Source: an uncultured Nitrososphaerales archaeon (GTDB lineage: Archaea; Thermoproteota; Nitrososphaeria; Nitrososphaerales; Nitrososphaeraceae). From it: a stretch of DNA of 64,000 nucleotides. The position numbers and the translations under genes were made by a program. The DNA is taken from assembly GCA_963709405.1 (NCBI GenBank), contig CAVPXM010000006.1, forward strand, positions 28,884-92,883, in the 5' to 3' direction. Numbering within the stretch: position 1 is the stretch's first letter; the number at the start of each line of letters is the position of its first letter. Shown here in pieces: positions 1 through 64,000 of the stretch. The notes beneath the pieces were generated by a model. The model was not told where the DNA came from. It did not search any database and was given only the letters and a program-made list of their open reading frames with translations.

Positions 1-503
1 TTCTGCTTACATGATATCAAAGGGCCTAATTAAATGGACAAGAATGATTCGGGCCCCGACGTATGTGAATCATTTTTGACATAAATTTTGGGCTCAAACG
101 TCCTTTGACTCCAGTTGAGTCTTTGAGCCCTGTACCTTCATTTGTGATATTCATTTATTGCAATAGATTAGAATCCAGTAGGTAATAGGGCTCATAACCA
201 GTATATGACATATTCTACCTAAAAAAATGTTTCAGTCTATAGAACTATGTCGTAGTTAGATTCTGAAATCAGTTCATGCTTCATTCAATGGATGATTCAA
301 TCCTCCCTCCCCAGCATAATTATCGAACGCAGTCAATAGGATTGCCATTTTTTATGACTAGATCAATCAAACCAGGGTAAAGCTTGCCTACCGAAAGGAA
401 CCTTATAAAAATAAACATACCCAATTCCTGTTAACTTTAATGGCACAAAAATAGTGATTATATTAAGAATACAGGCGGGAAGGTGTTGTTGGGTTTAGCA
501 TGA

Positions 504-1562
504 TCAACCTCTAGATTTTGATGTTGTCGAAAGAAACGTATTTAATATCTTACCGATCTCAGCCGGATATTGATCCACTACCGCATGCCCAGCATTTTTG
601 ATCTGTACAAGCCATGCTCCTGGAATCTTTTCTGCAATCTTTAAAGAATTAACATGTGGCTGGTAGAAATTATCATCTGTTCCAGTTATGACCAACGTAG
701 GTTTAGCCAATTTCGCAAGCTCATCACAAGCACCACTCCAGTTTGGATTGTCCTCCCAATGCTTTCCTACATTATTCTGATTATTCGCTATTTCAGGGGG
801 CAAACCAGGCTTCAATTGTTGTAATGTTGTAATGTTTGCTGGAATGTTAAGAGATTCAGGATGTAATTTGATCCATCCTGATCCTACTGAGGCAGATACA
901 AGCGATTTCAATTCCTCGTGAGTAATCGGAATATTATGTAGGGATTTGTTTACAATTTCAGATTGCAATTTTATAAACTCGGGTGGTTTAGGTGTATGAT
1001 CTTTTCCACCACATGATGAACCAGCAAGTATAAGGCTATTAACCTTATTTGGATACATGAGTGTAAGCTGTTGGGCTAAATATGTTCCAAGAGAATATCC
1101 CATAACATCTGCTTTTGGTATTTTCAGAGCATCAAGCAAACCAGCTGTATCGTTTGCTAGTTGCTGATAAGTGTATGGTCTAGAACCAGCTGTTGTATTT
1201 GCAATCCCACGTTGATCAAACACAATCACTGTGTGATTTGAGGCAAGACCTTTTAGAAGGGATGGGTCCCAGGCATCCATATTATCAGAAGCGCCATTGA
1301 AAAGTATTATAGGATCACCTTTGCCAAACATTTTGTACGCAACATCAATATCTCCTACATGGACTTTTTTTAATGGGATATTTTGCATATTTGCCGAATT
1401 AACAGTGTTGGAATTCGTTTGGTTTGGATCTGATTGACCATACACTACTTTAGTAATGTCAAAATAACCATAGTTACTGATAGATGAGCTTGTGATAACA
1501 AGAGTAGATATTACGGCAATAAGGACTAGATGATCTTTCCTAACAAGTCTGTGACTAGACAC
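504..1562 (-). CDS. Alpha/beta-fold hydrolase with N-terminal membrane anchor/signal peptide
   Basis: GYSLG nucleophile elbow, VFDQRGIA, GTDD acid, NAGH catalytic His; hydrophobic N-terminus. Confidence 0.9.
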   Translation of the reverse strand: MSSHRLVRKDHLVLIAVISTLVITSSSISNYGYFDITKVVYGQSDPNQTNSNTVNSANMQNIPLKKVHVGDIDVAYKMFGKGDPIILFNGASDNMDAWDPSLLKGLASNHTVIVFDQRGIANTTAGSRPYTYQQLANDTAGLLDALKIPKADVMGYSLGTYLAQQLTLMYPNKVNSLILAGSSCGGKDHTPKPPEFIKLQSEIVNKSLHNIPITHEELKSLVSASVGSGWIKLHPESLNIPANITTLQQLKPGLPPEIANNQNNVGKHWEDNPNWSGACDELAKLAKPTLVITGTDDNFYQPHVNSLKIAEKIPGAWLVQIKNAGHAVVDQYPAEIGKILNTFLSTTSKSRG

Positions 1563-2419
1563 GCACCCTATACTCGCTGCGTAGTATTTAAAGTGATTCT
1601 GACCTTAGACAAAAGGAGTTGTCTATTCGTAAATCATCATAATTCAGCAGAAATGTGGGTCATTATTGCAGTACTCTAGATTCTGGCCGCTTACGATATG
1701 AGATTTTTATGATTGTTATAGGCCTCGATGAACGCATAGGGAACGTAAGTACTAAGGCAAGGGAACTAGATACATGCATTTCTCTCAGAATGAACGAGGT
1801 TGGAACACACTTCTATCAATTAAGTTAAAAATCAAACTTGAAATTACATTGGGCCCAGAGGTGTGTGAATCAAATTTGACTCAATTTTGAGGCCCGAGAT
1901 AACGTCAATCAGATCGTTCAACATTGAGATATCCATAAGTTGCTGCATATCTGGGTTATACTTGTAGATCCTTAAACAGTATTCTGCACCATTACAATTA
2001 GAATCTTCTTCTATATGAAACTTGCAGAAAATTCAATTACAAGCGTCAATACTATGTATATAGGTGTGGTAAACAGATTTGCCTATATTTCAACAGTAGT
2101 AATGTTACCGGCAGCTATAACAGGCCAATTGAAATGAAAGCAGTGTTAGCCGCTGTGATTAGTATTGTGCTCTTGATGGGCCGCCCTCGGCCTTTGCATT
2201 GACGGATTATCAATCTGGTAAAAAGACATTTGCCTCCACAATGATTCACAACAATGGTGTACGCCTCTATACCCCGCTTGGCTCTGTAGGTACGTACTGG
2301 TGGCTTCACTGACCAAATGTTTAAAAGGAAAAAGAGAGGAGCAACGATTCTATTGAAACGCATGCAACTCATGGATTGGTACTAACTAGACATTTGGACA
2401 CAAATTGGTTCACTACATC

Positions 2420-2775
2420 ATGAGTAAGTTTGGGGAATCTTAATAGCTCTGATTTATGTATCTCAGGATCTTTGTACTTGATGTGATGCTCTATTGATTG
2501 CAGATGGACATTCTTTATATCAGGATGTAATCTGCAGTAAAAGTATCCCTGCTTTTTAGCAATTATAGGATAACACTGGCTCTGGTCTAGAGTGTGTTCC
2601 GGAAGTTGCGCGTATGGTGTTGTTGGATCATCAAGAAAGAAATCAGTTATCGATCTGATTTTGGGCGTGTCTTCTATATCTATGGATGGTTTGGTTGGTA
2701 ACGGGGAACATGACCATGCGCGCCCCTCAATGTTCCCGTCCAGTTTCCCGTTATTATCGCTAGTGATTTACCTGT
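2420..2775 (-). repeat. Degenerate mobile-element segment 'Z' (copy 1), Cys/His-containing protein tail
   Basis: Minus strand reads YFYCRLHPDIKNVHLQSIEHHIKYKDPEIHKSELL; homologous to ~4330-4705, 33600-33925, 49760-49865, 52260-52410, 62180-62360. Confidence 0.8.
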
Positions 2776-2789
2776 GGATTTCCTTAGAG

Positions 2790-3009
2790 CATGATATTGC
2801 AGGAAGTTCAGGAAATGATATACTGCATGGTAACGTAGGAGATGATATAGTACAAGGAGGATCAGGAAATGACCAAATATTTGGAGATGATGGTAATGAC
2901 GTACTTACATGAAGCACAGGAGCTGATCACTTTGATTGTGGTTCTGTTACGGATAGAATCACAGTACTTTCAACGAGGTATTGGTACAAAGACAGTAGAT
3001 TGCGAGTAA
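2790..3009 (+). pseudogene. RTX/hemolysin-type Ca-binding repeat protein, C-terminal fragment
   Basis: GSSGND/GGSGND/GDDGND nonapeptides; in-frame TGA at 2910, then STGADHFDCG..DRIT, then a frameshift and ..TKTVDCE*. Confidence 0.8.
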
Positions 3010-3268
3010 TTAGATAGGTCTACTGACTAAAGAACTGTACTTATCTTCAAAGAAAAAACAGGAATGAAGGAAGGTACTAAGTTCTAATACATAGCCAAAC
3101 AGCATTAATGTCCCAGAGGTCTGGTTTACAGTATATAAACTAAATACGAACTAATTCTACAACAAATTCTGAGTTATTCATAGCTATAATACAATGATAA
3201 TAAATAGATGAATAATTTACAGTTTGCTTATCTACATATTTTGATATAATGAATTCAGGTTACCTAAT

Positions 3269-3329
3269 TGTTGTACTTGCACGGATAGGTTACATTTCTA
3301 ATTACCTACATGGGTTACACTTTTCTGTA
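3269..3329 (-). mobile_element. Internally deleted IS481-family remnant (one end only) between CCTAAT direct repeats
   Basis: 3269-3328 matches the IS end starting at 63806; CCTAAT at 3263-3268 and 3330-3335. Confidence 0.75.
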
Positions 3330-3403
3330 CCTAATAGCCTCAGACTTACACTAATTTAGCTGTTGGACAACATACAGCGCAATTTAGGGCGACCGATAGT
3401 TTA

Positions 3404-3793
3404 CAAAATACCGCGTCTGTCTCCTTTACATGGCAAGTAACAACACCATCTCCACCACCTGACAGTCAATGTACAGGTAGTGGTAACACCGTGATTACAG
3501 GTACAAATGGAGATGATACTCTGATAGGAACCGCTGGTTCTAACGTTATAAATGGTCTTGCTGGAAATGATGTTGTAAATGGTGGCGATGGAAATGATGG
3601 TATTGCAGGAAGCACAGGAAATGATATAATACGAGGAGATTCAGGAAATGACCAAATATCTGGAGGCAATGGCAATGATATCCTTACCTGAGGTCCAGGA
3701 AATGATCAGTTTACTTGCGGTGGTGGTACAGACAGAATTACTGACTTCCAGCCAGGCCTTGATACAAAGACAGCAGATTGTGAAATAAGTTGA
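3404..3793 (+). pseudogene. RTX/hemolysin-type Ca-binding repeat surface protein, 5'-truncated
   Basis: SFTWQVTTPSPPP linker, GxxGND repeats, in-frame TGA at 3689 followed by open GPGNDQFTCGGGTDRITDFQPGLDTKTADCEIS*. Confidence 0.8.
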
Positions 3794-4059
3794 TGTGATT
3801 TAGTAGTAGTAGCAATAACTATTACTGCTAATCTCATATTTTTAGCTAGCTAACAGAGTCTAATACAAACTAGTTAGAACATCGAAAATCTAGAATATTT
3901 CGTAATTTGCAAATACAATCTTTGACCTCGATTTACCACTGAATCAAAGATCATATTTCTTAGATATCGTGCTGTCAACTAATTCCTATTCGTACCGATG
4001 AGGCATCTGGCGCGCGCCCATGACTAACTAACATACAAAGTGTTATGTGATTATGTCCA

Positions 4060-4705
4060 TTTATCATAGTCTATACAGATAATGTCACCTTCCAGAAAAT
4101 ATTTATAATCTGGTGTGTCGCACATCTGTATTAGAAGACACTCTTTCCGATATAACTTAACTGGACTTTAAAAGAATCCGATATTATCTGATATATTAAA
4201 AACTAACTGGATATTAGCAAATTGAATCCGTGGGTTAACATCAACCAATGATTACTATCTATAGATATCAATTGTAGAGTCGGCAGTTCAGTTGCGTAAT
4301 TAATGTCGCTAAGTCCTGAAGTTTTACCTATTGATAGGATCAGCTGCTCATATGAGTTTGGGAATGTTCAGCTAATTTCAAGAACCTTGATTTATGTAAT
4401 AGAGGATCTTTGTATTTGATTCTCTCGATTCTGGTGTACATACTTTATCTCAGGATGTAATCCGCAGTGATAGTCTTCCTGCTTTATAGCAATTATTGGA
4501 TAACACGGGCTTTGGTCTAAATCTTGCTTTGGGAGCGGTGTGTATATGGCGTACTTGGATCATTATAAGAGAAGTCAGTTATTGACCTAATTTTGGCCGT
4601 GTCTTCTATATGTATAGCTGATTCGTTTGGTAACTGGGACATGAGCAGGCGCATCCTTCAACATCCCCGTCAGATTTCCAGTTAATATCACTAATGATCT
4701 TCTTA
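4060..4705 (-). repeat. Degenerate mobile-element segment Y+Z (copy 2)
   Basis: Near-colinear with 33340-33925 (aaatatttataatctgg...gattactatcta...gatctttgtatttgattctctcg). Confidence 0.85.
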
Positions 4706-4738
4706 TGGCTTCGGTTTATCTAAATGTGAGATGACGAG

Positions 4739-4858
4739 CCGTCATAGACGTCAGGGTATCCATAGTACTTTATTGAATCTCATATTATGAACATGTGACA
4801 CCTTACGTACTATTTTTTCTTGTACAGATTTGAATATGTACTACGGTTACTATGGATA
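4739..4858. repeat. Origin-like site: inverted 9-bp-period arrays around an AT-rich spacer
   Basis: ccgtcatag-acgtcaggg-tatccatag ... ctacggtta-ctatggata; homologous to 60848-60982. Confidence 0.55.
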
Positions 4859-5718
4859 ATCGCGTCTTAGACTTTGATTGCTTAGCCCCCGTGATTCGAT
4901 GTGTTCAGGATAAATGTCTCGACTAGTTCTTCTCCTCTTTAGACGGGATGAATTTAGAAACACTTTCGACGAATAGGGCAATAAGAAGACCATCATAAGC
5001 TGAGCCACATCCGCAAAACTCAGAGGCTCTATCAATAGCTTCCGTCTTCTTTTTGACAAATAGACAGGCCTTTAGGTTAGAGAACAATGGTGAATTATTG
5101 CAGAGGTTATCAAAGTTAGTTGGGACAACAATAAAAGCAAAGATTTGTTATATCTAGTAAGTGAAAAATAGGACTATATCAAATGGTAAAAATTACATCA
5201 TCTCATCTAACAGCAGATTCTTAAATTCATAGTAGAAGCGTGAAAAGAGTCTATAGACTTGCAGTCCTAATTGGAATCGGGCTACGTGCAGGTACAGCCA
5301 TAATTTTTATAGGCAACTATTTTATTAGTTCACAACAACTAACAGACGTTGGACAAAACAATCGATGCTCAACTGATCAGATATTAACAAATATCAAATG
5401 AATTTGTGCTGTTCTCTTTCGTTGTACATTCTCTATCTATAATTAGTAGAGAATGTTACGTATTATCAAAAATGTGAATATCCGAAATTTTGTTGCTACC
5501 TGTGTATACATATGAAATTCTGTATTTTGACACTGGGTTAGACTTAGCCGCTTATTCCTAGTAACTATAGTGTATGCTTCTAGATTAACTGGCCTTCCCT
5601 TTATTTACGGAAAGCATAGTCTAAAGGAGAGAGACCTTAAATGAGTTGAGAAAATTAGAAGAACAATAGAGTACTAGAGTGCTTAATTATTAATACTGAG
5701 CTTGATAATAACAATAAT

Positions 5719-5810
5719 AAGTTAAGTATCATATTATTCATCTACAAATCTGGTCATAATCACGAAGAGATGAGAGATGTTTTATAGACATAAATTAAGA
5801 TAGTTAACTT
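5719..5810. mobile_element. 92-bp MITE-like element (copy 1)
   Basis: Terminal IR aagttaagtatc/gatagttaactt; same-length homologue at 15745-15836. Confidence 0.7.
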
Positions 5811-6061
5811 GGCAATTGTCTGAAAGCTGTTGTAAGTAGCTCTTCAATACAAGAATTGGATTTAATTATTAATACTTATTTTGGCAGCCACAGTTTTGAT
5901 GTAATAATTAATGGTGACGATTTTGAAGGAAAGACTAGACATAACCTGATCTTGATCCATTCTGTACAATAGTGACAAAGTTAAAAAATGTATAATCCTT
6001 AATCATTTGGTTAAACGCAAGTAACACCAAATCATAATAATGGCATACTATCATAACTTGG

Positions 6062-7353
6062 TTACATAATTATTAGTGAAGCAAGGAGACCAGGATGTAT
6101 TAATTTCAAGTGAAATTCTTCTCCTTTGATGTACCGAAATTCGTCATAATTCAATAAAAGGCGAGCATACCCTGAAGTAAATTCTTTTCCGGTAACCTCT
6201 AACACCGAATCATTAAGTCTACTTAATATGGATCCGTATAAAGACACGTATTTTTGGATGTAACTCGATATTATAAAAAGCAATTATATTCCTTTCTAAT
6301 CAAGGATCTAAACATATAATACCATGGACTTTCTATTTCATTTGATACTTTTTTATCACATTTTAATACTATATTGTAGTTGCTCAAGTCCAAGAATATG
6401 TTGCCAAAAGAACAGTAAAGGAATTTTTGAAGACTGGCTTCTCTCATCGCAGACCAAAAGTAGACGTACGTTATTCCCTTACCTAATACAACATGTACCT
6501 AATTTGCTTTGACCTGACTCGAGATAAAGAATCATGATTATCTCAGCGAAAGTTTCCTTTACATCGAATTTTATAGTCTGCCCGTTGAACTAGGTCCAGT
6601 AACAGATACATTATTACTCTTATTAAGAACGTCACTCACTATTATATCGTCACATATACCAGGAATAGCCTTTCTTACTGAAACCTTTCTTATGCGATTA
6701 TCAAATAGTCTATCTAGCAACGGCATGACATGTGGAATCATACCTATAGCTACACCGGTTTTCCAAAAGTAAGTTCTATCTCTGGAGTCTAAATCAGATT
6801 CACAAAGAACAAAATCGAGAGAATGACTTTCTAGTAATAATTTTAGATTGTATTCGAGTTGCATATCTTTCAGAAATTGTCTAACCTTTGGCTTCCACAG
6901 ATAGTGATCGATTCCGAGTATTTTAATAGATCTTGAGGATTCAACAATTTTTCGAAGACGTTCCTGATCTAATGCCCAAGGCTTTTCGATTATAAAAATA
7001 TCAGCATATCCAGAGTATTTCTTGATAGTAGATTCGAAGATCTCAGGAGGAAGAGACAAATAGAAAATTCTTTGAAAACCTTTTTCATAATCTGTCCGTA
7101 ATATTTCTCTTAACAGCAAATTATCAGCAACCACTTCACTGCCTCCATTCTCTTGCACGAATCTTTCCTTACACCAGTTGGTCTGCTCTTCCGTTAATAG
7201 CCTGCTTTCTCCAATAATGGACTCAAAACTCTTCTTATCAATTATCGTCACTTTGAGTTCTGGAAGATCATTACAAATAGCCATTACCACCGGAATCAGA
7301 TGGATTCTGTTCTGACCAAAGCCAACTAATACTAAATGAGTCTTTGTTTCCAA
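6062..7353 (-). pseudogene. Divergent glucose-6-phosphate dehydrogenase (Zwf)-like gene, broken 3' half
   Basis: IFYLSLPP, IIEKPW and IDHYLWK match G6PD motifs YLAVPP/EKPFG/IDHYLGK; downstream frames give ETFAE, LGKG and YARLL. Confidence 0.65.
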
Positions 7354-7386
7354 TCAGGATTTATTATTAATACATAATTATATAAC

Positions 7387-9017
7387 TTACAACTGATTTT
7401 TATCTGTATGACAAGCGGCTAAATGTTTGTACAAGTCTGGTTCAATATAACTTCGTGAAGAACCGAAAATATCAAAACTTCTGCTATAGACTGAATAGGG
7501 GAAAGTAGTGCAAATTTCTCCTTCGCCTTGTTCGTGCAATAGTAAACCATATTTGAATGCTCTCGTGTCATCGTTTAATATTTCTGCGATCCTGCTCTTT
7601 TCTTTTGTGTACTGAATGTCCACCAAATGCTTTTCGTTTAGCTTGACGCTATCTTCTGTAGCACCTATCACACGGCTATTAAGCATAACCTCAACTCCAT
7701 TATTGTGTAGCTTTTGTAATGCAAATTCAGCTAATTTCTTACTCATTTCCGGTAAAAGTCTGTTTCCTGATTGAATAATTACAACTCTGATATTTTTAAT
7801 GTCTATGTTATGATAATAGTCTTTTGCAGAGTCACGAACAAAATCATTTATTTCACCCGCAGTTTCAACTCCTGCAAACCCTCCTCCTACTATAGTAAAT
7901 GTTAAAAGTGCAAGCACTTGGTACTTACTTCCAAAGTGTTTGTTGAAGCATCAGTTTTTTCTAATAATTGGGGCAGTGATAAGGACTGAATTACAACTTG
8001 CTTTTTATCCAAGTCTATATCTTCTATTATGGCAGCATAGAATCTTGATCTATTACAAAAGGCTCTTACAGGTGTTACAATATGTCTTGTTTCGATCATT
8101 CCGGAAGCTACTTCGTGAAGCATGGGTGTGAAAAGCAGATAGTTATCTTTGCTAATCATTGCAATATCAATACTAATATCAGTTTGAAAATAATCCTGCA
8201 GCTTTCCGAGTCCAGATACTCCACCAAATCCACCTCCTAATATCAATATGGTTTTTCTATTTTGTACTGGATTGCCTCCATGGACAAGGCTTATGTGGTT
8301 TTGAAGTATATCAATCCGTGAAAATGATATATCACAAAGTAGCGGACATCTATATCTTGCACCAAACTTTATAGATAATAATGATGAAAATGATCCTAGA
8401 GTAATCCCAAATGCCAGATTCATAACAATCGAATTAATTATAGATATTAACTGAGGATTAGTGTATTGTTGTTGTTGGTGTTGTTGTTCAGCAGCTTCTT
8501 TATTAATTATGACATTATTATTATTGTAAAAATTATTATTGGTAAAGGCATCTGATGATGATAGCGTACGTCCAAATTCCGGATTTAATACAAATTGCCC
8601 AACTGGAACAGCCCAAACTAGATAAACTATTGCACCAACAAGCAATCCATAGCGCAAGCCATTTGATGGTTTACTTATATTTAGAATGTTCGTCTTATAG
8701 AGAAACAACCCTGCTACTATACCAATGCAAGTAGCAGTTAGAAGATGAATTGCAAATCCTGCAATAATGGTTGATGAAATAGATGAATGAACACCAAGAA
8801 CATGTCCAAATACTATCCATGTCAGATAGTATCCTGAGTCTCCCATTACAGATAAAAAGGTATAGGGAATTGCCATAACAAGAGCACCAGCCAGAGCTCC
8901 GGCAATAATGAAAAATACCTCTCTTTTAAATGAAAAGTCTATTCTAACTTTCTGAGGCTCGATATTCTTTATTTGTTGTTTTGAGTCTTGACGTTGTTGT
9001 TTTCCAGTTAACTTCAA
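7387..9017 (-). pseudogene. Membrane domain + C2H2-like finger + type II NADH dehydrogenase-like fusion, frameshifted and truncated
   Basis: Multi-TM N-terminus, CPLLC..H..H, ILGGGFGG, FTPMLHEVASG, VGGGFAGVETAGE; frame break ~7910; unrelated sequence below ~7630. Confidence 0.8.
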
Positions 9018-9036
9018 AATATATTAACTCATTTTT

Positions 9037-9579
9037 TTATGGACCAGATACCACTTGTACTGTTCCCTTCATTGTGAATGGATGGTATGCACAATGGTAT
9101 GTAAATGTACCAGTCATAGTTGGTTTGAAAGATAATTGGCCTGAACCACTTGGGTTTATATCATCACTTGATGGTAATACATCTGCTCCTGTATCTATAA
9201 TCAATTCATGTTTTGTATCTGTAGGATTTTGGATCTTTATGATATTACTGGCGTTTGCAAAGACCTTTAATGTGGGATTAGATGTTGCTTTACCAGTATC
9301 TATCCAATTATATACCCCTGGTTTTACTTCTTTTGTTGATAATTGAATAGTGTTAGTAGTGGAAGTAGTTGCATTTTTGTCTTTTATAGCAGATGCTGTT
9401 TGTAAATGGTATCGATTTGAGTAACTACTAATATTCATTAAACCAAATACCATTGCTGCTAACATACATGTTGCAATAACTGCAAACACTATCAGTGTTT
9501 TGTTGTTGTATCCAGATGATGTTTTTGTATTCATCGCACTACAACTCCAAAGGATAACATTTATACTGGACGTGCACAT
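9037..9579 (-). CDS. Cupredoxin (blue copper) domain protein, membrane-anchored
   Basis: HEL...YHCAYHPFTM type-1 Cu ligand set; N-terminal TM; start probably near 9534. Confidence 0.85.
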   Translation of the reverse strand: MCTSSINVILWSCSAMNTKTSSGYNNKTLIVFAVIATCMLAAMVFGLMNISSYSNRYHLQTASAIKDKNATTSTTNTIQLSTKEVKPGVYNWIDTGKATSNPTLKVFANASNIIKIQNPTDTKHELIIDTGADVLPSSDDINPSGSGQLSFKPTMTGTFTYHCAYHPFTMKGTVQVVSGP

Positions 9580-9623
9580 GAAAGATCAAAAATTATCATA
9601 TGTAATACGATGTATTACATCAG

Positions 9624-9890
9624 ATGTTGTTGGTGGACATACAGAATAATAACATTATACTACGTATGAATAGCATATTGGCGAGACTGGTTAAAAAGGA
9701 ATACAAGGGTCCACTGGAGATTAAGGTTGGGACAAATAGCATGTGGATTTGCATGTGTGGTTTAAGCAGTAACCAACCATTTTGTGATGAATCCCATAAG
9801 AAAACAGCAGATGAAGAAGATAATAAAACTTATGCATATGAAAGAGAAGGCGACAGAATTGAAGTTAGGAATTGGGAAGTAGTGTATTAA
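9624..9890 (+). CDS. CDGSH iron-sulfur domain protein
   Basis: WICMCGLSSNQPFCDESH motif; true start probably further downstream. Confidence 0.85.
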   Translation: MLLVDIQNNNIILRMNSILARLVKKEYKGPLEIKVGTNSMWICMCGLSSNQPFCDESHKKTADEEDNKTYAYEREGDRIEVRNWEVVY

Positions 9891-10036
9891 GTCATGTCAT
9901 TTTGTAATTATCGACTCACTACTGATACAATTCAAAAAATAGCTCATGCAGATTTTGTTCAGTTCAGTATCACAGATAGAACTAACTACGAATACATAGC
10001 ATCATTTATTTAACTCTCAATTAACCGTGATATTCA

Positions 10037-11950
10037 ATGCCTGAAAAATATAGTAGTTTTAAAATTAAGAGTATATTCTATGGAAGAGCTAAAGTAATCG
10101 CCTTTATTAGTATTGTATTGATGATATCAATTACTTATGGTTTATTTTTTTACTTCCAAGATATTACAGAAAGTAACGTCAAAAATAATTTATTTGCCCA
10201 ACAAAGAGATAGGCAGATTATGGCAACAAGAAATCTCTCTCAGCATATTGCGTCAGACCTAGGTCTAGTAGAAGCCAGACTTGAGGGTTTATCAAATTCA
10301 ATATATCTCCAGCAAGGGGATTTAACTAGCGATAAAACAAAAATGTTAGTTCAAGCCAACTTTTTGAAAATAGATACTATAGTAGATCATCTTTTTGTTG
10401 TAAATAAAAACAATATAGTGACGATAGACATTGCAGCAAAAGGTGCAAAAACATTTGTGAGTACCGATGTCTCACAACGACCATATGTAGTGCAATCACA
10501 AAAAACCCCAGAGCCAGTATTTTCTAATGGTTATGTAGGATTAGATGGTAAAACCAGGATTGGAATAACCTATCCTGTAATAAATACACAGACAGGGAAA
10601 TATTTAGGATTGGTAGTAGCAGTTGTTCCCGTTGTACAATTCTTGTCCAATTATGAAAATATTTACAATATAGAGTCACAGTTCCTTGTAGCTTATGATA
10701 AAAGTAAAAACTACATAGCTACTCCAAGGACACAATTGTTAGGAAAGACCTTTTTTGCAAACGATGTTCAAGAATTCTTCCATCATGACCAGATACAGAA
10801 TAATCTATACCATCAAGTTTTCTCAGGTAAGCCAGGATATGCTGTCTATGACTTTGGAAGCGGTGAAAGATTGAATACAGGTTATCCTATATTTCTGTCT
10901 GGAAAGCCAACATATTTTGTTTTTGTAGTAACACCTACTGCCACAATATACTCCCAAGTTGGCAAAGTTCTCTTTTTACAAAGAATAGAGACATTTTCAT
11001 TGCTCGCAGGTGCTACTGTTGCAATTGTAGTTTTAATTGTGTTTCTTATCAAATGGAGTAGTCTAAATGAGGAAGTAAAGAGAAGAGGAAAGGAATTAGA
11101 AGAAGCAAACAAAGATCTTGAAACTGCAAATAAACAATTGTCATTGTCAAATGAGCAGCTAAAGATACATGATAAAGCTCAACAAGAATTTATCAATATA
11201 GCAGCACATGAACTACGTACTCCAATACAACCAATCATCGGCTTGTCTGAGATTCTTCGTTCCAAAAAGCCGGAAGAGCAGTTACAGCAGGAGACTATGT
11301 TGGATGTTATAATCAGAAACGCAAAAAGACTGCAGAGACTATCTCAAGTTATATTAGATATTACAAGAATAGAAAGTGGATTATTAAAGCTCAATAAGGA
11401 ACGTTTCAATCTAAAACAAGTAATATTCAATACTGTTGATGAGTACAGAAATCAGATCAAAAACTCTAACAGCAATATAAGACTAGCGTATGGATTTGAC
11501 AAACAAGAAGAGACAAAGCAAGGAGAAGGAAGAGGTCGACAACAACAAGAGCAACTACTACACAAGCAGCTGCTAATTCCAGATAATATTCAGACTATCC
11601 TTGTAGAAGCAGATAAAGTAAGAATATTGCAAGTAATCGATAACCTACTTTGTAATGCCCTTAAATTTACAAAGCAAGGAACTATATCTTTATCAGTAGA
11701 AAGCAACGATAGGAGGCAGGCTGTAGTGAGTGTAAAGGATAATGGTCAAGGTATAGATCTTAGCATATTGCCAAAGCTGTTTACAAAATTTGCTACAAAG
11801 TCTGAAATGGGAGGTACTGGTTTAGGATTGTTTATTTCAAAGAATATTATCGAAGCTCATGGAGGCAAAATATGGGCTGAGAATAATACCAACGAAAAGG
11901 GAGCTACTTTTTACTTTAGTCTACCATTAGTAGAGCCATCAACGCATTGA
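10037..11950 (+). CDS. Sensor histidine kinase (Cache-like sensor domain, HisKA, HATPase)
   Basis: Two TM segments, AAHELRTP H-box, NALKF N-box, DNGQG, GTGLGL G-box. Confidence 0.95.
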   Translation: MPEKYSSFKIKSIFYGRAKVIAFISIVLMISITYGLFFYFQDITESNVKNNLFAQQRDRQIMATRNLSQHIASDLGLVEARLEGLSNSIYLQQGDLTSDKTKMLVQANFLKIDTIVDHLFVVNKNNIVTIDIAAKGAKTFVSTDVSQRPYVVQSQKTPEPVFSNGYVGLDGKTRIGITYPVINTQTGKYLGLVVAVVPVVQFLSNYENIYNIESQFLVAYDKSKNYIATPRTQLLGKTFFANDVQEFFHHDQIQNNLYHQVFSGKPGYAVYDFGSGERLNTGYPIFLSGKPTYFVFVVTPTATIYSQVGKVLFLQRIETFSLLAGATVAIVVLIVFLIKWSSLNEEVKRRGKELEEANKDLETANKQLSLSNEQLKIHDKAQQEFINIAAHELRTPIQPIIGLSEILRSKKPEEQLQQETMLDVIIRNAKRLQRLSQVILDITRIESGLLKLNKERFNLKQVIFNTVDEYRNQIKNSNSNIRLAYGFDKQEETKQGEGRGRQQQEQLLHKQLLIPDNIQTILVEADKVRILQVIDNLLCNALKFTKQGTISLSVESNDRRQAVVSVKDNGQGIDLSILPKLFTKFATKSEMGGTGLGLFISKNIIEAHGGKIWAENNTNEKGATFYFSLPLVEPSTH

Positions 11951-12392
11951 TATCTTCACTTTTATAATGACATCTACTGTACAATTAGTCCAACTGCTAT
12001 AAAACTATGCTATTTTTAGGTTATAACTCCACCTCATGCTCTAGTACTATTACAATGCCGCTGCTTCTGTTCCTACCACTAAACATCTAATTTCCTGTTG
12101 AGTTATCACCGTTATCAACAGAGATTTTAAGAGGGAATAATGCAGTGCACCCCAAGGAAAGAGCTTCAAAATAGTAAAGGATATGCAATAATTGGTGGTC
12201 ATGGTAGTATTAATAAGACACCATCAACTCCTACAACACGGTCATCTATACCTACTCCTAACAGCTTACCACCACCACCAATAACAGCAGGCTAGCATTT
12301 CTACACAAATTCTACGTACGGAATATCATTACTTTATACACCTGCCTGGATTGAGTTCAAACGTTATATTTTAGGTTGAAGGTTGTTAACTA

Positions 12393-12945
12393 TTGAGTGC
12401 AGAAGGAAAGGGTAAGAAAAAGACGGTGCTAAGAACGATTCGTATAGATAAGGATTTAGATGAAGCTTTAGATAAAGATGCTGAGGAACATGGTGTTAGT
12501 GAAAATGCACTCATTTCTTCGATACTTGCAAAATATATTGAGTGGGATAGATATGCTGAAAAGTTTGGTCGTGTTTCATTGCCAGGTGAGGCTCTAAAAG
12601 CTATTATTGAAGCTACTGAACAGGATAAATTAGGAACGGCTCGCTGAAGAATTTGCGACATCAGTTCCCAAGGATTATGTCATGTTTCACTATAAGAAAT
12701 TAGATGTTGAGGCGTGTCTTTTGCACCTGTCATTTTTATCTAGATATGCTGGAATGTTTAAATATGAAGTTCAAATAGAACAGGAGAGAAACTATACAGT
12801 CACGATTCATCATAAATTTGGCGAGAAGTGGTCTTACTGGTTAAAAGAGTCTATTTCTATTGGCTTATTTAAGAATGTGTTGGGAATTCTCCCAAAGACT
12901 CATCTAAGTAAGAATTCAGTAATATTTACATTTCTTCTTCCTTAA
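12393..12945 (+). pseudogene. Ribbon-helix-helix regulator with C-terminal domain, single frameshift
   Basis: RTIRIDKDLDEAL..GVSENALI RHH pattern; frame change at ~12643 restores AEEFATSVPKDYVM into ORF 12682-12945. Confidence 0.7.
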
Positions 12946-13199
12946 CAATATCCATTTGAAATATTATTAAGTGTCATTGTACCAATGCATATTTCGAATC
13001 CGTTCCCATTAATATCTTATCGAATCAGTATATCACTGAATAATTATATCTTTGAATACCGCCATTGTTCATTTCCTAGGGCAGAAGAATCACTATTAAA
13101 TTCATGAGGTGGAGGGTAGTGACTATCGTCATAAATATAACGACTAGAATATCTCTTCTTTTCTATAGTCCTCTAGGCTCTTCATTTAACAATATTTTC

Positions 13200-13850
13200 C
13201 ATACCTTCTCTATCTTGCAGATCAACAAACAAACTAAACCAATTCATGACATGCTTTAGCTTACAATCATTATCTTTCCTACATGAAAAATAGTCATCAA
13301 AACATTATTCGGTTCTATCTTTTTTTATGTATTGGATTGTACTTTCGATAATAATGCTTGTGATAGGGAAAATGAAAATGATATTGTTCAACATTCAGGA
13401 ATCTAAATCCTTGTGGATGATACCATGTTACTCGATCAGTTGTTGAAATATTATGTTTTGCATATTTTTTAATCAGAGACTGTATAAACTGTTCAGCTAC
13501 AAGCATGTTTCTTTCTATGGATATATGAATACCAAGAATAGTTTTATCCGTTTGCTAGATGATAGCAACCCATAGTCATACATAATTATTTCCCAATTTA
13601 ATTAGTGCTTCATCCAGTTGTTAACTTCAGATAGCCTGAGACTCGTTTGGAATGATGATGTCTTCTTTGGCTTGTAGTGCTGGATCCAATTCCAAATGGA
13701 AACCTGGCTTTCTGTTGACAGTTTGAGATGACATTTGTGATATTTTTTGGAGTGACAAACATAAAAAGTACAACTGTGATGCCTAGTAGATATACTTTGA
13801 AGACGTTCTGCTCCTTCTATTTAACGTTATCAATTAAAGCTATACAATTA
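13200..13850 (-). mobile_element. IS6-family transposase pseudogene
   Basis: ERNMLVAEQFIQSLIKKY, STTDRVTWY and downstream CFDDYF..KLKHVMNWFSLFVD, typical of archaeal IS6-like DDE transposases; many frameshifts. Confidence 0.7.
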
Positions 13851-14109
13851 GTACTATCACTCAATTTTGTGTATTTCCATCACATCGCTCAGAAAAGACT
13901 TTTGCATTAGCGTCAAAAAGCGTAACATCATAGTTTCCTACTACCTCAAAAGTATAAGCTTCTTCTGTGAACTTTGCCGTCTTTTGTTCTTCTTTTGGCT
14001 CACATCGTGTAAGTCTCACATTGTGCAAATGCTTGTTTTTTTGTTTCTGAATGAGGCGCATCAATCTTCTTGTTAATTTCCAGAAAGATTAATGTGATAT
14101 TATTCTTTT

Positions 14110-14757
14110 TCATTCTTCGATACCGATTGCACGTATCGGTGAACCTGAGGCGCCTACAAGTTTTAGCGGAGTGATTATGAGAGTAAATTTTTCATTGTTG
14201 AGTCTGTATAAATTGCATAAATTTTCTATTACTAGAATTTGATTTGATAGGAGCATTTTATGAGCTATGAATACGCTATCAGTACCTATATCAATGCTCG
14301 GACAATCTATTGCTACGGCATTAACTTTTTTCTCGATCAAATATTCTGCAGCGTCCTTTGATAAGCCTGGATTATTTTTCATATAGTTATCCTTTTCCTT
14401 AATTTGCTTTTCCCATCCTGTTGAAAAGACAACAGTGTCTTTTTCTTTTATTTCAAATTTACTATTACGTATTATATCATCGCTAGTAATCATTTGATTG
14501 GAATTTTTCGGTAATTTTATGAGTATGGTATTATTACAAATGTATCTATTGACTTCAACTTGATCTATGGTTGGACCATTTGGATTGAAATGAAATGGAG
14601 CATCCATGTGTGTTCCTGTATGAGTACTCAAAAACATACATTCTGAAACATAGCCTTGAATGTCAAATTTCGACCATTTTATAAAAGTAGGCATTGGATA
14701 TCCAGGGAAGCTTATCATATCTGAAGTAATTTCAAGTGTAAGGTCAACTATTTTCAT
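14110..14757 (-). CDS. Cyclase-family metal-dependent hydrolase (kynurenine formamidase-like)
   Basis: HTGTHMDAPFHF signature, IDCPSID, IENL, GASGSPIRA. Confidence 0.92.
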   Translation of the reverse strand: MKIVDLTLEITSDMISFPGYPMPTFIKWSKFDIQGYVSECMFLSTHTGTHMDAPFHFNPNGPTIDQVEVNRYICNNTILIKLPKNSNQMITSDDIIRNSKFEIKEKDTVVFSTGWEKQIKEKDNYMKNNPGLSKDAAEYLIEKKVNAVAIDCPSIDIGTDSVFIAHKMLLSNQILVIENLCNLYRLNNEKFTLIITPLKLVGASGSPIRAIGIEE

Positions 14758-15744
14758 ATTTTATTACGACATTTCGCTACTATTATAATTTTCTTTCTTC
14801 ATCACCTATCTGCATCACAAGACATGATCTTAGTGGACCATAGGTTGAACAGTTAGATTTATTCTCGATCCAGTCACTTTTTTAGACATGGTTGAAATAC
14901 GTAGCATGAGGATCTGTTCCTTACAGGAATTCGCTTGTATGAAAGCACTTATCCTTTCTAATTTTCAAATATTCGACAAACGATCCATTTGTCTCTCCTG
15001 CATTTTTTCTTCATGACCAATTTGCCTTCTAAATAACTTTGGCAGGTTTAAATCACTCGCCTCGTCTGTATCAGGATCAACTCTATTAGCACCTGCTCCT
15101 TTTGCCGTTTTGAGATTAAAGTCAAAGTGAAGCATATTGTCTGAATAGCCCTCCCAAATACCTTTTGAATTATCTATAGCTGTTCTGGCCTTTGAATCGA
15201 TTTTAGTATTTCTTATACGGTCATAGAATTATAATACGTTGGAAACGCCCAGCCTTCTTCGACAAGCCACAGAACTCAGCTTAACCGCCTAAAAGTGGTT
15301 TTTGCTTTCCATTAATAAAGTCAGGGATTACTATTTCCTCGATTGTTTATGTAATCCGTTAATCTTTTATCATTACAGATTGAATGATCGGCTGATTTTT
15401 GTCACATTCTAATCGTATTGACGTCACTTTCTGATCACAATCTTGCAACTTGGTAATATCAGGTGAATGAGAATTTACTGCAACTGTGCACTCTTGCAGG
15501 ATGTTTTTGAATAATGGATTTATTTCTGTGTTAAAAGACGAAACCGGTTGTATTAATTCTTGGGCATGAGTCATCTTTAAATTCCACATCCCTGATAACG
15601 ATACATTAGTAATAATCACAACAGCGATAATGATAAATGATATCTTCTATGGTATAGACAAAATTGTAGTTGTCTTAGTTGTCATTGTCATCACATCTCT
15701 GTCTCAGTACTGCGCTCATGTACTGACCCGATTGAACCGCAGCT

Positions 15745-15836
15745 AAGTTAAGTATCAAATTATTCGTCTACAAATCTGGTCCTAATCACGAGGTGATGAG
15801 AGATGTTATATAGACCAAAATTAAGATACTTAACTT
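15745..15836. mobile_element. 92-bp MITE-like element (copy 2)
   Basis: Perfect 12-bp terminal IR aagttaagtatc/gatacttaactt; homologous to 5719-5810. Confidence 0.7.
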
Positions 15837-16054
15837 ACAAGAATATTCACCGACAACTTCCAAAACATCATCACAATCAGAAATTTGTGCGAATTATGAT
15901 AACTACAAAAGATACAATTTCTTATAATAAGATATTTCTCATACCCTTGTTATGCAGCATTTAGCCAGCAATAAAACAAAGGCAAAACACTAAGGAAATT
16001 ATTAATAATAAATCAAATAAATATGCCAAATTATATAATACAACAGGTAGTCTG

Positions 16055-16411
16055 ATGATAATTAGGAGCCAAAGAAAAAAGAATGCACTTGTCACTGCTT
16101 TGGCTGATGAAGAGATGCTGAAAATTATGAATAGTGTTATGCATCGCTCGAAATCTTTTAATGAGATTACAGCTGAAAATAGCGATATTCCTCGTACTTC
16201 GGCTTTTAGAAAAATCAAATGGCTTCTTAATGAAGATATTCTTATAGTCGACAAAATTGTAATTACAGCGGCTGGAAAGAAATTCAGTTTATTTCAATGT
16301 ACATTGAGAGCTATTAATGTTAAATATGAGAATAATGATGTTATTGTAGAAGCGGAGCAGAATATCGATATTCCAAAAAAATGGGTGATGAAATTTTTTT
16401 CATTAGACTAG
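16055..16411 (+). CDS. Winged-helix (ArsR-like) transcriptional regulator
   Basis: ALAD..KIM..KSFNEI..IPRTSAFRKIKWL..GKK wHTH pattern. Confidence 0.75.
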   Translation: MIIRSQRKKNALVTALADEEMLKIMNSVMHRSKSFNEITAENSDIPRTSAFRKIKWLLNEDILIVDKIVITAAGKKFSLFQCTLRAINVKYENNDVIVEAEQNIDIPKKWVMKFFSLD

Positions 16412-16518
16412 GAAGGTGTGGTGCTGATGAGGAAGGGATAGTTATTGTTGTGGTTCGTTGAATACATATATAGATACTAATGTATAAACATCGTTTTAAT
16501 CTCTCATTATTGCGATCA

Positions 16519-16827
16519 CTAAATATTATTGTCTTCCTGTACTGGTTCTATCTTTCTTCCATTCTTTATGGCAGCGTTCAATCTTAGCCATAAAACTATT
16601 GCGAAAAATACTGCGGCTACTACATGAATTTGTGAGCCAATATAAGGCAAAGCTGAAACAAGAAATGACGCTTTATAACTTTCTATTATCTCTCCAACAA
16701 TATAAATGATAATGAATATCAATATTTGAAATTCAAAACGTCTAATATTCCTATATCTAACTGCAAGCCAACCGAATATAGCTAAGGATAGGAAGAGAAA
16801 GACTAATGTAAACCCACTTGAAAACAA
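16519..16827 (-). CDS. Small integral membrane protein
   Basis: About three hydrophobic helices; co-oriented with 16858-17193. Confidence 0.6.
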   Translation of the reverse strand: MFSSGFTLVFLFLSLAIFGWLAVRYRNIRRFEFQILIFIIIYIVGEIIESYKASFLVSALPYIGSQIHVVAAVFFAIVLWLRLNAAIKNGRKIEPVQEDNNI

Positions 16828-16857
16828 TAAGAGGCTGCCTATCGCTTTGAGCTAGTA

Positions 16858-17193
16858 TCATTGCACTTCATATTCCTCTTTTTTCGTCTTTGACCTGCTA
16901 GTGAAGTAGATTCCTCCAAAGAAAAGTAGTATGCCAAATGAGAGTGGCTCCAATACTCCTTTTGCTAATAGCATAAAACCAAGCGCTCCTATAAGATGGT
17001 AAAAACCTTGTAATAGAACAAAACCTGCAAGTACTATTGATAGTAGCCTGAAGTGTTTGTATTTACTCTTGTTGTTGTTAGTATCATCAATTTTTCTTTC
17101 CTTCAAAATATAAATAAAATAAATAGGAATGGCGGCAGCAATAAAATACACGATAGCCTGACTGATCTGTAAATCCGATGATGTTGATATCAA
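16858..17193 (-). CDS. Small integral membrane protein
   Basis: About three hydrophobic helices. Confidence 0.6.
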   Translation of the reverse strand: MISTSSDLQISQAIVYFIAAAIPIYFIYILKERKIDDTNNNKSKYKHFRLLSIVLAGFVLLQGFYHLIGALGFMLLAKGVLEPLSFGILLFFGGIYFTSRSKTKKEEYEVQ

Positions 17194-17359
17194 TTATTAT
17201 GCCGTTGCTCCATTTCTAATAGTATACTAATCGTTATAATAATAGGGCATATAAAATAACTGCTCAATTCCAGTTTTGGAATCCAGAGATGAAATCCGCA
17301 CTTGAAATTTGTGTCCATCCTTATTACTCCAACGAACTAACAACGGTCTAAGAACAAAA

Positions 17360-18026
17360 ATGAATAACAAAAAAACAATGGGAAAGGAACATCCAACAAC
17401 TAGGGCAACAAAAGCGGCAGCTGCCACTATAGCAATAGTTGCATGCGCTGCTCTAATACTTGGAATGCAGAACCAAATTTCGCACTACGCATTGGGAGAA
17501 GTAGGTTATGGGAGTAATGGAACTACGATGGCAGCGGCAGGCAGCAATAACAAACTCTGTTGTATCAGTTAATCCAAACCAGTCAACTAGCAAAGAATTC
17601 TGGATTAATACAGTACACCTGGATGGAATGACCAACTTGAATGCAGCAAAATTTTGTGATACATGCAGCCAGAATACACCACTACACCCAGCAGAAAAGC
17701 CTCCTGTAAACTCAACCATACCAACCGGTGGAGGATTCAGGATAACAGAACCAAACAAGGCAGGAGCCTGGGACTTTAGATCATTTACATTCTCTCCAGA
17801 TCAAATAGTTGTTAATCAAGGCGATAAAGTTACACTACACTTCGTAGGAGTACAAGGCGTACATCATGCCATTACTGTTGATGGAGTTGGAAGCTTTACT
17901 CTTATGAGAGGACAAATCCACACTGTATCATTCAGGGCAAATAATCCAGGAACCATAAGTTACTACTGCCACGTACATCTGCCAAACATGGTTGGCCAAA
18001 TATTGGTGCTACCCAAGTCAGGGTAA
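17360..18026 (+). pseudogene. Secreted cupredoxin-domain protein with one frameshift
   Basis: Signal-like N-terminus in one frame; FSPDQIVVNQGD..HHAI..YYCHVHLPNM in the next; frame change ~17550. Confidence 0.75.
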
Positions 18027-18329
18027 TGGCAATAGCAATAACGACGGCAGGCCTAATCGATATTTGTTATGAATGTATTACATATAAATGACAAATATCT
18101 TCCTCAATTTTTTGAGTACAATAATTCGATTTACTATATTGTAGTTATTGGTTATAATAGTAGTAACATTGCTGCTTGTAGAATGATAAACCTATACGAA
18201 TAATTTTGGTAGTAATAAAGCTATATAACAACAGCGGCAACACCGGCGACAGCAATGTGAGATCACGGCTGATAGAATCAGTTAGTATTGGTACACAATG
18301 TAGTCAAAAGTAGATGAATTCCAAAATTA

Positions 18330-18653
18330 ATGAGATACAACGAGAAGTTGGCGGTATTACACTCAAGCCTCAAGCCTTTGAGAGATATTCTAGGAAATGT
18401 TAATGTTGCTAAGCATATTGATATCGCGAAGCGAAGTGAGGTGGCTCCAGATTTCCTAAAGAATCTATTTTATTCTGGCCCACGAGTTAATCTTGAAACA
18501 TATCTCGAATCACTTTCCTTGATTTGTAAGTATAAAGGATATGCCCATTACGAGATTGAAACCGATATAGATACAAATATAGATTTAAATATATATGATA
18601 TAAAAGATATTGAAACAACAGACGTCTGTGTTAACTTAAAGAAAATCCTATAG
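18330..18653 (+). pseudogene. Fragment resembling the C-terminal domain of the RHH-regulator family
   Basis: LSLICKYKGYAHYEI resembles LSFLSRYAGMFKYEV of 12682-12945; 3' end runs into an IS end. Confidence 0.4.
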
Positions 18654-18732
18654 CTGAAGACGTCGTATCTCTTTAATATGGTTGTTAAAAGAAATAGGAC
18701 ACCTTCAAAGCATGTTGGTTATGGATTGTACT
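18627..18732 (+). mobile_element. IS6-family left end plus first codons of transposase
   Basis: gtgttaactta end-like sequence, then MVVKRNRTPSKHVGYGLYL, the N-terminus typical of archaeal IS6-like transposases. Confidence 0.55.
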
Positions 18733-18770
18733 TGTCCAATGTCCAATGTCCAATGTCCAATGTCCAATGT
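18733..18770. repeat. Perfect heptamer tandem repeat (TGTCCAA)x5
   Basis: Directly visible. Confidence 0.95.
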
Positions 18771-18810
18771 TCCACAAAATACTTTAGTATGTACGAAAAT
18801 GGTGATAATA

Positions 18811-19683
18811 ATGATCGAAAATTCAAAATCCAAAGGAAGTGCTATTTCCTCATTATTGTTGTTAGTTTTGATATCATGCTTTGCTTTTCTGATTGGAGGT
18901 TCATCTTTGTTTAGTAGAACAATATCTGCCGCACAACTGCAAGACAACGTAAGCAACGCCACTACCATCAATTATAAAGATGTTCCAGCTGCCCAGTCGG
19001 CTTATGAAACTCAATCTATGACTCTACCTCGGTCAGTTGGAACATTTGTATGGTATATAGTAGATGAAGCTCATGAAAATTCTGCTAATGAAAAACACAA
19101 ATATGTAAGTGACCATAATCCAATTTATCTTCCAACTAATCTTGTAATACCGCAAGGAACTGCTATAACATTTTTAGATGCTGATGCTCCTTGGGATACG
19201 CCTCATCCTCATTCGATCAACATTATCGATAAGATTGGAAGGGTTGTATATAGCACAGGAAAAATGGATTATACAAATAGTTCAGTGCCAAAGATTCTAC
19301 CAGCTGGGATATACTCAGTACACGACACTAAATATCCTTGGATGATAGGAAATTTAACTGTCACTCCAAATCAAGGATCTACAGGTAATCTTATAGTAGG
19401 AGGATTCTATACTCCTACTAACCAGGTAGCAAATAATAAAGATAATGATGGTGGAAGCCATCCTGGTTGGCTTGGCTACTACACAGAACAATTTCCAAAA
19501 AATGGGTTCAAAATCCTTAGTACCTTTAATTTTCACTATGCTACTTGCAAATATTGTCCTGGAGGATTTTGGCCGGACCAGAAAACTGCAGATCATACAC
19601 TGATTGTATACAGCACTGCACAATCAGTATCTGATGTTCTGAAGAAGTTATCAAAAATGGTATGGGATAATGTATATATTTAA
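18811..19683 (+). CDS. Secreted putative copper-binding (cupredoxin-like) protein
   Basis: Signal peptide, PTNLVIPQGTAITF, PHPHSI, PWMIG, CKYC; the upstream ORF extension is IS/repeat-derived. Confidence 0.6.
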   Translation: MIENSKSKGSAISSLLLLVLISCFAFLIGGSSLFSRTISAAQLQDNVSNATTINYKDVPAAQSAYETQSMTLPRSVGTFVWYIVDEAHENSANEKHKYVSDHNPIYLPTNLVIPQGTAITFLDADAPWDTPHPHSINIIDKIGRVVYSTGKMDYTNSSVPKILPAGIYSVHDTKYPWMIGNLTVTPNQGSTGNLIVGGFYTPTNQVANNKDNDGGSHPGWLGYYTEQFPKNGFKILSTFNFHYATCKYCPGGFWPDQKTADHTLIVYSTAQSVSDVLKKLSKMVWDNVYI

Positions 19684-19738
19684 AAAATGAAAATCTCTTA
19701 TATTCTATTGACAAGTATAGAAGTCCCGTATTATTAGT

Positions 19739-20777
19739 TGTTGTACTTGCACAGATAGGTTACATTATTAAGTACCTACATGAGTTACACTTTGCTGCTT
19801 AGTTCTTATACTTATGGTGGATGTAATTAATCTTTGTAGAAACATCTCTGATGGAGTAAGACCATTTATTCCTCCATGTTCTCTAGTTTCATTGTACGCT
19901 TTTACAAACATATCGTATCTTAGCTTACCATCATCTATGTTTGGTATATCTTCTATTGCTAGGAACTCATTTTTCACTATCTTGTTATATGCTTCTATTT
20001 TCCCTTGTAGCTGTGGGTAAGAATGAATTTGGTATTTGCTTATCCTTTATCTGATTGTGTACAAGGAAATGTCTGAACATTTTGGATGTAAACTGCTTTC
20101 CATTGTCATGCATTACTCTATCAGGTTTACCATTGATCACTATCCAATCCTCTAATACATTCAGAATATCCACTGACCTCTTTCTTTTAGACCATCTGCT
20201 TGCTACTTTTCTTGAACAATCATCCAGACAACTGATTATGTAATTCCTTTGACTAGAATTACTCAGATAGAAAGGGCCAAGGATATCCATCTGTACCATC
20301 TCATTTGGATGCTTCATGACAAACCGTTTGTAAGTTCTTGTTTTGGCCTTACACTTGAGGATATTAAGCCCATGTCTCTTTAGTATCTTGTATATAGTTC
20401 TGGTGCTTAACGAGATTCCAACAACCTTTCTTAATCTAAACTTGATCCTGCTACATCCAAACCTTTTGGTTAGTCGTAGATCAAGTATTGTCTCTTCTAT
20501 TTCTGATGTTACCTTTCTATATGGAGTATTATGAGGTCTTTTAGAGTTATCTAGAAGTCCTTCTATCCCTTTCTGTTTGTATCTGTTATTCCACTTGTAG
20601 TAAGTCTTTCTGGATGTACCGTATCTTTTACAAATATTAGATACTGTATCGCCAGTCCATTCTTTCTCATGTATTAGATTAAACCTTGTTCTGATTTCTA
20701 TATGGATTCACTTCCTGCCAGCAGAAGTGTAACCCATGTCTGTAACTAAATTGTCACCTATGTTAGGAAGTACAACA
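19739..20777 (-). mobile_element. IS481-family element with intact ends and frameshifted transposase
   Basis: TGTTGTAC...GTACAACA terminal IR, 6-bp TSD ATTAGT (19733-38, 20778-83); HTH + VQMDILGP/LDDCSR/HDNGKQF/GKIE DDE; 4-bp duplication frameshift ~20020. Confidence 0.92.
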
Positions 20778-20929
20778 ATTAGTTATATACAATTATGGTA
20801 ATCGAGGTATTATAGTGGAGACAGCTTCAATTACAATCAAGCAATTTGTTCCAGAAAGTAGCAAGTAGATGGTCTGAATGTGTTAGAGAATTGGATAATG
20901 ATGGCTAATGGTAAGCCTAAGGCGGTTAT

Positions 20930-21248
20930 ACATACTAAATGTTGAGATACTGATGGGTCATGATATCGGCCTTGTAGATTCTTACTATGGACCTTCAGAA
21001 CAAGAATTATTGAAAGACTACCTTACTTCAGTAGATTTACTGACGGTACTTAATGATAAGATCAAACTTCAAAAACAGATGATAGAACTAAAAAAAGAAA
21101 AGCATGGATAATGAATACATAATTAAAGGAAAAGTGCAAGTAAAAGACAAACAGATTCAGACATTGGTAAAGAAGCAAGACGAATTTGAACGACTAATTC
21201 AATCTTTAATGGATTCAGGACAGTTGAACCCAGGCTTCGAAAGATAGA
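20930..21248 (+). pseudogene. Tyrosine integrase C-terminal fragment
   Basis: VEILMGHDIGLVDSYY (box II His/Tyr) followed by coiled-coil tail. Confidence 0.75.
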
Positions 21249-21557
21249 ATTCAGCGTCAGGTCAATAGGGTGTTAAATAGAAAAATAAGACGACAATAAC
21301 ATGATCGAGTATAGAGCATATTCAAATGAAGATTCTTGATACTGTCTCTTAAATCCAAAAATAAATGATGGGAATATAATAAAGGGGAAACTCGATGAAA
21401 AAGATAAGCAGATTTGGGACTTGATAAAGAAGCAAGAAAAGGGCGAAAGGAAATTTCAAATGATCTCTTCAAAGATAGATTCGAAGAAAGTTAGCATCCT
21501 GCTAAACGCAAATGGCTTAGAATTCATTTAGTAGAAACAATAGTTTTATCTAAATAC

Positions 21558-21920
21558 ATGGTCAATACAAGTTTATTATCTCCAGGCAACATCATTATAG
21601 TTATGGTAATGAAGAGAATAGAAGCATTTATTGCATCTGAGAAGACTCCTTATGTGTTATCTGCTTTAGAAGGCTTAGGATTACAGGCTACGTTCTATGA
21701 ATCTAAAGGAATGGGAAAGGGCGAAAAATATACAATAAGCTACGGTAAAGGATCAGGAACCCAAAAGATGGCATATTCTACGAGGAGTATAGTAGTATCA
21801 ATTATTGACGAGAATATGGTCAAAGAAGCAGTTTCTGTTATCAAAAAAGCAGCAACTACAGGTACGGCTAGCGGAGGGATAGTAGTAGTTTCATCTGTTG
21901 ATGATTTAATGATGATTTGA
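21558..21920 (+). CDS. glnB: P-II family nitrogen regulatory protein
   Basis: MKRIEAFI, KGMGKG T-loop, TGTASGGIVVVSSVD B-loop; start probably ~21609. Confidence 0.85.
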   Translation: MVNTSLLSPGNIIIVMVMKRIEAFIASEKTPYVLSALEGLGLQATFYESKGMGKGEKYTISYGKGSGTQKMAYSTRSIVVSIIDENMVKEAVSVIKKAATTGTASGGIVVVSSVDDLMMI

Positions 21921-22301
21921 ATATAATAGGAATCCAAATAGGAAAACTATATCCAGTTTTTCAATTGCTAATTCCTTTACATTATCAAATACATATTTGT
22001 CTATCTATTCAACAGTGCTAGCCGTGAAAGCCTTGACTATGGAATATGCTCTTCTAAATATATCCTTACACGTTCTTAACCATGAATTAACTTAAGAATA
22101 TTGTAGATTATACTTAGATCGGCATCAAGCATACAACGAGGGAGTACGTCAGCAGCTATAGCTCTATCCTCATACCTTAGCACAGCCATTTTACATGAAT
22201 TACATTGATAATGACATCATGAAACAGAATTATCTTCTGTGCTAAAAGCATATTTGCTTGTTAGTTTGTTAATATTAGGTTTATTGCCCTGAAGATACTG
22301 T

Positions 22302-22637
22302 ATGGCATTAGGATCAGTCTGGACAGCAATTATTTTCATAATTGGGTTAGTCATATCGACAATAATAATATTTATAGTTACAAAACTCTTTGGAGAAAGA
22401 GAAAGTATCAAAAGAGCTTTTATAACTGCCGTTATTGGAGCTGTGATTTATACAGTTGTTTATTATCTCCTAGGAAACGGCCTATTAGCAGCGATTCTTG
22501 GTGGAATAGTGTGGCTAATTTCTTTAAGATCGCTATACAAGATGGGTTGGCTCAAATCTTTAGTAGTCGCATTAATCATTTGGATCATCGCTTCAATAGT
22601 TGGTGTTTTGTTACCAACAGTTTCCGGACCATTGTAA
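22302..22637 (+). CDS. Small multi-pass membrane protein
   Basis: Four hydrophobic helices, intact ORF. Confidence 0.7.
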   Translation: MALGSVWTAIIFIIGLVISTIIIFIVTKLFGERESIKRAFITAVIGAVIYTVVYYLLGNGLLAAILGGIVWLISLRSLYKMGWLKSLVVALIIWIIASIVGVLLPTVSGPL

Positions 22638-23017
22638 AGTACTTCGACACGATAATTGGCCGATGATTGATTAATTGAAGTTGAGTCACTTGATCATCAC
22701 AAACGAATTTTCGAACTGAGAGAGAAGCAGTAATGCAATACAATAAACTGAAATAATAATTTTTAGTGATCACATACAAAGCCTTCTCGTGACATGGTTG
22801 AAAATTACTTCTCCTACTGGACATATCTTGTAAGTGTCAGTTCAATTGATATATTGAGCACCATGACTAATTACTTTTTAACAAATAAATCTAGCACAAG
22901 TCTATAGTGGCAGCTTCTCTATAATGCAAATATGCCAATAGTCGTCCCATCTAGAAGACTACGATAGAAGTGATGAAAGAATCTTCTTTCTATACCTTGT
23001 TTGATTCTCTTCTGAGC

Positions 23018-23374
23018 CTACGCCTCTATGCTATCATCTGCCTTTTTAATCTCTATTGTAACTTTATCTCCAACCTTTATTTGCATATCTTCATATTCCT
23101 TCATACTAACTTTAAATATAGGTATGTCAGAAGGCATACCCATTCCTCCTCCCAACATATTTGACATGGCTTTAGGCAGATTCTTCATTAGATCTTCTGG
23201 AGAGGTAAATGGTACCGCACCTATGCCAATGCCAAAAGGACTTTGAGGAAGGTTTCTTCCTGCACGTGCCCTTTCTGAAGACTTTGGATCATTAGGATCG
23301 GTAATTGAAATATACACGTATGGGCTTCCATCTTGGGAAGCTTCGATTTTCGAAACAATAAAATCTTTTCTCAT
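23018..23374 (-). CDS. Conserved archaeal protein, arcadin-1-like
   Basis: FIVSKIE..DGSPYVYISI...EYEDMQIKVGDKVTIEI pattern. Confidence 0.5.
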   Translation of the reverse strand: MRKDFIVSKIEASQDGSPYVYISITDPNDPKSSERARAGRNLPQSPFGIGIGAVPFTSPEDLMKNLPKAMSNMLGGGMGMPSDIPIFKVSMKEYEDMQIKVGDKVTIEIKKADDSIEA

Positions 23375-25615
23375 ATCTTATTTACCAGTATACACATAAG
23401 GAGATTTTAATGCTCTGATTCCTTGGTAGTAAGTCACAACATTGTAAGTTCGATCACATATGTAAGAACCTGAAAACAAGCAGATCATTGGTTTTGATTC
23501 TTCTCTATCGCGCGCATTATTGCAGTCAAAGTCACGGGTTGATCGGACAATTGAGCTATAGTAATTATTAGTTTATACGATTGTTATCATAAATAAATCA
23601 TAAATAATGATTTAGTTTTTCTAATCCTTTAATTTTTGTATGTCGACGACCTGTCTTATTAGCAACGGCGTTTAAAAATATTAAATATGGCTCAATATTT
23701 TAGAAATATCTCTGCTTAATTGTAAGAATACTTTTATAATAGTTAGTAAGTTGGCAACTGATCATTTATACAGAGCAGAATAACATTGTAGAATGTAGAA
23801 AAAGTCTTCCTATAAAAATTCAGGATAACGAATTGGTCCTTGATATTTGGTTTGTTTAGTCTTTTATATAATTGAAATTGCGTGGAGTTTTATACCATGT
23901 TTATCATATGTTGTTAATCATGGAAATGTCAACGAACAAGACAATACTCTATAATCGAGATACAGATATAGAGGATTCATTCCCGGAAGGAAAACAGGTG
24001 ATAAACGATTATGAGGATGGAAATGTGATCGTTGATTTTTTCTCCAGACATAACACTTTAGAAGAATACATAAAACTTTTGAACGAAACATCCAAGAAAT
24101 AGATGATTAATATCCTTATTACAAAATTATGTCAAAGATTGCGAGTAGAGGGAATAACCTAATAGGCTTTAACATGAATCGGCCTAAGGCAATGTAAGGT
24201 TTTCTAAGGTATACTGACTACATACTACCACCATAACGTATCTGGTCATTAGTCGTTGGTCGTTGGGAGATGGGCTGTCCACCAATAATCCAAAATTCTG
24301 TCTTTAACTAGGCTCTAGACATCTTCATAAGACTGATCTTATATTTTTTTCTTGAAGAGACAGGTCTTAAAGTTGACGTCTACATTGATCCTCTTTTGGC
24401 ACCGTCAAAGTTTAGACTAATCGACAATTTCACATTGATGGAAGGGCAACTTATTATCTAAAAAAGAGGAAAAAAGAGTGTCAATACAATCCTATTCCAT
24501 TTCCTCATTATTCCGCGTTTTATCTATTGCAATTTCCTCTACATTAATTGAAATTTTAACCCATTTACCATTTACCATTATTTTTAAACGTATATGTAGA
24601 TACTCCTTTGCTAACTCCGTGAAGATATCTAGCATCAATCTTGTCAGTCACTCTGTCTCTCAATTTATTAACTTGATATTCCGCAATCATCAAATTTCCA
24701 ACGATATTCTCTAGTTCTATGTCTCTTTCTTCAAGTCCGTCTTGTTTTTTCAATTTTTTTGTTAGGCCGGTATTTCCTAGTCCGCGTTTTCTATGTATTG
24801 TCTACTTCCTATTTGAAAATGAATTTCGTGTATGTAATTCGATGTATCGATTACTGGAGTAGACAGGTTTCCACCACATATCGGGATTCCTGTTTCTTCT
24901 ATTTCTTTGTTCTCGAGTAGGATACAATCGCTACTACTACCTTTCATTCATCTATCTTTTAGACAACATATTATACAACACATACCATTAGTCAGGCTTT
25001 ACAAAATCACAACCGCTAGTAGATCTAACTACAATTGTCTAATAAGCATCAACGATTGTAAATGTATGGCATATATCCTCACACAGAAATTGGGAAATTA
25101 GGATAATACAGATGTAAACCTCGGGATAACCTTTAACAAGTCCTAGGAAGCTTAAGTATAAATGAAAAGACAAAGAAAAGCGATGGCCATAATCAGCAAC
25201 GTTACTGAAAATGGATATCTGCTGGAAAAGGTCATATGGATTTCGCGACAGGTATCATCTATATGTCTTGTCTTGGGACTAGTGAAAATAAGACTCATCG
25301 ATATTGCAAAAGGAGCAGGTGTAACTGGAGATAACCGTAAAAAATAGATTTAAGAATCTTAAAGAAAAACTTCCTGAGGTAGATAATTGAATCAGTTTTT
25401 AGTTAGATCTTTGATTAATTTTTTGCTCATACTAAGGACACATTCTCCAAGAAGTTCGGTTGGATGTCATAACATAGCATGTTTTTTTAGATGATTTAAA
25501 TGGTCATGTACAGTGTGACATAAAATCTGAATCTGCTCTTAAGAAATTCCCAAACGGCAATTCTTTATTTGCTGATCATTCAAATTTTCCCAATGTCGAT
25601 TATGGATCAAGATCT

Positions 25616-26485
25616 TTGAAAATGTTTACAATCCTATTATTTGTATCTTTCACTCTGTTATCAGCTGCAACATTTATTGATAGATTTGGAGCCTATGCTT
25701 TACCAGAGGGCGGTGGCCATCCAGGCTTCGGCAGTCTACCTTCTCCGGGTGGTCTACCTTCTTTAGGCAGTCTACCCTCTCCGGGTAAGGGAGGTGCTTC
25801 TCATCTCAATTCTGTCAGTGGAGTGCACCCAGATAATGTTAAACCGAGCAAGATAAACCCAAACAATATCCCGAGTGGTAACGATCATAACATCAATCCA
25901 AATAATGTACATCCAAATAACATCAATCCAAATAATGCTCAATCAGCAGCACATTGTACAGGTTTTGGCGTAGGTGCGAATCCATGTAATAAGCATGTTG
26001 ATCCATGTCTGATTAATCCCTGTCCTATCAACCCTTGTGTCCTTAGTCCATGTCCTACTCCTGACGGAAAGGTTGTAGTAGGTACAAAATCTACTGTCAA
26101 TTCATATAGTTCTTCTCCAATAATAGTTAGTGAGGAACAAAGTACTTCCACGATTACAAATAATGCAAACAATAATCAAGAACAGAAATCAAGTTCTGAA
26201 AGTATCCCTATTGCTGATGCTGGTTCTGACAAAAAGGTACATTCTTTGAATCACGTTACATTAGATGGGAGTAAAAGTTACGATCCAGATGGAAAGAAAA
26301 TAACCTATTCTTTGCTACAACTAGCAGGAGGCCCGATTGTATTATTATCAAACGATAATAGCGTTAAACCTACATTTGAAGCGCCACAGGTTACCGAATC
26401 CACCACTTTAACATTTCAGTTGATAGTAAATAATAATAATGCTGTCAGTAATCCTTCCTATGTACCAGTTACTGTTGAACCTTAG
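25616..26485 (+). CDS. Secreted PKD-domain protein with Pro/Asn/Cys-rich repeats
   Basis: Signal peptide, GSLPSPG and INPNN repeats, NPC repeats, PIADAGSD..VTLDGSKSYDPDG..LTFQLIV PKD motif. Confidence 0.8.
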   Translation: MKMFTILLFVSFTLLSAATFIDRFGAYALPEGGGHPGFGSLPSPGGLPSLGSLPSPGKGGASHLNSVSGVHPDNVKPSKINPNNIPSGNDHNINPNNVHPNNINPNNAQSAAHCTGFGVGANPCNKHVDPCLINPCPINPCVLSPCPTPDGKVVVGTKSTVNSYSSSPIIVSEEQSTSTITNNANNNQEQKSSSESIPIADAGSDKKVHSLNHVTLDGSKSYDPDGKKITYSLLQLAGGPIVLLSNDNSVKPTFEAPQVTESTTLTFQLIVNNNNAVSNPSYVPVTVEP

Positions 26486-26763
26486 TTGAGTACATGTACG
26501 TTTCAAATCCCTTTGTTAATATCTTTCAATTTTTACTGAATCTTGTTTTATATTCGGAGTATGTCATAATTTGAAGTATAGCACTGATCCTATTTATCTA
26601 ACAAAATTTAAGTGACTCTTTTGACATCAAAGATGACCCTAGCTAAATAGAGGGCATTAGAAAATAGCTTGATTCATTATACCTTTTCTGTTATTTTATA
26701 CTATTTAAAAGGAACTTTCATTACATATTTGAAGTCATCTTCGAGAGAAGCTCATAATATTTT

Positions 26764-27708
26764 TTATTTGACGCCTACAACTTCTAGATAATACTGTTCC
26801 TTATCAATTTTTTCTGGTTTGACGCCTTCAATATCAGTCAGATCTTGCATTATTCCTTTTCTTCTCTCTATCCTTCCATTCGGTAACTTGACTATGCCAT
26901 TAATAAAACCACTGCTACCACATATAGGATTGAAAACTGTATTAGTATTTCTGTGATATTTTGAGAGAGTTTTTTCTTTGGTTCCGTCTGGACCTTCAAA
27001 GAATCTTCCATTCCTATATATAACTCTGGGATGATTACATGATAATATTTCACTATCTCTCGTGAAGGTAAAGATGATTTTAAAAGTTGCAATTTTCTTT
27101 GCCATACTAATTAACCAATTGTAATAAATTACGTTCAAAAAGGTTCTATTATCTTGCCTATTTGTAATGTATAGAGTTGGATTGCTATAGAATAGTGTAA
27201 GATTAATGTCAGAATTCTCAGAATCCTCCAGATATTGAATCAAACATCTGGCAGATTCTATTCCATTGGCGCCTGACCAGTAGGCAATATCGTTTTCCAT
27301 TCCAGCTGCAATCTTCCATAAAAAATGATTCTTTGCTGGATTTACTCGCACATCTATCTTATCACCAATTTTGATCTGTTCGAGGAAATAAGCTGCAAAA
27401 CCGTCAGCCTTCCCAGTTGCAGGATTAATATAACCATATGGCTTTTCATCTTTGATTGTCAATTCAATCAAATCCCTAGTTGGAGATGATGCTATGGAAT
27501 ATGCTCGCTCAACAAAGCCCTCTTCGAATTTGCCCGATGTTATAGGTCTTCTAAGGCATGCGCGAACAGTTACTGACTGGCCTACACTAAAACTAAACCT
27601 CTGAGAGTCAGAGTTGGGGGAAAAAGAAAATGTGTATGTATCAGGTGTTTCCATTACTTTATCAACTACTTGCCATTTATAATGTTCTCCTGATCCTTTA
27701 GATGACAC
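26764..27708 (-). CDS. FAD-binding oxidoreductase (ferredoxin-NADP reductase-like)
   Basis: VGQSV, RAYSIASSP FAD motif, SGANGI, LFYSN, ICGSSGF. Confidence 0.85.
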   Translation of the reverse strand: MSSKGSGEHYKWQVVDKVMETPDTYTFSFSPNSDSQRFSFSVGQSVTVRACLRRPITSGKFEEGFVERAYSIASSPTRDLIELTIKDEKPYGYINPATGKADGFAAYFLEQIKIGDKIDVRVNPAKNHFLWKIAAGMENDIAYWSGANGIESARCLIQYLEDSENSDINLTLFYSNPTLYITNRQDNRTFLNVIYYNWLISMAKKIATFKIIFTFTRDSEILSCNHPRVIYRNGRFFEGPDGTKEKTLSKYHRNTNTVFNPICGSSGFINGIVKLPNGRIERRKGIMQDLTDIEGVKPEKIDKEQYYLEVVGVK

Positions 27709-28049
27709 TCTGATCTTCTCACTATTCTATTTTGTCTTTATAATATAAACGCGTCTTTATTATCTCAAGATTTTGATTGTATTTCTATGACATTTCATGT
27801 GCATTTCGCTGGGTTGGTACTATGATATCGGATGGGTCAATCTTTGTGATGATTGATATAAAGATAATAAGTAAATAAATTAAGACATGGGATTTTAAGA
27901 TAAGAATGAAAAACTGAAGATGCATATAAAATTTGGAGGGCTAGTGACACAGAAAGAAATGAGGTATAAAGACCGGCAGACTTCGAACTATGCTGATGAT
28001 AGCATAAATATGATAATATATCACACTATGAAGTAAACTATGAGGGATC

Positions 28050-28247
28050 CTATATCAGATCCTTAGCTAGATGATCGCTATATCCTTCGACTTTAGGTCT
28101 AATTTTTACTTTTTTAACTACTTTATCGCCATTGTCTGACCAACACACTATGCCGTCGCATTGTCTACAGCGATAAATGATACGAGACGATGATATCTTT
28201 ATAGGTTCTAATACCTTAACAGACCATCGATCACAATTACACTCCAT
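28050..28247 (-). CDS. Small zinc-ribbon protein
   Basis: CNC ... CRQC. Confidence 0.45.
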   Translation of the reverse strand: MECNCDRWSVKVLEPIKISSSRIIYRCRQCDGIVCWSDNGDKVVKKVKIRPKVEGYSDHLAKDLI

Positions 28248-28766
28248 ATTTTCGAACTTCGTATAATTATATTACTATTTACAGTAGTTAAAAACTATTC
28301 TCATGCGTAAGATGTAAGTTGAGATAAAATCATAAAATCATGTACGTGTCCTAAACATTTGAATTCGCATATTGTAGTTCACAGTAACCTTTATCATTAG
28401 TAGTAGTTTCTCACTGTATGAGTACTCCGCAACTTCTAAACCATTAAGAACCAACTCAATACCTATGCACAGATTATGGATATAATTACGACGACATCAC
28501 CTTAACGATGGTATTAATTGAATCTGAAGGTATAGATGATCTATCTAGGTAATCGTTTCATATTGATCCGTTTTCTATTTGCATCTTATGCGATACTTCT
28601 ATTTTGTACATCTAAGTGTTTCAAAAAGTACAATAAATTCGGCAAAGTTCGTGATCTACTCCTACCCATACGTATAGTTCCGACTATATGACAATGTTAT
28701 GGTATACAAGTAAGCATATTATTAATGCTAGTGAACAGTTACAATCGATTGACTTGTTGTACATCA

Positions 28767-29063
28767 CTATTTACAATCTTTTCTGCACTTCTCTAGGCCG
28801 CTGCTTGTTAACCTTACTTCACTGGCAGATACGACTTCAACAAGTCCTTCTGTTTTCAACTTTCGTATAATCTCATTTACCGCTTGAAATCCGTAGGATG
28901 GTCTTTCATACGCCCCAGTACTAACTGCCCGAAAAAATACATCCATAGTTTTATGACTCTTATTTAGATCTCCTAATGTAGTTTGATATAAGAAACAGAT
29001 GAATTTCATTGAATACCTTTCTAACTCATCATGTGTTAGAAGTGATGACATTTTGGTATGCAT
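28767..29063 (-). CDS. Small winged-helix-like hypothetical protein
   Basis: IIRKLKTEGLVEV..VRLTSSG wing pattern. Confidence 0.45.
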   Translation of the reverse strand: MHTKMSSLLTHDELERYSMKFICFLYQTTLGDLNKSHKTMDVFFRAVSTGAYERPSYGFQAVNEIIRKLKTEGLVEVVSASEVRLTSSGLEKCRKDCK

Positions 29064-29330
29064 CCTATTTGTTGAATTTGCTAATAAATGATATGTTTAT
29101 CTCGGATCTGATCTTTATTGATAAAGATCGGAGCATGAATATTGCGAGAATTTCCCTTATGCACTAACTAACATATATTACTGCATTTAACTATTGCTTT
29201 TGTAATTGTATGAAGATCTAAATAGAAATCAATTATGACATGGCTCATTTTCTTCCAATCCTAGTTCAATCGATCAAAGTCGAGCTTCAAAATACTCATA
29301 AGTCATTGTTGAGCTAATATTCACTATATC

Positions 29331-29525
29331 ATGGACGGCTTTATACTGAGTGAAGATGAAGGTCCAAAAATTAACTTTCATGGTACCAGGATGGTAATCA
29401 AGGTTTCTGAGAGAGATTGCGAGGGAAGATATTCATTAATAGAAATGAATCATCTAGCCAATTCTGGTCCTGCACTTCATATTCATCCAAACGCGCCCGA
29501 GGCATACTATGTTCTTGAAGGATAG
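29331..29525 (+). pseudogene. Cupin-domain protein, 3'-truncated
   Basis: GPALHIHPNAPEAYYVLEG cupin motif 1, then stop. Confidence 0.7.
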
Positions 29526-29794
29526 TTTACTTGAGAATAACTAGTTATTTATATAACTAAACATTAGAGATTCGGACAGAAGGTGTTTTCAGTGATGCCA
29601 GGCTTGAGTATAGATGGTAAAATAGGGGAGCAATATTAAGGAATCTACTCTGATGATGGCCCAAGACCACTAATCCAACCAAACTGGTATACTAACAATA
29701 ATATGGATTTGACATTTGCGGTTTACCATGGCTATTGCAAGACCAAACTATCTTTAACTCTATAATGAATTGCTTAAATCTTTTCAAATGACAC

Positions 29795-30210
29795 CAGATC
29801 ATATCGGTAAGCGTACAAGAGAAGATGGTAACGAACGATGAAGACAGATAACTCTTCATTCGTTTAGAAGATTTGTAAAGACTACCATATCTGATCTTGG
29901 CTATGCCGATTACTCAGAGTATTTCATAGGACATTCTGGTTCAACATACTGGCGTAAAAAGGATTCAGAGAAAGCCGAAATATTCCGTAAGGTAGAGCCT
30001 TACTTGACATTTCTAAATATCCATCAGCTAGAAAGACAGGGCGCTGACATACAAACCAAGGTAGAGGAATTAGAAGAACTAAATCAGTCATTAAGACAGC
30101 GTGATAAAGTAAAGGATGACGCTATTGCACAATTATCAGATCAACTTGTTGCTCTGACAGCAAGGTTGCAAGAGCTTGAGAGAAGACAGAACGTAGGCAT
30201 CATAAGCTGA
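29795..30210 (+). pseudogene. Tyrosine integrase C-terminal fragment
   Basis: ITLHSFRRFVKT (HxxR), FIGHSGSTYW (His/Tyr), coiled-coil tail. Confidence 0.85.
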
Positions 30211-30450
30211 CCATTACACTTATGTCCTGTAAAACAACATACCTTGTCGTTGCAGTGACATCCAGCCGGGGGATTCTGGACTGCGTCACGTGTCATCGTT
30301 GCGGTATTACTGGGTGTGTTACGGCGACCCGCATAAAGACCAGTTTGTAGTATTTGGATTGATTACTTGTGATTGGGCACGGCCATTTTACTATTAAAAT
30401 GGTTGCATTGCTCTATCTTTTCATGTATCTATTATTCTGAGAAATAATCA

Positions 30451-30705
30451 GGTTACATCAGTTACATTTAGTCGTTTTTGGGTGTAACCTGCCGTATAAA
30501 ATTCTTGTAATTACTATACTAAGTAAGCGGTTAGCCTATATTTCCTGCATAGTTATGCATTAATAATTATTATAATTATAGGTTACATCAGTTACATCAG
30601 TTACATAGCTTTTCATATACAAAAACAATTTAGATATCTAAGATGAAGAGGCGCGCGCCTTGTAGAGATCGAAAATATGGCGTAACCGATGTAACCGTTG
30701 TAACT
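30451..30705. repeat. Origin-like 9-bp-period arrays (gttacatca)n with an inverted partner array
   Basis: 30451-30467 and 30581-30606 direct; 30681-30705 gtaaccgat/gtaaccgtt/gtaact inverted. Confidence 0.65.
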
Positions 30706-30799
30706 TCCGGACATATGAAAATTACTCAGTAACACAAACTATCTTTTTCTTCGTAAAACTGAATTTCGAAGATTTTAGAAGCAAGTCCAGGATTTGGTG

Positions 30800-30910
30800 G
30801 GCCTTTAAATGAACAAGAGACGAAGGATTTTTTGACGGCCGGTAAACTAAATGTACACCTTGGAACAGTGGATGAGAAGGGCGATGCAAATATTCATCCA
30901 GCATGGTACT
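30800..30910 (+). pseudogene. Pyridoxamine-5'-phosphate oxidase-like fragment
   Basis: KLNVHLGTVDEKGDANIHPAWY then stop. Confidence 0.55.
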
Positions 30911-30935
30911 AATAAAAGTGATATTTTAGTAGTTC

Positions 30936-31202
30936 TTGTATTATTATGATGAGGAAAATTTGATAGTTCTTTGGCGTGACGCATGGTTAAAACCGCTCTA
31001 TAATTCTGACATGGGATCTGATTTTTGTAACTTATGTAACCGGAGGTTTGATGAACTTGATTTTGTAACATCTTGTGAATTTTGTGAAATAGGAATAATT
31101 CATAATAACTGTGCAGACAAACATATTTTGGATAGCCATAAAAACGAAATTTTGAGTAAAATCGAATCACAACGAGACAGGCGTCTGCACGATTATCAGT
31201 AA
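30936..31202 (+). CDS. Small Cys/His-rich zinc-finger-like protein
   Basis: CNLC..CEFC..HNNC..H..H. Confidence 0.55.
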   Translation: MYYYDEENLIVLWRDAWLKPLYNSDMGSDFCNLCNRRFDELDFVTSCEFCEIGIIHNNCADKHILDSHKNEILSKIESQRDRRLHDYQ

Positions 31203-32237
31203 TTGTGATCACTAACAATAGTGGATCACAATTGTTACATTCAACAACTAAAACTTGATCTTTAAATTTCTTATTACATTAATTTAGCATGACTAGGAAC
31301 ACTGCAAAAGACCGTTTAATAGCTTTCATCTTTTACACACAAAGACAATACATATCTCAGATCGATAACAATTTCTTTAACTGAACGATGTCAGACAATA
31401 TCATATTATGTCTCTGTTTGGATGGGTAAGCCCGAGGAAATGCCAGACCTGGCCCGAGATGGCATATTCTGGATTTTCAATGTAACAACCGGGAAGGAGA
31501 CGATGGTCGCTACTTCCAGGACGTGGATGGATGCAGCTGGTAACCTCATAGTAACTGTAGTTGAGGGCTTAGAAGCCGTTTGGAATATGGAAACGCCTTC
31601 GTATTATGGAGGCTTTGCGGCAGATCTGGCTAACTATTCTACCGCTACCCTGAATACTGCTTACGTGTCTCCGGCAGATTCTAGAGCAGCCCGGATATCT
31701 TATCAAAATGTGCAAGCTTACAAGTTATGATGGTCAATGATGGAAATAAGCTTTCAACGGTCGAGGTAATTGACTACCGATCTATGCGTTTCACTTGGCA
31801 CACTTTTTAATGATAAATTCAACATGATGTTTCTACATCTCCATTGCTCGTGGCTAGGATAGTAATGTCGTGAGATCTGCTTTAACAAAGTTACGTTCTT
31901 ATTCTTCGAAGAAAGGTCTAAACTGAACATCATAACCAGGAGAGTTGTTTGCAAACTGTTTTATCATGATCATTTTGCATATTTTATCTTGCAATTCGGA
32001 ATGTTCACTCAATTTCTTTTTACAAATAGGACATAATGCCATATACATCACAACATAACAACAAATTAAGAGGTATTTATTAAACCTATTACGTAATTAG
32101 AAGGTTAGCTATGCTCGACTTCGAGCAGGATATTGTATGATATTTCTCTGATTTCATTTAGAAGATTGTCTAAAAGGCTTTACTATTCAGGTCATTTATT
32201 GCACTAACCGCATCAGAATTAGATCAAAATAAGTGGA

Positions 32238-32336
32238 GATAGTTTTGTATTCTATTATAACTTTCCCTTACCATATGTCCGATATACATCTTCAAATTCT
32301 TCTCTAGAGGTGAAAATAACCCGGGTATCCCGGGTG
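32238..32336. repeat. Origin-like site homologous to the one behind the D5 helicase
   Basis: gatagtttt...cttcaaattcttctctagag.tgaaaataacccgggtatcccgggtg; matches 35432-35532. Confidence 0.65.
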
Positions 32337-32538
32337 TAATTATTGTGCCAACTATCCGTTTTAGACCTAGGCCGATGCGCGCCCATGGCTTACGTATATC
32401 TGATCAATGTCTACGCGTCAAGTTAATCAGTTCATACAGGTAACCCCACTTTACAAAATTAAACAGTATCGCTCTATTTTAGATTGGTAATTCCCACAAA
32501 AAGCGTAAAACATGACTCCGATAAATTACTATCATTTA

Positions 32539-32733
32539 ATGACTCTAAGCTTGAACTGTAAGGACGTAGGTGATCCAGTATGCACACATACTATGTATGG
32601 TGAAACCGAAGAAGAATTATTACAAAATGCAAAGAAACACGGTATCGAAGTCCATGGATATAATGAGCAGACATGGAACGAAGAGCTGTCAAAAAATAAA
32701 GATCATTTCCGCAAACTCATAAAAAGTTCGTAA
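32539..32733 (+). CDS. DUF1059-family small metal-binding protein
   Basis: LNCKDVG..C....GETEEEL....KHGIEVHG. Confidence 0.8.
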   Translation: MTLSLNCKDVGDPVCTHTMYGETEEELLQNAKKHGIEVHGYNEQTWNEELSKNKDHFRKLIKSS

Positions 32734-32836
32734 TTACTTTTCATCCACTTTTTTGGATTCTTTTGAAATAATCCGTCTAATAAAAAGTGTAACCATTATG
32801 TAATATGAAATTACTTAACTTGATAGACAAGCACAG

Positions 32837-33312
32837 TTGGAAAGCAATAGTGAATTAAAAATTCTTGGTTTCGCAGGAAGTCTAAGAGTTGGTTCTTATA
32901 ATAAGGCTCTTCTACGTGCTACTATAGACCTGTTACCGGAAGATGTTACTCTGGAAATATTTGAAATTGATGGCATTCCTCTATTCAATCAAGATATTGA
33001 GAAAGATATGCCAACGAAGGTAAGAGAGTTCAAATCGAAAATAAGAGAAGCAGATGCCATCCTGATTGCAACTCCAGAATACAATTATTCAGTACCTGGG
33101 GTATTAAAAAACGCAATTGATTGGGCCTCTAGACCTTACGGAGATAATGCATTTGAAGGGAAGCCGGCTCGCTATAATGAGTGCGTCAGTAGGCATGTTG
33201 GGTGGTGCTAGAGCACAGTATCATTTACGCCAGATATTCGTATTTTTAAATGTGTATCCGGTAAATGGACCAGAGGTTATACTTCCATTTGCACAGGATA
33301 AATTTGATGCAA
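32837..33312 (+). pseudogene. NADPH-dependent FMN reductase, frameshifted and 3'-truncated
   Basis: GSLRVGSYN, TPEYNYSVPGVLKNAIDW, GGARAQYHLRQ; frameshift ~33165; replaced by repeat Y after ~33312. Confidence 0.85.
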
Positions 33313-33339
33313 CTTCAGTACCTACGTATACTAAGGTGT

Positions 33340-33925
33340 CAGTCTATACATCCGGCATATCATTTTCGAAAATATTTATAATCTGGCATGCCGCATATCG
33401 TTATTAGAAGACGCCATTTCCGATATGATTTATACTGGACTTTACAAGAATCCGATGTTATCTGATATGTTAAAAACTAACTGCATATTAGCAAATTGAA
33501 TCCGTGAGTTAACATCAATCAATGATTACTATCTATTGATATCAATTGTAGAGTCGGTAGTTCAGTTAAGTAATTAATGTCACTAAGTCCTGAAGTTTTA
33601 CCTATTGATAGGATCAGTCTGCTCATATCAGTTTGGGAATGTTCGGCTAATTTCACGAACCTTGATTTATGTACCAGAGGATCTTTGTATTTGATTCTCT
33701 CGATTCTGGTGTACATACTTTATCTCAGGATGTAATCTGCAGTGAAAGTATTCTTGCTTTATAGCAATTATTGGATGTCACGGGCTTTGGTCTAAATCTT
33801 GCTTTGGGAGCGGTGTATATGGCGTACTTGGATCGTCATAAGAGAATCGAGTTATCGACCAGATTTTGGCCGTGTCTTCTATATGTATAGCGTAAGGGAC
33901 ATTTAACTGGAAACATGAGTAGCCG
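33340..33925 (-). repeat. Degenerate mobile-element segment Y+Z (copy 3)
   Basis: Homologous to 4060-4705; ends at GCGCGC 33925. Confidence 0.85.
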
Positions 33926-34117
33926 CGCGCCCCCACTAGATCGAACGGGGTTGGAACACCAATGGAGAGATGCGATAACATTCATTGCAAGAAACGAGAC
34001 GCGGTCATTAGTAGTAGTCGGAAGTAATCAAATACAAGAGCAGCATCAGATCCATAACGCGATAGAAGATAAATCTGTATCATCATCGGAAAAAAGGCTT
34101 TCCTTGTAGAGGAGCTG

Positions 34118-35387
34118 ATGAAAACATATACCTTCAAAACTTTAAAGGATGTAGAAATAATTCTATACTATAGAGAAGGCAAGTACTGCTCTGGCGGAGA
34201 ACAGCTCATTAAGGCTGAACTTGAGAGATTAGGTGGATTTTCGATAACCACACATTTGCGTACTGAGGTTATCAATCACATAAAGGCAAGAACGCTGGTC
34301 GATAGGGGCGAATTTGATACAAATCTGGATATTATGAATGTTAAGAATGGGTTGATAAACATTCGCACAGGTGAATTCAAAGAACACGATCCGAACTACT
34401 TGTCATTAATACAATTACCTGTACGATATAATCCTAGGGGCGCGCCCATCAAAAATAATTGCTTTTATGTACAATGTCTTGTATCCGTCCGACGTACCTT
34501 TACTGCTAGAGTACATAAGATATTGTCTCATCAGGCATAATAGATTACAAAAAGATCTGATGTGCGTTGGAGATGAAGATAACGGTAAGAGCGTTATGCT
34601 AAAAATTATTAGCAAATTCTTGGGTCGAGAGAATATTAGTAGCAAGACACTACATAGTTTGGCAGTGGTGAATGACAGATTCGCGACGGCCGACCTGTAC
34701 GGTAAATTGGCCAACATATTTGCTGACCTATCGGCAAAGAGACTTCCAGATATAGAAGCATTCAAAGTATTAGCCAGCGGAGATAGAATTAGCGCAGAAC
34801 GAAAATTTCAGAACAGCTTTGAATTTGAGCCAACTACTAAGCTGATTTTCAGTGCAAATACTCCTCCCAAACCAACTGACGATATGGAAAACGCGTACTA
34901 TAAGCGATGGATATTGATCTCATTTAATTTAAGGAAGAATTGCTTTTTCTGTAGGAAACCGATAGTTAAGGATCCAGATATTACAGAGAAGTTAACTACT
35001 GAGGAAGAATTGTCTGGCCTACTAAACTTAGCATTAATTTCTGCAAGGAGGCTCTTGACAAAACGTAAATTTGTAAAATCTTCTACTACAGAAGCGGTTA
35101 GAGAAATATATCAGAGATTGTCAGACCCAGTTAAGGCCTGGCTTGATGATAGGTGTGCACTTGGCCCACAATACGAGACAGATAAGCAGGAAGCACATAC
35201 AGATTTTATTAAATACTGTTGGGATAAGAGGCTGAATAGACTGGAAATAAATGCACTAGGTAGAGAGTTATCAAAACATAACATACACGACAAACGCAGT
35301 GGTTCAGGAGATGAAAGAGTACACATGTGGACAGGCTTAGCACTTAGGTCTAACCTGAGAGAAGATGGTCAGGAAGCCCTCCTATAG
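34118..35387 (+). pseudogene. D5/P4-family primase-associated SF3 helicase, one frameshift
   Basis: D5_N motifs (NVKNGLI..TGEFKEHDP..PVRYNP), Walker A GDEDNGKS, LYGKLAN, AERKF, KLIFSAN, C-terminal wHTH; frameshift at GGGCGCGCCC 34438-34447. Confidence 0.9.
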
Positions 35388-35431
35388 GTAGCCGGCTGCG
35401 CGTTAACTAAATTGATAGTGACCTATCGTTG

Positions 35432-35532
35432 CACCCGGGATACCAGGGATAGTTTTGATTTCTATTGTAATTTTTTGTTAATATATTGTCTAACATATTC
35501 TTCAAATTCTTCTCTAGAGTTGAAAATAACCC
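35432..35532. repeat. Origin-like site immediately downstream of helicase
   Basis: cacccgggataccagggatagtttt is the near reverse complement of aaaataacccgggtatcccgggtg at the right end of the 32238-32336 copy. Confidence 0.6.
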
Positions 35533-35804
35533 TCTGGTAAAACGAGCGCGGAGTGCAGATGCAAACTTTACTTATAACTCACCATTTAGTATTGGAGTAA
35601 ACGATGCAAAATGCAATGATACAGGTTGTCAGGTATACATACTACAGCCGGACCAAGGGTTTGCATTTCACTCTTCCGAATAAGGTCCTTTAACGACTCG
35701 TTATGTCATTATCTTTCATAATCAAGAAAAACGATTTGAATCTATCGGCTGCGGACCCGCACCTTTAATCATTTATGAGTTCGATAGGACAGTATTTGGC
35801 ACGC

Positions 35805-36309
35805 CTCGTGATATACAGCATACATAAATTTTATCATCATTTCGGGGCGTCAGTCTACACCTAGGACGCAGCATTTTTGATAATATTTATACCCTGGCAT
35901 GCCGCATATCTTATCATAACGCTATTTCCTAGATAATTATGCCGAATGTGTTAAAAAATCCGATATCATCCGATATGTGCATATTAGCGAAATTAAATAT
36001 GTTGATTCGCATCGACTAATTGCTACTATCTATAGATATCAATTTGCAAGGTCAACACTAAATTCCTAGCCTAGAATTTAACTCCATTAATCAAGTCCCT
36101 TGATGTTTCTTTCTTGTCAACCTACCGGTAAATGATAAAACTTTGCGCTCACTGTCAGGACAATTTTAATATTTCTATCTTGATATCTAACCAGAAATAA
36201 GAACTATCTGACCTATCTGACCTATCTGACACTTCCATACCAGCTACTCTCAAACCATACATAGATGTATTCTGTTCCAACTATCTGACCTATCTGACCT
36301 ATCTGACCC
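35805..36309 (-). repeat. Mobile-element segment Y plus (atctgacct)n arrays (copy 4)
   Basis: Colinear with 53405-53919; arrays at 36204-36230 and 36281-36309. Confidence 0.85.
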
Positions 36310-36774
36310 AAGTTTATAGTACACGTTGATATATCAAAATTACCAAATTGGTATATATTTCAATCCGTCTAGATGGAAATTCCTGCTGATTAATCCATAT
36401 TTTCAATATTGAACCACGTGAATCATCAAGCAAACATCATATATTATTATTTTATTTAAAGTCATCTTTGAATAGCCCTTCTTGCAATTCTAATGCTAAA
36501 GATTTAGGTTATATAGAACAATTTTATAATTGTAGCAATTGATATCATAAAGCAGCAGTGTAAAGCTTTCTGGAACGCATCATAATATTATCCAGAATAT
36601 ATAGTATGGGCTATAGTGAGAAGCGGTATCTGCAACTATCTGTGCATAGCGGCGAGACCTTTATAGGTGATATTGCTAGGATGAGGGGTTTGCTGTTCAC
36701 TCTAGCGATAATATTGAGTCATCGTTATTGGCCCACCTTCATCTGACTATACAAGGTGATGACAGGCTGACAGA

Positions 36775-37123
36775 ACTCCTTTCATTTATGAGGTTTGTAA
36801 AGACTACCATTTCTGATCTTGGTTATGCCGATTACTCAGAGTATTTTATAGGACATTCCGGCTCTACATACTGGCGCAAAAAGGAATCAGAGAAAGGCGA
36901 CATATTCCGTAAAATAGAACCTTACTTGACATTTCTAAATGTCCATCAATTAGAAAGACAGGGCGCTGACATACAAACCAAGGTAGAAGAATTGGAAGAT
37001 CTAAATCAATCTTTAAGACAGCGTGATAAAGTCAAAGACGATGCTATAGCTCAACTATCAGATCAACTTGTCTCACTATCGGCAAGATTGCAGGAAATCG
37101 AGAGAAGACATGATATCGGTTAG
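36775..37123 (+). pseudogene. Tyrosine integrase C-terminal fragment
   Basis: SFMRFVKTTISDLG..FIGHSGSTYW; close paralogue of 29795-30210. Confidence 0.85.
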
Positions 37124-38091
37124 CACTGAGGTTATACTATGAAGAGACATAATATATCTAAAGTACGCGCAGGCTATAAGAAATACAGCGACTTCAGTAA
37201 GATATGCTCCTGGATTCCCAGAGATCACTATTCGCGATTCAAGCTCTTGGTAAAGACAGGATAAAATTCACAATGTCACAGGTACCGACTATGGCGAAAA
37301 AATCCGTTATCTTTCAAAACCACAACAAACGCCAGGACTATTAGTCTTCTCTTATTCAATTGTAGACATCGATCAAACAAGGCACAGCACTTCTCACTTC
37401 ATTGCACACAACAGTACAAAATGGTGGAGGCAATCTCGACAAGGAAGCAACATCATCAGATAAGTTGTTCGACAATTTTAGATGTCTCTGCAGTCCAAAC
37501 AATATAGGCCTTTCCTTTATTCCTCCGTTAAATCATAGTATCTTGTTAGTCCTGAGCTCGCCTAGCTAGGCGATTTCTTGCTCGACAGATCCTTTCTGGG
37601 AGTGGTATCTAATACGTCAGGGTTGATTTTCTATACATCAAGTACTGATATTCTATTCCATAATAGACTGTAAAGACATAGTATCTATCTATAGTAAAAG
37701 TAGTTCTGAATGAGTTCTCTTTATTATCCACTCTATTGCATTATAATCACGACGGTCAGGAGTCCTGATCGTTTTGGATCGCCAATTACTGTGGCATCAG
37801 CTACACTCCTATAGAACACGTTATTTGGTGCGCCTCATAATAGATATGCACATAAAATATTTACCATAATGGTCAATTTCCTGACTTTAACAGACAACAT
37901 GGGGATGGAATGCAATCACTAAACCTGCTGTGGTCATCAGATCCGGTGCCACTAGTCCTGATATAGGTGCCAAAAGCATATCCCAAAACAGGTAATTTGT
38001 TTATAGCATGTGACTATTTGTCTTTGTTCGGCGAATAAAATAGAATAGATGCAGTTTGATTTAGGATATTTTTGGTGTTAATTTACTATTA

Positions 38092-38601
38092 TTATTCATG
38101 TATTAAAAGTACGGGTTTTTTTATACTATCCAGTACTTTTCTGACAACACTTCCAAGAACTCTAACATATGAAGTAATCCTGCTACTTGCCATAATTATC
38201 AAATCAAAATCCATTTCTTCAGATTGGTGAACTATTGCATCAACTATCTTGCCTGTTCGTATTTTATATGATATTTTATTTATGCCTGCATCCTTGCATT
38301 GTCTTATTCTTTCTTCTAGCATTTGTTTTACTCCTCCCTCTAATGTATTTCGTAAATCTTGCTTTGCTTTCTCTAGAGATCTATCTGATTTGATAAATGT
38401 AAGAAGTGTGCTTGGCGGAATGATATCATGTTCTATTACGTTAAGTATAACAATTTCTGCTCCAGATATTTTAGATAAATATGCAGCATGGCTTAAAGCC
38501 TTATCTGACATCTCTGAGCCATCATGTGGAACCAGTATCTTTTGATATTTAATTTGGGAATCTATTGAAAATAAATTAGTAGTATGTATTATGGAACTCA
38601 T
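38092..38601 (-). CDS. Universal stress protein
   Basis: KILVPHDGSEMS..A, DLIIMAS, LGSVVRKV..PVLLI. Confidence 0.9.
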   Translation of the reverse strand: MSSIIHTTNLFSIDSQIKYQKILVPHDGSEMSDKALSHAAYLSKISGAEIVILNVIEHDIIPPSTLLTFIKSDRSLEKAKQDLRNTLEGGVKQMLEERIRQCKDAGINKISYKIRTGKIVDAIVHQSEEMDFDLIIMASSRITSYVRVLGSVVRKVLDSIKKPVLLIHE

Positions 38602-38624
38602 GATATCATTATCATCATCATACT

Positions 38625-39098
38625 ATGATATATAATAGATGCAAAAAATATGTGGCAAAGCCAATTAGAGACTCTGTCAATCTTAGGGAAATTCCACCTG
38701 AAATTATTAGGATTGGCGGTTACGCTTTTGCTAAACTAACGAAGCAAGAAGAAATTAAAGGCAGTCTAGGAGTTCCTCAAATATTTCTAGGTAATATTGG
38801 AAGGTTAAATGAAGATAGATTCATAAAATATTATTGCAATAAATGTGCAAAGGAATATCCTGGTTCTCCAGTAATTAGTCATGAAAATCCAAATGAAGAA
38901 TTAGGAGAAGATGTCATTCTTATTGAAAGAGGAGAATACAGATGTAGGAAGTGCAACAATATCATAGCAGTTTATCGCAGGTTCAACAAACAGATAACAA
39001 TAGAAAAGAATTCAAGTAATATTGTAATGGTCTATTATCCAGGACTTAACGGTTTTCTTGTATTTGAGGTTCTTAGTGTTAACTTACGACAGTATTAG
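38625..39098 (+). CDS. Zinc-ribbon hypothetical protein, C-terminus probably truncated
   Basis: YYCNKC ... YRCRKC. Confidence 0.55.
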   Translation: MIYNRCKKYVAKPIRDSVNLREIPPEIIRIGGYAFAKLTKQEEIKGSLGVPQIFLGNIGRLNEDRFIKYYCNKCAKEYPGSPVISHENPNEELGEDVILIERGEYRCRKCNNIIAVYRRFNKQITIEKNSSNIVMVYYPGLNGFLVFEVLSVNLRQY

Positions 39099-39239
39099 CT
39101 TGCCATGAATAACCACTTATCAAATTAGGTGTTTTCAATTCAGATGCCGCTAAAATGAACTGTATTTCTTATTATATTATATTAGTTTAGGGTTTGCCTT
39201 GAAGTCCATATGTCATTTGTCTTGTTGTTACGGCGCCAA

Positions 39240-39300
39240 AATCTTTTTCAAAAGACATTAGATCGTATTGGTAAGGGTGCGAGAGAAGATGGTAACAAAC
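39240..39300 (+). pseudogene. Tiny tyrosine integrase fragment
   Basis: SFSKTLDRIGKGAREDGNK matches DHIGKRTREDGNE at the start of the 29795 fragment. Confidence 0.6.
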
Positions 39301-39491
39301 ACCCTCCTATTAATCTGTATTTAAGAGGTATTTCATAACCAAGCTGCGTCCAGACTTGGTACATCTTGTTCCCATCCTTTTCAGAAAATTCTAAAGAATC
39401 AAGTTTATCGTACTGATGCAAATGCAGTGTAATCAATAAACACATGAGGCTGAGTTCATTCTTATGTGGCCTTTGGTCTATTTAGACTAAG

Positions 39492-39971
39492 TTGTCTCCT
39501 CTAAATTCAAAATTCTCAAAAATAATGGTAGCGATTGATGGCTCAGATCATTCATTTAAAGCAGCTGAATATGCTATAGGAGTTGCAAAACGGTTTGGTG
39601 CACAGCTGTACGCAGTTACTGTCACATATACTCCTGAATCACATTCTGTGAAACAAGGAGGCATATTAGCCGAATCAAAAGAGAAGAACGAAAGCATAAA
39701 TAATGATGCGAAAAGATGGTTTGAAAAGTTCAATCATGATGCGAATGAAAAAAACATTCAACTGAAAACAGAATTAATTAACGGTTACAGATCATGGCCG
39801 TTAATTCCGGTGCCCATTGAATATCTACTGGTTGAATACACAGAGAAAGAGAACATGGATTTAATTGTAGTAGGTACAAGAGGAAGGTCGGGCTTTAAGA
39901 GATTATTAATTGGAAGTGTCGCATCTGGAGTTGTAAAGTATGCGCACTGTACAGTAATGGTAGTAAGATGA
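39492..39971 (+). CDS. Universal stress protein
   Basis: KIMVAIDGSDHS, DLIVVGTRGRSGFKRLLIGSVA, CTVMVVR. Confidence 0.92.
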   Translation: MSPLNSKFSKIMVAIDGSDHSFKAAEYAIGVAKRFGAQLYAVTVTYTPESHSVKQGGILAESKEKNESINNDAKRWFEKFNHDANEKNIQLKTELINGYRSWPLIPVPIEYLLVEYTEKENMDLIVVGTRGRSGFKRLLIGSVASGVVKYAHCTVMVVR

Positions 39972-40534
39972 TAGATTAATTAATTTTATGATTTGACTCC
40001 AATCCATAATCTCGCATATTTCAGGCAAAAAATACAGTATTGAGCCGGAGAAACTTTACGAATATGATAATGTCCACAGTTAGGACATTCTCTGAATGCT
40101 TGTCTTCGCGACAGTCTTTTCTCAATTCGTCTTTGAATATAGTAGGCTACTCGCTCCGAGATTCTAGCTCATCTACTGAGAGATAGAAAGAATATCAGAG
40201 TTATGTAAATGTCCGCGCGAACCTCTTGAAGGAGAATCCAGAAAGGTTGTTTCCACGTGTAAACCCTGTCACAGTCGATATCATAAGCAGAGGAATAGCA
40301 AGCCAGAGCTTACAACTTGGAAAAATACCTTAGTATATTTGAATAGGCCGTGGATTGTATGTATATATGCACAGAGCAATCGAGGAATAATGATTAACAT
40401 TGAAAGAATTAGATTATATCTGGTTGATACGACACTCAAATTACGAGAATGATAGCAGACCATACATTAGGAAATAATCAGACTTTGATAACAGTAGCAC
40501 GTGACTATAAAAAACAGAGGGATACAATAATCAA

Positions 40535-40753
40535 ATGAGTAAGAACATAATTATCTTTGTAGTTGCTGCCGTTCTTGGTTTGAGCTTGCTTGTAGTAGTT
40601 GCTGATGCTCAAGCTAAATCTAAAGATCAGCAGAAGAATCAAAATCAGACACTTGCAAAGGAAGAAGTACCAGAGGTAGGCGTGTGTGTTGTAGGCATAA
40701 AGTCAGCATGTAACGGACCAGAATTTGATCACCCCCAACAACAACAACAATAA
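40535..40753 (+). CDS. Small secreted protein
   Basis: Signal peptide, CVVGIKSACN two-Cys motif, poly-Q tail. Confidence 0.55.
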   Translation: MSKNIIIFVVAAVLGLSLLVVVADAQAKSKDQQKNQNQTLAKEEVPEVGVCVVGIKSACNGPEFDHPQQQQQ

Positions 40754-40879
40754 CAACAACAGACACAGATACAGACACCGAATCAAACGAATCATAAAAC
40801 GGCAGTAACATCGAAAGGGAGACATTGCGATGCTGCAACCAATTGCATAGTTGGTAAGAGTGTCGAGCTATCAACTGCA

Positions 40880-41300
40880 AAATGGGATTTGCTTGTCTGT
40901 CGTCTCGCTACAGACATATTCCTTGCATGACAGTTAGTTCTTGACCTGACTTTGGAATTACTTCTTGTCTTTATGTAATGTTTAATGTGGTTCTTTGACA
41001 GATATCTAAAATTGTGATTGCTGTCGTACATACAGTCTGTCAATATACCTTTTTACATGATTACCTCCCGCAGCACGAGCAGAAGAAGATGAAGCATTAT
41101 CCACTAACTTGTTTAGCATTCTACCATCATCATGTACCTTTTCACTTGTTACCTCTAAAGACAGGATTCTTTTCTTCTTGATGTCAACTGCTACAAATAT
41201 CTTTAGATATACTAGAAAAATTCATTACAAAGCCGTCATCAGTACAATGAGAAAATTGGTCTCATACAAGCTATTTTTGAGGCCGTCTTGTAATACCGTT
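40880..41300 (-). mobile_element. IS5-family transposase pseudogene fragment
   Basis: YLKIFVAVDIKKKRILSLEVTSEKVHD and MYDSNHNFRYL..IKTRSNS. Confidence 0.7.
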
Positions 41301-41422
41301 TAATAATCCGAACATCATGATTGTTTAGATAGCTAAATTATTATGATTTATAATGGCAGAAAGTTAATAATGATAAACATGACGTACGCATTCCGTTTTT
41401 GTATCTTTCTATTACTTGACAA

Positions 41423-42796
41423 GTGGACATACTAGCAATGGGTTATCGTAATGTAATTCAGAAGTTCAATTCCTATTACAATAAATTAACTTTTATTCTT
41501 GTATGTCTCCTGGTTGTTCTTTTAATAGTCGATACTTCCGTCATCAAGATTTACTACTTTAGCTTCAACCAGTCTCCTGTCAGTTGGCGAGTGGCTTTAT
41601 TTATTATCATATCTTCTGTGTATCTTGTAATTCTTTTTTTGATATCAAAAATTATGAAGCAAAGAAGTGAGCACCTACGCACTCGTAAAGCTCTGCATTT
41701 TGACATATTACATCAAGCAGTTACGATATCACAATATTTACTGACAGCAAGTATTATTTTCATAAACCTTCAAATCGTAGTATCCTCAGGCTACAGTACC
41801 GTCCTGCTCACCATAGCGACTTGGATTAGCTATATCACTGCAATCATTATGTTGGTGGTTCTTGTACAAAAGTTTTTTGCATGGTTCAAGTCAGACAGAA
41901 ATATTATAGTGCTATCATATGCACTCTCGTCAGCAATGCTTGCAATAAATGCAGCCTTCATAGTAGCATTTGTAACTACTATTTTGATGAACGTGCCTAA
42001 CTATGTTCAGCCTCACATAGGCGTCGGTTTTCCCTTTTTCAGCTTAGGACCAGCGACTGATATTCTCAATGATGGATATGTAATATCGTCAATCATATCT
42101 TTTATGTTATGGTGGGTTGCTACCATATTAGTTCTACGAAGCTACTATGAAAAGACTAACAAGAGATATTGGTTTATCCTAGGCATTCCTTTAGCATATT
42201 TTCTAATCCAATTTCCACCTTTGTTTCTTAGTCTATTTTCATCATTTAATGCTTCCCAACCTGTTTTGTTTAGCATTATCTACACATTAGTCTTTACAGT
42301 AACGAAACCTGTGGGAGGAATCCTATTTGGCATAACTTTTTGGGTTATAACGAGAAAGATTAGCGGTAATAATGTCGCGAGAAATTATATGATTATTTCA
42401 GCATATGGTCTTGTCCTTATTTTCGTTTCAAACCAGGCTGCTGTATTAGTCTCAGCTCCTTATCCGCCATTTGGACTTGTTACTACTTCGTTTATGGGAA
42501 TATCATCGTATTTGTTACTTATTGGAATTTATTCTTCAGCAATATCTGTGGCTGAAGATTCAAAATTACGTCAAACAATTCGAAAGCTTGCTGTACGCGA
42601 AACAAAATTTTTGGATAGTATTGGGATGGCACAGATGCAGGATGAACTACAAAGGAGGGTAATGAAACTCGTGAAAGAACAACACACTAATTTAATACAG
42701 CATACAGGAGTAGAACCATCACTTAATGAACCTGAGTTAAAACAGTATTTGTATGATACTATGGAAGAAATTAAGCGTAGCTCTATAAGACACTGA
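41423..42796 (+). CDS. Polytopic membrane protein (about 11 TM) with C-terminal helical tail
   Basis: Long intact hydrophobic ORF; PYPPFGL and LDSIG motifs. Confidence 0.8.
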   Translation: MDILAMGYRNVIQKFNSYYNKLTFILVCLLVVLLIVDTSVIKIYYFSFNQSPVSWRVALFIIISSVYLVILFLISKIMKQRSEHLRTRKALHFDILHQAVTISQYLLTASIIFINLQIVVSSGYSTVLLTIATWISYITAIIMLVVLVQKFFAWFKSDRNIIVLSYALSSAMLAINAAFIVAFVTTILMNVPNYVQPHIGVGFPFFSLGPATDILNDGYVISSIISFMLWWVATILVLRSYYEKTNKRYWFILGIPLAYFLIQFPPLFLSLFSSFNASQPVLFSIIYTLVFTVTKPVGGILFGITFWVITRKISGNNVARNYMIISAYGLVLIFVSNQAAVLVSAPYPPFGLVTTSFMGISSYLLLIGIYSSAISVAEDSKLRQTIRKLAVRETKFLDSIGMAQMQDELQRRVMKLVKEQHTNLIQHTGVEPSLNEPELKQYLYDTMEEIKRSSIRH

Positions 42797-43737
42797 CGAT
42801 GCTTGAATACATGTATTATGTTAGAGATAATTCCTGCCCTGAAAATGTATTTGTCGTCATGACAGCCAACAGCTTTTAATCACAGTTCTCAGTCATTTTC
42901 TTTTGGAAAGGTGTAGACTGTATAGAAGGCTTGTCATTGTGGATTTTATCTTATTTGTGTTAAGCATCATTTTTGTGCACGGATTGAATGAATATGTTTT
43001 AGATCTCAGTTGACCCGTTATGGATTATTTCGAGTACTCTACCTTTTGTGTTTTTTTCTAGATTTAATCTAGATTTGATGTAATGTCCGATATAGTCTCA
43101 TTTGGATCACGGTTATGGGATTGGATGAGGACTTGTGTGCACTACCGGAATGGCTTCCTCCATCGTGGCTATTGTTGTTGCTGCTGTTGAAAACCACTGA
43201 AGAAAGATGAATGGTGAAAACGATACGGCCAGCTGTCCGATGACATATAAGGAGAATTTCGTACACTCGTCATTGAAGTATCACTGCAACGTCAAGACCG
43301 ATTATAGATGGAAAAGATAAAGCCAAAGAAGCAGGACTGCCTGTGCTACCTTGTGTTTGGTGTGATTATAAACATCCTATAGAATTTGATCTAGGTAATC
43401 AGGTAACCAGCCCACTTCTAGTGATAGATATACAGCCTAATCTCAATCGCTAACCTAAATAACCTGAAAATGTATTAAGGGCTGTGAGCAAGAGTATATT
43501 CGCACTATTCACACCACTTGTCATGGCTGTGACTTTGATGATGATAATGGAGGAGCATCTGCCCAAGATTAGCGGTAAGGAATACCTGCAAACTGCTGCT
43601 GAGTATTTAAATGCTAAGAATATGCTGTACACTAGCTCGAGAAGCTTGACTCGTGAATCAAATCGAGGTCATTTAGATACGAGGGACGCGATTTCAGTTC
43701 AAGTACGATCGCCCCAATACCTTCTCTACCCGGGAAC

Positions 43738-44054
43738 TTGGTCAACATGCAAGATGTACCCCAGATATCTCAAAATCCTCGCCCTAATGTTCCTACGGGC
43801 AGCATAACTATATTGAATACTCCAATGGGAACCAATAATTTGTTACCAAATGCTACCTTCATGATTACCCCTAATCCGTATACTCTTAGTAACTCCCTTG
43901 CTGTACATGACAATGATACGAAGTCGAAAAAAAATGGGAAGAGGGAAGATTACCTGATCGAGAGCCAGCCTTAGATGGACCCGAGCAATGTGGATATATT
44001 TTGCAGACACAACATTTTTCAAAATTTGCGGTTGGCGGAATCAAGCAATCATAA
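43738..44054 (+). pseudogene. Collapsed paralogue of the 46928-48410 surface protein
   Basis: LLPNATFMITPNPYTL matches the N-region and CGYILQTQHFSKFAVGGIKQ matches the C-terminus; middle missing. Confidence 0.75.
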
Positions 44055-44108
44055 CATAAGTGGATACAATGCCGGTAGTAGTCTGCATCGTGTAAGAATG
44101 ATGATACG

Positions 44109-45359
44109 TTGATACTTGCGGCTGGGCCTAATTTAGTTCACGCCAATTTCTTCTTCATCGATATTGTTGGCCTCTCTGATCCATCAATGTCAACAATGAT
44201 CCAAATCAAGAAGATAGAAGTCCTAAATAATAGTATAATAAGCTGTGTATCATTTAGCTCCGCTCCAAAAGAAACTCTCATTGTACTACCGACTGGAGAT
44301 GGGATGGCTATTGGTTTCCTGCAGGGTCCAGAACTTCCTCTTAGACTTGCTGTTGAATTACATACTAAACTTGCCAAATATAACAAAAGCAGAATTCCGG
44401 CCGAAATAGTACGAGTTAGAATAGGAATACATAGTGGTCCAGTGTTTGTAGTCAAGGATGTCCTTAAGAATAATAATGTTTGGGGCCCAGGCATTATAAT
44501 TGCAAGAAGGATAATGGATATTGGAGACGATGGTCATATTCTACTCAGTCGCAGGATTGCAGAGGATCTTAGAGAAATCTCCGACGAATACAAGTCAATA
44601 ATAAGACCCCTATACGATTACACGACTAAACACAGTCAAAAGCTGTTTCTCTATTCTGCGTATGGCAAAGGTTTTGGCAACGCCAAGCTGCCCAATAAGA
44701 GCTCAAATCAAATGAGTAGCGCCATTGTTGGGGGAAAGGATGGGTTCGTTAAATCAGAAAAGATCGCCCTCACTGCTAGCGGTACAATTTATCCATCCTT
44801 AGAAGTTGACATTTCTATCAAGAATTTTAAGACGATGCTAGTTCATTACAAAAGATTGTATGAGATCCAAAACCTTTCAGATGATCCGATCTATGAAGTT
44901 ATACATGGGATTGCAACTGATGTTGACAAGACCTTTGAGGAACTGAACGTAAGAGTAGTTGATGAAAATAATATACCATTACGAATTTCAAGCATACCGA
45001 TCGACAAGCCCTTCCAAAAGGAGTTTACGACTACTTTCAACCGACCTATATTGAAATCGGATAAAAAACGTCGATACTATACGTTGGAATACGATATAGA
45101 AGAGAAAGGCAAGTATTTCGAAAATTATTTTGCTACAAATTGCGGGAAATTTGTCGTGACGATTGAATATCCGCCTAGGATGGCTACGCCTGTTGTTTAC
45201 GAGGTGAACATAGAAACCGATGAAGTAATAAAATGTAGAACGCAACCAATCTTGGACACTAGATCAAAAGCAAGCGGAGATAAAAAGAGGAGGATTGTTG
45301 CAAAGTGGGTGAGGCGAGACATTATTCAGGGACAGTCATTTAGGTTTCAGTGGAGTTAG
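44109..45359 (+). CDS. Class III nucleotide cyclase fused to uncharacterised beta-rich C-terminal domain
   Basis: FIDIVG, TGDG, RIGIHSGPV, WGPGIIIARR, ILLS. Confidence 0.85.
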   Translation: MILAAGPNLVHANFFFIDIVGLSDPSMSTMIQIKKIEVLNNSIISCVSFSSAPKETLIVLPTGDGMAIGFLQGPELPLRLAVELHTKLAKYNKSRIPAEIVRVRIGIHSGPVFVVKDVLKNNNVWGPGIIIARRIMDIGDDGHILLSRRIAEDLREISDEYKSIIRPLYDYTTKHSQKLFLYSAYGKGFGNAKLPNKSSNQMSSAIVGGKDGFVKSEKIALTASGTIYPSLEVDISIKNFKTMLVHYKRLYEIQNLSDDPIYEVIHGIATDVDKTFEELNVRVVDENNIPLRISSIPIDKPFQKEFTTTFNRPILKSDKKRRYYTLEYDIEEKGKYFENYFATNCGKFVVTIEYPPRMATPVVYEVNIETDEVIKCRTQPILDTRSKASGDKKRRIVAKWVRRDIIQGQSFRFQWS

Positions 45360-46255
45360 CGACAAAACGAGTTTCCATTTCCTAACTGTACTAAAATACA
45401 TTCAAATGAATAGTGCATCTATCATCCGATTTCCCTAAATAAACTGGAACTCATTTAAATAATAGGTTTTATTCCCGAGTTATTCATTAGCAAATTCGCT
45501 CCTAAGGCTAACGTGAATTGATGATTATGGGATATTTTTATATCGTGTAAAAGCGTAGTATAGATCGCAAGGCTAATCCTAGTCATTTATTGATAGATAG
45601 TCAATTGTTACTATATGTAAATGATGGAAAAATTGTAGATGTAACAGTTTGTCCTCGTCATGACGATGCAACTCCAGCTGGAAAGTGTAATTTGCCTAAA
45701 ATAGATGTAAGAGCAGTTGAGATTAGCGAGCCCATACCAGTATATCACTTGTTTATAATATACACAGATGAAAACGGAATCAATTACCTCTTTCGTGGAG
45801 GACCATCTGGTTCATTTACTGGTGCTAAATTTACAAAATCGACAATAGTTCCTAATATACCAGAATAAAGGCACTTCTGCTAATGGTTGAGTATTATCTG
45901 ATCCTGTAGGTTCGGTTATTTCAGGTGTTTGTTGTTCGGTTGGTGTTTGCGTAGGAGTTTGCTTACTGTCACTGCTATCATTGCTGCCACTGCTATTGCT
46001 GTCAGTACTCTTCGAATGTTTGGCATATGATATTACTGGAATAGTACATGTTATTATTAGCAGCGTCGATAAAATGAGGGCAATTGAAAACCAAGTCATT
46101 TCTTCATCATACCACCAATGGGATAGAATCACTGACGACTGATCGATCGGCCAACATTCACGGCTTGTACTGGAAATCCACATGATCGAGATTCTGGACC
46201 AACTGGCAACCCACATGACTCAGGTGGTGTGGACATCACCACTCACCATTATAAC

Positions 46256-46777
46256 TTATTCAGCTCCATGAGTTACTTTACTCGTCTCAGCCCTCGCTTT
46301 CATCATATTCTCGTAGATTCTTGGCTGTACGTATTTGGTGTTTTCGCCGAAGTCCATAAAGATCTTTTGTGGATCTTCTGATTCATCAGTATATTTCAGT
46401 GTGGTTACTATACGATCCGCCATCCAGAATAGACCGGAGCTGCTGATCCTCTTACCAGCTTGGGTACTCTTGATGTCACTTAGTTTCGTATATAGGATTT
46501 TGATACCGAGCGGTGTGATCTCTAGTCTCTCAGGGAAGATCCAAATCTTTACGTGTTGCTCCATTGCTCCACACCCGTTACCTGTAGATTCACAAACTGC
46601 TGCGGATTCAGTACCATGCTTCCTCTTAATGGATGAAGCAAAGGATTCAGCTTGTTCCAACGTATTATTATAATTGGTTTCTTTGATTATAGAACCATTC
46701 GAATCCATTATACAAACTACACAATTCCGTTTTCCAATATCTACTCCTATATAGTTCGGCAATCCTTTCTTTTTCAT
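46256..46777 (-). pseudogene. IS110 transposase N-terminus fused in frame to an unrelated domain
   Basis: YIGVDIGK..VCIMDSNG..VCESTG (DEDD RuvC-like start), then unrelated sequence below ~46575. Confidence 0.7.
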
Positions 46778-46927
46778 ATTTGGTATCCTCTTTTCTCACC
46801 TCCTTCTCTTTTTTCAGTATGGATAGCTGGACTAAGGATATTCAGTAGCAACTTATACTTCCAACATCACCAGAGCTGTAGCAGTAATAATAGGTTTCAT
46901 TCCATCATCATTCAGAGGTATTATTGT

Positions 46928-48410
46928 TCATTGTTCCTTAATACCGCCAACAGCAAATTTTGAAAAGTGTTGTGTTTGTAAGATGTATCCACATTCATCG
47001 TGAACGTCTAGCATCGCTGCTCGTATTGGTTTATCTAATTGCTGCCACTTAGCAACAGACTCATTGAATGAATACAAGCTAATATTAGGGCAACCATCTG
47101 GGAGTTTTGCAATAGACAAACGTGATGATTTGCTCACAAGTATACTAATATCTGGCGATGATGCAAATGATTTTGGATTTGAAAAGTTAACTACTTTTGT
47201 TCCTGCTGTTGTTCCTACTCCCTCTCCTACATAGTCTATATTCATAAACAATGCCACAATATCAACAGGAACTCTAGGTAATCTCAAAGAAGTTGGTATA
47301 TTGTCTGAGATGCCAAAACTAAATCCTATATTGTCAGCATGATGAAATCCTATATTGTCAGCAAATTTCATCCTAACATTTTCTACCTTAGCTAGCTCAG
47401 ATCCCACTGAGGAATTATGATTGAGCAAGACAGTCATACCAGGAAATATCTTTGCGATAACTGGCGTTAAGATAAAAGTATTATTACCTGAACCCTTTTG
47501 CTTAACTACAAAAGCTGGCGAAACATAAATCACATGAGAAGCAATATCTTTGACAGGAGCAGGATATGTAGGGACTTTAAATAAGTTGTATATCTGGGAG
47601 GCTGAAGTGGTAGCTAGGTACTGATGTTTTAAATGTAATTGCTTTCAGCGATGACGATGCATTGATAGTCGAATTAATAGTCTGTTTTTCGGAACTTACT
47701 AGTAAACCAGAAGGTAATTGGTCAACTTTGCTTATAGGTGTTCTTCCTGCTATTGTAGCACCATTGGCAATAAAAGTGCGAAGAGAACTATCATTTAGAT
47801 ACGGAGCGCTTACTATAGCAGATCCTGTAAATGGTAAGTTTAACTGTCTATTTTCAATTGTAACAATAGGATTTGGAACCGTATTATGAAGAGTAATCCT
47901 TGTCTTTTGTAATACTGGCCCAAAACCAGGTGAGGATGTTTCATTTATAACATATGGTGAGAATTTAACGTTTCTTAGTACTATAATCCCGCTAGCAGGA
48001 TCGAAATCTAAAGTAGCATTATTGTCATAAATAGTAAGAGAGCCTTTTAGTGTGAATGGATTTGGGGTAATCTTAAACTTTGAATTTGGAAGTAGTTTTT
48101 CTGTACCTAATATGACTTGTTTTATTGTTAAAGTTCCTTCATTTGATCTTTGGTGAATACTAGATTGTGACGAAGCATTATTTGTTGTCGGAGTTGATTT
48201 TTCTGATGATGCTGTACTATCGATAGACGAAGGGGGTAAGAAGGGTATAACAGGACTATTACTCCGAGCATATACACTTAAGGGTAATTCATTTAGCAAA
48301 GTGACAACTGCTGCTAAAATAATCAGGCTGGAGATAATAGCTATGCTAAGAATTTCAGTGCATTCGTCCTGTTCAGATTGAACGACATTTCCCTTATCAT
48401 TGTTTAGCAT
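46928..48410 (-). pseudogene. Secreted/cell-surface protein with one frameshift
   Basis: Signal/TM and Ser/Thr linker in 47577-48410; continues in 46928-47533 ending HFSKFAVGG; in-frame 24-bp duplication (ADNIGF x2). Confidence 0.7.
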
Positions 48411-48929
48411 TCTATTCTGTATGTCACCTTCATCTTACGCTCTACTTCGGTTTATTGTCTTGACCAAATTATATGTTATTGCATAACCATTTATACTAGG
48501 TATTCTATCTATTCCTTTTTTCTCTGATACTTACCTTCAATTCAATTAATGAAATATTCGAAAACTGTTGTTTTGAGCTGTTGGGGTTTAGCTCTACAAC
48601 CTTATCAAGGGTCAGAATTTTCTGTAAAGAAAACGGCAAATCGACAACATTTACGGTAAACCTCATCAGATCTGTTCTCAGTGGAGTTGAAATCCTTACA
48701 GTCCCATTACCCAGAGCAATGTAACTAAGACCAGATGTAGATGCTATATTGGCAGTCATCTCTGATCTTTATCAGAAATTGTGGCCAATTCTAACAGAGC
48801 AACCTAATCTATAGGTAGAAATAAGTAGAAAAGCTAAAAATTACGTTTCGAATGGCAGCTCATTTGATTTTTATTCAATATCTTTAAGAGTTTGATAAAG
48901 ATACATTTCTAATGAACTCATAAACCGTG

Positions 48930-49110
48930 CCGGCCTCAAGGTTTTCATCTTCATTGTATACATGTATCATAACAGCAGTTCCTCCGATTGTCTCCTGTGA
49001 ACGACACTTGCCTTGAGGAAATCCATCAGAAAGCATTACGACTGAATCATCAATTTTGATTTCTGCATGGATGACATGCCATCAGGAGCACGCATTATCT
49101 AGAAACATTG
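48930..49110 (-). pseudogene. VOC/PhnB-like fragment
   Basis: HAEIKIDDSVVMLSD..GGTAVMIHVY. Confidence 0.6.
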
Positions 49111-49152
49111 ACTTTATCGCCAAACAGAGTATAGATATCGATATGTCTACGT

Positions 49153-49389
49153 CTACGTTAGCTCAAGCCTTAATACCATTGCTGCGGGAACACCTAGGAG
49201 AACTTCGCTTCCATTAAATCCTTCTACAAATGACTTTGGTATTTTAAAGACATGCCTTCCTGTCATTAAAAAAAGTGAATCCTTATCAATTGCAATAATA
49301 TTTCCCATGTCATCATTTTCAATGGAACGCACCCCTTTCAGTACCAGTCTATCCCAATTTTGGATCATTTCTGGTACATACATAATCAC
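49153..49389 (-). CDS. Small hypothetical protein (PRC-barrel-like)
   Basis: KGVRS..DMGNI..FKIPKSFVEGFNGSEV. Confidence 0.45.
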   Translation of the reverse strand: MIMYVPEMIQNWDRLVLKGVRSIENDDMGNIIAIDKDSLFLMTGRHVFKIPKSFVEGFNGSEVLLGVPAAMVLRLELT

Positions 49390-49428
49390 AATTAATTATA
49401 TAAAATGATCTGAAATCAGAAATCTTCA

Positions 49429-49752
49429 TCATGTAAGCATGGGCAGAATATCTCTTATTATCTTGTTATGATCTGCATCTACCTCGGTAGTAACCAAGAG
49501 CAAATGGTCTTCTCCTAACGGAAATGTTATCCTTTTGATTTTCTCATATTCTGACATCGCATATTTTCCCTTACCCACTTTAGATGCGAGGGAGTTTCTT
49601 AAAGCCCATCTGGCTAGGGCTTGCAAATTTGATCTTTTAGTTTCCTCTGGAGATAGGAGATTTGTTATTCCTTCACGCTGTCCACCATATTTTATCGCAC
49701 CGGAATCATCACATACACCAGCGAACCTTATCTTGGGTTCCAGACCAAGGAT
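49429..49752 (-). pseudogene. DUF6659/roadblock-like protein, 5' end replaced by repeat Z
   Basis: ILGLEPKIRFAGV..GGQREG..GKGKYAMSEYEKIKRITFPL..LLVTTE; no start codon before the Z fragment. Confidence 0.65.
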
Positions 49753-49818
49753 AGTCTAATGAATTTTAATAACTCTAATTTATGTATCTCAGGATCTTTA
49801 TACTTGATATGATGCTCT

Positions 49819-49949
49819 ATTAATCTTAGGTGTACGTACCTTATATCAGGATGCAAGCTGCATTGAGCAGAGCATAGAAGTCTCAATCAAGACCATACGA
49901 AAGTCGGAAACCACCTCGCAATAAGGAGTAGTTTCAGAATTAGGTATTA
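49819..49949. repeat. 131-bp direct repeat, left copy (flanks IS630)
   Basis: Identical to 51113-51243. Confidence 0.95.
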
Positions 49950-51114
49950 AGTCAAGTGTCACATTAAATGTCATTATTCCATCTTCCAAATCTATTATCT
50001 AGATATTCTGATACTGCGGTTTTCTGGTCTTCTATATTTTCATAAAACCTATTCGCACATACATGTGACTTTATCAGCTGGTTTACCTTTCTTTCATTTG
50101 GATTTAGGTATGGAGCCTTCTTTGGTAGGTGGATTATAGTTAGCCAGTCTTCTCCTTTCTGTGTATTGATATAATTCCGTACCATTAGGCTTACATGGTA
50201 TGAAGCGTTATCCCATATGAGTATGAGTCTTTTCCACCAATCACTTTTCATAATGTTTCTCTTAGATTCTCCAGATGGTCGATAGTACTCGTAGAATTCA
50301 TTCTATCATCATAGAAATCATACATCAACTTCTGATCTGGCCATAGCATGGATATGTATGCAGAGAACTTCTTTCTACTTCCATCATGTTCTATCCTTTG
50401 TTGCTGGCCTTCAAAACTCATAGATCTTCGTATGCAAGGTTTCTGTGTTATCGTAGTTTCATCTTCAAATACTAACATCACTCCTTTTTTTCAGAGCTGA
50501 TGCTACACGTTTATAATCTTCCACCCTCTCTTTTCCTTCTTCATAATCAGGTCCATGTAATAGTTCCAATTTTGGTCTTTTACATCTGATCCCCATATCC
50601 TTAGTTATTCTTTGCAGGTGTTTGAAGCTGATTGATATTCCAAGCTCATCTGTAAGACATCTTGCAAGTGACCTTAGACTCCATGTATTTCTAAGATAAC
50701 CAAAGATATGGGGATCATTAAATAATGCAGAAAGGATAATCTCTTTGTTTTCATCTGTTATACGTGAATTCAGTCCTCTGGGTCTCTTCTTTATCCTTAC
50801 CTCTCCTATCCCACCATGAGTAAACGCAACAACCCATCTTTGTACAGATCGAATATTGACTTCGTATTCATGTGCTATGTCTTCATAAGATCTACCTTCA
50901 ACTTTTTGAAGTATAGCCAGTACCCTACGATACTCCTTCTTGTTAGTTGTATTATTCATGAGTGATTCTAGACTTGTTTTCTGTCCCCGGCTTAGATTCA
51001 ACTTAGAAGCACGTCTCACATGATGGGAATATCCTACATCTGTTAAGCTTTATCTATCTAAAGATCTAGACTATGCAATAAAAATAATATGACATATAAC
51101 TAGACACTTCACAT
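49950..51114 (-). mobile_element. IS630-family element
   Basis: HTH ORF 50465-51019 ending in an A7 slippery run; DDE ORFs (FEDET, WDNASYH, PYLNPNE); imperfect ~28-bp IR next to TA at both ends; extra frameshift ~50250. Confidence 0.9.
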
Positions 51115-51243
51115 TAATCTTAGGTGTACGTACCTTATATCAGGATGCAAGCTGCATTGAGCAGAGCATAGAAGTCTCAATCAAGACCATACGAAAGTCG
51201 GAAACCACCTCGCAATAAGGAGTAGTTTCAGAATTAGGTATTA
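51113..51243. repeat. 131-bp direct repeat, right copy (flanks IS630)
   Basis: Identical to 49819-49949. Confidence 0.95.
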
Positions 51244-51407
51244 GTTACTAGAAATTCTGCATTTCTACAATCTAGATGAACTTTTTCATCTGCTATATTT
51301 CCACAGGACTGACAACCGAATTTTAATGGTTGATTACAGAACTTGCAGACTGAAATAGCTTCAAGGTCTGAACCACACCGTCTGCAAATTGTTTCGGTCA
51401 TACACAT
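51234..51407 (-). CDS. 57-aa double zinc-ribbon protein (not in the ORF track)
   Basis: MCMTETICRRCGSDLEAISVCKFCNQPLKFGCQSCGNIADEKVHLDCRNAEFLVTNT*; three CxxC plus HxxC. Confidence 0.75.
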   Translation of the reverse strand: MCMTETICRRCGSDLEAISVCKFCNQPLKFGCQSCGNIADEKVHLDCRNAEFLVTNT

Positions 51408-51944
51408 ACAATAGTAACGTCCGCAGATATTATAATGCTGAGATTCTATTTTCTCGCCAAATTAGTTAAATTGTGCTTTCCTTTTTTAGCTATGCTCTGC
51501 ATTATATGTGATTATCTTTTGTTATGGTTTATTTCTTGTGTTTATTTAGTGTAATATTCATTTAAGTGGATTGAGCTTTTATGCAGTTTGTATTATCGAC
51601 TAAAGAATAGTAAAATATTATCATTGACTATTCAGATTAAACGGATTATTTGCTTTATCCTTTGTAGTAGATTAATTCATCTACAATCACAAATAACAAT
51701 TTAATACTTGACTTAGATATTAGGTCCAGACTCCAAAACTTTCGTCAAATTAGAAATAAACATTAAGTAAAAAATGGAGACACCGTCATAGCAGTTGAAG
51801 CTAAAGGTAGTATATTATAGCACTATCGATCTTTCTATACACACGGACACCTGTTGACAACGATGACACAGAAGAGGCTACAATCGGGCGCGCCCGTCTC
51901 GGGAGGGACCAAGTATAGCTATCGAAAATGAAAAACCGTGCGCC

Positions 51945-52410
51945 TCTCGATAGACATGCGCATAAATTTTATCATCATTGTCTAAGAATACCGAGTCGTC
52001 ATCCTATACATCAGATGCCTCATTTTCGAAAATATTTATAATCTGGTATGCCGCATATCGTTATTAGAAGACACCATTTCCGAGATAACTAAACCGGACT
52101 TAAAAGAATCAGATACTGTCTGATATGTTAAATACTTGCTAGATGAACTAAATACTTTGGTTTACATCCACTAATATGCTACTATCTATAGATACCATCA
52201 GTTGGCGGAGTCGACAGATAAGTTCATCACGAGTCCTCCTAGTTTTACCTATCAATAGAATCAGCTAGTTATGAGATAGTCTAGTGAATTTTAATAACTC
52301 TGATTTATGTGCCTCAGGATCTTTGTACTTGATATGATGTTCTATGGATTCCAAATGTGCATTCTTTATTCCAGGACGTAATTTACAATAATATCCTCCT
52401 TACTTTAGAG
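51945..52410 (-). repeat. Degenerate mobile-element segment Y+Z (copy 6)
   Basis: cataaattttatcatcat...aaaatatttataatctgg...gatttatgtgcctcaggatctttgtacttga. Confidence 0.85.
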
Positions 52411-52540
52411 ATATTAGTAGTCTTTGGAGCAACTTTGGGAATTTGTCCTGCCGCAAACGGCCAGGCATCTTGTTTTGTTTTTTCTTCACCTATGCAATAT
52501 TTAATTAAAAGCTGCTGTATACTACGATGTTAATCTCTCA

Positions 52541-53035
52541 ATGGCAGCGCAACAACATTCGAAGGCAGGCAAACATCCAAACGATTCCAGAGCTGAGATG
52601 ACAATTATGATGCTGCCTTCAGATGCTAATCCAAAAGGTAATGTGTTTGGAGGTGTTATATTAAAACATGTAGATCTTATTGCGGGTTTATGCGCCCAAA
52701 GACATGCTGGTCGTGCCAATATCGTCACGGCAAGTATGGATAGAATGACTTTTTTAAAGCCTATATTCATTGGTAATGCACTAATTCTTTCTGCAAGACT
52801 AAATTATGTAAAAAGATCTTCTATGGAAGTTGAAGTTACTGTGGAAGCTGAGGATCTAGACGAGAGTATGAGAATCCACACAGGAACAGCATTTGTTACC
52901 ATGGTTGCTCTTGATAAATATGGAAAGCCTACAAAAGTTCCAGCACTGATATTGGAAAGAGATGATGATAAAATACGATTTCAACAAGGTGAAGCAAGAA
53001 TGATTTCTCGTCTAAAGGAAGCAGGCAGAATGTAA
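52541..53035 (+). CDS. Acyl-CoA thioesterase (YciA-like hotdog fold)
   Basis: PSDANPKGNVFGG, VTASMD..FLKPI, FVTMVALD. Confidence 0.92.
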   Translation: MAAQQHSKAGKHPNDSRAEMTIMMLPSDANPKGNVFGGVILKHVDLIAGLCAQRHAGRANIVTASMDRMTFLKPIFIGNALILSARLNYVKRSSMEVEVTVEAEDLDESMRIHTGTAFVTMVALDKYGKPTKVPALILERDDDKIRFQQGEARMISRLKEAGRM

Positions 53036-53404
53036 TTCAGATACTTTTAGGCTGTTCTTTTCAATTCTATTTATAGTCTGGTAATTTCAAGGTACGTCTC
53101 CTTCTGCAGCCAAAAATACAATGTCAGGAGGTCTTAGACCTATGAATCGCCATTATGCACTCCTGGTTCGGGCCAATTATCGATAAGCAATTGGTCCATA
53201 GGTGGACCATCTCCCTGTCGTTTAACAAAGGGTGTCGCAGGTTCATATTTTTTTAACTGGCCCCTATCTATTACCTCGGCCACCTTCGTAACGGGGCCTG
53301 CGCCCGCCTGTGCATATATAGCTATGCGAACCGTGCCATTACTGAGGTTCTCTTTGGTTATCCTATGGTTATATGTATGGCCTTACAGATTAAGTATTTA
53401 CTGC

Positions 53405-53919
53405 GCGCTAATGATAGACAGCATACATAAATTTTATCACCATCCGGGGACGTCTGCCTACACATAGGACGCAGCATTTTTGATAATACTTATAACCTGA
53501 CATCTCTCATATCGTATTATAACGCTATTTCCGGGATAATTATTCGGACTAGGTTAAAAAATCTGAAGTGTTAAACTTATTGCATGTTAACGGAATTAAA
53601 TACGTTGATTCGCATCGACCAATTGCTACTATCTATAAATATCAATTTGCAACGTCAACACTGAATTCCTAGTCTAGAATTTAACTCCATTAATCAAGTC
53701 CCTTGATGTTTCTATCTTGTCAAGCTACAGGTAAATGATAAAACTTTGCACTCTGTCAAATACAGTTTTGATATTTCTATATTGATATCTAACCAGGAAA
53801 TAAGAACCATCTGACCTATCTGACCTATCTGACCTATCTGACACTTCCTTAACATGTAATCTCGAATCGCATTGAACTGTTACTGCATTCCAGCTATCTG
53901 ACCTATCTGACCTATCTGA
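53405..53919 (-). repeat. Mobile-element segment Y plus (atctgacct)n arrays (copy 7)
   Basis: Colinear with 35805-36309; arrays at 53809-53842 and 53894-53919; begins at GCGCGC 53403. Confidence 0.85.
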
Positions 53920-54123
53920 TTCCAAATCTGGATAGGACTCAGTTTTGTCTTGTGGTGGGATATTATGCCATTGAATTCCAAATACTAAACAAATCTTAAA
54001 TATGAATGTCAGTATAAGAATGAAATTCAAATTCTTGCGGTAGTCCTACAATCTTTGATGTAGATATCACAGGTCTGTTATCAAATTAAAGGTAAAATAT
54101 GATTAGATCTCATAAACTTTCAC

Positions 54124-54987
54124 TTGTCAAACTTTATTGTGTTCGAGGGATGGGATATAAATCGGACTGAGTTTGTGAAAAGGGAGGATTTGGATACCCA
54201 AAGAAAATATGAAGAGAGAATTGACAGTGATCTACATAAACTCCTTTCTACTCTCAATCTTAAGGTAACTAAGGTTCCTATAGTAAATTCCAGTAGATCT
54301 GCTTATCAAGTAAATGGCGTTGACTTGGAAGTCGCCCCGATTCATACATTTGTTCCTAGAACGACAAAAATTGAGAGAATGTTGGCAGAGATGAGCAAGG
54401 TTTTTGGTAAATGTCATCACTTGTACATGTTCTTAGATCCAGACTTACAACCCGATATTAGAATTCTAGGCACGGAAGATTGCGATAGAAACGGGTCGAT
54501 TCTATGTATAAGACAAGACATTACTCTTTACTATCTTAAAATATTAAATGAGATAAACAAAAAATATAACCAAAACCTAAATCATGATCAGATAATAGTA
54601 TTAGATTTTAGATATGCACAATTTGATTCTGTGACTTTAAAGAAGGGAATCCTTTCTTTGTTAGACAAAAGAGGCCATGACTATGCCAATTTACTCGGGA
54701 TTATTGCAGGTATTCCTAAAAATATCAATTCAGAAAGGTTAGATCAAACTACATATTTCTTTGTAGAAAATAGATATTACAAAGGACCATACGACGAAGT
54801 TAAAAAGAAATTATTGGATATCACTAAAGTTCAAACATCAGTATCCGTTATGCCTATGGCGATTCTTATTACAAAAAAATCATCAGAGCTATTCTCTATT
54901 CAAAAGCCTTGTATCAATACTCCGTCGTTAAGTACAATCAGAAAAATCGTGACACCTGAACTAATTTATGAGCAATTTAATTATTGA
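54124..54987 (+). CDS. Hypothetical protein (weak PD-(D/E)xK-like pattern)
   Basis: Intact 287-aa ORF; E..I...L and VDLEV only loosely nuclease-like. Confidence 0.5.
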   Translation: MSNFIVFEGWDINRTEFVKREDLDTQRKYEERIDSDLHKLLSTLNLKVTKVPIVNSSRSAYQVNGVDLEVAPIHTFVPRTTKIERMLAEMSKVFGKCHHLYMFLDPDLQPDIRILGTEDCDRNGSILCIRQDITLYYLKILNEINKKYNQNLNHDQIIVLDFRYAQFDSVTLKKGILSLLDKRGHDYANLLGIIAGIPKNINSERLDQTTYFFVENRYYKGPYDEVKKKLLDITKVQTSVSVMPMAILITKKSSELFSIQKPCINTPSLSTIRKIVTPELIYEQFNY

Positions 54988-55197
54988 ATATAGAATATTG
55001 TATTGAAGATGCAATCTATGAAATATGTTTCAGTTCTGTCATTTGACGTTCCTATGTGGATGTGACTGCCTTCGACTAAGGCCAAAGAACCGAAAATATT
55101 ATCTATTAATAATATTGATCTTCGCAAGGCCATTTTAAATTTAATCACAAAGACTATTCAACAATTATCATCTGATCTACACTTTCAGATAGAGATC

Positions 55198-56478
55198 ATG
55201 CAAAGATATGATAGAATCAAATCAAATGAGGAACCGTACAGACAACACGATGAAGAATCCTCGCTCAAAGAAGGTTTGTTTCTAGACAGTATGCTTGACT
55301 ACTTGATCGAATCAAGAAAGGAATTACTGATATCTTTAGATGAGTATGTTCTATGTGTTAAGTTGATGGATGACAATGATTTGATTTCGAATCAAGTTAA
55401 TAAATGGTTTAGATTAAACGGTTTTGTCCAATATGTGACCCATTGGAGTTATATTTCACATATTTTAAAGAGACTTGTTCGATTATATGTTAGACATAAA
55501 AAAGCAGATAGACAGTTTTACAATTTGTACAATAGGCTATATTTAGATCTGGAAAAATTTCTATACAGCAAACGAATTGACTTAGTTCAGATTTGTCCAC
55601 TACTTAATTTTGAGATTCCGAATAATGCTCGTTCAATTGTACTCTCTGATCGTCTTTCAATAAGACGAATTAATAACGAAGAAAAGTCCTTGTTGGTCGA
55701 GAAATTAGCATTCACAGGAATTAGTCTAAATGATATTGTAAAGATAAATTATGTAATAGCGTACAAATTTAGTTTATCCAAAGGATTTGATACAGAATCT
55801 GAAATTCAAGATAAAGACTATACCTCTGAAATAAAGAGCATATTTGTAGCCTTAATCACAGCACTTCGTTTATACAAAGATGGTGAAGTAGGAGCTTATA
55901 CGTTTCTTCAAATCGTAACACTAGACCAACCAATACGAATTGTTAATGTCTCACCTGGATTATATACTTTAGGCCTGGAAACAGGTGTAGGAATTATCTA
56001 CAGCCTGAATAAAACACAATTAAAAGAATTTAAAAGGTTCTGGAATGTATATAGCAATAGCCTTATTAAATTATTAGATTTTAAAACGACAAAGAAGGAT
56101 CTATTCAAAAGCATAAAAAAGGCATTAAGCCGCTTTAATTCAGCTTATGGCAAAAGAAATCCTGAAGATGAGATAGTAGACTGGATGATTTCTTATGAAG
56201 CTTTATTTTCTAAAAAAGACGATCCACCGGAATCAATATCACATAGGCTAGCATTGAGAAGCTCTCGTTTTAGTAAGATACCATCAGAACGGAAAGATCT
56301 CTATATTGATCTAAAAGCTGCATACAATGTCCGGAGCAAGATCGTCCATGGTGATGATTGGAAATCATTGAACATGGATTTTCACTCTCATATGCGCCAC
56401 AGCCTTACAAAGTATCTTAACGCACTAAATTCTGAACACACTCATGATTCTATTCTGGATTCTATCGATTTTGATTGA
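55198..56478 (+). CDS. ApeA-like HEPN-domain protein (putative RNase)
   Basis: ALSRFNSAY..ED.IVD.MISYEALF..ISHRLALR..LKAAYNVRSKIVHG (Rx4H). Confidence 0.85.
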   Translation: MQRYDRIKSNEEPYRQHDEESSLKEGLFLDSMLDYLIESRKELLISLDEYVLCVKLMDDNDLISNQVNKWFRLNGFVQYVTHWSYISHILKRLVRLYVRHKKADRQFYNLYNRLYLDLEKFLYSKRIDLVQICPLLNFEIPNNARSIVLSDRLSIRRINNEEKSLLVEKLAFTGISLNDIVKINYVIAYKFSLSKGFDTESEIQDKDYTSEIKSIFVALITALRLYKDGEVGAYTFLQIVTLDQPIRIVNVSPGLYTLGLETGVGIIYSLNKTQLKEFKRFWNVYSNSLIKLLDFKTTKKDLFKSIKKALSRFNSAYGKRNPEDEIVDWMISYEALFSKKDDPPESISHRLALRSSRFSKIPSERKDLYIDLKAAYNVRSKIVHGDDWKSLNMDFHSHMRHSLTKYLNALNSEHTHDSILDSIDFD

Positions 56479-56951
56479 TAATCATGTACATGTCATTGAC
56501 GTGTATATTTACAAATTGAAATAGCAATGATGCCATTTCTGCCAGTTTCACTATGTCGGCTAATTTATCTGTCCTCTACACAAATGTCTCCTCATGTAAT
56601 GTACATCACCCTTTTGTATGCAGTTCTTGCATATCCAGATATCAGAGTGTCCAAGTCTGAAGATATTGCGCGACTCATGATTTGAATTAAAATAATAGAA
56701 CTAAAATGAGAATATATAATAATATTCATAGAATATTGGATATCTAATTTAATAACGACCTCATCCACACAATCATGTTATAAGGAATTTTATATCATAT
56801 GCTAAAAGTGCTCCTCATAAAATCCTCCTAATATCTATAAAGGGCTGATTCTATCAGCTAGTGCCACAGCCGCCACCTTCTTAACCCTTTGTACATGAGA
56901 CCATGTTCATCAGTCGTAACATCAGCCAATTTATAGGTGTTAGTCGCTGTC

Positions 56952-57053
56952 GTGTCAGATATGTCATATATGTCAGATGTAGAAGGTGCTACATTATTTT
57001 GACTGGCCTTAATAGTTGTGTCATATATGTCAGATGTGTCATATGCGTCAGAT
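56952..57053. repeat. Two 9-bp-period arrays (atgtcagat)n
   Basis: gtgtcagat-atgtcatat-atgtcagat and gtgtcatat-atgtcagat-gtgtcatat-gcgtcagat. Confidence 0.7.
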
Positions 57054-57707
57054 GATGCCTCGTCAAAGTATCTTAAAACAGTGGGTTTAACTTTTACTAG
57101 TTTTATTTTTCCGTGGTTTTTTTCCGTGGTTTAGCAGCATCTTGAGTACAATTCTCAGCTTATGATTATGTTCGACATGCCTAAAACTTAAGTATAATAG
57201 ATTCGACTATAAAAATGATATGAAAGTAAACTATCGCAATGTGGGACATTATCCAACACTGTTCCACATTGTAGTTACGAGGGTGAATCCAAATCCTAAT
57301 TAAATTATTCTAGGTTCTAAGTAGAGATCAAGATTTAATCTAGTTCTCCTGCCATACTTATTTCGTGGAATTTGATTCATAGATATGTTGGGGATATTTC
57401 CATCATAATCATATATACGTCACAAAATAGCATTACCTCTAAAAGATACTGGTACCACAGGTGTTCGATTTCCCTATCTCTATCCCTATAGTTGGATCTT
57501 GGCTAACTCATAATCACTATATAATTTTCTAGCAATAATTCATTTCCTCTAGTTATTATAAATATTGCACTATGATTGATAAATGAATAACGAGACATCA
57601 TTTTGTATTCCAAAACATATACTAATTTGGTCAGTAGTAACAAAAATAGAACTAGCTTACTCAAGTCAAATATATCAAAACTTCGTGGTACGTAACAATA
57701 ATATATC

Positions 57708-58732
57708 ATGAACACCACAACAACGATAATATCGAGGACTTTAGCAACGGCAATAATACTTACCATATTAACGGCTGTAATAATTACACCATTAACAGCA
57801 TTTGCATACAGTAATGGTAAAAAAATTTTAATGTAGACGGTACTGTTGTTGGGGGTGTTTTTGATAACACGCCAGCCAATGGTGATAATATAACTCCTAC
57901 GCATGACAATTCTATTGCTAGAGTAAAGCCTCAATCGGATCTTAAAGTTACTGCTAGTGTAAGTACTACTGGTACTAGTATTATAAAACCTATTGATCGA
58001 ATCATAGCTCCATTAGGAGATAAATGGTGGAACTGGGCCTTCTCTATTGATGCAGCCAAAGTTGGTAATCCTTTTGATGATGGTACTGGCAGACTCTGTG
58101 ACCTTGGTAAACAGGGAGGAAACCTCTTATTCTTAGTAGGTACAGTAGGGGAAGTAACTTCGGGTGGAGGGACAAGTGGACACACAGGAGATGTGCGTAA
58201 ATGTACTACTCCTATACCACAAGGAACAAGCATATTCTTTCCCTTAGTTAATACGGAATGTTCAGTATTGGAAGGTAATTATGATCCTACAAAACCAGGT
58301 TCAGTTGAAGAACAGTTAAGAGCTTGTGCTACTGATCTTATAAACCATGTAGACAAACATTCACTAGTTCTTGCTATAGACGGTGTTTCACTACCTCAGT
58401 TGGCTAAAAGAGTACAATCTGGACCAGGTGGATTTCAATTGACTGTTGTACCAAATAACCCATTTAATGTGGCTGTTAACAAACCTACTACTACTCCGTC
58501 GGTAGCTGATGGTTATTGGATGTTACTGAAAGCAGCTGATTTACGTCCTGGTGCGCATACAATCATTTTTGGTGGAGAGGCAGACTTCCCAGAACTTGGT
58601 TTTAAATTCAAGACAGAGGTCACATACAAAATTGTAGTAAAAGCGAACAAATTTTTGGATAGAGCAAATAAGATACTAGACGAACATATCGCTGTTGGAG
58701 GTCCCCATGGAGCTGCCAGCAGAAAAGATTAA
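57708..58732 (+). pseudogene. Secreted beta-rich protein with a single frameshift in an A7T4 run
   Basis: Signal peptide from 57708; -1 shift at ~57822 opens a frame with KWWNWAFSI..NPFDD.TG..C, IFFPLVNTECS, ADGYWMLL, PGAHTIIFGG. Confidence 0.75.
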
Positions 58733-58971
58733 AGATAGACTAAATAGCCATTGATTGACACACTCAAGATTTCCTATAATCCCCTACTAATCGTGTCTGC
58801 AATAGTTTTTAAATTGACCCGGTCGTCGTAGTTGAACTTATGATCTGGGTGCGCGCTAGCCTCGGGCGCGACTACTTATAGTATCAAGACAATTGGACCA
58901 GTACTTAATTATGCACAAGTCTATGACTCGATAGTCGAGGCTTTAGACGTTCCTAGCGTGCATTATGCTAG

Positions 58972-59122
58972 GCATGAATTCTTATCATCATATCAAGGAA
59001 TCAGCTATAAATCGGATGTCTCAATTTAGAAAATGTTTTTAATGTAATATGCCGCACATCGTATTAGAGAACACTCTTTCCCAGATAACTAAACCGGATA
59101 TTGGCAGAATCCGATACTATTC
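58972..59122 (-). repeat. Degenerate mobile-element segment Y (copy 8)
   Basis: ttatcatcat...atgccgcacatcgtattagagaacactctttcccagataactaaaccgga. Confidence 0.7.
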
Positions 59123-59550
59123 ACTAGTAATAATAAAAATAGTTATTACGACTGTTGCTCCATAGTTCATAGTGAGCTAAATTGTTGCGTTTTGACGGCG
59201 ATAAAATTCAACTGCATATATGTGCTTGCACTTGAGATCACGACTAATATGGTCTGGACATGAACAAACCCATACAGACTGGGTTTCAATGACGTTGTAG
59301 GTATGATAGCCAGATTTTGACCTGACACTATATTTTGATTCGTTTATCATCGTAATAGCGCCACATGTTCGAGCTATCAGTTTGCCTTGCTCTTCACGAT
59401 TAACGAGTCGTTTAGGTATATTTAGCTAGGCGCGCGCATCTTGATCGTAGTAGGTAGTTTTCATTTATCGCCTCACCGAATCTCTTATTAGGATATTCCT
59501 GAAGTTCCCTTCTGATTCTAGTCCCTTCATTCAGGTCTTTTGTATGCGCA

Positions 59551-60210
59551 TCAAGGCATTTTCTCCGTCTTCCCATGTGACTTCAAATCTCTCACCAGTA
59601 TATTCTTTGTAAGAGTCTTTTCCAAAATGCCACATGGTGACGGTCCAGGAATCATGATCTGGAATGGATGAATAAACCATTTGAGAACGAAGGGATCATC
59701 GTTATCAAAGAATTTGAAATCAAGCCGTTGCTCGTACGGAGCAATATATATATTTGGAACACCATTCGTAAAAAAGTACCTTGCAGAATCGTACCTCCTC
59801 GGCAGCGTCTTTCGAAGCAACGCCTGCAGCATTCTTATTTGACGCGTCCTGCCAATTAGTCCATCCTGGAACCTTCTCAATCTCTACTTGGGGTGGAGTA
59901 GAAGCTTGACCATTTTTCTTATCTATCCAAAAAGATTTGAGCGATTCTATTGCCTCTTCCCCAATTTCCAGATTGCAAAAATTGACTTACTAATATTGCA
60001 CCATTCATCGCTCCTATTGAAGTACCAGCTATGATATCAAACAGTAGTCCATTTTCTCCACTTTTCTTGCTAACTTCCGTAACTTCTTCTTCAAGCTTCT
60101 TACGTAATACCTGGAGCACACCAACCTCGTAAGCGCCGAGAGACACTCCTTCTCCGAGAACAAGAGCTCTTTTGCTTCTTAGGTGTAGTCATATTATTCG
60201 TTTTAGACAT
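59551..60210 (-). pseudogene. Patatin-like phospholipase, frameshifted and truncated
   Basis: RALVLGEGVSLGAYEVGV, DIIAGTSIGAMNG (GxSxG). Confidence 0.85.
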
Positions 60211-60847
60211 TGCAATATTCTCATTCATTGCTTATCTTTAATATTTAATAATAAGAGAACGGTATCAATAACAACAGACAGATATTTATTAGTAAAGAAA
60301 TATAGATCACCTCTATACTACACATCTGGGCACCATTGGCGTACCGACGTTAAAGTTACGATATTGCTCGACTATACTAGAAGCCGACATAGTCCAGAAA
60401 AACTACTTCTATAAGTATATTCATATGGGTATGGATAGAATATGGTTTATGACATTCTTGGTATCCATTGTGGTTTACAGAGCATAGCGAGCATACTGAA
60501 ATATTTTTATAAAACGCAATAATTACAATCAGACGTACGAAGTGACTGCTAAGTTAAGATTATTATTTTGTTTATTAACACAAAATAAACAGTAAATGTG
60601 TTTAGAACACATTATAACATTGTGTGTATTTACTACTCCTAGGAATCCCCAGTGATTCTTTATTGACATTGTAGGGCGATTCAGGTGGATAATTGGCCTG
60701 GTCGCTCTATCTTATTAGGTTATGATACTATTATACTGTATTAGAAATAGGATAAGTATCTTAACCGTACCGCTAATTGTCATTTTTTGCCCATTTATGC
60801 TTTGAAGGTTTGGAGACATCGTAGATAGTTCATACTTAGCAAACAAG

Positions 60848-60982
60848 CCGTCATAGACGTCAGAGTATCCATCGTCCTATATTGGATTCTACATCCATAT
60901 GAGTATGTGGTACGACATAGTAATACAATTTTCATTATACAGAATTGAATATGTACTATGGATACTATGGATACTATGACGG
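60848..60982. repeat. Origin-like site: inverted 9-bp-period arrays
   Basis: ccgtcatag-acgtcagag-tatccatcg ... ctatggata-ctatggata-ctatgacgg. Confidence 0.7.
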
Positions 60983-61718
60983 ATTGGATATCACTAGAGA
61001 TTCGAGCACGAAATTCTATGAATATTATATGTAAAATTAATCCGTCAGGGTTGGTTTTCTATACATCAACAACGGTATTCTATAATGAAAAGCAAAAATG
61101 AGTGTTGTCTACCTATAATAATAAGAGTAATGCTGAATAAGAAATTAGTCAAGTCTGAAACCATAAATAAATCGCATCATGTTATTATGTCTACATTATT
61201 AATCGTCTTGGACTATCATCCTGTAGGTGTGATGATACTATCGATAGTTACACCTTGCCATAGAAATCCTACAATAGGTATACCATCAATATTCTGTAGA
61301 GAATCTATTTTTCCCAGTTTATCAGAATAAATCCTTTCCTAGAGATGTTAGTAACAATCACCCAAGCAGTAATCTTCAGTTTAGCATTAGGTGAAAGGAG
61401 CTCTATCAACACGTCCATTGCTACCAGAACTGAGGTTCAAAGTTTTCCTGGTAAATTGGGAGTAAAAAGAGGTCTTTAGAATAGCAAAAGAGTTGTACCA
61501 TGGCATTATTAAGGCACAATCCACAATGTCTGGAATGAAACCGAATGCGTTGATCAGCAGCAACTCAGTCAGCACCACCTCTAGATGGCGATGTAGTTGA
61601 CGTCTAAATGCTCACTTCAATTCTTAATAGATAATAGAAATAATTGATTAAATATGTTTAATTCGCATAAATATAATACCACATAACACTTTTATAGTAT
61701 AATATCATAAAATTTGGT

Positions 61719-61946
61719 ATGCGTAAACGAAATTTTTTCATGGCTTGTTGTTTGGCTATATTATTTGGAATAGGTGTAGTTACTATACCTTCTATAGTCT
61801 TAGCCGACAATCCGCATGAACCTGGCGATCAAGGAAATCCACATTGTCCAAGCCATCCTACAGGAGATCCACACGAATGTTCTAATGTATGTCGACCTGG
61901 TGCTGCTATTCCAGTGTGCAAGGGAGGAGGCGGTAAGCCAGGATAG
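61719..61946 (+). CDS. Small secreted His/Cys/Pro-rich peptide
   Basis: Signal peptide ending VLA, then NPH/NPH/DPH repeats and four Cys; TATA-like tttata upstream. Confidence 0.65.
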   Translation: MRKRNFFMACCLAILFGIGVVTIPSIVLADNPHEPGDQGNPHCPSHPTGDPHECSNVCRPGAAIPVCKGGGGKPG

Positions 61947-62179
61947 TTCTTATCTTAGCTTTACACTTCATGATGTTTTTTACGTTGTAAACATTCATCT
62001 CTATTTTTTGGCGGCCTCTGATTATTATCACTCATTTTGAATCACTTCCTGAAATACTGGACAGAGATTCTGACTGTAACCGATCGGTTGTCTAGCCTCT
62101 TTTTCTGTACTATTAATCTCATCTAGAATTCGCCAATTACATAGTGTATTCATATTACAGACACTAATTCAACTGAATG

Positions 62180-62360
62180 CTTTACTATCTATAGAATCAG
62201 CTAGTCATGAGTAGGTTTGGGGAATCTTAATAGCTCTGATTTATGTATCTCGGGATCTTCGTACTTGATATGGTGCGCTATTGATTCCAAATGCACATTC
62301 TTTATTTCAGGATGTAATCTACAGTAAAAGTATCCTTGCTTCTTAGTTATTATTGGAGTC
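62180..62360 (-). repeat. Degenerate mobile-element segment Z (copy 9)
   Basis: GYFYCRLHPEIKNVHLESIAHHIKYEDPEIHKSELLRFPK. Confidence 0.8.
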
Positions 62361-62830
62361 CATTATCTACCGATGATTTAGTCAACACATTGTACAAGTA
62401 TGGGTTTTCTGTCTCTAACTTCTCTAGACTTATCGGTAAATGACCATTACGTTCTGCAGAATTGATGTTATATTTGATCGTGTAATTAGGACTAAACTGT
62501 AATCGCTTTAACTGGCTGCATTTGTGTAACCAATTTTTGATTGTGCCGTAAGCCTCGTAATCAGAACATTTTATGATATTAGTAAGGTAAGGGGCCAGTA
62601 TACGCCACACTGTAAATTTTCTATGATCCTCTACTTGTGTCTGTAATAGTTTCTCAGTCCATCGGAAAGTAGTTGTATTGATGGTCTGAGCGCGCGCCCT
62701 CCTACTATCCGTTAATCTCTGCTTCATCTATTCATTAATTAGCCATCTTCTAAAATCGCGTAACAGATAATTTATTGCAGGCCTTTGACCGTCCCACCTC
62801 TAAAAGATTTTGAAGCTTTTCGATCAGATG
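62350..62830 (-). pseudogene. PriX-like primase C-terminal domain of a mobile-element primase
   Basis: WTEKLLQTQVEDHRKFTVWRILAPYLTNI..IKNWLHKC..GHLPISLEKL; upstream LLRDFRRWLINE separated by a stop. Confidence 0.75.
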
Positions 62831-63029
62831 GTTTAATCAAACGTAGAGCAAAATTAGTGAATTGGGTTGACGAAGAGAAATAACTGTAATCCAAATACAA
62901 TGTTTCAGCTCTCTTCTATACCTAAGGAACAATATTAATTGTGAAAAAATAAAAAACTGAGGATTGTTTTGGCGTTGTTGTTTCAGTATTTTGTAGTATG
63001 GTGATGATATGAGATAAGATATGCTGATA

Positions 63030-63466
63030 TTATGGCCAACTCCCAACATTAAATTGTTGCCACATCTCTGCAATTTTACCATTTGCTCAATTCTAAAGAG
63101 ATCGAATCCAGTGATGGTTACAGGCTTGTCGCTAGGGGGTATGCCTAACATCTCTTTTTTGAGCATACCAGTATATGTCCATCGAATCAATACCTTATCT
63201 TCATTGGATATTGTATCATGATGTATGAGTTTATATCCAGGCGAGCTCTCTGCTACAACTGATGCAAATTTCTTTACACCTTTTGCACCATAGGTAAACT
63301 CGGAAGGAAGGATAGGATTTCTTAAAACAAAATCTGGAGCCAGAATTTCATCTGCTACAGCTAATTTTCCTTCTCGAAATATTTCCATGTGAAAGCGTCG
63401 AGCCAAGGTTTCATTTTCTTGTTGTTGTTTAGTTCTCGTTGTTGCTGTTGATGAAGATATATACAA
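63030..63466 (-). pseudogene. SnoaL-like ester cyclase, frameshift near 3' end
   Basis: ILAPDFV..GAKGVK..DKVLIRWT..GIPPSDKPVTITGFDLFR. Confidence 0.8.
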
Positions 63467-63805
63467 AATTCCTCATTTTTTTTACCATATCGGTACTTTA
63501 AGGAAATTCCTCAGTATTCTGTCACACAAATAAGAAAGAATATAAAGAAATCAGCAGCGTTTAAGGTCTGGTAACAGACTGGAGATTTGTAAAGAATTGC
63601 TGATCGTGTAGTGATTGCAATCTCTGCTCTGAATAAGTCTTAAACTCTATTAGATCTTGTAAAGTTGGCGAGCAATCAAGCCTAGGTCGCCTATCTTCAT
63701 ATGCAGGACAATATCGAACATCATCTGGTATATACACAATCTGGGGGTATGGATTGATGGGTCTAATCCGACGCTATCGATGAGCCTATTGTCGATGTAT
63801 CTAAT

Positions 63806-64000
63806 TGTTGTACTTGCACGGATAGGTTACATTTCTAATTACCTACATGGGTTACACTTTTCTGTTTAGTTCTCGTATGTGTACTGGATGTAATTAACCT
63901 TTGTAGGAACATCTCCGATGGAGTAAGACCATTTATGCCTCCATGTTCTCTGGTTTCGTTATATGCTTTAACAAACATGTCGTATCTTTGTTTACCATCA
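63806..64000 (-). mobile_element. IS481-family element, 3' end (continues past window)
   Basis: TGTTGTAC end and transposase C-terminus (YNETREHGGINGLTPSEMF) homologous to 19739-19935. Confidence 0.88.

Follow-up and report, generated by a model that had tools for sequence, protein, structure and literature searches.

Co-oriented remnants of small integrative elements alternate with accessory genes in the genome of a soil Nitrososphaeraceae archaeon

Why does one degenerate segment family recur nine times, always in the same orientation, within 64,000 nucleotides of an archaeal genome? The stretch of that length analyzed here, which we call the window, belongs to a 93-kb contig (C6) in a metagenome-assembled genome of a soil ammonia-oxidising archaeon of the Nitrososphaeraceae (100 contigs, 91% complete, 3.7% contamination). 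None of the six congeners compared with the window matches it over more than about 3 kb, so we regard it as an accessory region. A sequence-only reading had proposed a single chromosomal hotspot at which orientation-specific, integron-like accretion gathered cassettes of stress, metal and defence genes. That interpretation holds in part: the window is a decayed mobile-element zone in which co-oriented remnants alternate with accessory genes.

Self-BLASTN of the window recovered all nine copies of the family, here called Y/Z, at the positions first proposed, and every pairwise match is +/+. Matches in the -/+ sense are limited to the ends of insertion sequences (IS) and one unrelated inverted repeat. 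The copies are as follows, with the self-BLASTN match in brackets.

2372..2845, minus strand: Y stump, amino acids 644-786 of the 786-aa protein P0002, the 3' end of an SF3 helicase gene (2418-2780)
4030..4858, minus strand: complete Z+Y unit (4095-4711)
33298..33936, minus strand: Z+Y unit, 91% identical to 4095-4618 (33298-33891)
35802..36340, unstranded: Z', with a Z core at 35879-36044 and then iteron clusters at 36204-36230 and 36281-36308 (35802-36306)
49750..51243, minus strand: Y fragment with an IS630-like insertion (Y part, 49750-49862)
51941..52417, minus strand: Z+Y unit, its Y being amino acids 737-786 of P0002 (51941-52416)
53412..53919, unstranded: second Z' with 84% identity to 35809-36306; its iteron clusters lie at 53809-53842 and 53894-53919 (53412-53919)
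59005..59120, unstranded: solo Z core (59005-59120)
62173..62823, minus strand: primase remnant with an AEP piece, PriX and the end of a Y domain (62173-62357)

Y is the last 143 codons or fewer, on the minus strand, of a mobile-element SF3 helicase. Its frame matches the C-termini of two intact proteins, P0002, which comes from a metagenome, and P0006 (612 aa), a different ATPase. Copies of Y that remain open have pN/pS values of 0.27-0.61 and an excess of third-position changes, indicating that Y was formerly coding. The stump at 2372..2845 keeps 132 codons open and lacks a start codon; no adjoining Z was detectable, and no Pfam family matched it at E ≤ 0.01 (one weak YibY match, E 0.053). 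We used the unit at 4030..4858 as the reference copy. Its non-coding Z (about 4030-4340) contains a TATA-like box and a palindrome at about 4095-4160, as well as a perfect palindrome, TATCTATAGATA, at about 4254. Its Y (4340-4711) is decayed, with several stops, and an additional shared segment lies at 4734-4858.

Everywhere in this genome, Y survives only as a stump. All Y-bearing loci found (22 rows) retain only amino acid 644 or later, with starts varying from 644 to 765, and none joins Y to a helicase core; all five Nitrososphaeraceae loci in the genome contig set are likewise stumps. An intact relative, L086, was found on a 6.66-kb metagenome contig that encodes a tyrosine integrase, a wHTH regulator, small ORFs and an SF3 helicase with a C-terminal Y domain of the Cys/His type. 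Related elements bear an AEP-PriX primase. No att site was found, and no unit boundary showed an att direct repeat.

The D5 helicase, PriX-like domain and origin-like arrays described earlier as neighbors of these remnants are all present, as a frameshifted helicase, an AEP-PriX remnant and arrays of 9-mer iterons.

34073..35384, plus strand: P4/D5-type primase-helicase (PF08706, PF19263, TIGR01613) in two overlapping frames
62353-62727, minus strand: PriX domain (PF18689)

The helicase is frameshifted near 34410-34537 and lies between direct Z repeats (33335-33547 and 35846-36044, 71% identity). Along the minus strand, the primase remnant consists of an AEP piece (amino acids 112-146, 62719-62823), PriX and, directly after PriX, the last 50 or so codons of Y (62204-62356); the order PriX-Y-Z is also found in another species (L028, 11704-12616). 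A full-length primase paralog of 354 aa, which adjoins an SF3 helicase gene in relatives, combines an AEP-like N-terminal part with a PriX domain (PF18689) that matches Sulfolobus PriX structures (PDB 4WYH, 5OF3, 5OFN; E 2.5e-8 to 1.1e-7). We label the N-terminal part AEP from a visible GxGYHIY-type motif, which we take to mark such primases. The paralog resembles primases encoded by mobile genetic elements (MGEs) and carrying PriCT/PriX-like and C-terminal origin-recognition domains, as partly set out by Kazlauskas et al. (2018, PMC5862659), but its AEP part is not recognised by Pfam, and for the Y domain neither Pfam nor PDB gave an assignment, nor did AlphaFold give a usable one. That source also presents origin recognition as the proposed role of C-terminal WH/Zn domains in MGE primases.

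Z itself is a non-coding stretch of about 300 nt located 3' of the Y stop codon. It carries a TATA-like box and palindromes that covary between copies (GATATG..CATATC versus GATGTG..CACATC), and no conserved fold or folded-strand consensus was found among the copies. The iterons, which adjoin Z', are repeats of the 9-mer CTATCTGAC, arranged in two clusters at both 36204-36308 and 53809-53919; each of the two clusters in the former consists of three tandem 9-mers. Of the 69 Z cores, 13 are adjoined by PriX and 7 by Y, directly to one side and on the opposite strand (20 in all); one is beside another marker and 48 lack any recognisable gene remnant. The PriX/Y-Z order recurs in four other species. 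L086 shares Y and about 130 nt past its stop codon but lacks the Z core, so the link between Y and the Z core is not constant. We suggest that Z may be the element's origin or control region and Y a domain that recognises it, which would explain a linked Y-Z module behind either a helicase or a primase.

Four tyrosine-integrase fragments had also been reported, all on the plus strand, and all four were recovered there.

20935..21099, plus strand: C-terminal stump of a second integrase subfamily, amino acids 315-368 of a 428-aa C16-type paralog
29758..30189, plus strand: C-terminal stump, amino acids 277-421 of a 424-aa C42-type integrase, 80% identity
36341..37110, plus strand: 'Type-A' flank and C-terminal stump (integrase part 36764-37108, amino acids 306-420)
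39239..39300, plus strand: 62-nt integrase piece, codons about 285-305

Each is C-terminal only, none of the four matches Pfam, and the window holds no intact integrase. Three were detected with full-length paralogs of this genome as tblastn queries and the fourth by a DNA match. The Pfam PF00589 cut-off is 27.1 bits; two of the three paralogs pass it, and the C16-type paralog, the only one to match 20935-21099, reaches 17.3 bits. The stump at 29758..30189 retains the HxxR...GH...Y motifs and a C-terminal coiled coil, with one in-frame stop, and the stump in 36341..37110 has the His and Arg of HxxR altered at its junction. This last 770-nt unit also occurs on contig C16 (84% identity), and its upstream flank on C20. 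Over 119 codons, the two best integrase copies show 57 nucleotide differences, of which 41 fall at third positions, with 32 of the differing codons synonymous and 17 not. Since these differences are mainly synonymous, the copies look like diverged, independent elements and not recent local duplicates, as had been proposed from the third-position bias.

The distribution of integrase breakpoints raises the possibility of split-gene ('suicidal', SSV-type) integration. Under such a model, an attP inside the integrase gene, around codons 305-320, perhaps joined by another recombination site in the 3' part of a replication gene, would cause integration itself to cut genes, leaving C-terminal stumps at element borders and, after repeated rounds, a co-oriented bed of stumps. 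Genome-wide there are 75 integrase loci, roughly half of them C-terminal only. In the 1272-nt gene, about ten integrase DNA matches have their start between nt 996 and 1043, where at least three unrelated upstream flanks meet at almost one point; five more start at nt 1162-1169, and an N-side fragment on contig C45 ends at nt 1039. The 39239..39300 piece stops no more than about 10 nt from the point where the 36769 stump starts and lies 2.5 kb downstream on the same strand, as would be expected of an int(C)...int(N) layout. Available portions of the literature describe an SSV-like split integrase in one Nitrososphaera element (PMC6563490) and, in Thermococcales, stump beds with hybrid integrases (Badel et al. 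2020, PMC7253208); many integrase pseudogene fragments, a clustered in-ORF break region and hybrid junctions with different flanks are common to those beds and to this genome, although the hosts differ, being mesophilic soil Nitrososphaeraceae here, and no tRNA genes take part. However, the breakpoints here spread over about 50 nt with no common nucleotide, no intragenic attP is demonstrated, and C-terminal-only loci far outnumber the N-terminal-only loci that splitting predicts in equal number. Furthermore, the 29758 stump runs continuously across the proposed site, no integrase N-terminal similarity lies upstream of 39239, and Y stumps start anywhere over their range. Neither a tRNA target nor a clear att repeat turned up, and tRNA genes are absent from contig C6 and nine other island contigs. 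We therefore consider SSV-type splitting unlikely.

How, then, did the copies come to share one orientation? Contig C6 adds two further plus copies, one just left of the window and one a 131-nt duplicate (51113-51243), making 11 of 11 co-oriented. The probability of 1/256 previously given for nine co-oriented copies is correct as arithmetic but overstates their independence, as three pairs on the contig are mutual best matches in direct orientation: 4060 with 33300 (91%), 35800 with 53410 (84%), and 58972 with the copy left of the window (81%). A 716-nt match (86%) also joins 58403-59115 to the region left of the window. Such pairs would be expected if segmental duplication, gene conversion and IS-driven rearrangement had multiplied a few ancestral copies and spread them inside each zone, with co-orientation reflecting direct duplication and not repeated integration. 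The genome has the IS elements for this, with two in the window.

19729..20789, minus strand: IS481-like IS, rve transposase in two frames
49945-51112: IS630-like element, transposase in three frames, interrupting a Y fragment

About 45 IS481-like copies occur in the genome (solo end fragments lie at 3261-3328 and 63798-64000), as do 29 loci matching the IS630-like element, and three other contig ends carry near-identical 1.5-4.5 kb segments of the window. Against purely local history, five of the nine window copies find their best match on other contigs, the sequences separating the copies are unrelated, and the copies are only 68-91% identical with a synonymous bias, implying that they diverged while still functional in separate elements. 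Local multiplication is thus improbable as the whole explanation, although the three pairs suggest that part of the polarity may stem from old segmental duplication.

The repeated segments, located at the ends of contigs C83, C86 and C87 and 98-99% identical to the window, indicate that strain mixing may affect the assembly. Given a genome in 100 contigs, binning or assembly might have built chimeric contigs out of repeats belonging to mixed strains or to a plasmid or virus population, and an exact 131-nt duplication (49819-49949 = 51113-51243) borders the IS630-like element, a feature of only one of 11 full-length copies. On the other hand, pieces of 28000-46000 are matched, at 0-5 differences per 0.5-2 kb, by short contigs that come from four soil or sediment metagenome runs belonging to three studies. 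Six congeners carry the same stump families, some of them on a 575-kb contig, and G+C is even along the window (0.32-0.41). An artefact is, in our judgment, very improbable.

Genome-wide mapping bears directly on the single hotspot. The Y/Z family forms 92 clusters on 40 of the 100 contigs; contig C26, with 11 clusters in a 64-kb span, equals the window; all six congeners searched have the Y domain; and G004, the sole congener searched for integrase, gives 75 matches. The genome-wide spread that the sequence-only reading had named as contrary evidence is therefore real, but it is neither uniform nor random, as copies are clustered and locally co-oriented. Neighbors within 5 kb share orientation in 31 cases and oppose in 3, or 24 and 3 without contig C6 (binomial p = 2.5e-5). 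On contig C79, four diverged PriX/AEP stumps, three with Z, are spaced 4.8-5.6 kb apart in one orientation, with different sequence between them each time. Nor does the polarity belong to one element type. Integrase, SF3 helicase and AEP-PriX are co-directional in six of seven integrase-holding loci of relatives, and integrase and helicase are so in L086, whereas in the window integrase stumps (plus) are antiparallel to helicase and primase stumps (minus); thus, the window does not represent one element type arrayed simply head-to-tail. Orientations of integrase relative to Z within 5 kb are mixed genome-wide (left-same 12, right-opposite 14, right-same 11, left-opposite 4).

The accessory genes between the remnants include two USP, two cupredoxin, one CDGSH and P-II genes, among others. 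Elements did not bring in all of the cargo; one block is chromosomal.

32819..33404, plus strand: NADPH-dependent FMN reductase pseudogene in two frames
12328..14768, plus strand: chromosomal two-gene block, an RHH/HicB-like ORF with a neighboring ORF, and a PF04199 cyclase

In three relatives the block keeps its synteny, and the 13.7-20 kb loci around it there contain no element marker; in this genome it appears to have been relocated into the island. Its parts (12328-13198 and 14096-14768), adjacent in relatives, are here about 890 bp apart, and the gap contains a 29-copy repeat (13178-13771). As for defence cargo, PADLOC found no convincing match among 32 ORFs (two weak, E about 2e-4 to 4e-4).

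Co-oriented, repeated, palindromic non-coding elements between diverse accessory genes do recall integrons, but the window has no intact integrase beside an attI, its repeats are gene stumps and an origin-like region and not attC, and its genes lie on both strands. The strict hotspot model can appeal to the co-orientation on contig C6, to a Y/Z density of 11.8 per 100 kb, about sixfold above a genome mean of 1.9, and to the stress and metal genes. Against it stand the equally dense C26, the co-orientation elsewhere, the missing integron features, any attI/attC-like element included, and a 'cassette' that is a relocated chromosomal block. Already weakened by the mapping, it is very improbable.

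The closest known systems are the cryptic integrated elements (CIE) and tandem iMGE arrays of Thaumarchaeota, in which tyrosine integrases accompany primpol/AEP and SF3 helicase, fused or separate, with UspA, P-II and copper-protein cargo, and in which tyrosine recombinases build the arrays by re-using integration sites (PMC6563490, Krupovic et al. 2019, in part). The window shares their pairing of integrase with replication proteins and their cargo types; it differs in being almost without intact parts, in its 3' stumps, dozens per genome, and in showing no att site or tRNA target. The available part of that source names neither the Y domain nor the Z region.

The explanation we favor, at about an even chance of being right, is that small integrase/helicase/primase elements integrated serially at many loci in the same orientation and then decayed to 3' stumps. 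This Nitrososphaeraceae genome would have several accretion zones, contig C6 among them, where small plasmid-like integrative elements insert repeatedly and then decay. Integration, more probably than another process, would have set the polarity: tyrosine recombinases would re-use att sites, presumably located on resident copies, so that newcomers arrive head-to-tail. Deletions, IS481 and IS630 insertions and rearrangements would then strip the element interiors, leaving co-oriented 3' stumps (Y-Z, PriX-Z and integrase C-termini) along with accessory genes that became trapped and one or more relocated chromosomal blocks. The co-oriented stump pattern is not peculiar to the window but is common to the whole genome and to its relatives.

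Self-BLASTN of the window recovered the Y/Z family at all nine places where the sequence-only reading had put it, with every match between members in plus/plus register. Two more copies elsewhere on the contig have the same orientation, so all 11 of the contig's copies are co-oriented. Y is a minus-strand reading frame, open now or in the past, with conserved Cys and His residues, and its open copies show a pN/pS of 0.27-0.61 with an excess of third-position differences. The Y domain terminates a 511-codon frame with Walker-type motifs in a congener and, in public protein sets, both the intact 786-aa helicase P0002 and a different 612-aa ATPase, P0006. Its last ~50-80 codons also lie directly behind a PriX domain, in the window and in another species. 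At every Y-bearing locus of this genome, all that remains of the 786-aa helicase is aa 644 or later, and the same holds for five of five Nitrososphaeraceae Y loci among species-representative genomes. Walker-type motifs can be seen by eye in P0002 and in a further protein, P0001, and the ATPase core is absent from the window's Y copies. The SF3 helicase core of these two proteins had no Pfam, NCBIfam-type or PDB match, a PDB sequence search with the 786-aa helicase returned 0 hits, and Pfam matched neither the Y frames nor P0001. An AlphaFold2 model of the Y domain built from a nine-sequence alignment was unusable (mean pLDDT 41.6).

The ~300 nt downstream of the Y stop codon, Z, contain a perfect 12-nt palindrome, repeated CCGATAT-like words, a conserved GTATTAGAAGACAC block, a TTTATAAT box and a second palindrome, both arms of which covary between copies. 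Two copies (Z') run on into paired clusters of 3-4 tandem 9-mers, and these 9-mer arrays in the window bear out the earlier description of origin-like arrays. A PriX (13) or Y (7) remnant lies immediately beside 20 of the 69 genomic Z cores, on the opposite strand every time; among the other 49, a single core is next to a different marker and 48 lack any. The tight linkage of Y and Z, seen after two distinct replication proteins, is consistent with a module consisting of an origin and its recognition domain. Origin recognition is proposed for the C-terminal WH/Zn domains of mobile-element primases in the accessible text of PMC5862659.

Other identities for Z were considered. An Rfam gathering scan of the window gave 0 matches, and a structured RNA was dropped because RNAalifold found no consensus structure on either strand among 17 copies, shuffled controls likewise giving none. 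C/D-box-like UGAUGA...CUGA words in some copies were dropped as well, since they are not conserved in the window copies. A MITE was rejected on an in-register listing of 20 copies, in which neither terminal inverted repeats nor target duplications are visible.

Coding density in the window is low and its G+C content is flat (0.32-0.41). Numerous genes are broken across frames, including the following.

Broken genes in the window (coordinates, strand where assigned, description)
19771-20707, IS481-like transposase, split across frames
32819-33404, FMN reductase, split across frames
34073-35384, plus strand, D5/P4-type helicase, split across frames
49967-51049, IS630-like transposase, in three pieces
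Within the window, a patatin fragment and an IS110 fragment

The replication genes read earlier from the sequence were both confirmed by profile searches: the D5 helicase at 34073-35384 passes TIGR01613 (119.8 bits, cut-off 108.7), and the PriX-like domain lies in ORF 62353-62727 (PF18689, 36.8 bits, cut-off 25). A full-length PriX paralog matches structures 4WYH, 5OF3 and 5OFN. The N-terminal part is usually missing from PriX/AEP remnants too.

A full element could be taken from a relative, as had been proposed. The 6.66-kb metagenome contig L086 carries an intact element in which a 504-aa integrase is followed by an opposite-strand wHTH/Zn-ribbon protein, by small ORFs and by the 786-aa helicase; a convergent hydrolase gene has its 3' end 184 nt past the helicase. 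L086 has Y and ~130 nt past its stop in common with the family, without the Z core. The att site that was to be found on such an element was not located; direct repeats at the ends of L086 are only chance-sized. The window has an alpha/beta-hydrolase gene of its own at 507-1604 (minus strand), a member of a multi-copy family with at least six matches at 81-86% identity in the congener G004, and the hydrolase beside the intact element on L086 is not closely related to it (E 0.004).

The four tyrosine-integrase fragments reported on the plus strand are all homologous to full-length paralogs from the same genome, but Pfam recognises none of the four. All are C-terminal, beginning at aa 277 or later of ~424. 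The three best match the C42-type paralog (paralogs are named by contig), and 20935-21099 matches the C16-type alone. Against the PF00589 cut-off of 27.1 bits, the paralogs matched at 78-80% identity and the C49-type score 49.1 and 48.7 bits, and the C16-type scores 17.3 bits. The C-terminal HxxR ... GH ... Y motifs of a tyrosine recombinase can be seen directly in the frame at 29842; in the copy at 36764, the His and Arg of HxxR are replaced at the junction. The third-position bias between the two best copies held up on counting, with 41 of 57 nucleotide differences over 119 codons at third positions.

Genome-wide, about half of the 75 integrase loci are C-terminal only and about a dozen are N-terminal only. 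Some 10 of the integrase DNA matches start within nt 996-1043 of the gene and five more at 1162-1169, and the near-common break point is abutted by at least three unrelated sequences. This clustering of the break region within the integrase gene keeps alive a split-gene variant of integration of the SSV type (compare the available text of PMC7253208 and PMC6563490), in which the integrase gene itself is divided. Positions 36769 and 39300 mark one candidate int(C)/int(N) pair, its int(N) part being only 62 nt long. The integrase break points in general scatter across some 50 nt, and a search for an att repeat at them was negative. Elsewhere in the genome, at C90:14852-15427 (minus strand), one open frame fuses an integrase piece (aa ~315-353) to a primase at ~aa 54, and this chimeric junction shows deletion between element genes.

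Mapping of Y/Z across the genome found the family clustered and locally co-oriented, as had been expected, but spread over 92 clusters on 40 of the 100 contigs, and the idea of a single hotspot therefore fails. Per 100 kb, the window's contig has 11.8 copies and the genome on average 1.9; a second contig, C26, is as dense (13.0 per 100 kb) and also has 11 copies in a 64-kb span. Neighbouring copies no more than 5 kb apart have the same orientation in 31 cases and the opposite orientation in 3 (24 and 3 without the window's contig, p = 2.5e-5), and all neighbours per contig give 42 same and 10 opposite, counts in which two halves of one copy may enter as close neighbours. Local co-orientation thus belongs to the Y/Z family rather than to the window locus. 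The cleanest case is contig C79, where four PriX/AEP stumps of 61-88% identity are spaced 4.8-5.6 kb apart in one orientation; Z follows three of the four, and the intervening sequence is unrelated. Y/Z occurs in six of six congeners and, among 12 other Nitrososphaeraceae genera searched, in 2; related loci, where titled, are from Nitrososphaeraceae MAGs from soils. The congener G004 repeats the stump pattern: most of its 75 matches to integrase and 37 to primase are fragments. Three pairs of window copies are mutual best matches (91%, 84% and 81%), and the remaining copies find their best match on other contigs, so the window holds both independent arrivals and local copies.

The single orientation of all 11 copies is what the contig shares with a tandem array of site-specifically integrated elements. 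In relatives whose genes are intact, six of seven integrase-bearing loci have integrase, SF3 helicase and AEP-PriX co-directional, and the integrase and helicase of L086 are too. Unlike these intact relatives, the window has its integrase stumps and D5 gene on the plus strand and every Y and PriX stump on the minus strand, which does not agree with units that each have, or once had, integrase and replication genes in a fixed order; the orientation of integrase relative to Z is mixed genome-wide. Accordingly, a single head-to-tail array of one element type does not describe the window. Nor does it sustain the comparison with an integron. An integron has an intact IntI beside attI and promoterless, attC-bounded cassettes in one orientation, whereas the window has no intact integrase, carries ORFs on both strands, and has a Z without a consensus fold. 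Scans for tRNA genes found 0 in the window and none on ten island contigs, and hence no tRNA-type attB. No recurrent short direct repeat marks unit boundaries in the window as an identical att core; 12-mers with at least four copies are only iterons, the 7-mer array at 18733-18770 (tandem TGTCCAA, at least four units, at the start of ORF 18658-19680) and internal Y/Z words. Decay could have erased the att sites.

The window covers bases 28884-92883 of C6, a 92.9-kb contig in a MAG of 4.83 Mb and 100 contigs (completeness 91%, contamination 3.7%), and a gross artefact could in principle underlie the structure of the window. Against this, contigs of four soil or sediment metagenome runs from three studies match pieces of window 28000-46000 near-exactly. 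Depth over 33.4-35.8 kb is low in the metagenome contigs of these four runs, and joints skip the region (32264>35504 in runs X1 and X3, 32654>35793 in X2 and X4, and several 333xx-338xx>360xx). We do not read a deletion variant or an att site into these joints, whose sides are only 21-48 nt and which lie within repeats. The sole well-supported variant exchanges 38701-39071, 371 nt inside ORF 38604-39095, for 18 nt in near-identical contigs of two runs of different studies (side 255 in X1 and 111 in X3), and is a population indel polymorphism. Segments at three contig ends (C83:1-4496, C86:44463-48371 and C87:21813-25058) match window 25036-29531 and 3834-7385 with 98-99% identity, the C86 segment with an additional IS481-like copy inside; either they arose by recent segmental duplication, or strain variants of the window locus were assembled together. 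The evidence was too thin for reading the whole window as a circularly permuted captured segment (segments x and B swapped relative to G004).

Several other repeats were observed. An exact 131-nt direct duplication (49819-49949 and 51113-51243) flanks the IS630-like element at 49945-51112; it may represent a target duplication of unusual length, have arisen through repair, or stem from the assembly. The flanks of the other 10 full-length IS630-like copies have only 6-9 nt in common, by chance. High-copy families at 40883-41213 (up to 30 genome copies) and 59170-59671 (over SWIM-zinc-finger-like ORFs, with dozens of congener matches at 73-78% identity) may be other transposon families. Two RTX-type calcium-binding repeat (PF00353) fragments, 2574-2909 and 3338-3688, are 76% identical over ~195 nt; a solo IS481-like end (3261-3328) lies between them, and they resemble the pieces of a disrupted gene for a secreted protein. 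A 77-nt inverted repeat (43972-44048 / 46934-47010, 81% complementary) encloses 2.9 kb in which an ORF with cyclase homology (44082-45356) and a piece of an IS110 element lie; 43972-47010 may be a composite or foldback element.

The proposed cargo of stress, metal and defence genes stands in its first two parts, with two USP ORFs, two cupredoxin-domain ORFs and a CDGSH ORF, but not in the third: PADLOC on 32 ORFs recognised no defence gene, the only matches, both weak, being CARF-like (E 1.8e-4) and a patatin fragment (E 3.5e-4). No congener matches the window beyond ~3 kb, which indicates that the region is accessory. One block, 12328-13198 plus 14096-14768, has parts that are adjacent in at least six relatives, with no integrase, helicase or primase marker around it in three fetched loci of 13.7-20 kb. 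In two congeners it lies between homologs of C26:35826-38517 and C26:38853-39906. Since only ~335 nt separate those segments in this genome and the block is not there, either the block moved into the island or the ancestral copy was lost and the window copy is a paralog. In the window, the block is split by a repeat of ~594 nt (13178-13771) that has up to 29 genome matches and separates genes ~10 nt apart in relatives; its small ORFs have no Pfam hit, and it may be a non-autonomous transposon.

Small elements of the Y/Z family would enter by tyrosine-recombinase integration, and incoming elements would re-use sites on resident copies, which would line the newcomers up. Deletion, IS insertion and rearrangement would then strip the interiors, such that the ends nearest the recombination and origin region persist. 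Site-re-using integration followed by decay is in our judgement the most likely mechanism, one that we credit and doubt in about equal measure; since no att site was identified, it stays a model. Tandem arrays of integrated elements in Thaumarchaeota, and such cargo, are already in print in the accessible text of PMC6563490. In open-access literature text, supplements aside, we found neither the Y domain nor the Z region, nor a genus-wide bed of co-oriented 3' stumps, nor a chromosomal block relocated into such a zone.

What has been repeatedly absorbed is an undescribed family of small integrase/helicase/primase elements that combine Y, a new C-terminal domain, with the conserved control region Z; a regular type of remnant, the co-oriented 3' stump, survives. 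We think it improbable that these stumps are retained, co-oriented origin-like sites serving as landing pads, decoys or both instead of passive debris. Each would then be an origin-like site, at times accompanied by the domain through which the replication protein recognises its origin. As landing pads they could capture further elements and even chromosomal blocks, a form of archaeal gene capture distinct from integrons; as decoys they could draw off the replication proteins that incoming relatives bring, an immunity of the incompatibility type. The 75 integrase loci of this genome are accompanied by 92 Y/Z copies and by IS copies in the dozens, and genomes of the genus, soil ammonia-oxidising archaea, measure 3.4-4.9 Mb among those at least 85% complete. 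Either role, if true, could help to explain this unusually large size. If the polarity reflects something other than site-specific capture, the locus is a junkyard of mobile elements of the ordinary sort, albeit an extreme one; if it does reflect site-specific capture, such zones gather and shuffle accessory genes in globally important nitrifiers.

Follow-up and report, generated by a model that had tools for sequence, protein, structure and literature searches.

GCGCGC is over-represented in the DNA of this soil archaeon, and the excess comes mostly from the palindromic box of a promoter-like repeat, here called F, plus other mobile-element debris. The explanation that we favour, with a little better than even confidence, is that GCGCGC owes its frequency to being part of repeated DNA, associated with mobile elements, which has been multiplied and has decayed within the genus, the box being a candidate protein-binding site. 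F is the main carrier, with further copies of the motif at fixed places in the PriX-like, integrase and Z families, and copies lose the motif through CpG transitions. The F box probably serves a protein, perhaps a dimeric one, as a binding site where the shuffled module begins upstream. The preferred candidate would be a regulator of the promoter in the module, and less weight is given to a crossover site for a module-moving recombinase. There is no support for a genome-wide signature, for repair drive of the HIP1 kind, for scars of restriction or for chimeras of the assembly.

GCGCGC sites in the window

The window, the whole stretch of 64,000 nucleotides analysed, contains 12 GCGCGC loci (16 overlapping matches) at 2718, 4010, 23510, 30651, 32377, 33925, 34440, 51888, 53403, 58851, 59430 and 62690. 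Dinucleotide-preserving shuffles of the window gave a mean of 1.27 matches (sd 1.15, maximum 4) and none of 100 shuffles reached 16. A sequence-only reading of the window had listed these 12 loci against an expectation of about one or two; its positions were reproduced, with a shuffle expectation of 1.3, as were its extended forms such as GGCGCGCGCCC at 4009, GGGGCGCGCCC at 34437 and CGGGCGCGCCCG at 51885. Its statement that no site lies in an intact gene agrees with the ORF and Pfam maps, which fall short of proof.

Six F copies, all on the plus strand, explain between four and seven of the 12 sites. Copy 1 (4002..4322) has the box GGCGCGCGCCC at 4009..4019, 92 nt upstream of the TATA-like TTTATAATCTGG at 4102, and a leader with three TCCGATAT. 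Copy 2 (33275..33595) has a TATA-like box at about 33375 and lacks the palindromic box, while copy 3 (35786..36106) has a decayed box, TGGCACGCC, at 35797-35805. Copy 4 (51935..52255), with the decayed box CGTGCGCCT at 51937-51945, lies upstream of an intact 4HBT thioesterase gene (52541-53035), and the CGGGCGCGCCCG at 51885..51896 is 147 nt upstream of its TATA-like box. Copy 5 (53389..53709) is the 'repeat Y' that had been said to start at the GCGCGC at 53403; repeat Y starts 8-10 nt before 53403, and from this box to the TATA-like box the distance is 86 nt. ORFs 54124-54987 and 55198-56478 lie downstream. The GCGCGC at 58851..58856 precedes the TATA-like box of copy 6 (58936..59256) by 185 nt, and the paralogue C6:26823-27122 has GCACGCAC at the matching place. 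The two decayed boxes and GGCGCATCC at 4648-4656, a decayed Z-position motif homologous to 2718 and 33925, are the three near-matches to which the earlier reading had drawn attention; they are real, and homologous to true GCGCGC sites.

Other sites occupy fixed places in the PriX-like, integrase and Z families or lie within a broken primase-helicase gene. The CGCGCGC at 23509..23515 was matched to no repeat family. GGCGCGCGCC at 30650..30659 was also placed in no family; the spanning homologue C37 reads G-GCTCGCC and soil run X6 has a variant. GCGCGCCC, followed by ATGG, at 32377..32384 has an F-box-like context, with a CCCGGGTATCCCGGG doublet at 32320-32334, and the 150 nt around it gave no F core. 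At GGCGCGCGC (59429..59437) the homology of paralogues C36 and C59 ends; a third paralogue, C44, continues through without the motif.

The F module

F is a genus-specific repeat of about 330 nt and the largest single source of GCGCGC. An nhmmer search gave 82 matches, of which 77 could be anchored. From 5' to 3' it comprises an 8-bp palindromic box, a variable spacer, a conserved GTCAGTCTATAC, the TATA-like TTTATAATCTGG and a conserved leader in which TCCGATAT occurs three times, the consensus context of the box being ATTT-GGCGCGCC-TCATGA. GCGCGC lies 72-100 nt upstream of the TATA-like box in 25 of the 77 copies, mostly as GGCGCGCC. Over the wider range of -150 to -50 it is found exactly in 29/77, with 23 of these 29 between -100 and -85; the distance is nearly fixed, at about 85, 92 or 100 nt. 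Grouping the loci by their distance from the TATA-like box, in steps of 100 nt, put 25 between -100 and -1 and 0-6 into every other bin. Since F copies were found with the core alone, the search did not favour copies that have the box. A perfect GGCGCGCC is kept in only 14/77 copies, 42/77 are within two mismatches of it and 35/77 have no recognisable box.

The copies of F are concentrated in a few islands, where they make up co-oriented arrays (13 copies on contig C26, nine on C6, six on C79 and five on C44) upstream of differing accessory genes; 27 of 34 neighbouring pairs are on the same strand and seven on opposite strands. The downstream ORFs include short-chain dehydrogenases, RelA/SpoT-like proteins, a thioesterase, an FMN reductase and a patatin-like protein. 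An ORF of at least 80 aa lies behind only 28/77 copies, which indicates that much of the F family is itself debris. The box is within about 15-30 nt of the module's upstream edge, where similarity between copies starts. No discrete repeat ends were found, the ends being heterogeneous, and only 2/77 copies have a second box, inverted, between +480 and +640. F occurs in all six other genomes of the genus and in none of 19 genomes of other genera; the box-to-TATA arrangement was seen at 3/10 congener F loci and on 4/11 metagenome contigs. Counts of GGCGCGCC against its reversed control in all genomes of the genus were 40:7, 13:2, 14:1, 10:2, 61:7, 21:1 and 32:1.

Inheritance and homology breakpoints

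Within repeat families GCGCGC lies at fixed homologous positions, where sister copies have such forms as GCGCAT, GCGCGT, GTGCGC and GCACGC, a decay by CpG transitions. It follows that the motif is passed on as part of the repeat and does not arise at joints. The Z-family position is represented by GCGCGCCCC at 2718..2726, within a 106-aa RTX-repeat frame fragment. The PriX-domain remnant (62353..62727, minus strand) carries GCGCGCGCCC at 62690-62699, as had been read from the sequence, and five of seven spanning paralogues have the motif at the homologous place.

A D5-like primase-helicase pseudogene (33925..35387, plus strand; D5_N plus DUF5906) is 5'-truncated and frameshifted; the intact congener has 757 aa. 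Inside it, GGGGCGCGCCC at 34437..34447 has an Arg-Ala-Arg-Pro coding context with one extra G, and this G, which touches the 34440 site, causes the frameshift that had been located there. The site itself is ordinary Ala-Arg-Pro coding sequence, reading GCGCGT and GCGCAC in two relatives. GCCGCGCGCCCCC at 33922..33934 is a true junction: repeat Z was said to end at 33925, and Z homology stops and homology to the congener's intact primase-helicase starts exactly there. Both parents have near-identical GC-rich strings at this point, GCGCGCCCC in Z copies and GCGTGCCTCC in the helicase orthologue, and the joint keeps a single copy.

Across the genome an abrupt end of homology was found within 6 nt of 20/116 GCGCGC sites in repeated DNA (17.2%), against 599/8222 random positions (7.3%) and 181/2191 GC-only hexamers (8.3%). 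Homology breakpoints thus fall on GCGCGC about twice as often as the baseline (∼2.3x). The other 96/116 sites are away from homology ends, so most sites are not at junctions, and the proposed association of sites with junctions stands for two confirmed junctions but not for the majority of sites. The breaks exactly on the motif are 33925, the PriX copies C26:43971 and C44:6236, and also C36:63423. Only five of 27 F-box loci are at an abrupt homology end, and many HSP ends at the box represent gradual divergence of the upstream flank, not a break. HSP ends are in excess at control GC-rich hexamers as well (0.285 at the site and 0.11-0.24 at shifted positions), a weaker effect. Homology breaks and illegitimate joins would coincide with the box at about twice chance because of its place at the edge of the module and because no other GC-rich word is as common in AT-rich junk.

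Genome-wide enrichment

Markov correction did not remove the enrichment, which is 2.1-2.3x genome-wide with models of orders 1-3; by z-score GCGCGC ranks first of 4096 hexamers at orders 3 and 4. According to the tables of PMC4060949 prokaryotes generally have fewer alternating G-C hexamers than expected, and for this reason the excess calls for a cause. The genome is 91% complete in 100 contigs, and the near-identical contig ends C86/C87 inflate a few of the counts.

When the DNA was divided into classes the excess was confined to non-ORF DNA (DNA without a reading frame of at least 100 aa) and repeated DNA. In non-ORF DNA GCGCGC is the most over-represented hexamer, at 3.5-4.4x expectation. 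Non-ORF low-copy repeats contain 74 against 10.5-13.3 expected (5.6-7x), and non-ORF 'unique' DNA, scored with dc-megablast and perhaps including older repeat debris missed by that program, contains 54 against 18-25 expected (rank 1/4096). Unique long frames contain 124 against 80-90 expected (1.4-1.55x, rank 29) and high-copy IS DNA contains none. Non-ORF DNA repeated at least three times has 10.75 GCGCGC loci and 8.45 CCCGGG loci per 100 kb, the six other GC palindromes having 0.4-2.7. After homologous sites were collapsed, GCGCGC retained 82 independent non-ORF positions, which is little more than for GCCGGC (73) but roughly double the 33-52 of the six remaining GC palindromes.

Of the non-ORF sites, no more than a quarter to a third can be put down to F: its boxes are 25/112 loci, and 38/112 fall between -400 and +900 relative to an F anchor. 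Outside these neighbourhoods there are 83 overlapping matches, compared with about 30-37 expected for all non-ORF DNA, so a residual 2-3x excess is assigned to no family.

Alternative explanations

The box could be the crossover or core site of a site-specific recombination system assembling and shuffling F-led cassettes, on an integron-like platform or as the end of a cargo-carrying element; in that case recombination at the core would have produced the GCGCGC seen at joints. The co-oriented arrays (27 same-strand pairs to seven), the different gene behind each module, the box 15-30 nt from the start of similarity, the four exact breaks, the breakpoint excess (17.2% vs 7.3-8.3%) and the recurrence of the motif in unrelated mobile-element genes (PriX-like, integrase, helicase) are consistent with this. 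However, no tyrosine-recombinase match was found on the window's contig and none consistently beside F arrays, abrupt ends are few at F boxes, much of the HSP-end signal is gradual divergence, repeat ends are heterogeneous and other GC-rich hexamers share the effect more weakly. The relaxed recombinase core site suggested earlier thus keeps its module-edge box, a few exact breaks and the ∼2.3x excess but is tied to no recombinase, and we regard it as a minority possibility. It is unlikely that the motif is instead a functionless passenger of amplified repeats and a hot spot of illegitimate joining, whether through microhomology or provoked by Z-DNA, as the most stable short homology in AT-rich junk. 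The shared strings GCGCGCCCC and GCGTGCCTCC reduced to one copy at 33925, the HSP-end excess of control hexamers and decay in sister copies would fit, but microhomology joining removes copies and cannot generate an excess. Moreover, a per-base identity of ∼75-80% predicts exact GCGCGC in ∼18-26% of F copies, so that 29/77 is retention at or above expectation, the box-to-TATA distance is fixed despite the variable spacer, and the box recurs in congeners and metagenome contigs.

An analogue of HIP1, in which methyltransferase-linked mismatch repair of the very-short-patch type converts near-matches to GCGCGC most clearly under weak selection, would agree with the first rank even in 'unique' non-ORF DNA, with an excess common to the whole genus and with the rarity of such hexamers in the PMC4060949 tables. 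Against it, single-transition neighbours in non-ORF DNA are at 0.78-1.17 of expectation, barely under transversion neighbours (0.76-1.49), no C5 methyltransferase domain (PF00145) was found in the 91%-complete genome, unique long frames show little excess, sister copies lose the motif instead of gaining it, and the 'unique' DNA may be repeat debris. This earlier proposal is very improbable. The search for methyltransferases did return 11 N4/N6-methylase-domain matches, with specificity not assigned. These, a few joints exactly on the motif and its match to known restriction sites (BssHII/AscI-like) are what could be said for the other proposal, that incoming DNA is shredded by an endonuclease and its fragments religated and integrated. 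Such scars are highly improbable given that 96/116 sites lie away from homology ends, that sites are inherited, and decay, at homologous positions, that 34440 is ordinary coding sequence, that the host's unique genes do not avoid GCGCGC and that the intact helicase orthologue has only a near-match at the 33925 joint. The fragmented assembly and the C86/C87 ends might suggest chimeras, formed in the assembly or in the library, with a GC-rich palindrome at the joint. Assembled contigs from independent soil runs of four different studies served as read support, and sites lacking it had been named as a danger; contigs with 0-4 differences bridge 30651 (X1, X3), 32377 (X1, X6, X7) and 34440 (X1, X3), while 33925 is bridged by X1 only, which may be the source sample. 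With F in six other genomes, and its box-to-TATA arrangement in congeners and unrelated metagenome contigs, chimeras are extremely improbable.

Comparison with known systems

Inherited, repeat-borne GCGCGC has partial counterparts elsewhere. The cyanobacterial highly iterated palindrome HIP1, GCGATCGC, is likewise a short GC-rich palindrome, lineage-wide and the top Markov over-represented word. HIP1 is spread through genes and spacers alike, whereas here the excess is in non-ORF repeats at about one locus per 10 kb, with only 1.4-1.55x in unique long frames, no depletion of neighbours and no C5 methylase found. REP/BIME-type elements, MITEs and 'mobile promoters' resemble F in being intergenic, in tens of copies in one genus, in combining a short GC-rich palindrome with a promoter-like element and in decaying with age; F differs in its lack of discrete ends, in an inverted second box in only 2/77 copies and in forming co-oriented arrays before varied genes where those elements are scattered single insertions.

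Integron gene-cassette arrays have been reported from archaeal metagenome genomes, and attC-bounded arrays share with F the co-oriented tandem modules, differing accessory genes and short conserved boundary site. The attC-type bipartite inverted repeat is an integron feature, no integron integrase adjoins the F arrays, and the conserved part of F lies upstream of the gene with its own promoter-like element. In Sulfolobus conjugative plasmids conserved recombination motifs border variable regions, and these too are short palindromes recurring in related archaeal mobile elements and marking the borders of rearranged segments. They differ in sequence, host lineage and element type, and the border association here is statistical (∼2.3x), not regular. 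Finally, the F box, as a candidate regulator site, resembles the upstream operator and activating sites that dimeric regulators bind at archaeal promoters: it is a perfect palindrome of 8 bp, and its distance upstream of a TATA-like box is almost constant in many transcription units. It differs in that GCGCGC is also found within coding remnants.

Abundance of GCGCGC in the window and in the genome

The sequence-only reading had listed GCGCGC at 12 loci of the window, and all of these places were found to be exact, with 16 overlapping matches among them. Dinucleotide-preserving shuffles of the window gave 1.27 ± 1.15 occurrences with a maximum of 4, and none of 100 reached the observed 16. The window is 36% G+C. 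Nine of the 12 loci lie inside GC-only runs of 8–13 nt. Of the 68 GC-only runs of at least 6 nt in the window, the six longest are among these GCGCGC-bearing runs, outside of which every other GC-only hexamer occurs at most 5 times.

The GCGCGC sites are real sequence and not assembly chimeras because they recur in contigs of soil metagenomes from four independent studies. The bridging data are DNA contigs of four runs, X1, X3, X6 and X7, parts of 34020–35430 being without cover in X6 and X7. Contigs of X1 and X3 span both 30651 and 34440, those of X1, X6 and X7 span 32377, and X6 has a variant form of 30651. The joint at 33925 is bridged in X1 alone, which may be the source sample. Other contigs from the soil runs skip part of 32264–35794, joining 32264 to 35504 (X3 and X6, with 26 other letters between), 32654 to 35793 (X1 and X7) or 32343 to 35794 (X7). 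The skipped 3.1–3.5 kb holds an FMN-reductase remnant, the second window copy of the repeat module F described below, the repeat Z and a helicase pseudogene. The sides of these joins are short, 24–48 nt, and the joins could reflect structural variation or paralogous copies.

The window is C6:28884–92883 of an assembly that comprises 4.83 Mb in 100 contigs at 37.3% G+C and is 91% complete. The window genes include cupredoxins, universal stress proteins and a histidine kinase. Judged by these genes and by its relatives, the organism belongs to a genus of large-genome soil archaea, and gene content suggests Nitrososphaeraceae as the family. The genome is unusual in being very repeat-rich and gene-poor for an archaeon. 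Stop-to-stop frames of at least 150 aa hold 50.4% of positions, 1.80 Mb is without a frame of at least 100 aa, and non-self dc-megablast alignments cover 40.7% of bases at least once and 15.1% at least three times.

Markov-corrected counting across the assembly found 292 GCGCGC loci, with observed/expected ratios of 2.07, 2.34, 2.22 and 1.36 at orders 1–4; at orders 3 and 4 no other of the 4096 hexamers has a higher z. Long frames (at least 150 aa) contain 161 occurrences, 1.55, 1.68 and 1.55 times expectation at orders 1–3, while the 1.80 Mb of DNA without a frame of at least 100 aa contains 130, at 3.47, 4.36 and 4.08 times expectation, ranking first by both z and ratio. When the classes were split further, the word ranked first in non-ORF low-copy repeats (74 observed, 10.5–13.3 expected) and in non-ORF ‘unique’ DNA (54 against 18–25), ranked 29 in unique long frames (124 against 80–90) and was absent from high-copy insertion sequences, where 0.1–0.3 occurrences are expected. 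An IS481-type element (rve + HTH) at 19500–21000 and 63800–64000 of the window, with ∼40–50 copies genome-wide, has zero GCGCGC. Among words of equal composition, the 36 classes of GC-only hexamer, GCGCGC is the most frequent in non-ORF DNA (130, runner-up 81). It reaches 10.75 loci per 100 kb in non-ORF DNA repeated at least three times, compared with 0.4–2.7 for six other GC palindromes and 8.45 for CCCGGG, which belongs to another repeat. Collapsing homologous sites left 82 independent non-ORF positions against 73 for GCCGGC and 33–52 for the other six. The class split, the comparison at equal composition and the collapsed counts therefore indicate that the excess is real and belongs to repeated non-coding DNA, and that it is modest after removal of copy number. 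Slippage of (GC)n was rejected as a source, other dinucleotide repeats being absent from the top words. The direction of the excess is unusual because alternating G-C hexamers are described as generally under-represented among prokaryotes in a published survey (PMC4060949).

Contig C55 (456 kb), at 41.4% G+C richer than the rest of the assembly, carries 70 of the 292 loci, many of them clustered inside long repetitive frames such as 542–1079 and 444937–451581. It could be a separate replicon, a genomic island or contaminant sequence.

An upstream box with GCGCGC in a repeat module

The sites at 4010 and 53403 and the decayed places at 35797 and 51937 are mutually homologous and constitute the upstream box of F, a genus-specific repeat module of ∼330 nt. 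The box is the 8-bp palindrome GGCGCGCC, which contains GCGCGC. The repeat called Y in the sequence-only reading, said to start at 53403, is a copy of F and does begin there, 8–10 nt before the motif. A profile of the core alone (window 4060–4290), with the box left out, gave 82 matches, of which 77 could be anchored on the TATA-like element TTTATAATCTGG; positions are counted from this element. An exact GCGCGC is present at −150 to −50 in 29 of the 77 copies, 23 of the 29 at −100 to −85. At most two mismatches to GGCGCGCC are seen in 42 copies, and at most one, at −130 to −65, in 28 copies, 14 of them exact. When the stretch between −1200 and +1200 was divided into 100-nt bins, GCGCGC loci numbered 25 in the bin from −100 to −1 and 0–6 in all others, with a small rise downstream in the bins from +300 to +600 (5, 3, 4 and 2). 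The box positions cluster at about −85, −92 and −100 within the consensus ATTT-GGCGCGCC-TCATGA. The box stands at the upstream edge of F, similarity between copies being down to background by ∼30 nt upstream of it. Decayed boxes read GGCACGCC, GGCGTGCC, GACGCGCC and similar, mostly by CpG transitions. The motif is thus inherited with the multiplied repeats, at a fixed position in them, and decays by transitions.

Downstream of the box, copies of F continue with a variable spacer, GTCAGTCTATAC, the TATA-like element, GCCGCACATC, three TCCGATAT repeats and the palindrome TATCTATAGATA. In the leader (window 4130–4300 and other copies) the three TCCGATAT repeats are direct and the palindrome is perfect over 12 nt; paired segments around ATCCG/CGGAT vary between copies and might preserve a predicted hairpin. 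Searches of the window gave no Rfam match at gathering scores and no tRNA. The ends of contigs C86 (44463–48371) and C87 (21813–25058) are 97–99% identical to window 3834–7385 and duplicate the site at 4010, which reads GGCGCGCACCC in C86; these ends represent recent duplications or else strain variants merged in a single bin.

The window has six copies of F, with TATA-like boxes at ∼4102, 33375, 35886, 52035, 53489 and 59036, all on the + strand. Besides the boxes at 4010 and 53403, the sites at 51888 and 58851 precede TATA-like boxes of F by 147 and 185 nt, and those at 33925 and 59430 follow such boxes at 550 and 394 nt. The site at 2718 is homologous to 33925, and 32377 has a box-like context in which the F core is not detectable. 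The sites at 34440 and 62690 are in gene remnants, and 23510 and 30651 are unassigned.

Arrays, cargo and distribution of the module

F occurs on 36 contigs and is concentrated on C26 (13 copies), C6, which holds the window (9), C79 (6) and C44 (5), islands in which GCGCGC abounds as well. Among neighbouring pairs less than 15 kb apart, 27 of 34 are on the same strand and 7 on opposite strands. The ORFs behind F vary from copy to copy and include three short-chain dehydrogenases (adh_short), two RelA/SpoT-domain proteins, an FMN reductase (FMN_red), the 4HBT thioesterase of the window (52541–53035), fragments of IS transposases and proteins without a family. Independent metagenome contigs have a patatin-like gene (contig L046) and one ORF without a family, co-oriented and 3′ of F. 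An ORF of at least 80 aa follows 28 of the 77 copies and one of at least 150 aa follows 16; much of the family is debris. The RelA/SpoT-domain ORFs C38:40484–41056 (190 aa) and C44:9157–9708 (183 aa) lie directly behind F copies, and window ORFs near 29842–30207 and 36680–37120 have weak EAD11 or Asd-4-like matches. The islands may hold conflict- or defence-type genes.

All six other genomes of the genus contain F, with 2–30 matches each among the matches listed, and none of 19 genomes of other genera does. Of 10 F loci from congeners 3 show the box-to-TATA arrangement, as do 4 of 11 metagenome contigs, one of the eleven being too short upstream to judge. Counts of GGCGCGCC against a reversed control in the genomes of the genus are 40:7, 13:2, 14:1, 10:2, 61:7, 21:1 and 32:1. 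F is not the sole carrier of GGCGCGCC in the family, since another genus has an 18:3 excess without a match to F. The exact F core pattern had no match in a viral contig collection.

Association with the ends of homology

The sequence-only reading placed several sites at breakpoints, and the individual cases stand. Repeat Z ends at 33925, and from the same base onwards the window is homologous to the D5-type primase-helicase of a congener, where the gene is intact (757 aa), so the helicase gene of the window lacks its first ∼800 nt. At this joint the intact orthologue reads GCGTGCC. The helicase frameshift at 34440 is also confirmed: the congener has AAGCGCGTCC (Lys-Ala-Arg-Pro) and the window GGGGCGCGCCC, one extra G shifting the frame, and a third genome has GCGCAC at this place, which is ordinary coding sequence varying at CpG positions. 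The PriX remnant carries GCGCGC at 62690 as claimed; of the 7 paralogues that span the homologous place 5 have it there too, and in two more PriX copies (C26:43971 and C44:6236) homology stops exactly at the motif. Between species genes alone align and intergenic junk does not.

Taken over all sites the claim holds in part. Abrupt ends of good alignments lie within 6 nt of 20 of 116 GCGCGC sites (17.2%), compared with 599 of 8222 random positions (7.3%) and 181 of 2191 GC-only hexamers (8.3%), and the other 96 sites are elsewhere. The ‘abrupt’ filter kept 12774 of 13493 ends and therefore the test essentially concerns HSP ends of good alignments, some of which are merely the fade-out of a poorly conserved upstream flank. 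Per site, the mean share of alignments ending within 8 nt of GCGCGC was 0.407 (69 sites) against 0.148–0.254 at eight shifted positions; control GC-rich hexamers showed a weaker effect, 0.285 against 0.107–0.236. These per-site and abrupt-end tests replaced aggregate BLAST HSP-end counts, in which control GC hexamers and GCGCGC were similar in raw share (5.7% and 6.1%) and which are misleading because large families dominate them. The association is real and about twofold, breaks coinciding with the motif some two times as often as chance, with the repeat families in the count not independent of each other.

Other carriers of the motif

F boxes account for 25 of 112 non-ORF GCGCGC loci; counting everything from −400 to +900 around an F anchor raises the number to 38. 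The motif at the Z position is exact in 6 of 16 copies compared, the window's two included. The PriX-like family is a further carrier, and in two groups of four tyrosine-recombinase genes or fragments GCGCGC loci coincide with integrase-domain matches. Outside F neighbourhoods there are 74 non-ORF loci (83 overlapping matches) against ∼30–37 expected for all non-ORF DNA, a 2–3-fold residue that may be older repeat debris.

Tyrosine-recombinase fragments at C38:4869–5114, C68:12236–12475, C82:97–258, C21:277792–278001, C89:61–288 and C45:16605–16808 end near position 82–87 of the 172 in the Pfam model, as though the genes had been cut at a common point; in four of them GCGCGC falls near model position 34–38. 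Non-ORF CCCGGG forms one homologous family of 31 sites, a second palindrome-bearing repeat sometimes found 35–45 nt from a GCGCGC box. A doublet CCCGGG(TAT/ATA)CCCGGG occurs in 7 places (window 32320–32334, C26:29434, C43:13441, C46:35656, C52:1894, C73:6147 and C100:1742). Direct repeats of 131 nt at 49819–49949 and 51113–51243 of the window are 100% identical and flank a frameshifted IS630-type element (DDE_3 + HTH) at ∼49967–51049; a normal target duplication is far shorter.

Possible role of the box

The fixed distance of the box to the TATA-like element across many units leads us to favour a putative operator or upstream activating site, a choice made tentatively and with somewhat less than even confidence. 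The palindrome would be the binding site of a dimeric protein. The main rival, close to the relaxed recombinase core site proposed in the sequence-only reading, is that the box is a recombination core which stacks and swaps F modules. The co-oriented arrays and the breakpoint association speak for this reading and the small share of F-box loci at abrupt homology ends (5 of 27) speaks against it; we consider it possible at a low level of confidence. In its fullest form GGCGCGCC would be the crossover core of a novel cassette-shuffling system in soil Nitrososphaeraceae, in which promoter-bearing F and its downstream genes are captured, stacked one-way and exchanged at the box, the cargo being accessory or conflict-type genes (RelA/SpoT-like, patatin-like and dehydrogenases). 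The core within plasmid or virus genes (PriX-like, integrase and primase-helicase) would then let the system break up and recruit incoming elements. This extended version is improbable. Pure hitch-hiking of the motif on multiplying repeats with microhomology joining has likewise a slender chance of being correct.

The remaining proposals are unlikely. Against repair drive by an analogue of HIP1, the excess is not genome-wide, as the rank in unique long frames indicates, the one-transition neighbours of GCGCGC are not depleted (0.78–1.17 of expectation), and a search of the 91%-complete assembly for C5-methyltransferases (PF00145) gave no match. The assembly has 11 matches to the methylase domain PF01555, whose specificity is not deducible from sequence alone. 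Scars of an endonuclease with end-joining would agree with the sites found at joints, but most sites are not at homology ends and sites are inherited at homologous repeat positions. Artefacts are also disfavoured. A reversed motif in Z resembling the F box (GGCGCGCC then TCATG) prompted consideration of an inverted-box MITE or invertible promoter; this was dropped as the main reading given that a second box, at +480 to +640, is present in 6 of 77 copies and both boxes in 2 of 77, and that homology runs past the Z motif.

A striking word-frequency anomaly is traceable to one repeat family and exposes an unusual genome. No published description of a module like F was found in the literature searched, which included part of PMC6563490, and nothing relevant was found on a GCGCGC motif in archaea. 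F combines 77 copies, confinement to one genus, a palindromic box and co-oriented arrays ahead of varied accessory genes. As an operator the box would define a large co-regulated set of accessory genes; as a recombination site it would represent a new route of gene capture in relatives of ammonia oxidisers with expanded genomes. Either reading offers a testable handle in the form of a single 8-bp site, a single promoter-like element and a large set of natural variants.

Comparison with known systems

HIP1 is over-represented in coding regions as well, whereas the excess of GCGCGC is in non-ORF repeats and comes with neither a PF00145 match in the assembly nor depletion of one-transition neighbours. 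Restriction and religation would put sites at joints with the full site in both parents, whereas the orthologue at 33925 has GCGTGCC. MITEs have paired terminal inverted repeats on a unit of defined length; F does not, and the ends of its copies are heterogeneous, with no discrete termini. The F arrays share with integrons the co-oriented tandem cassettes with varied genes but differ from them with regard to the integrase gene and attI at the array head and the attC of each cassette: PF00589 has no match on C6 and a broken copy only on C26, and no attC-like structure was identified. With promoter operators and upstream activating sites the F box shares a fixed spacing between palindrome and putative core promoter across many copies. 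Overall, the closest counterpart of F is a dispersed repeat family that carries a palindromic box, and its arrays resemble a cassette platform.
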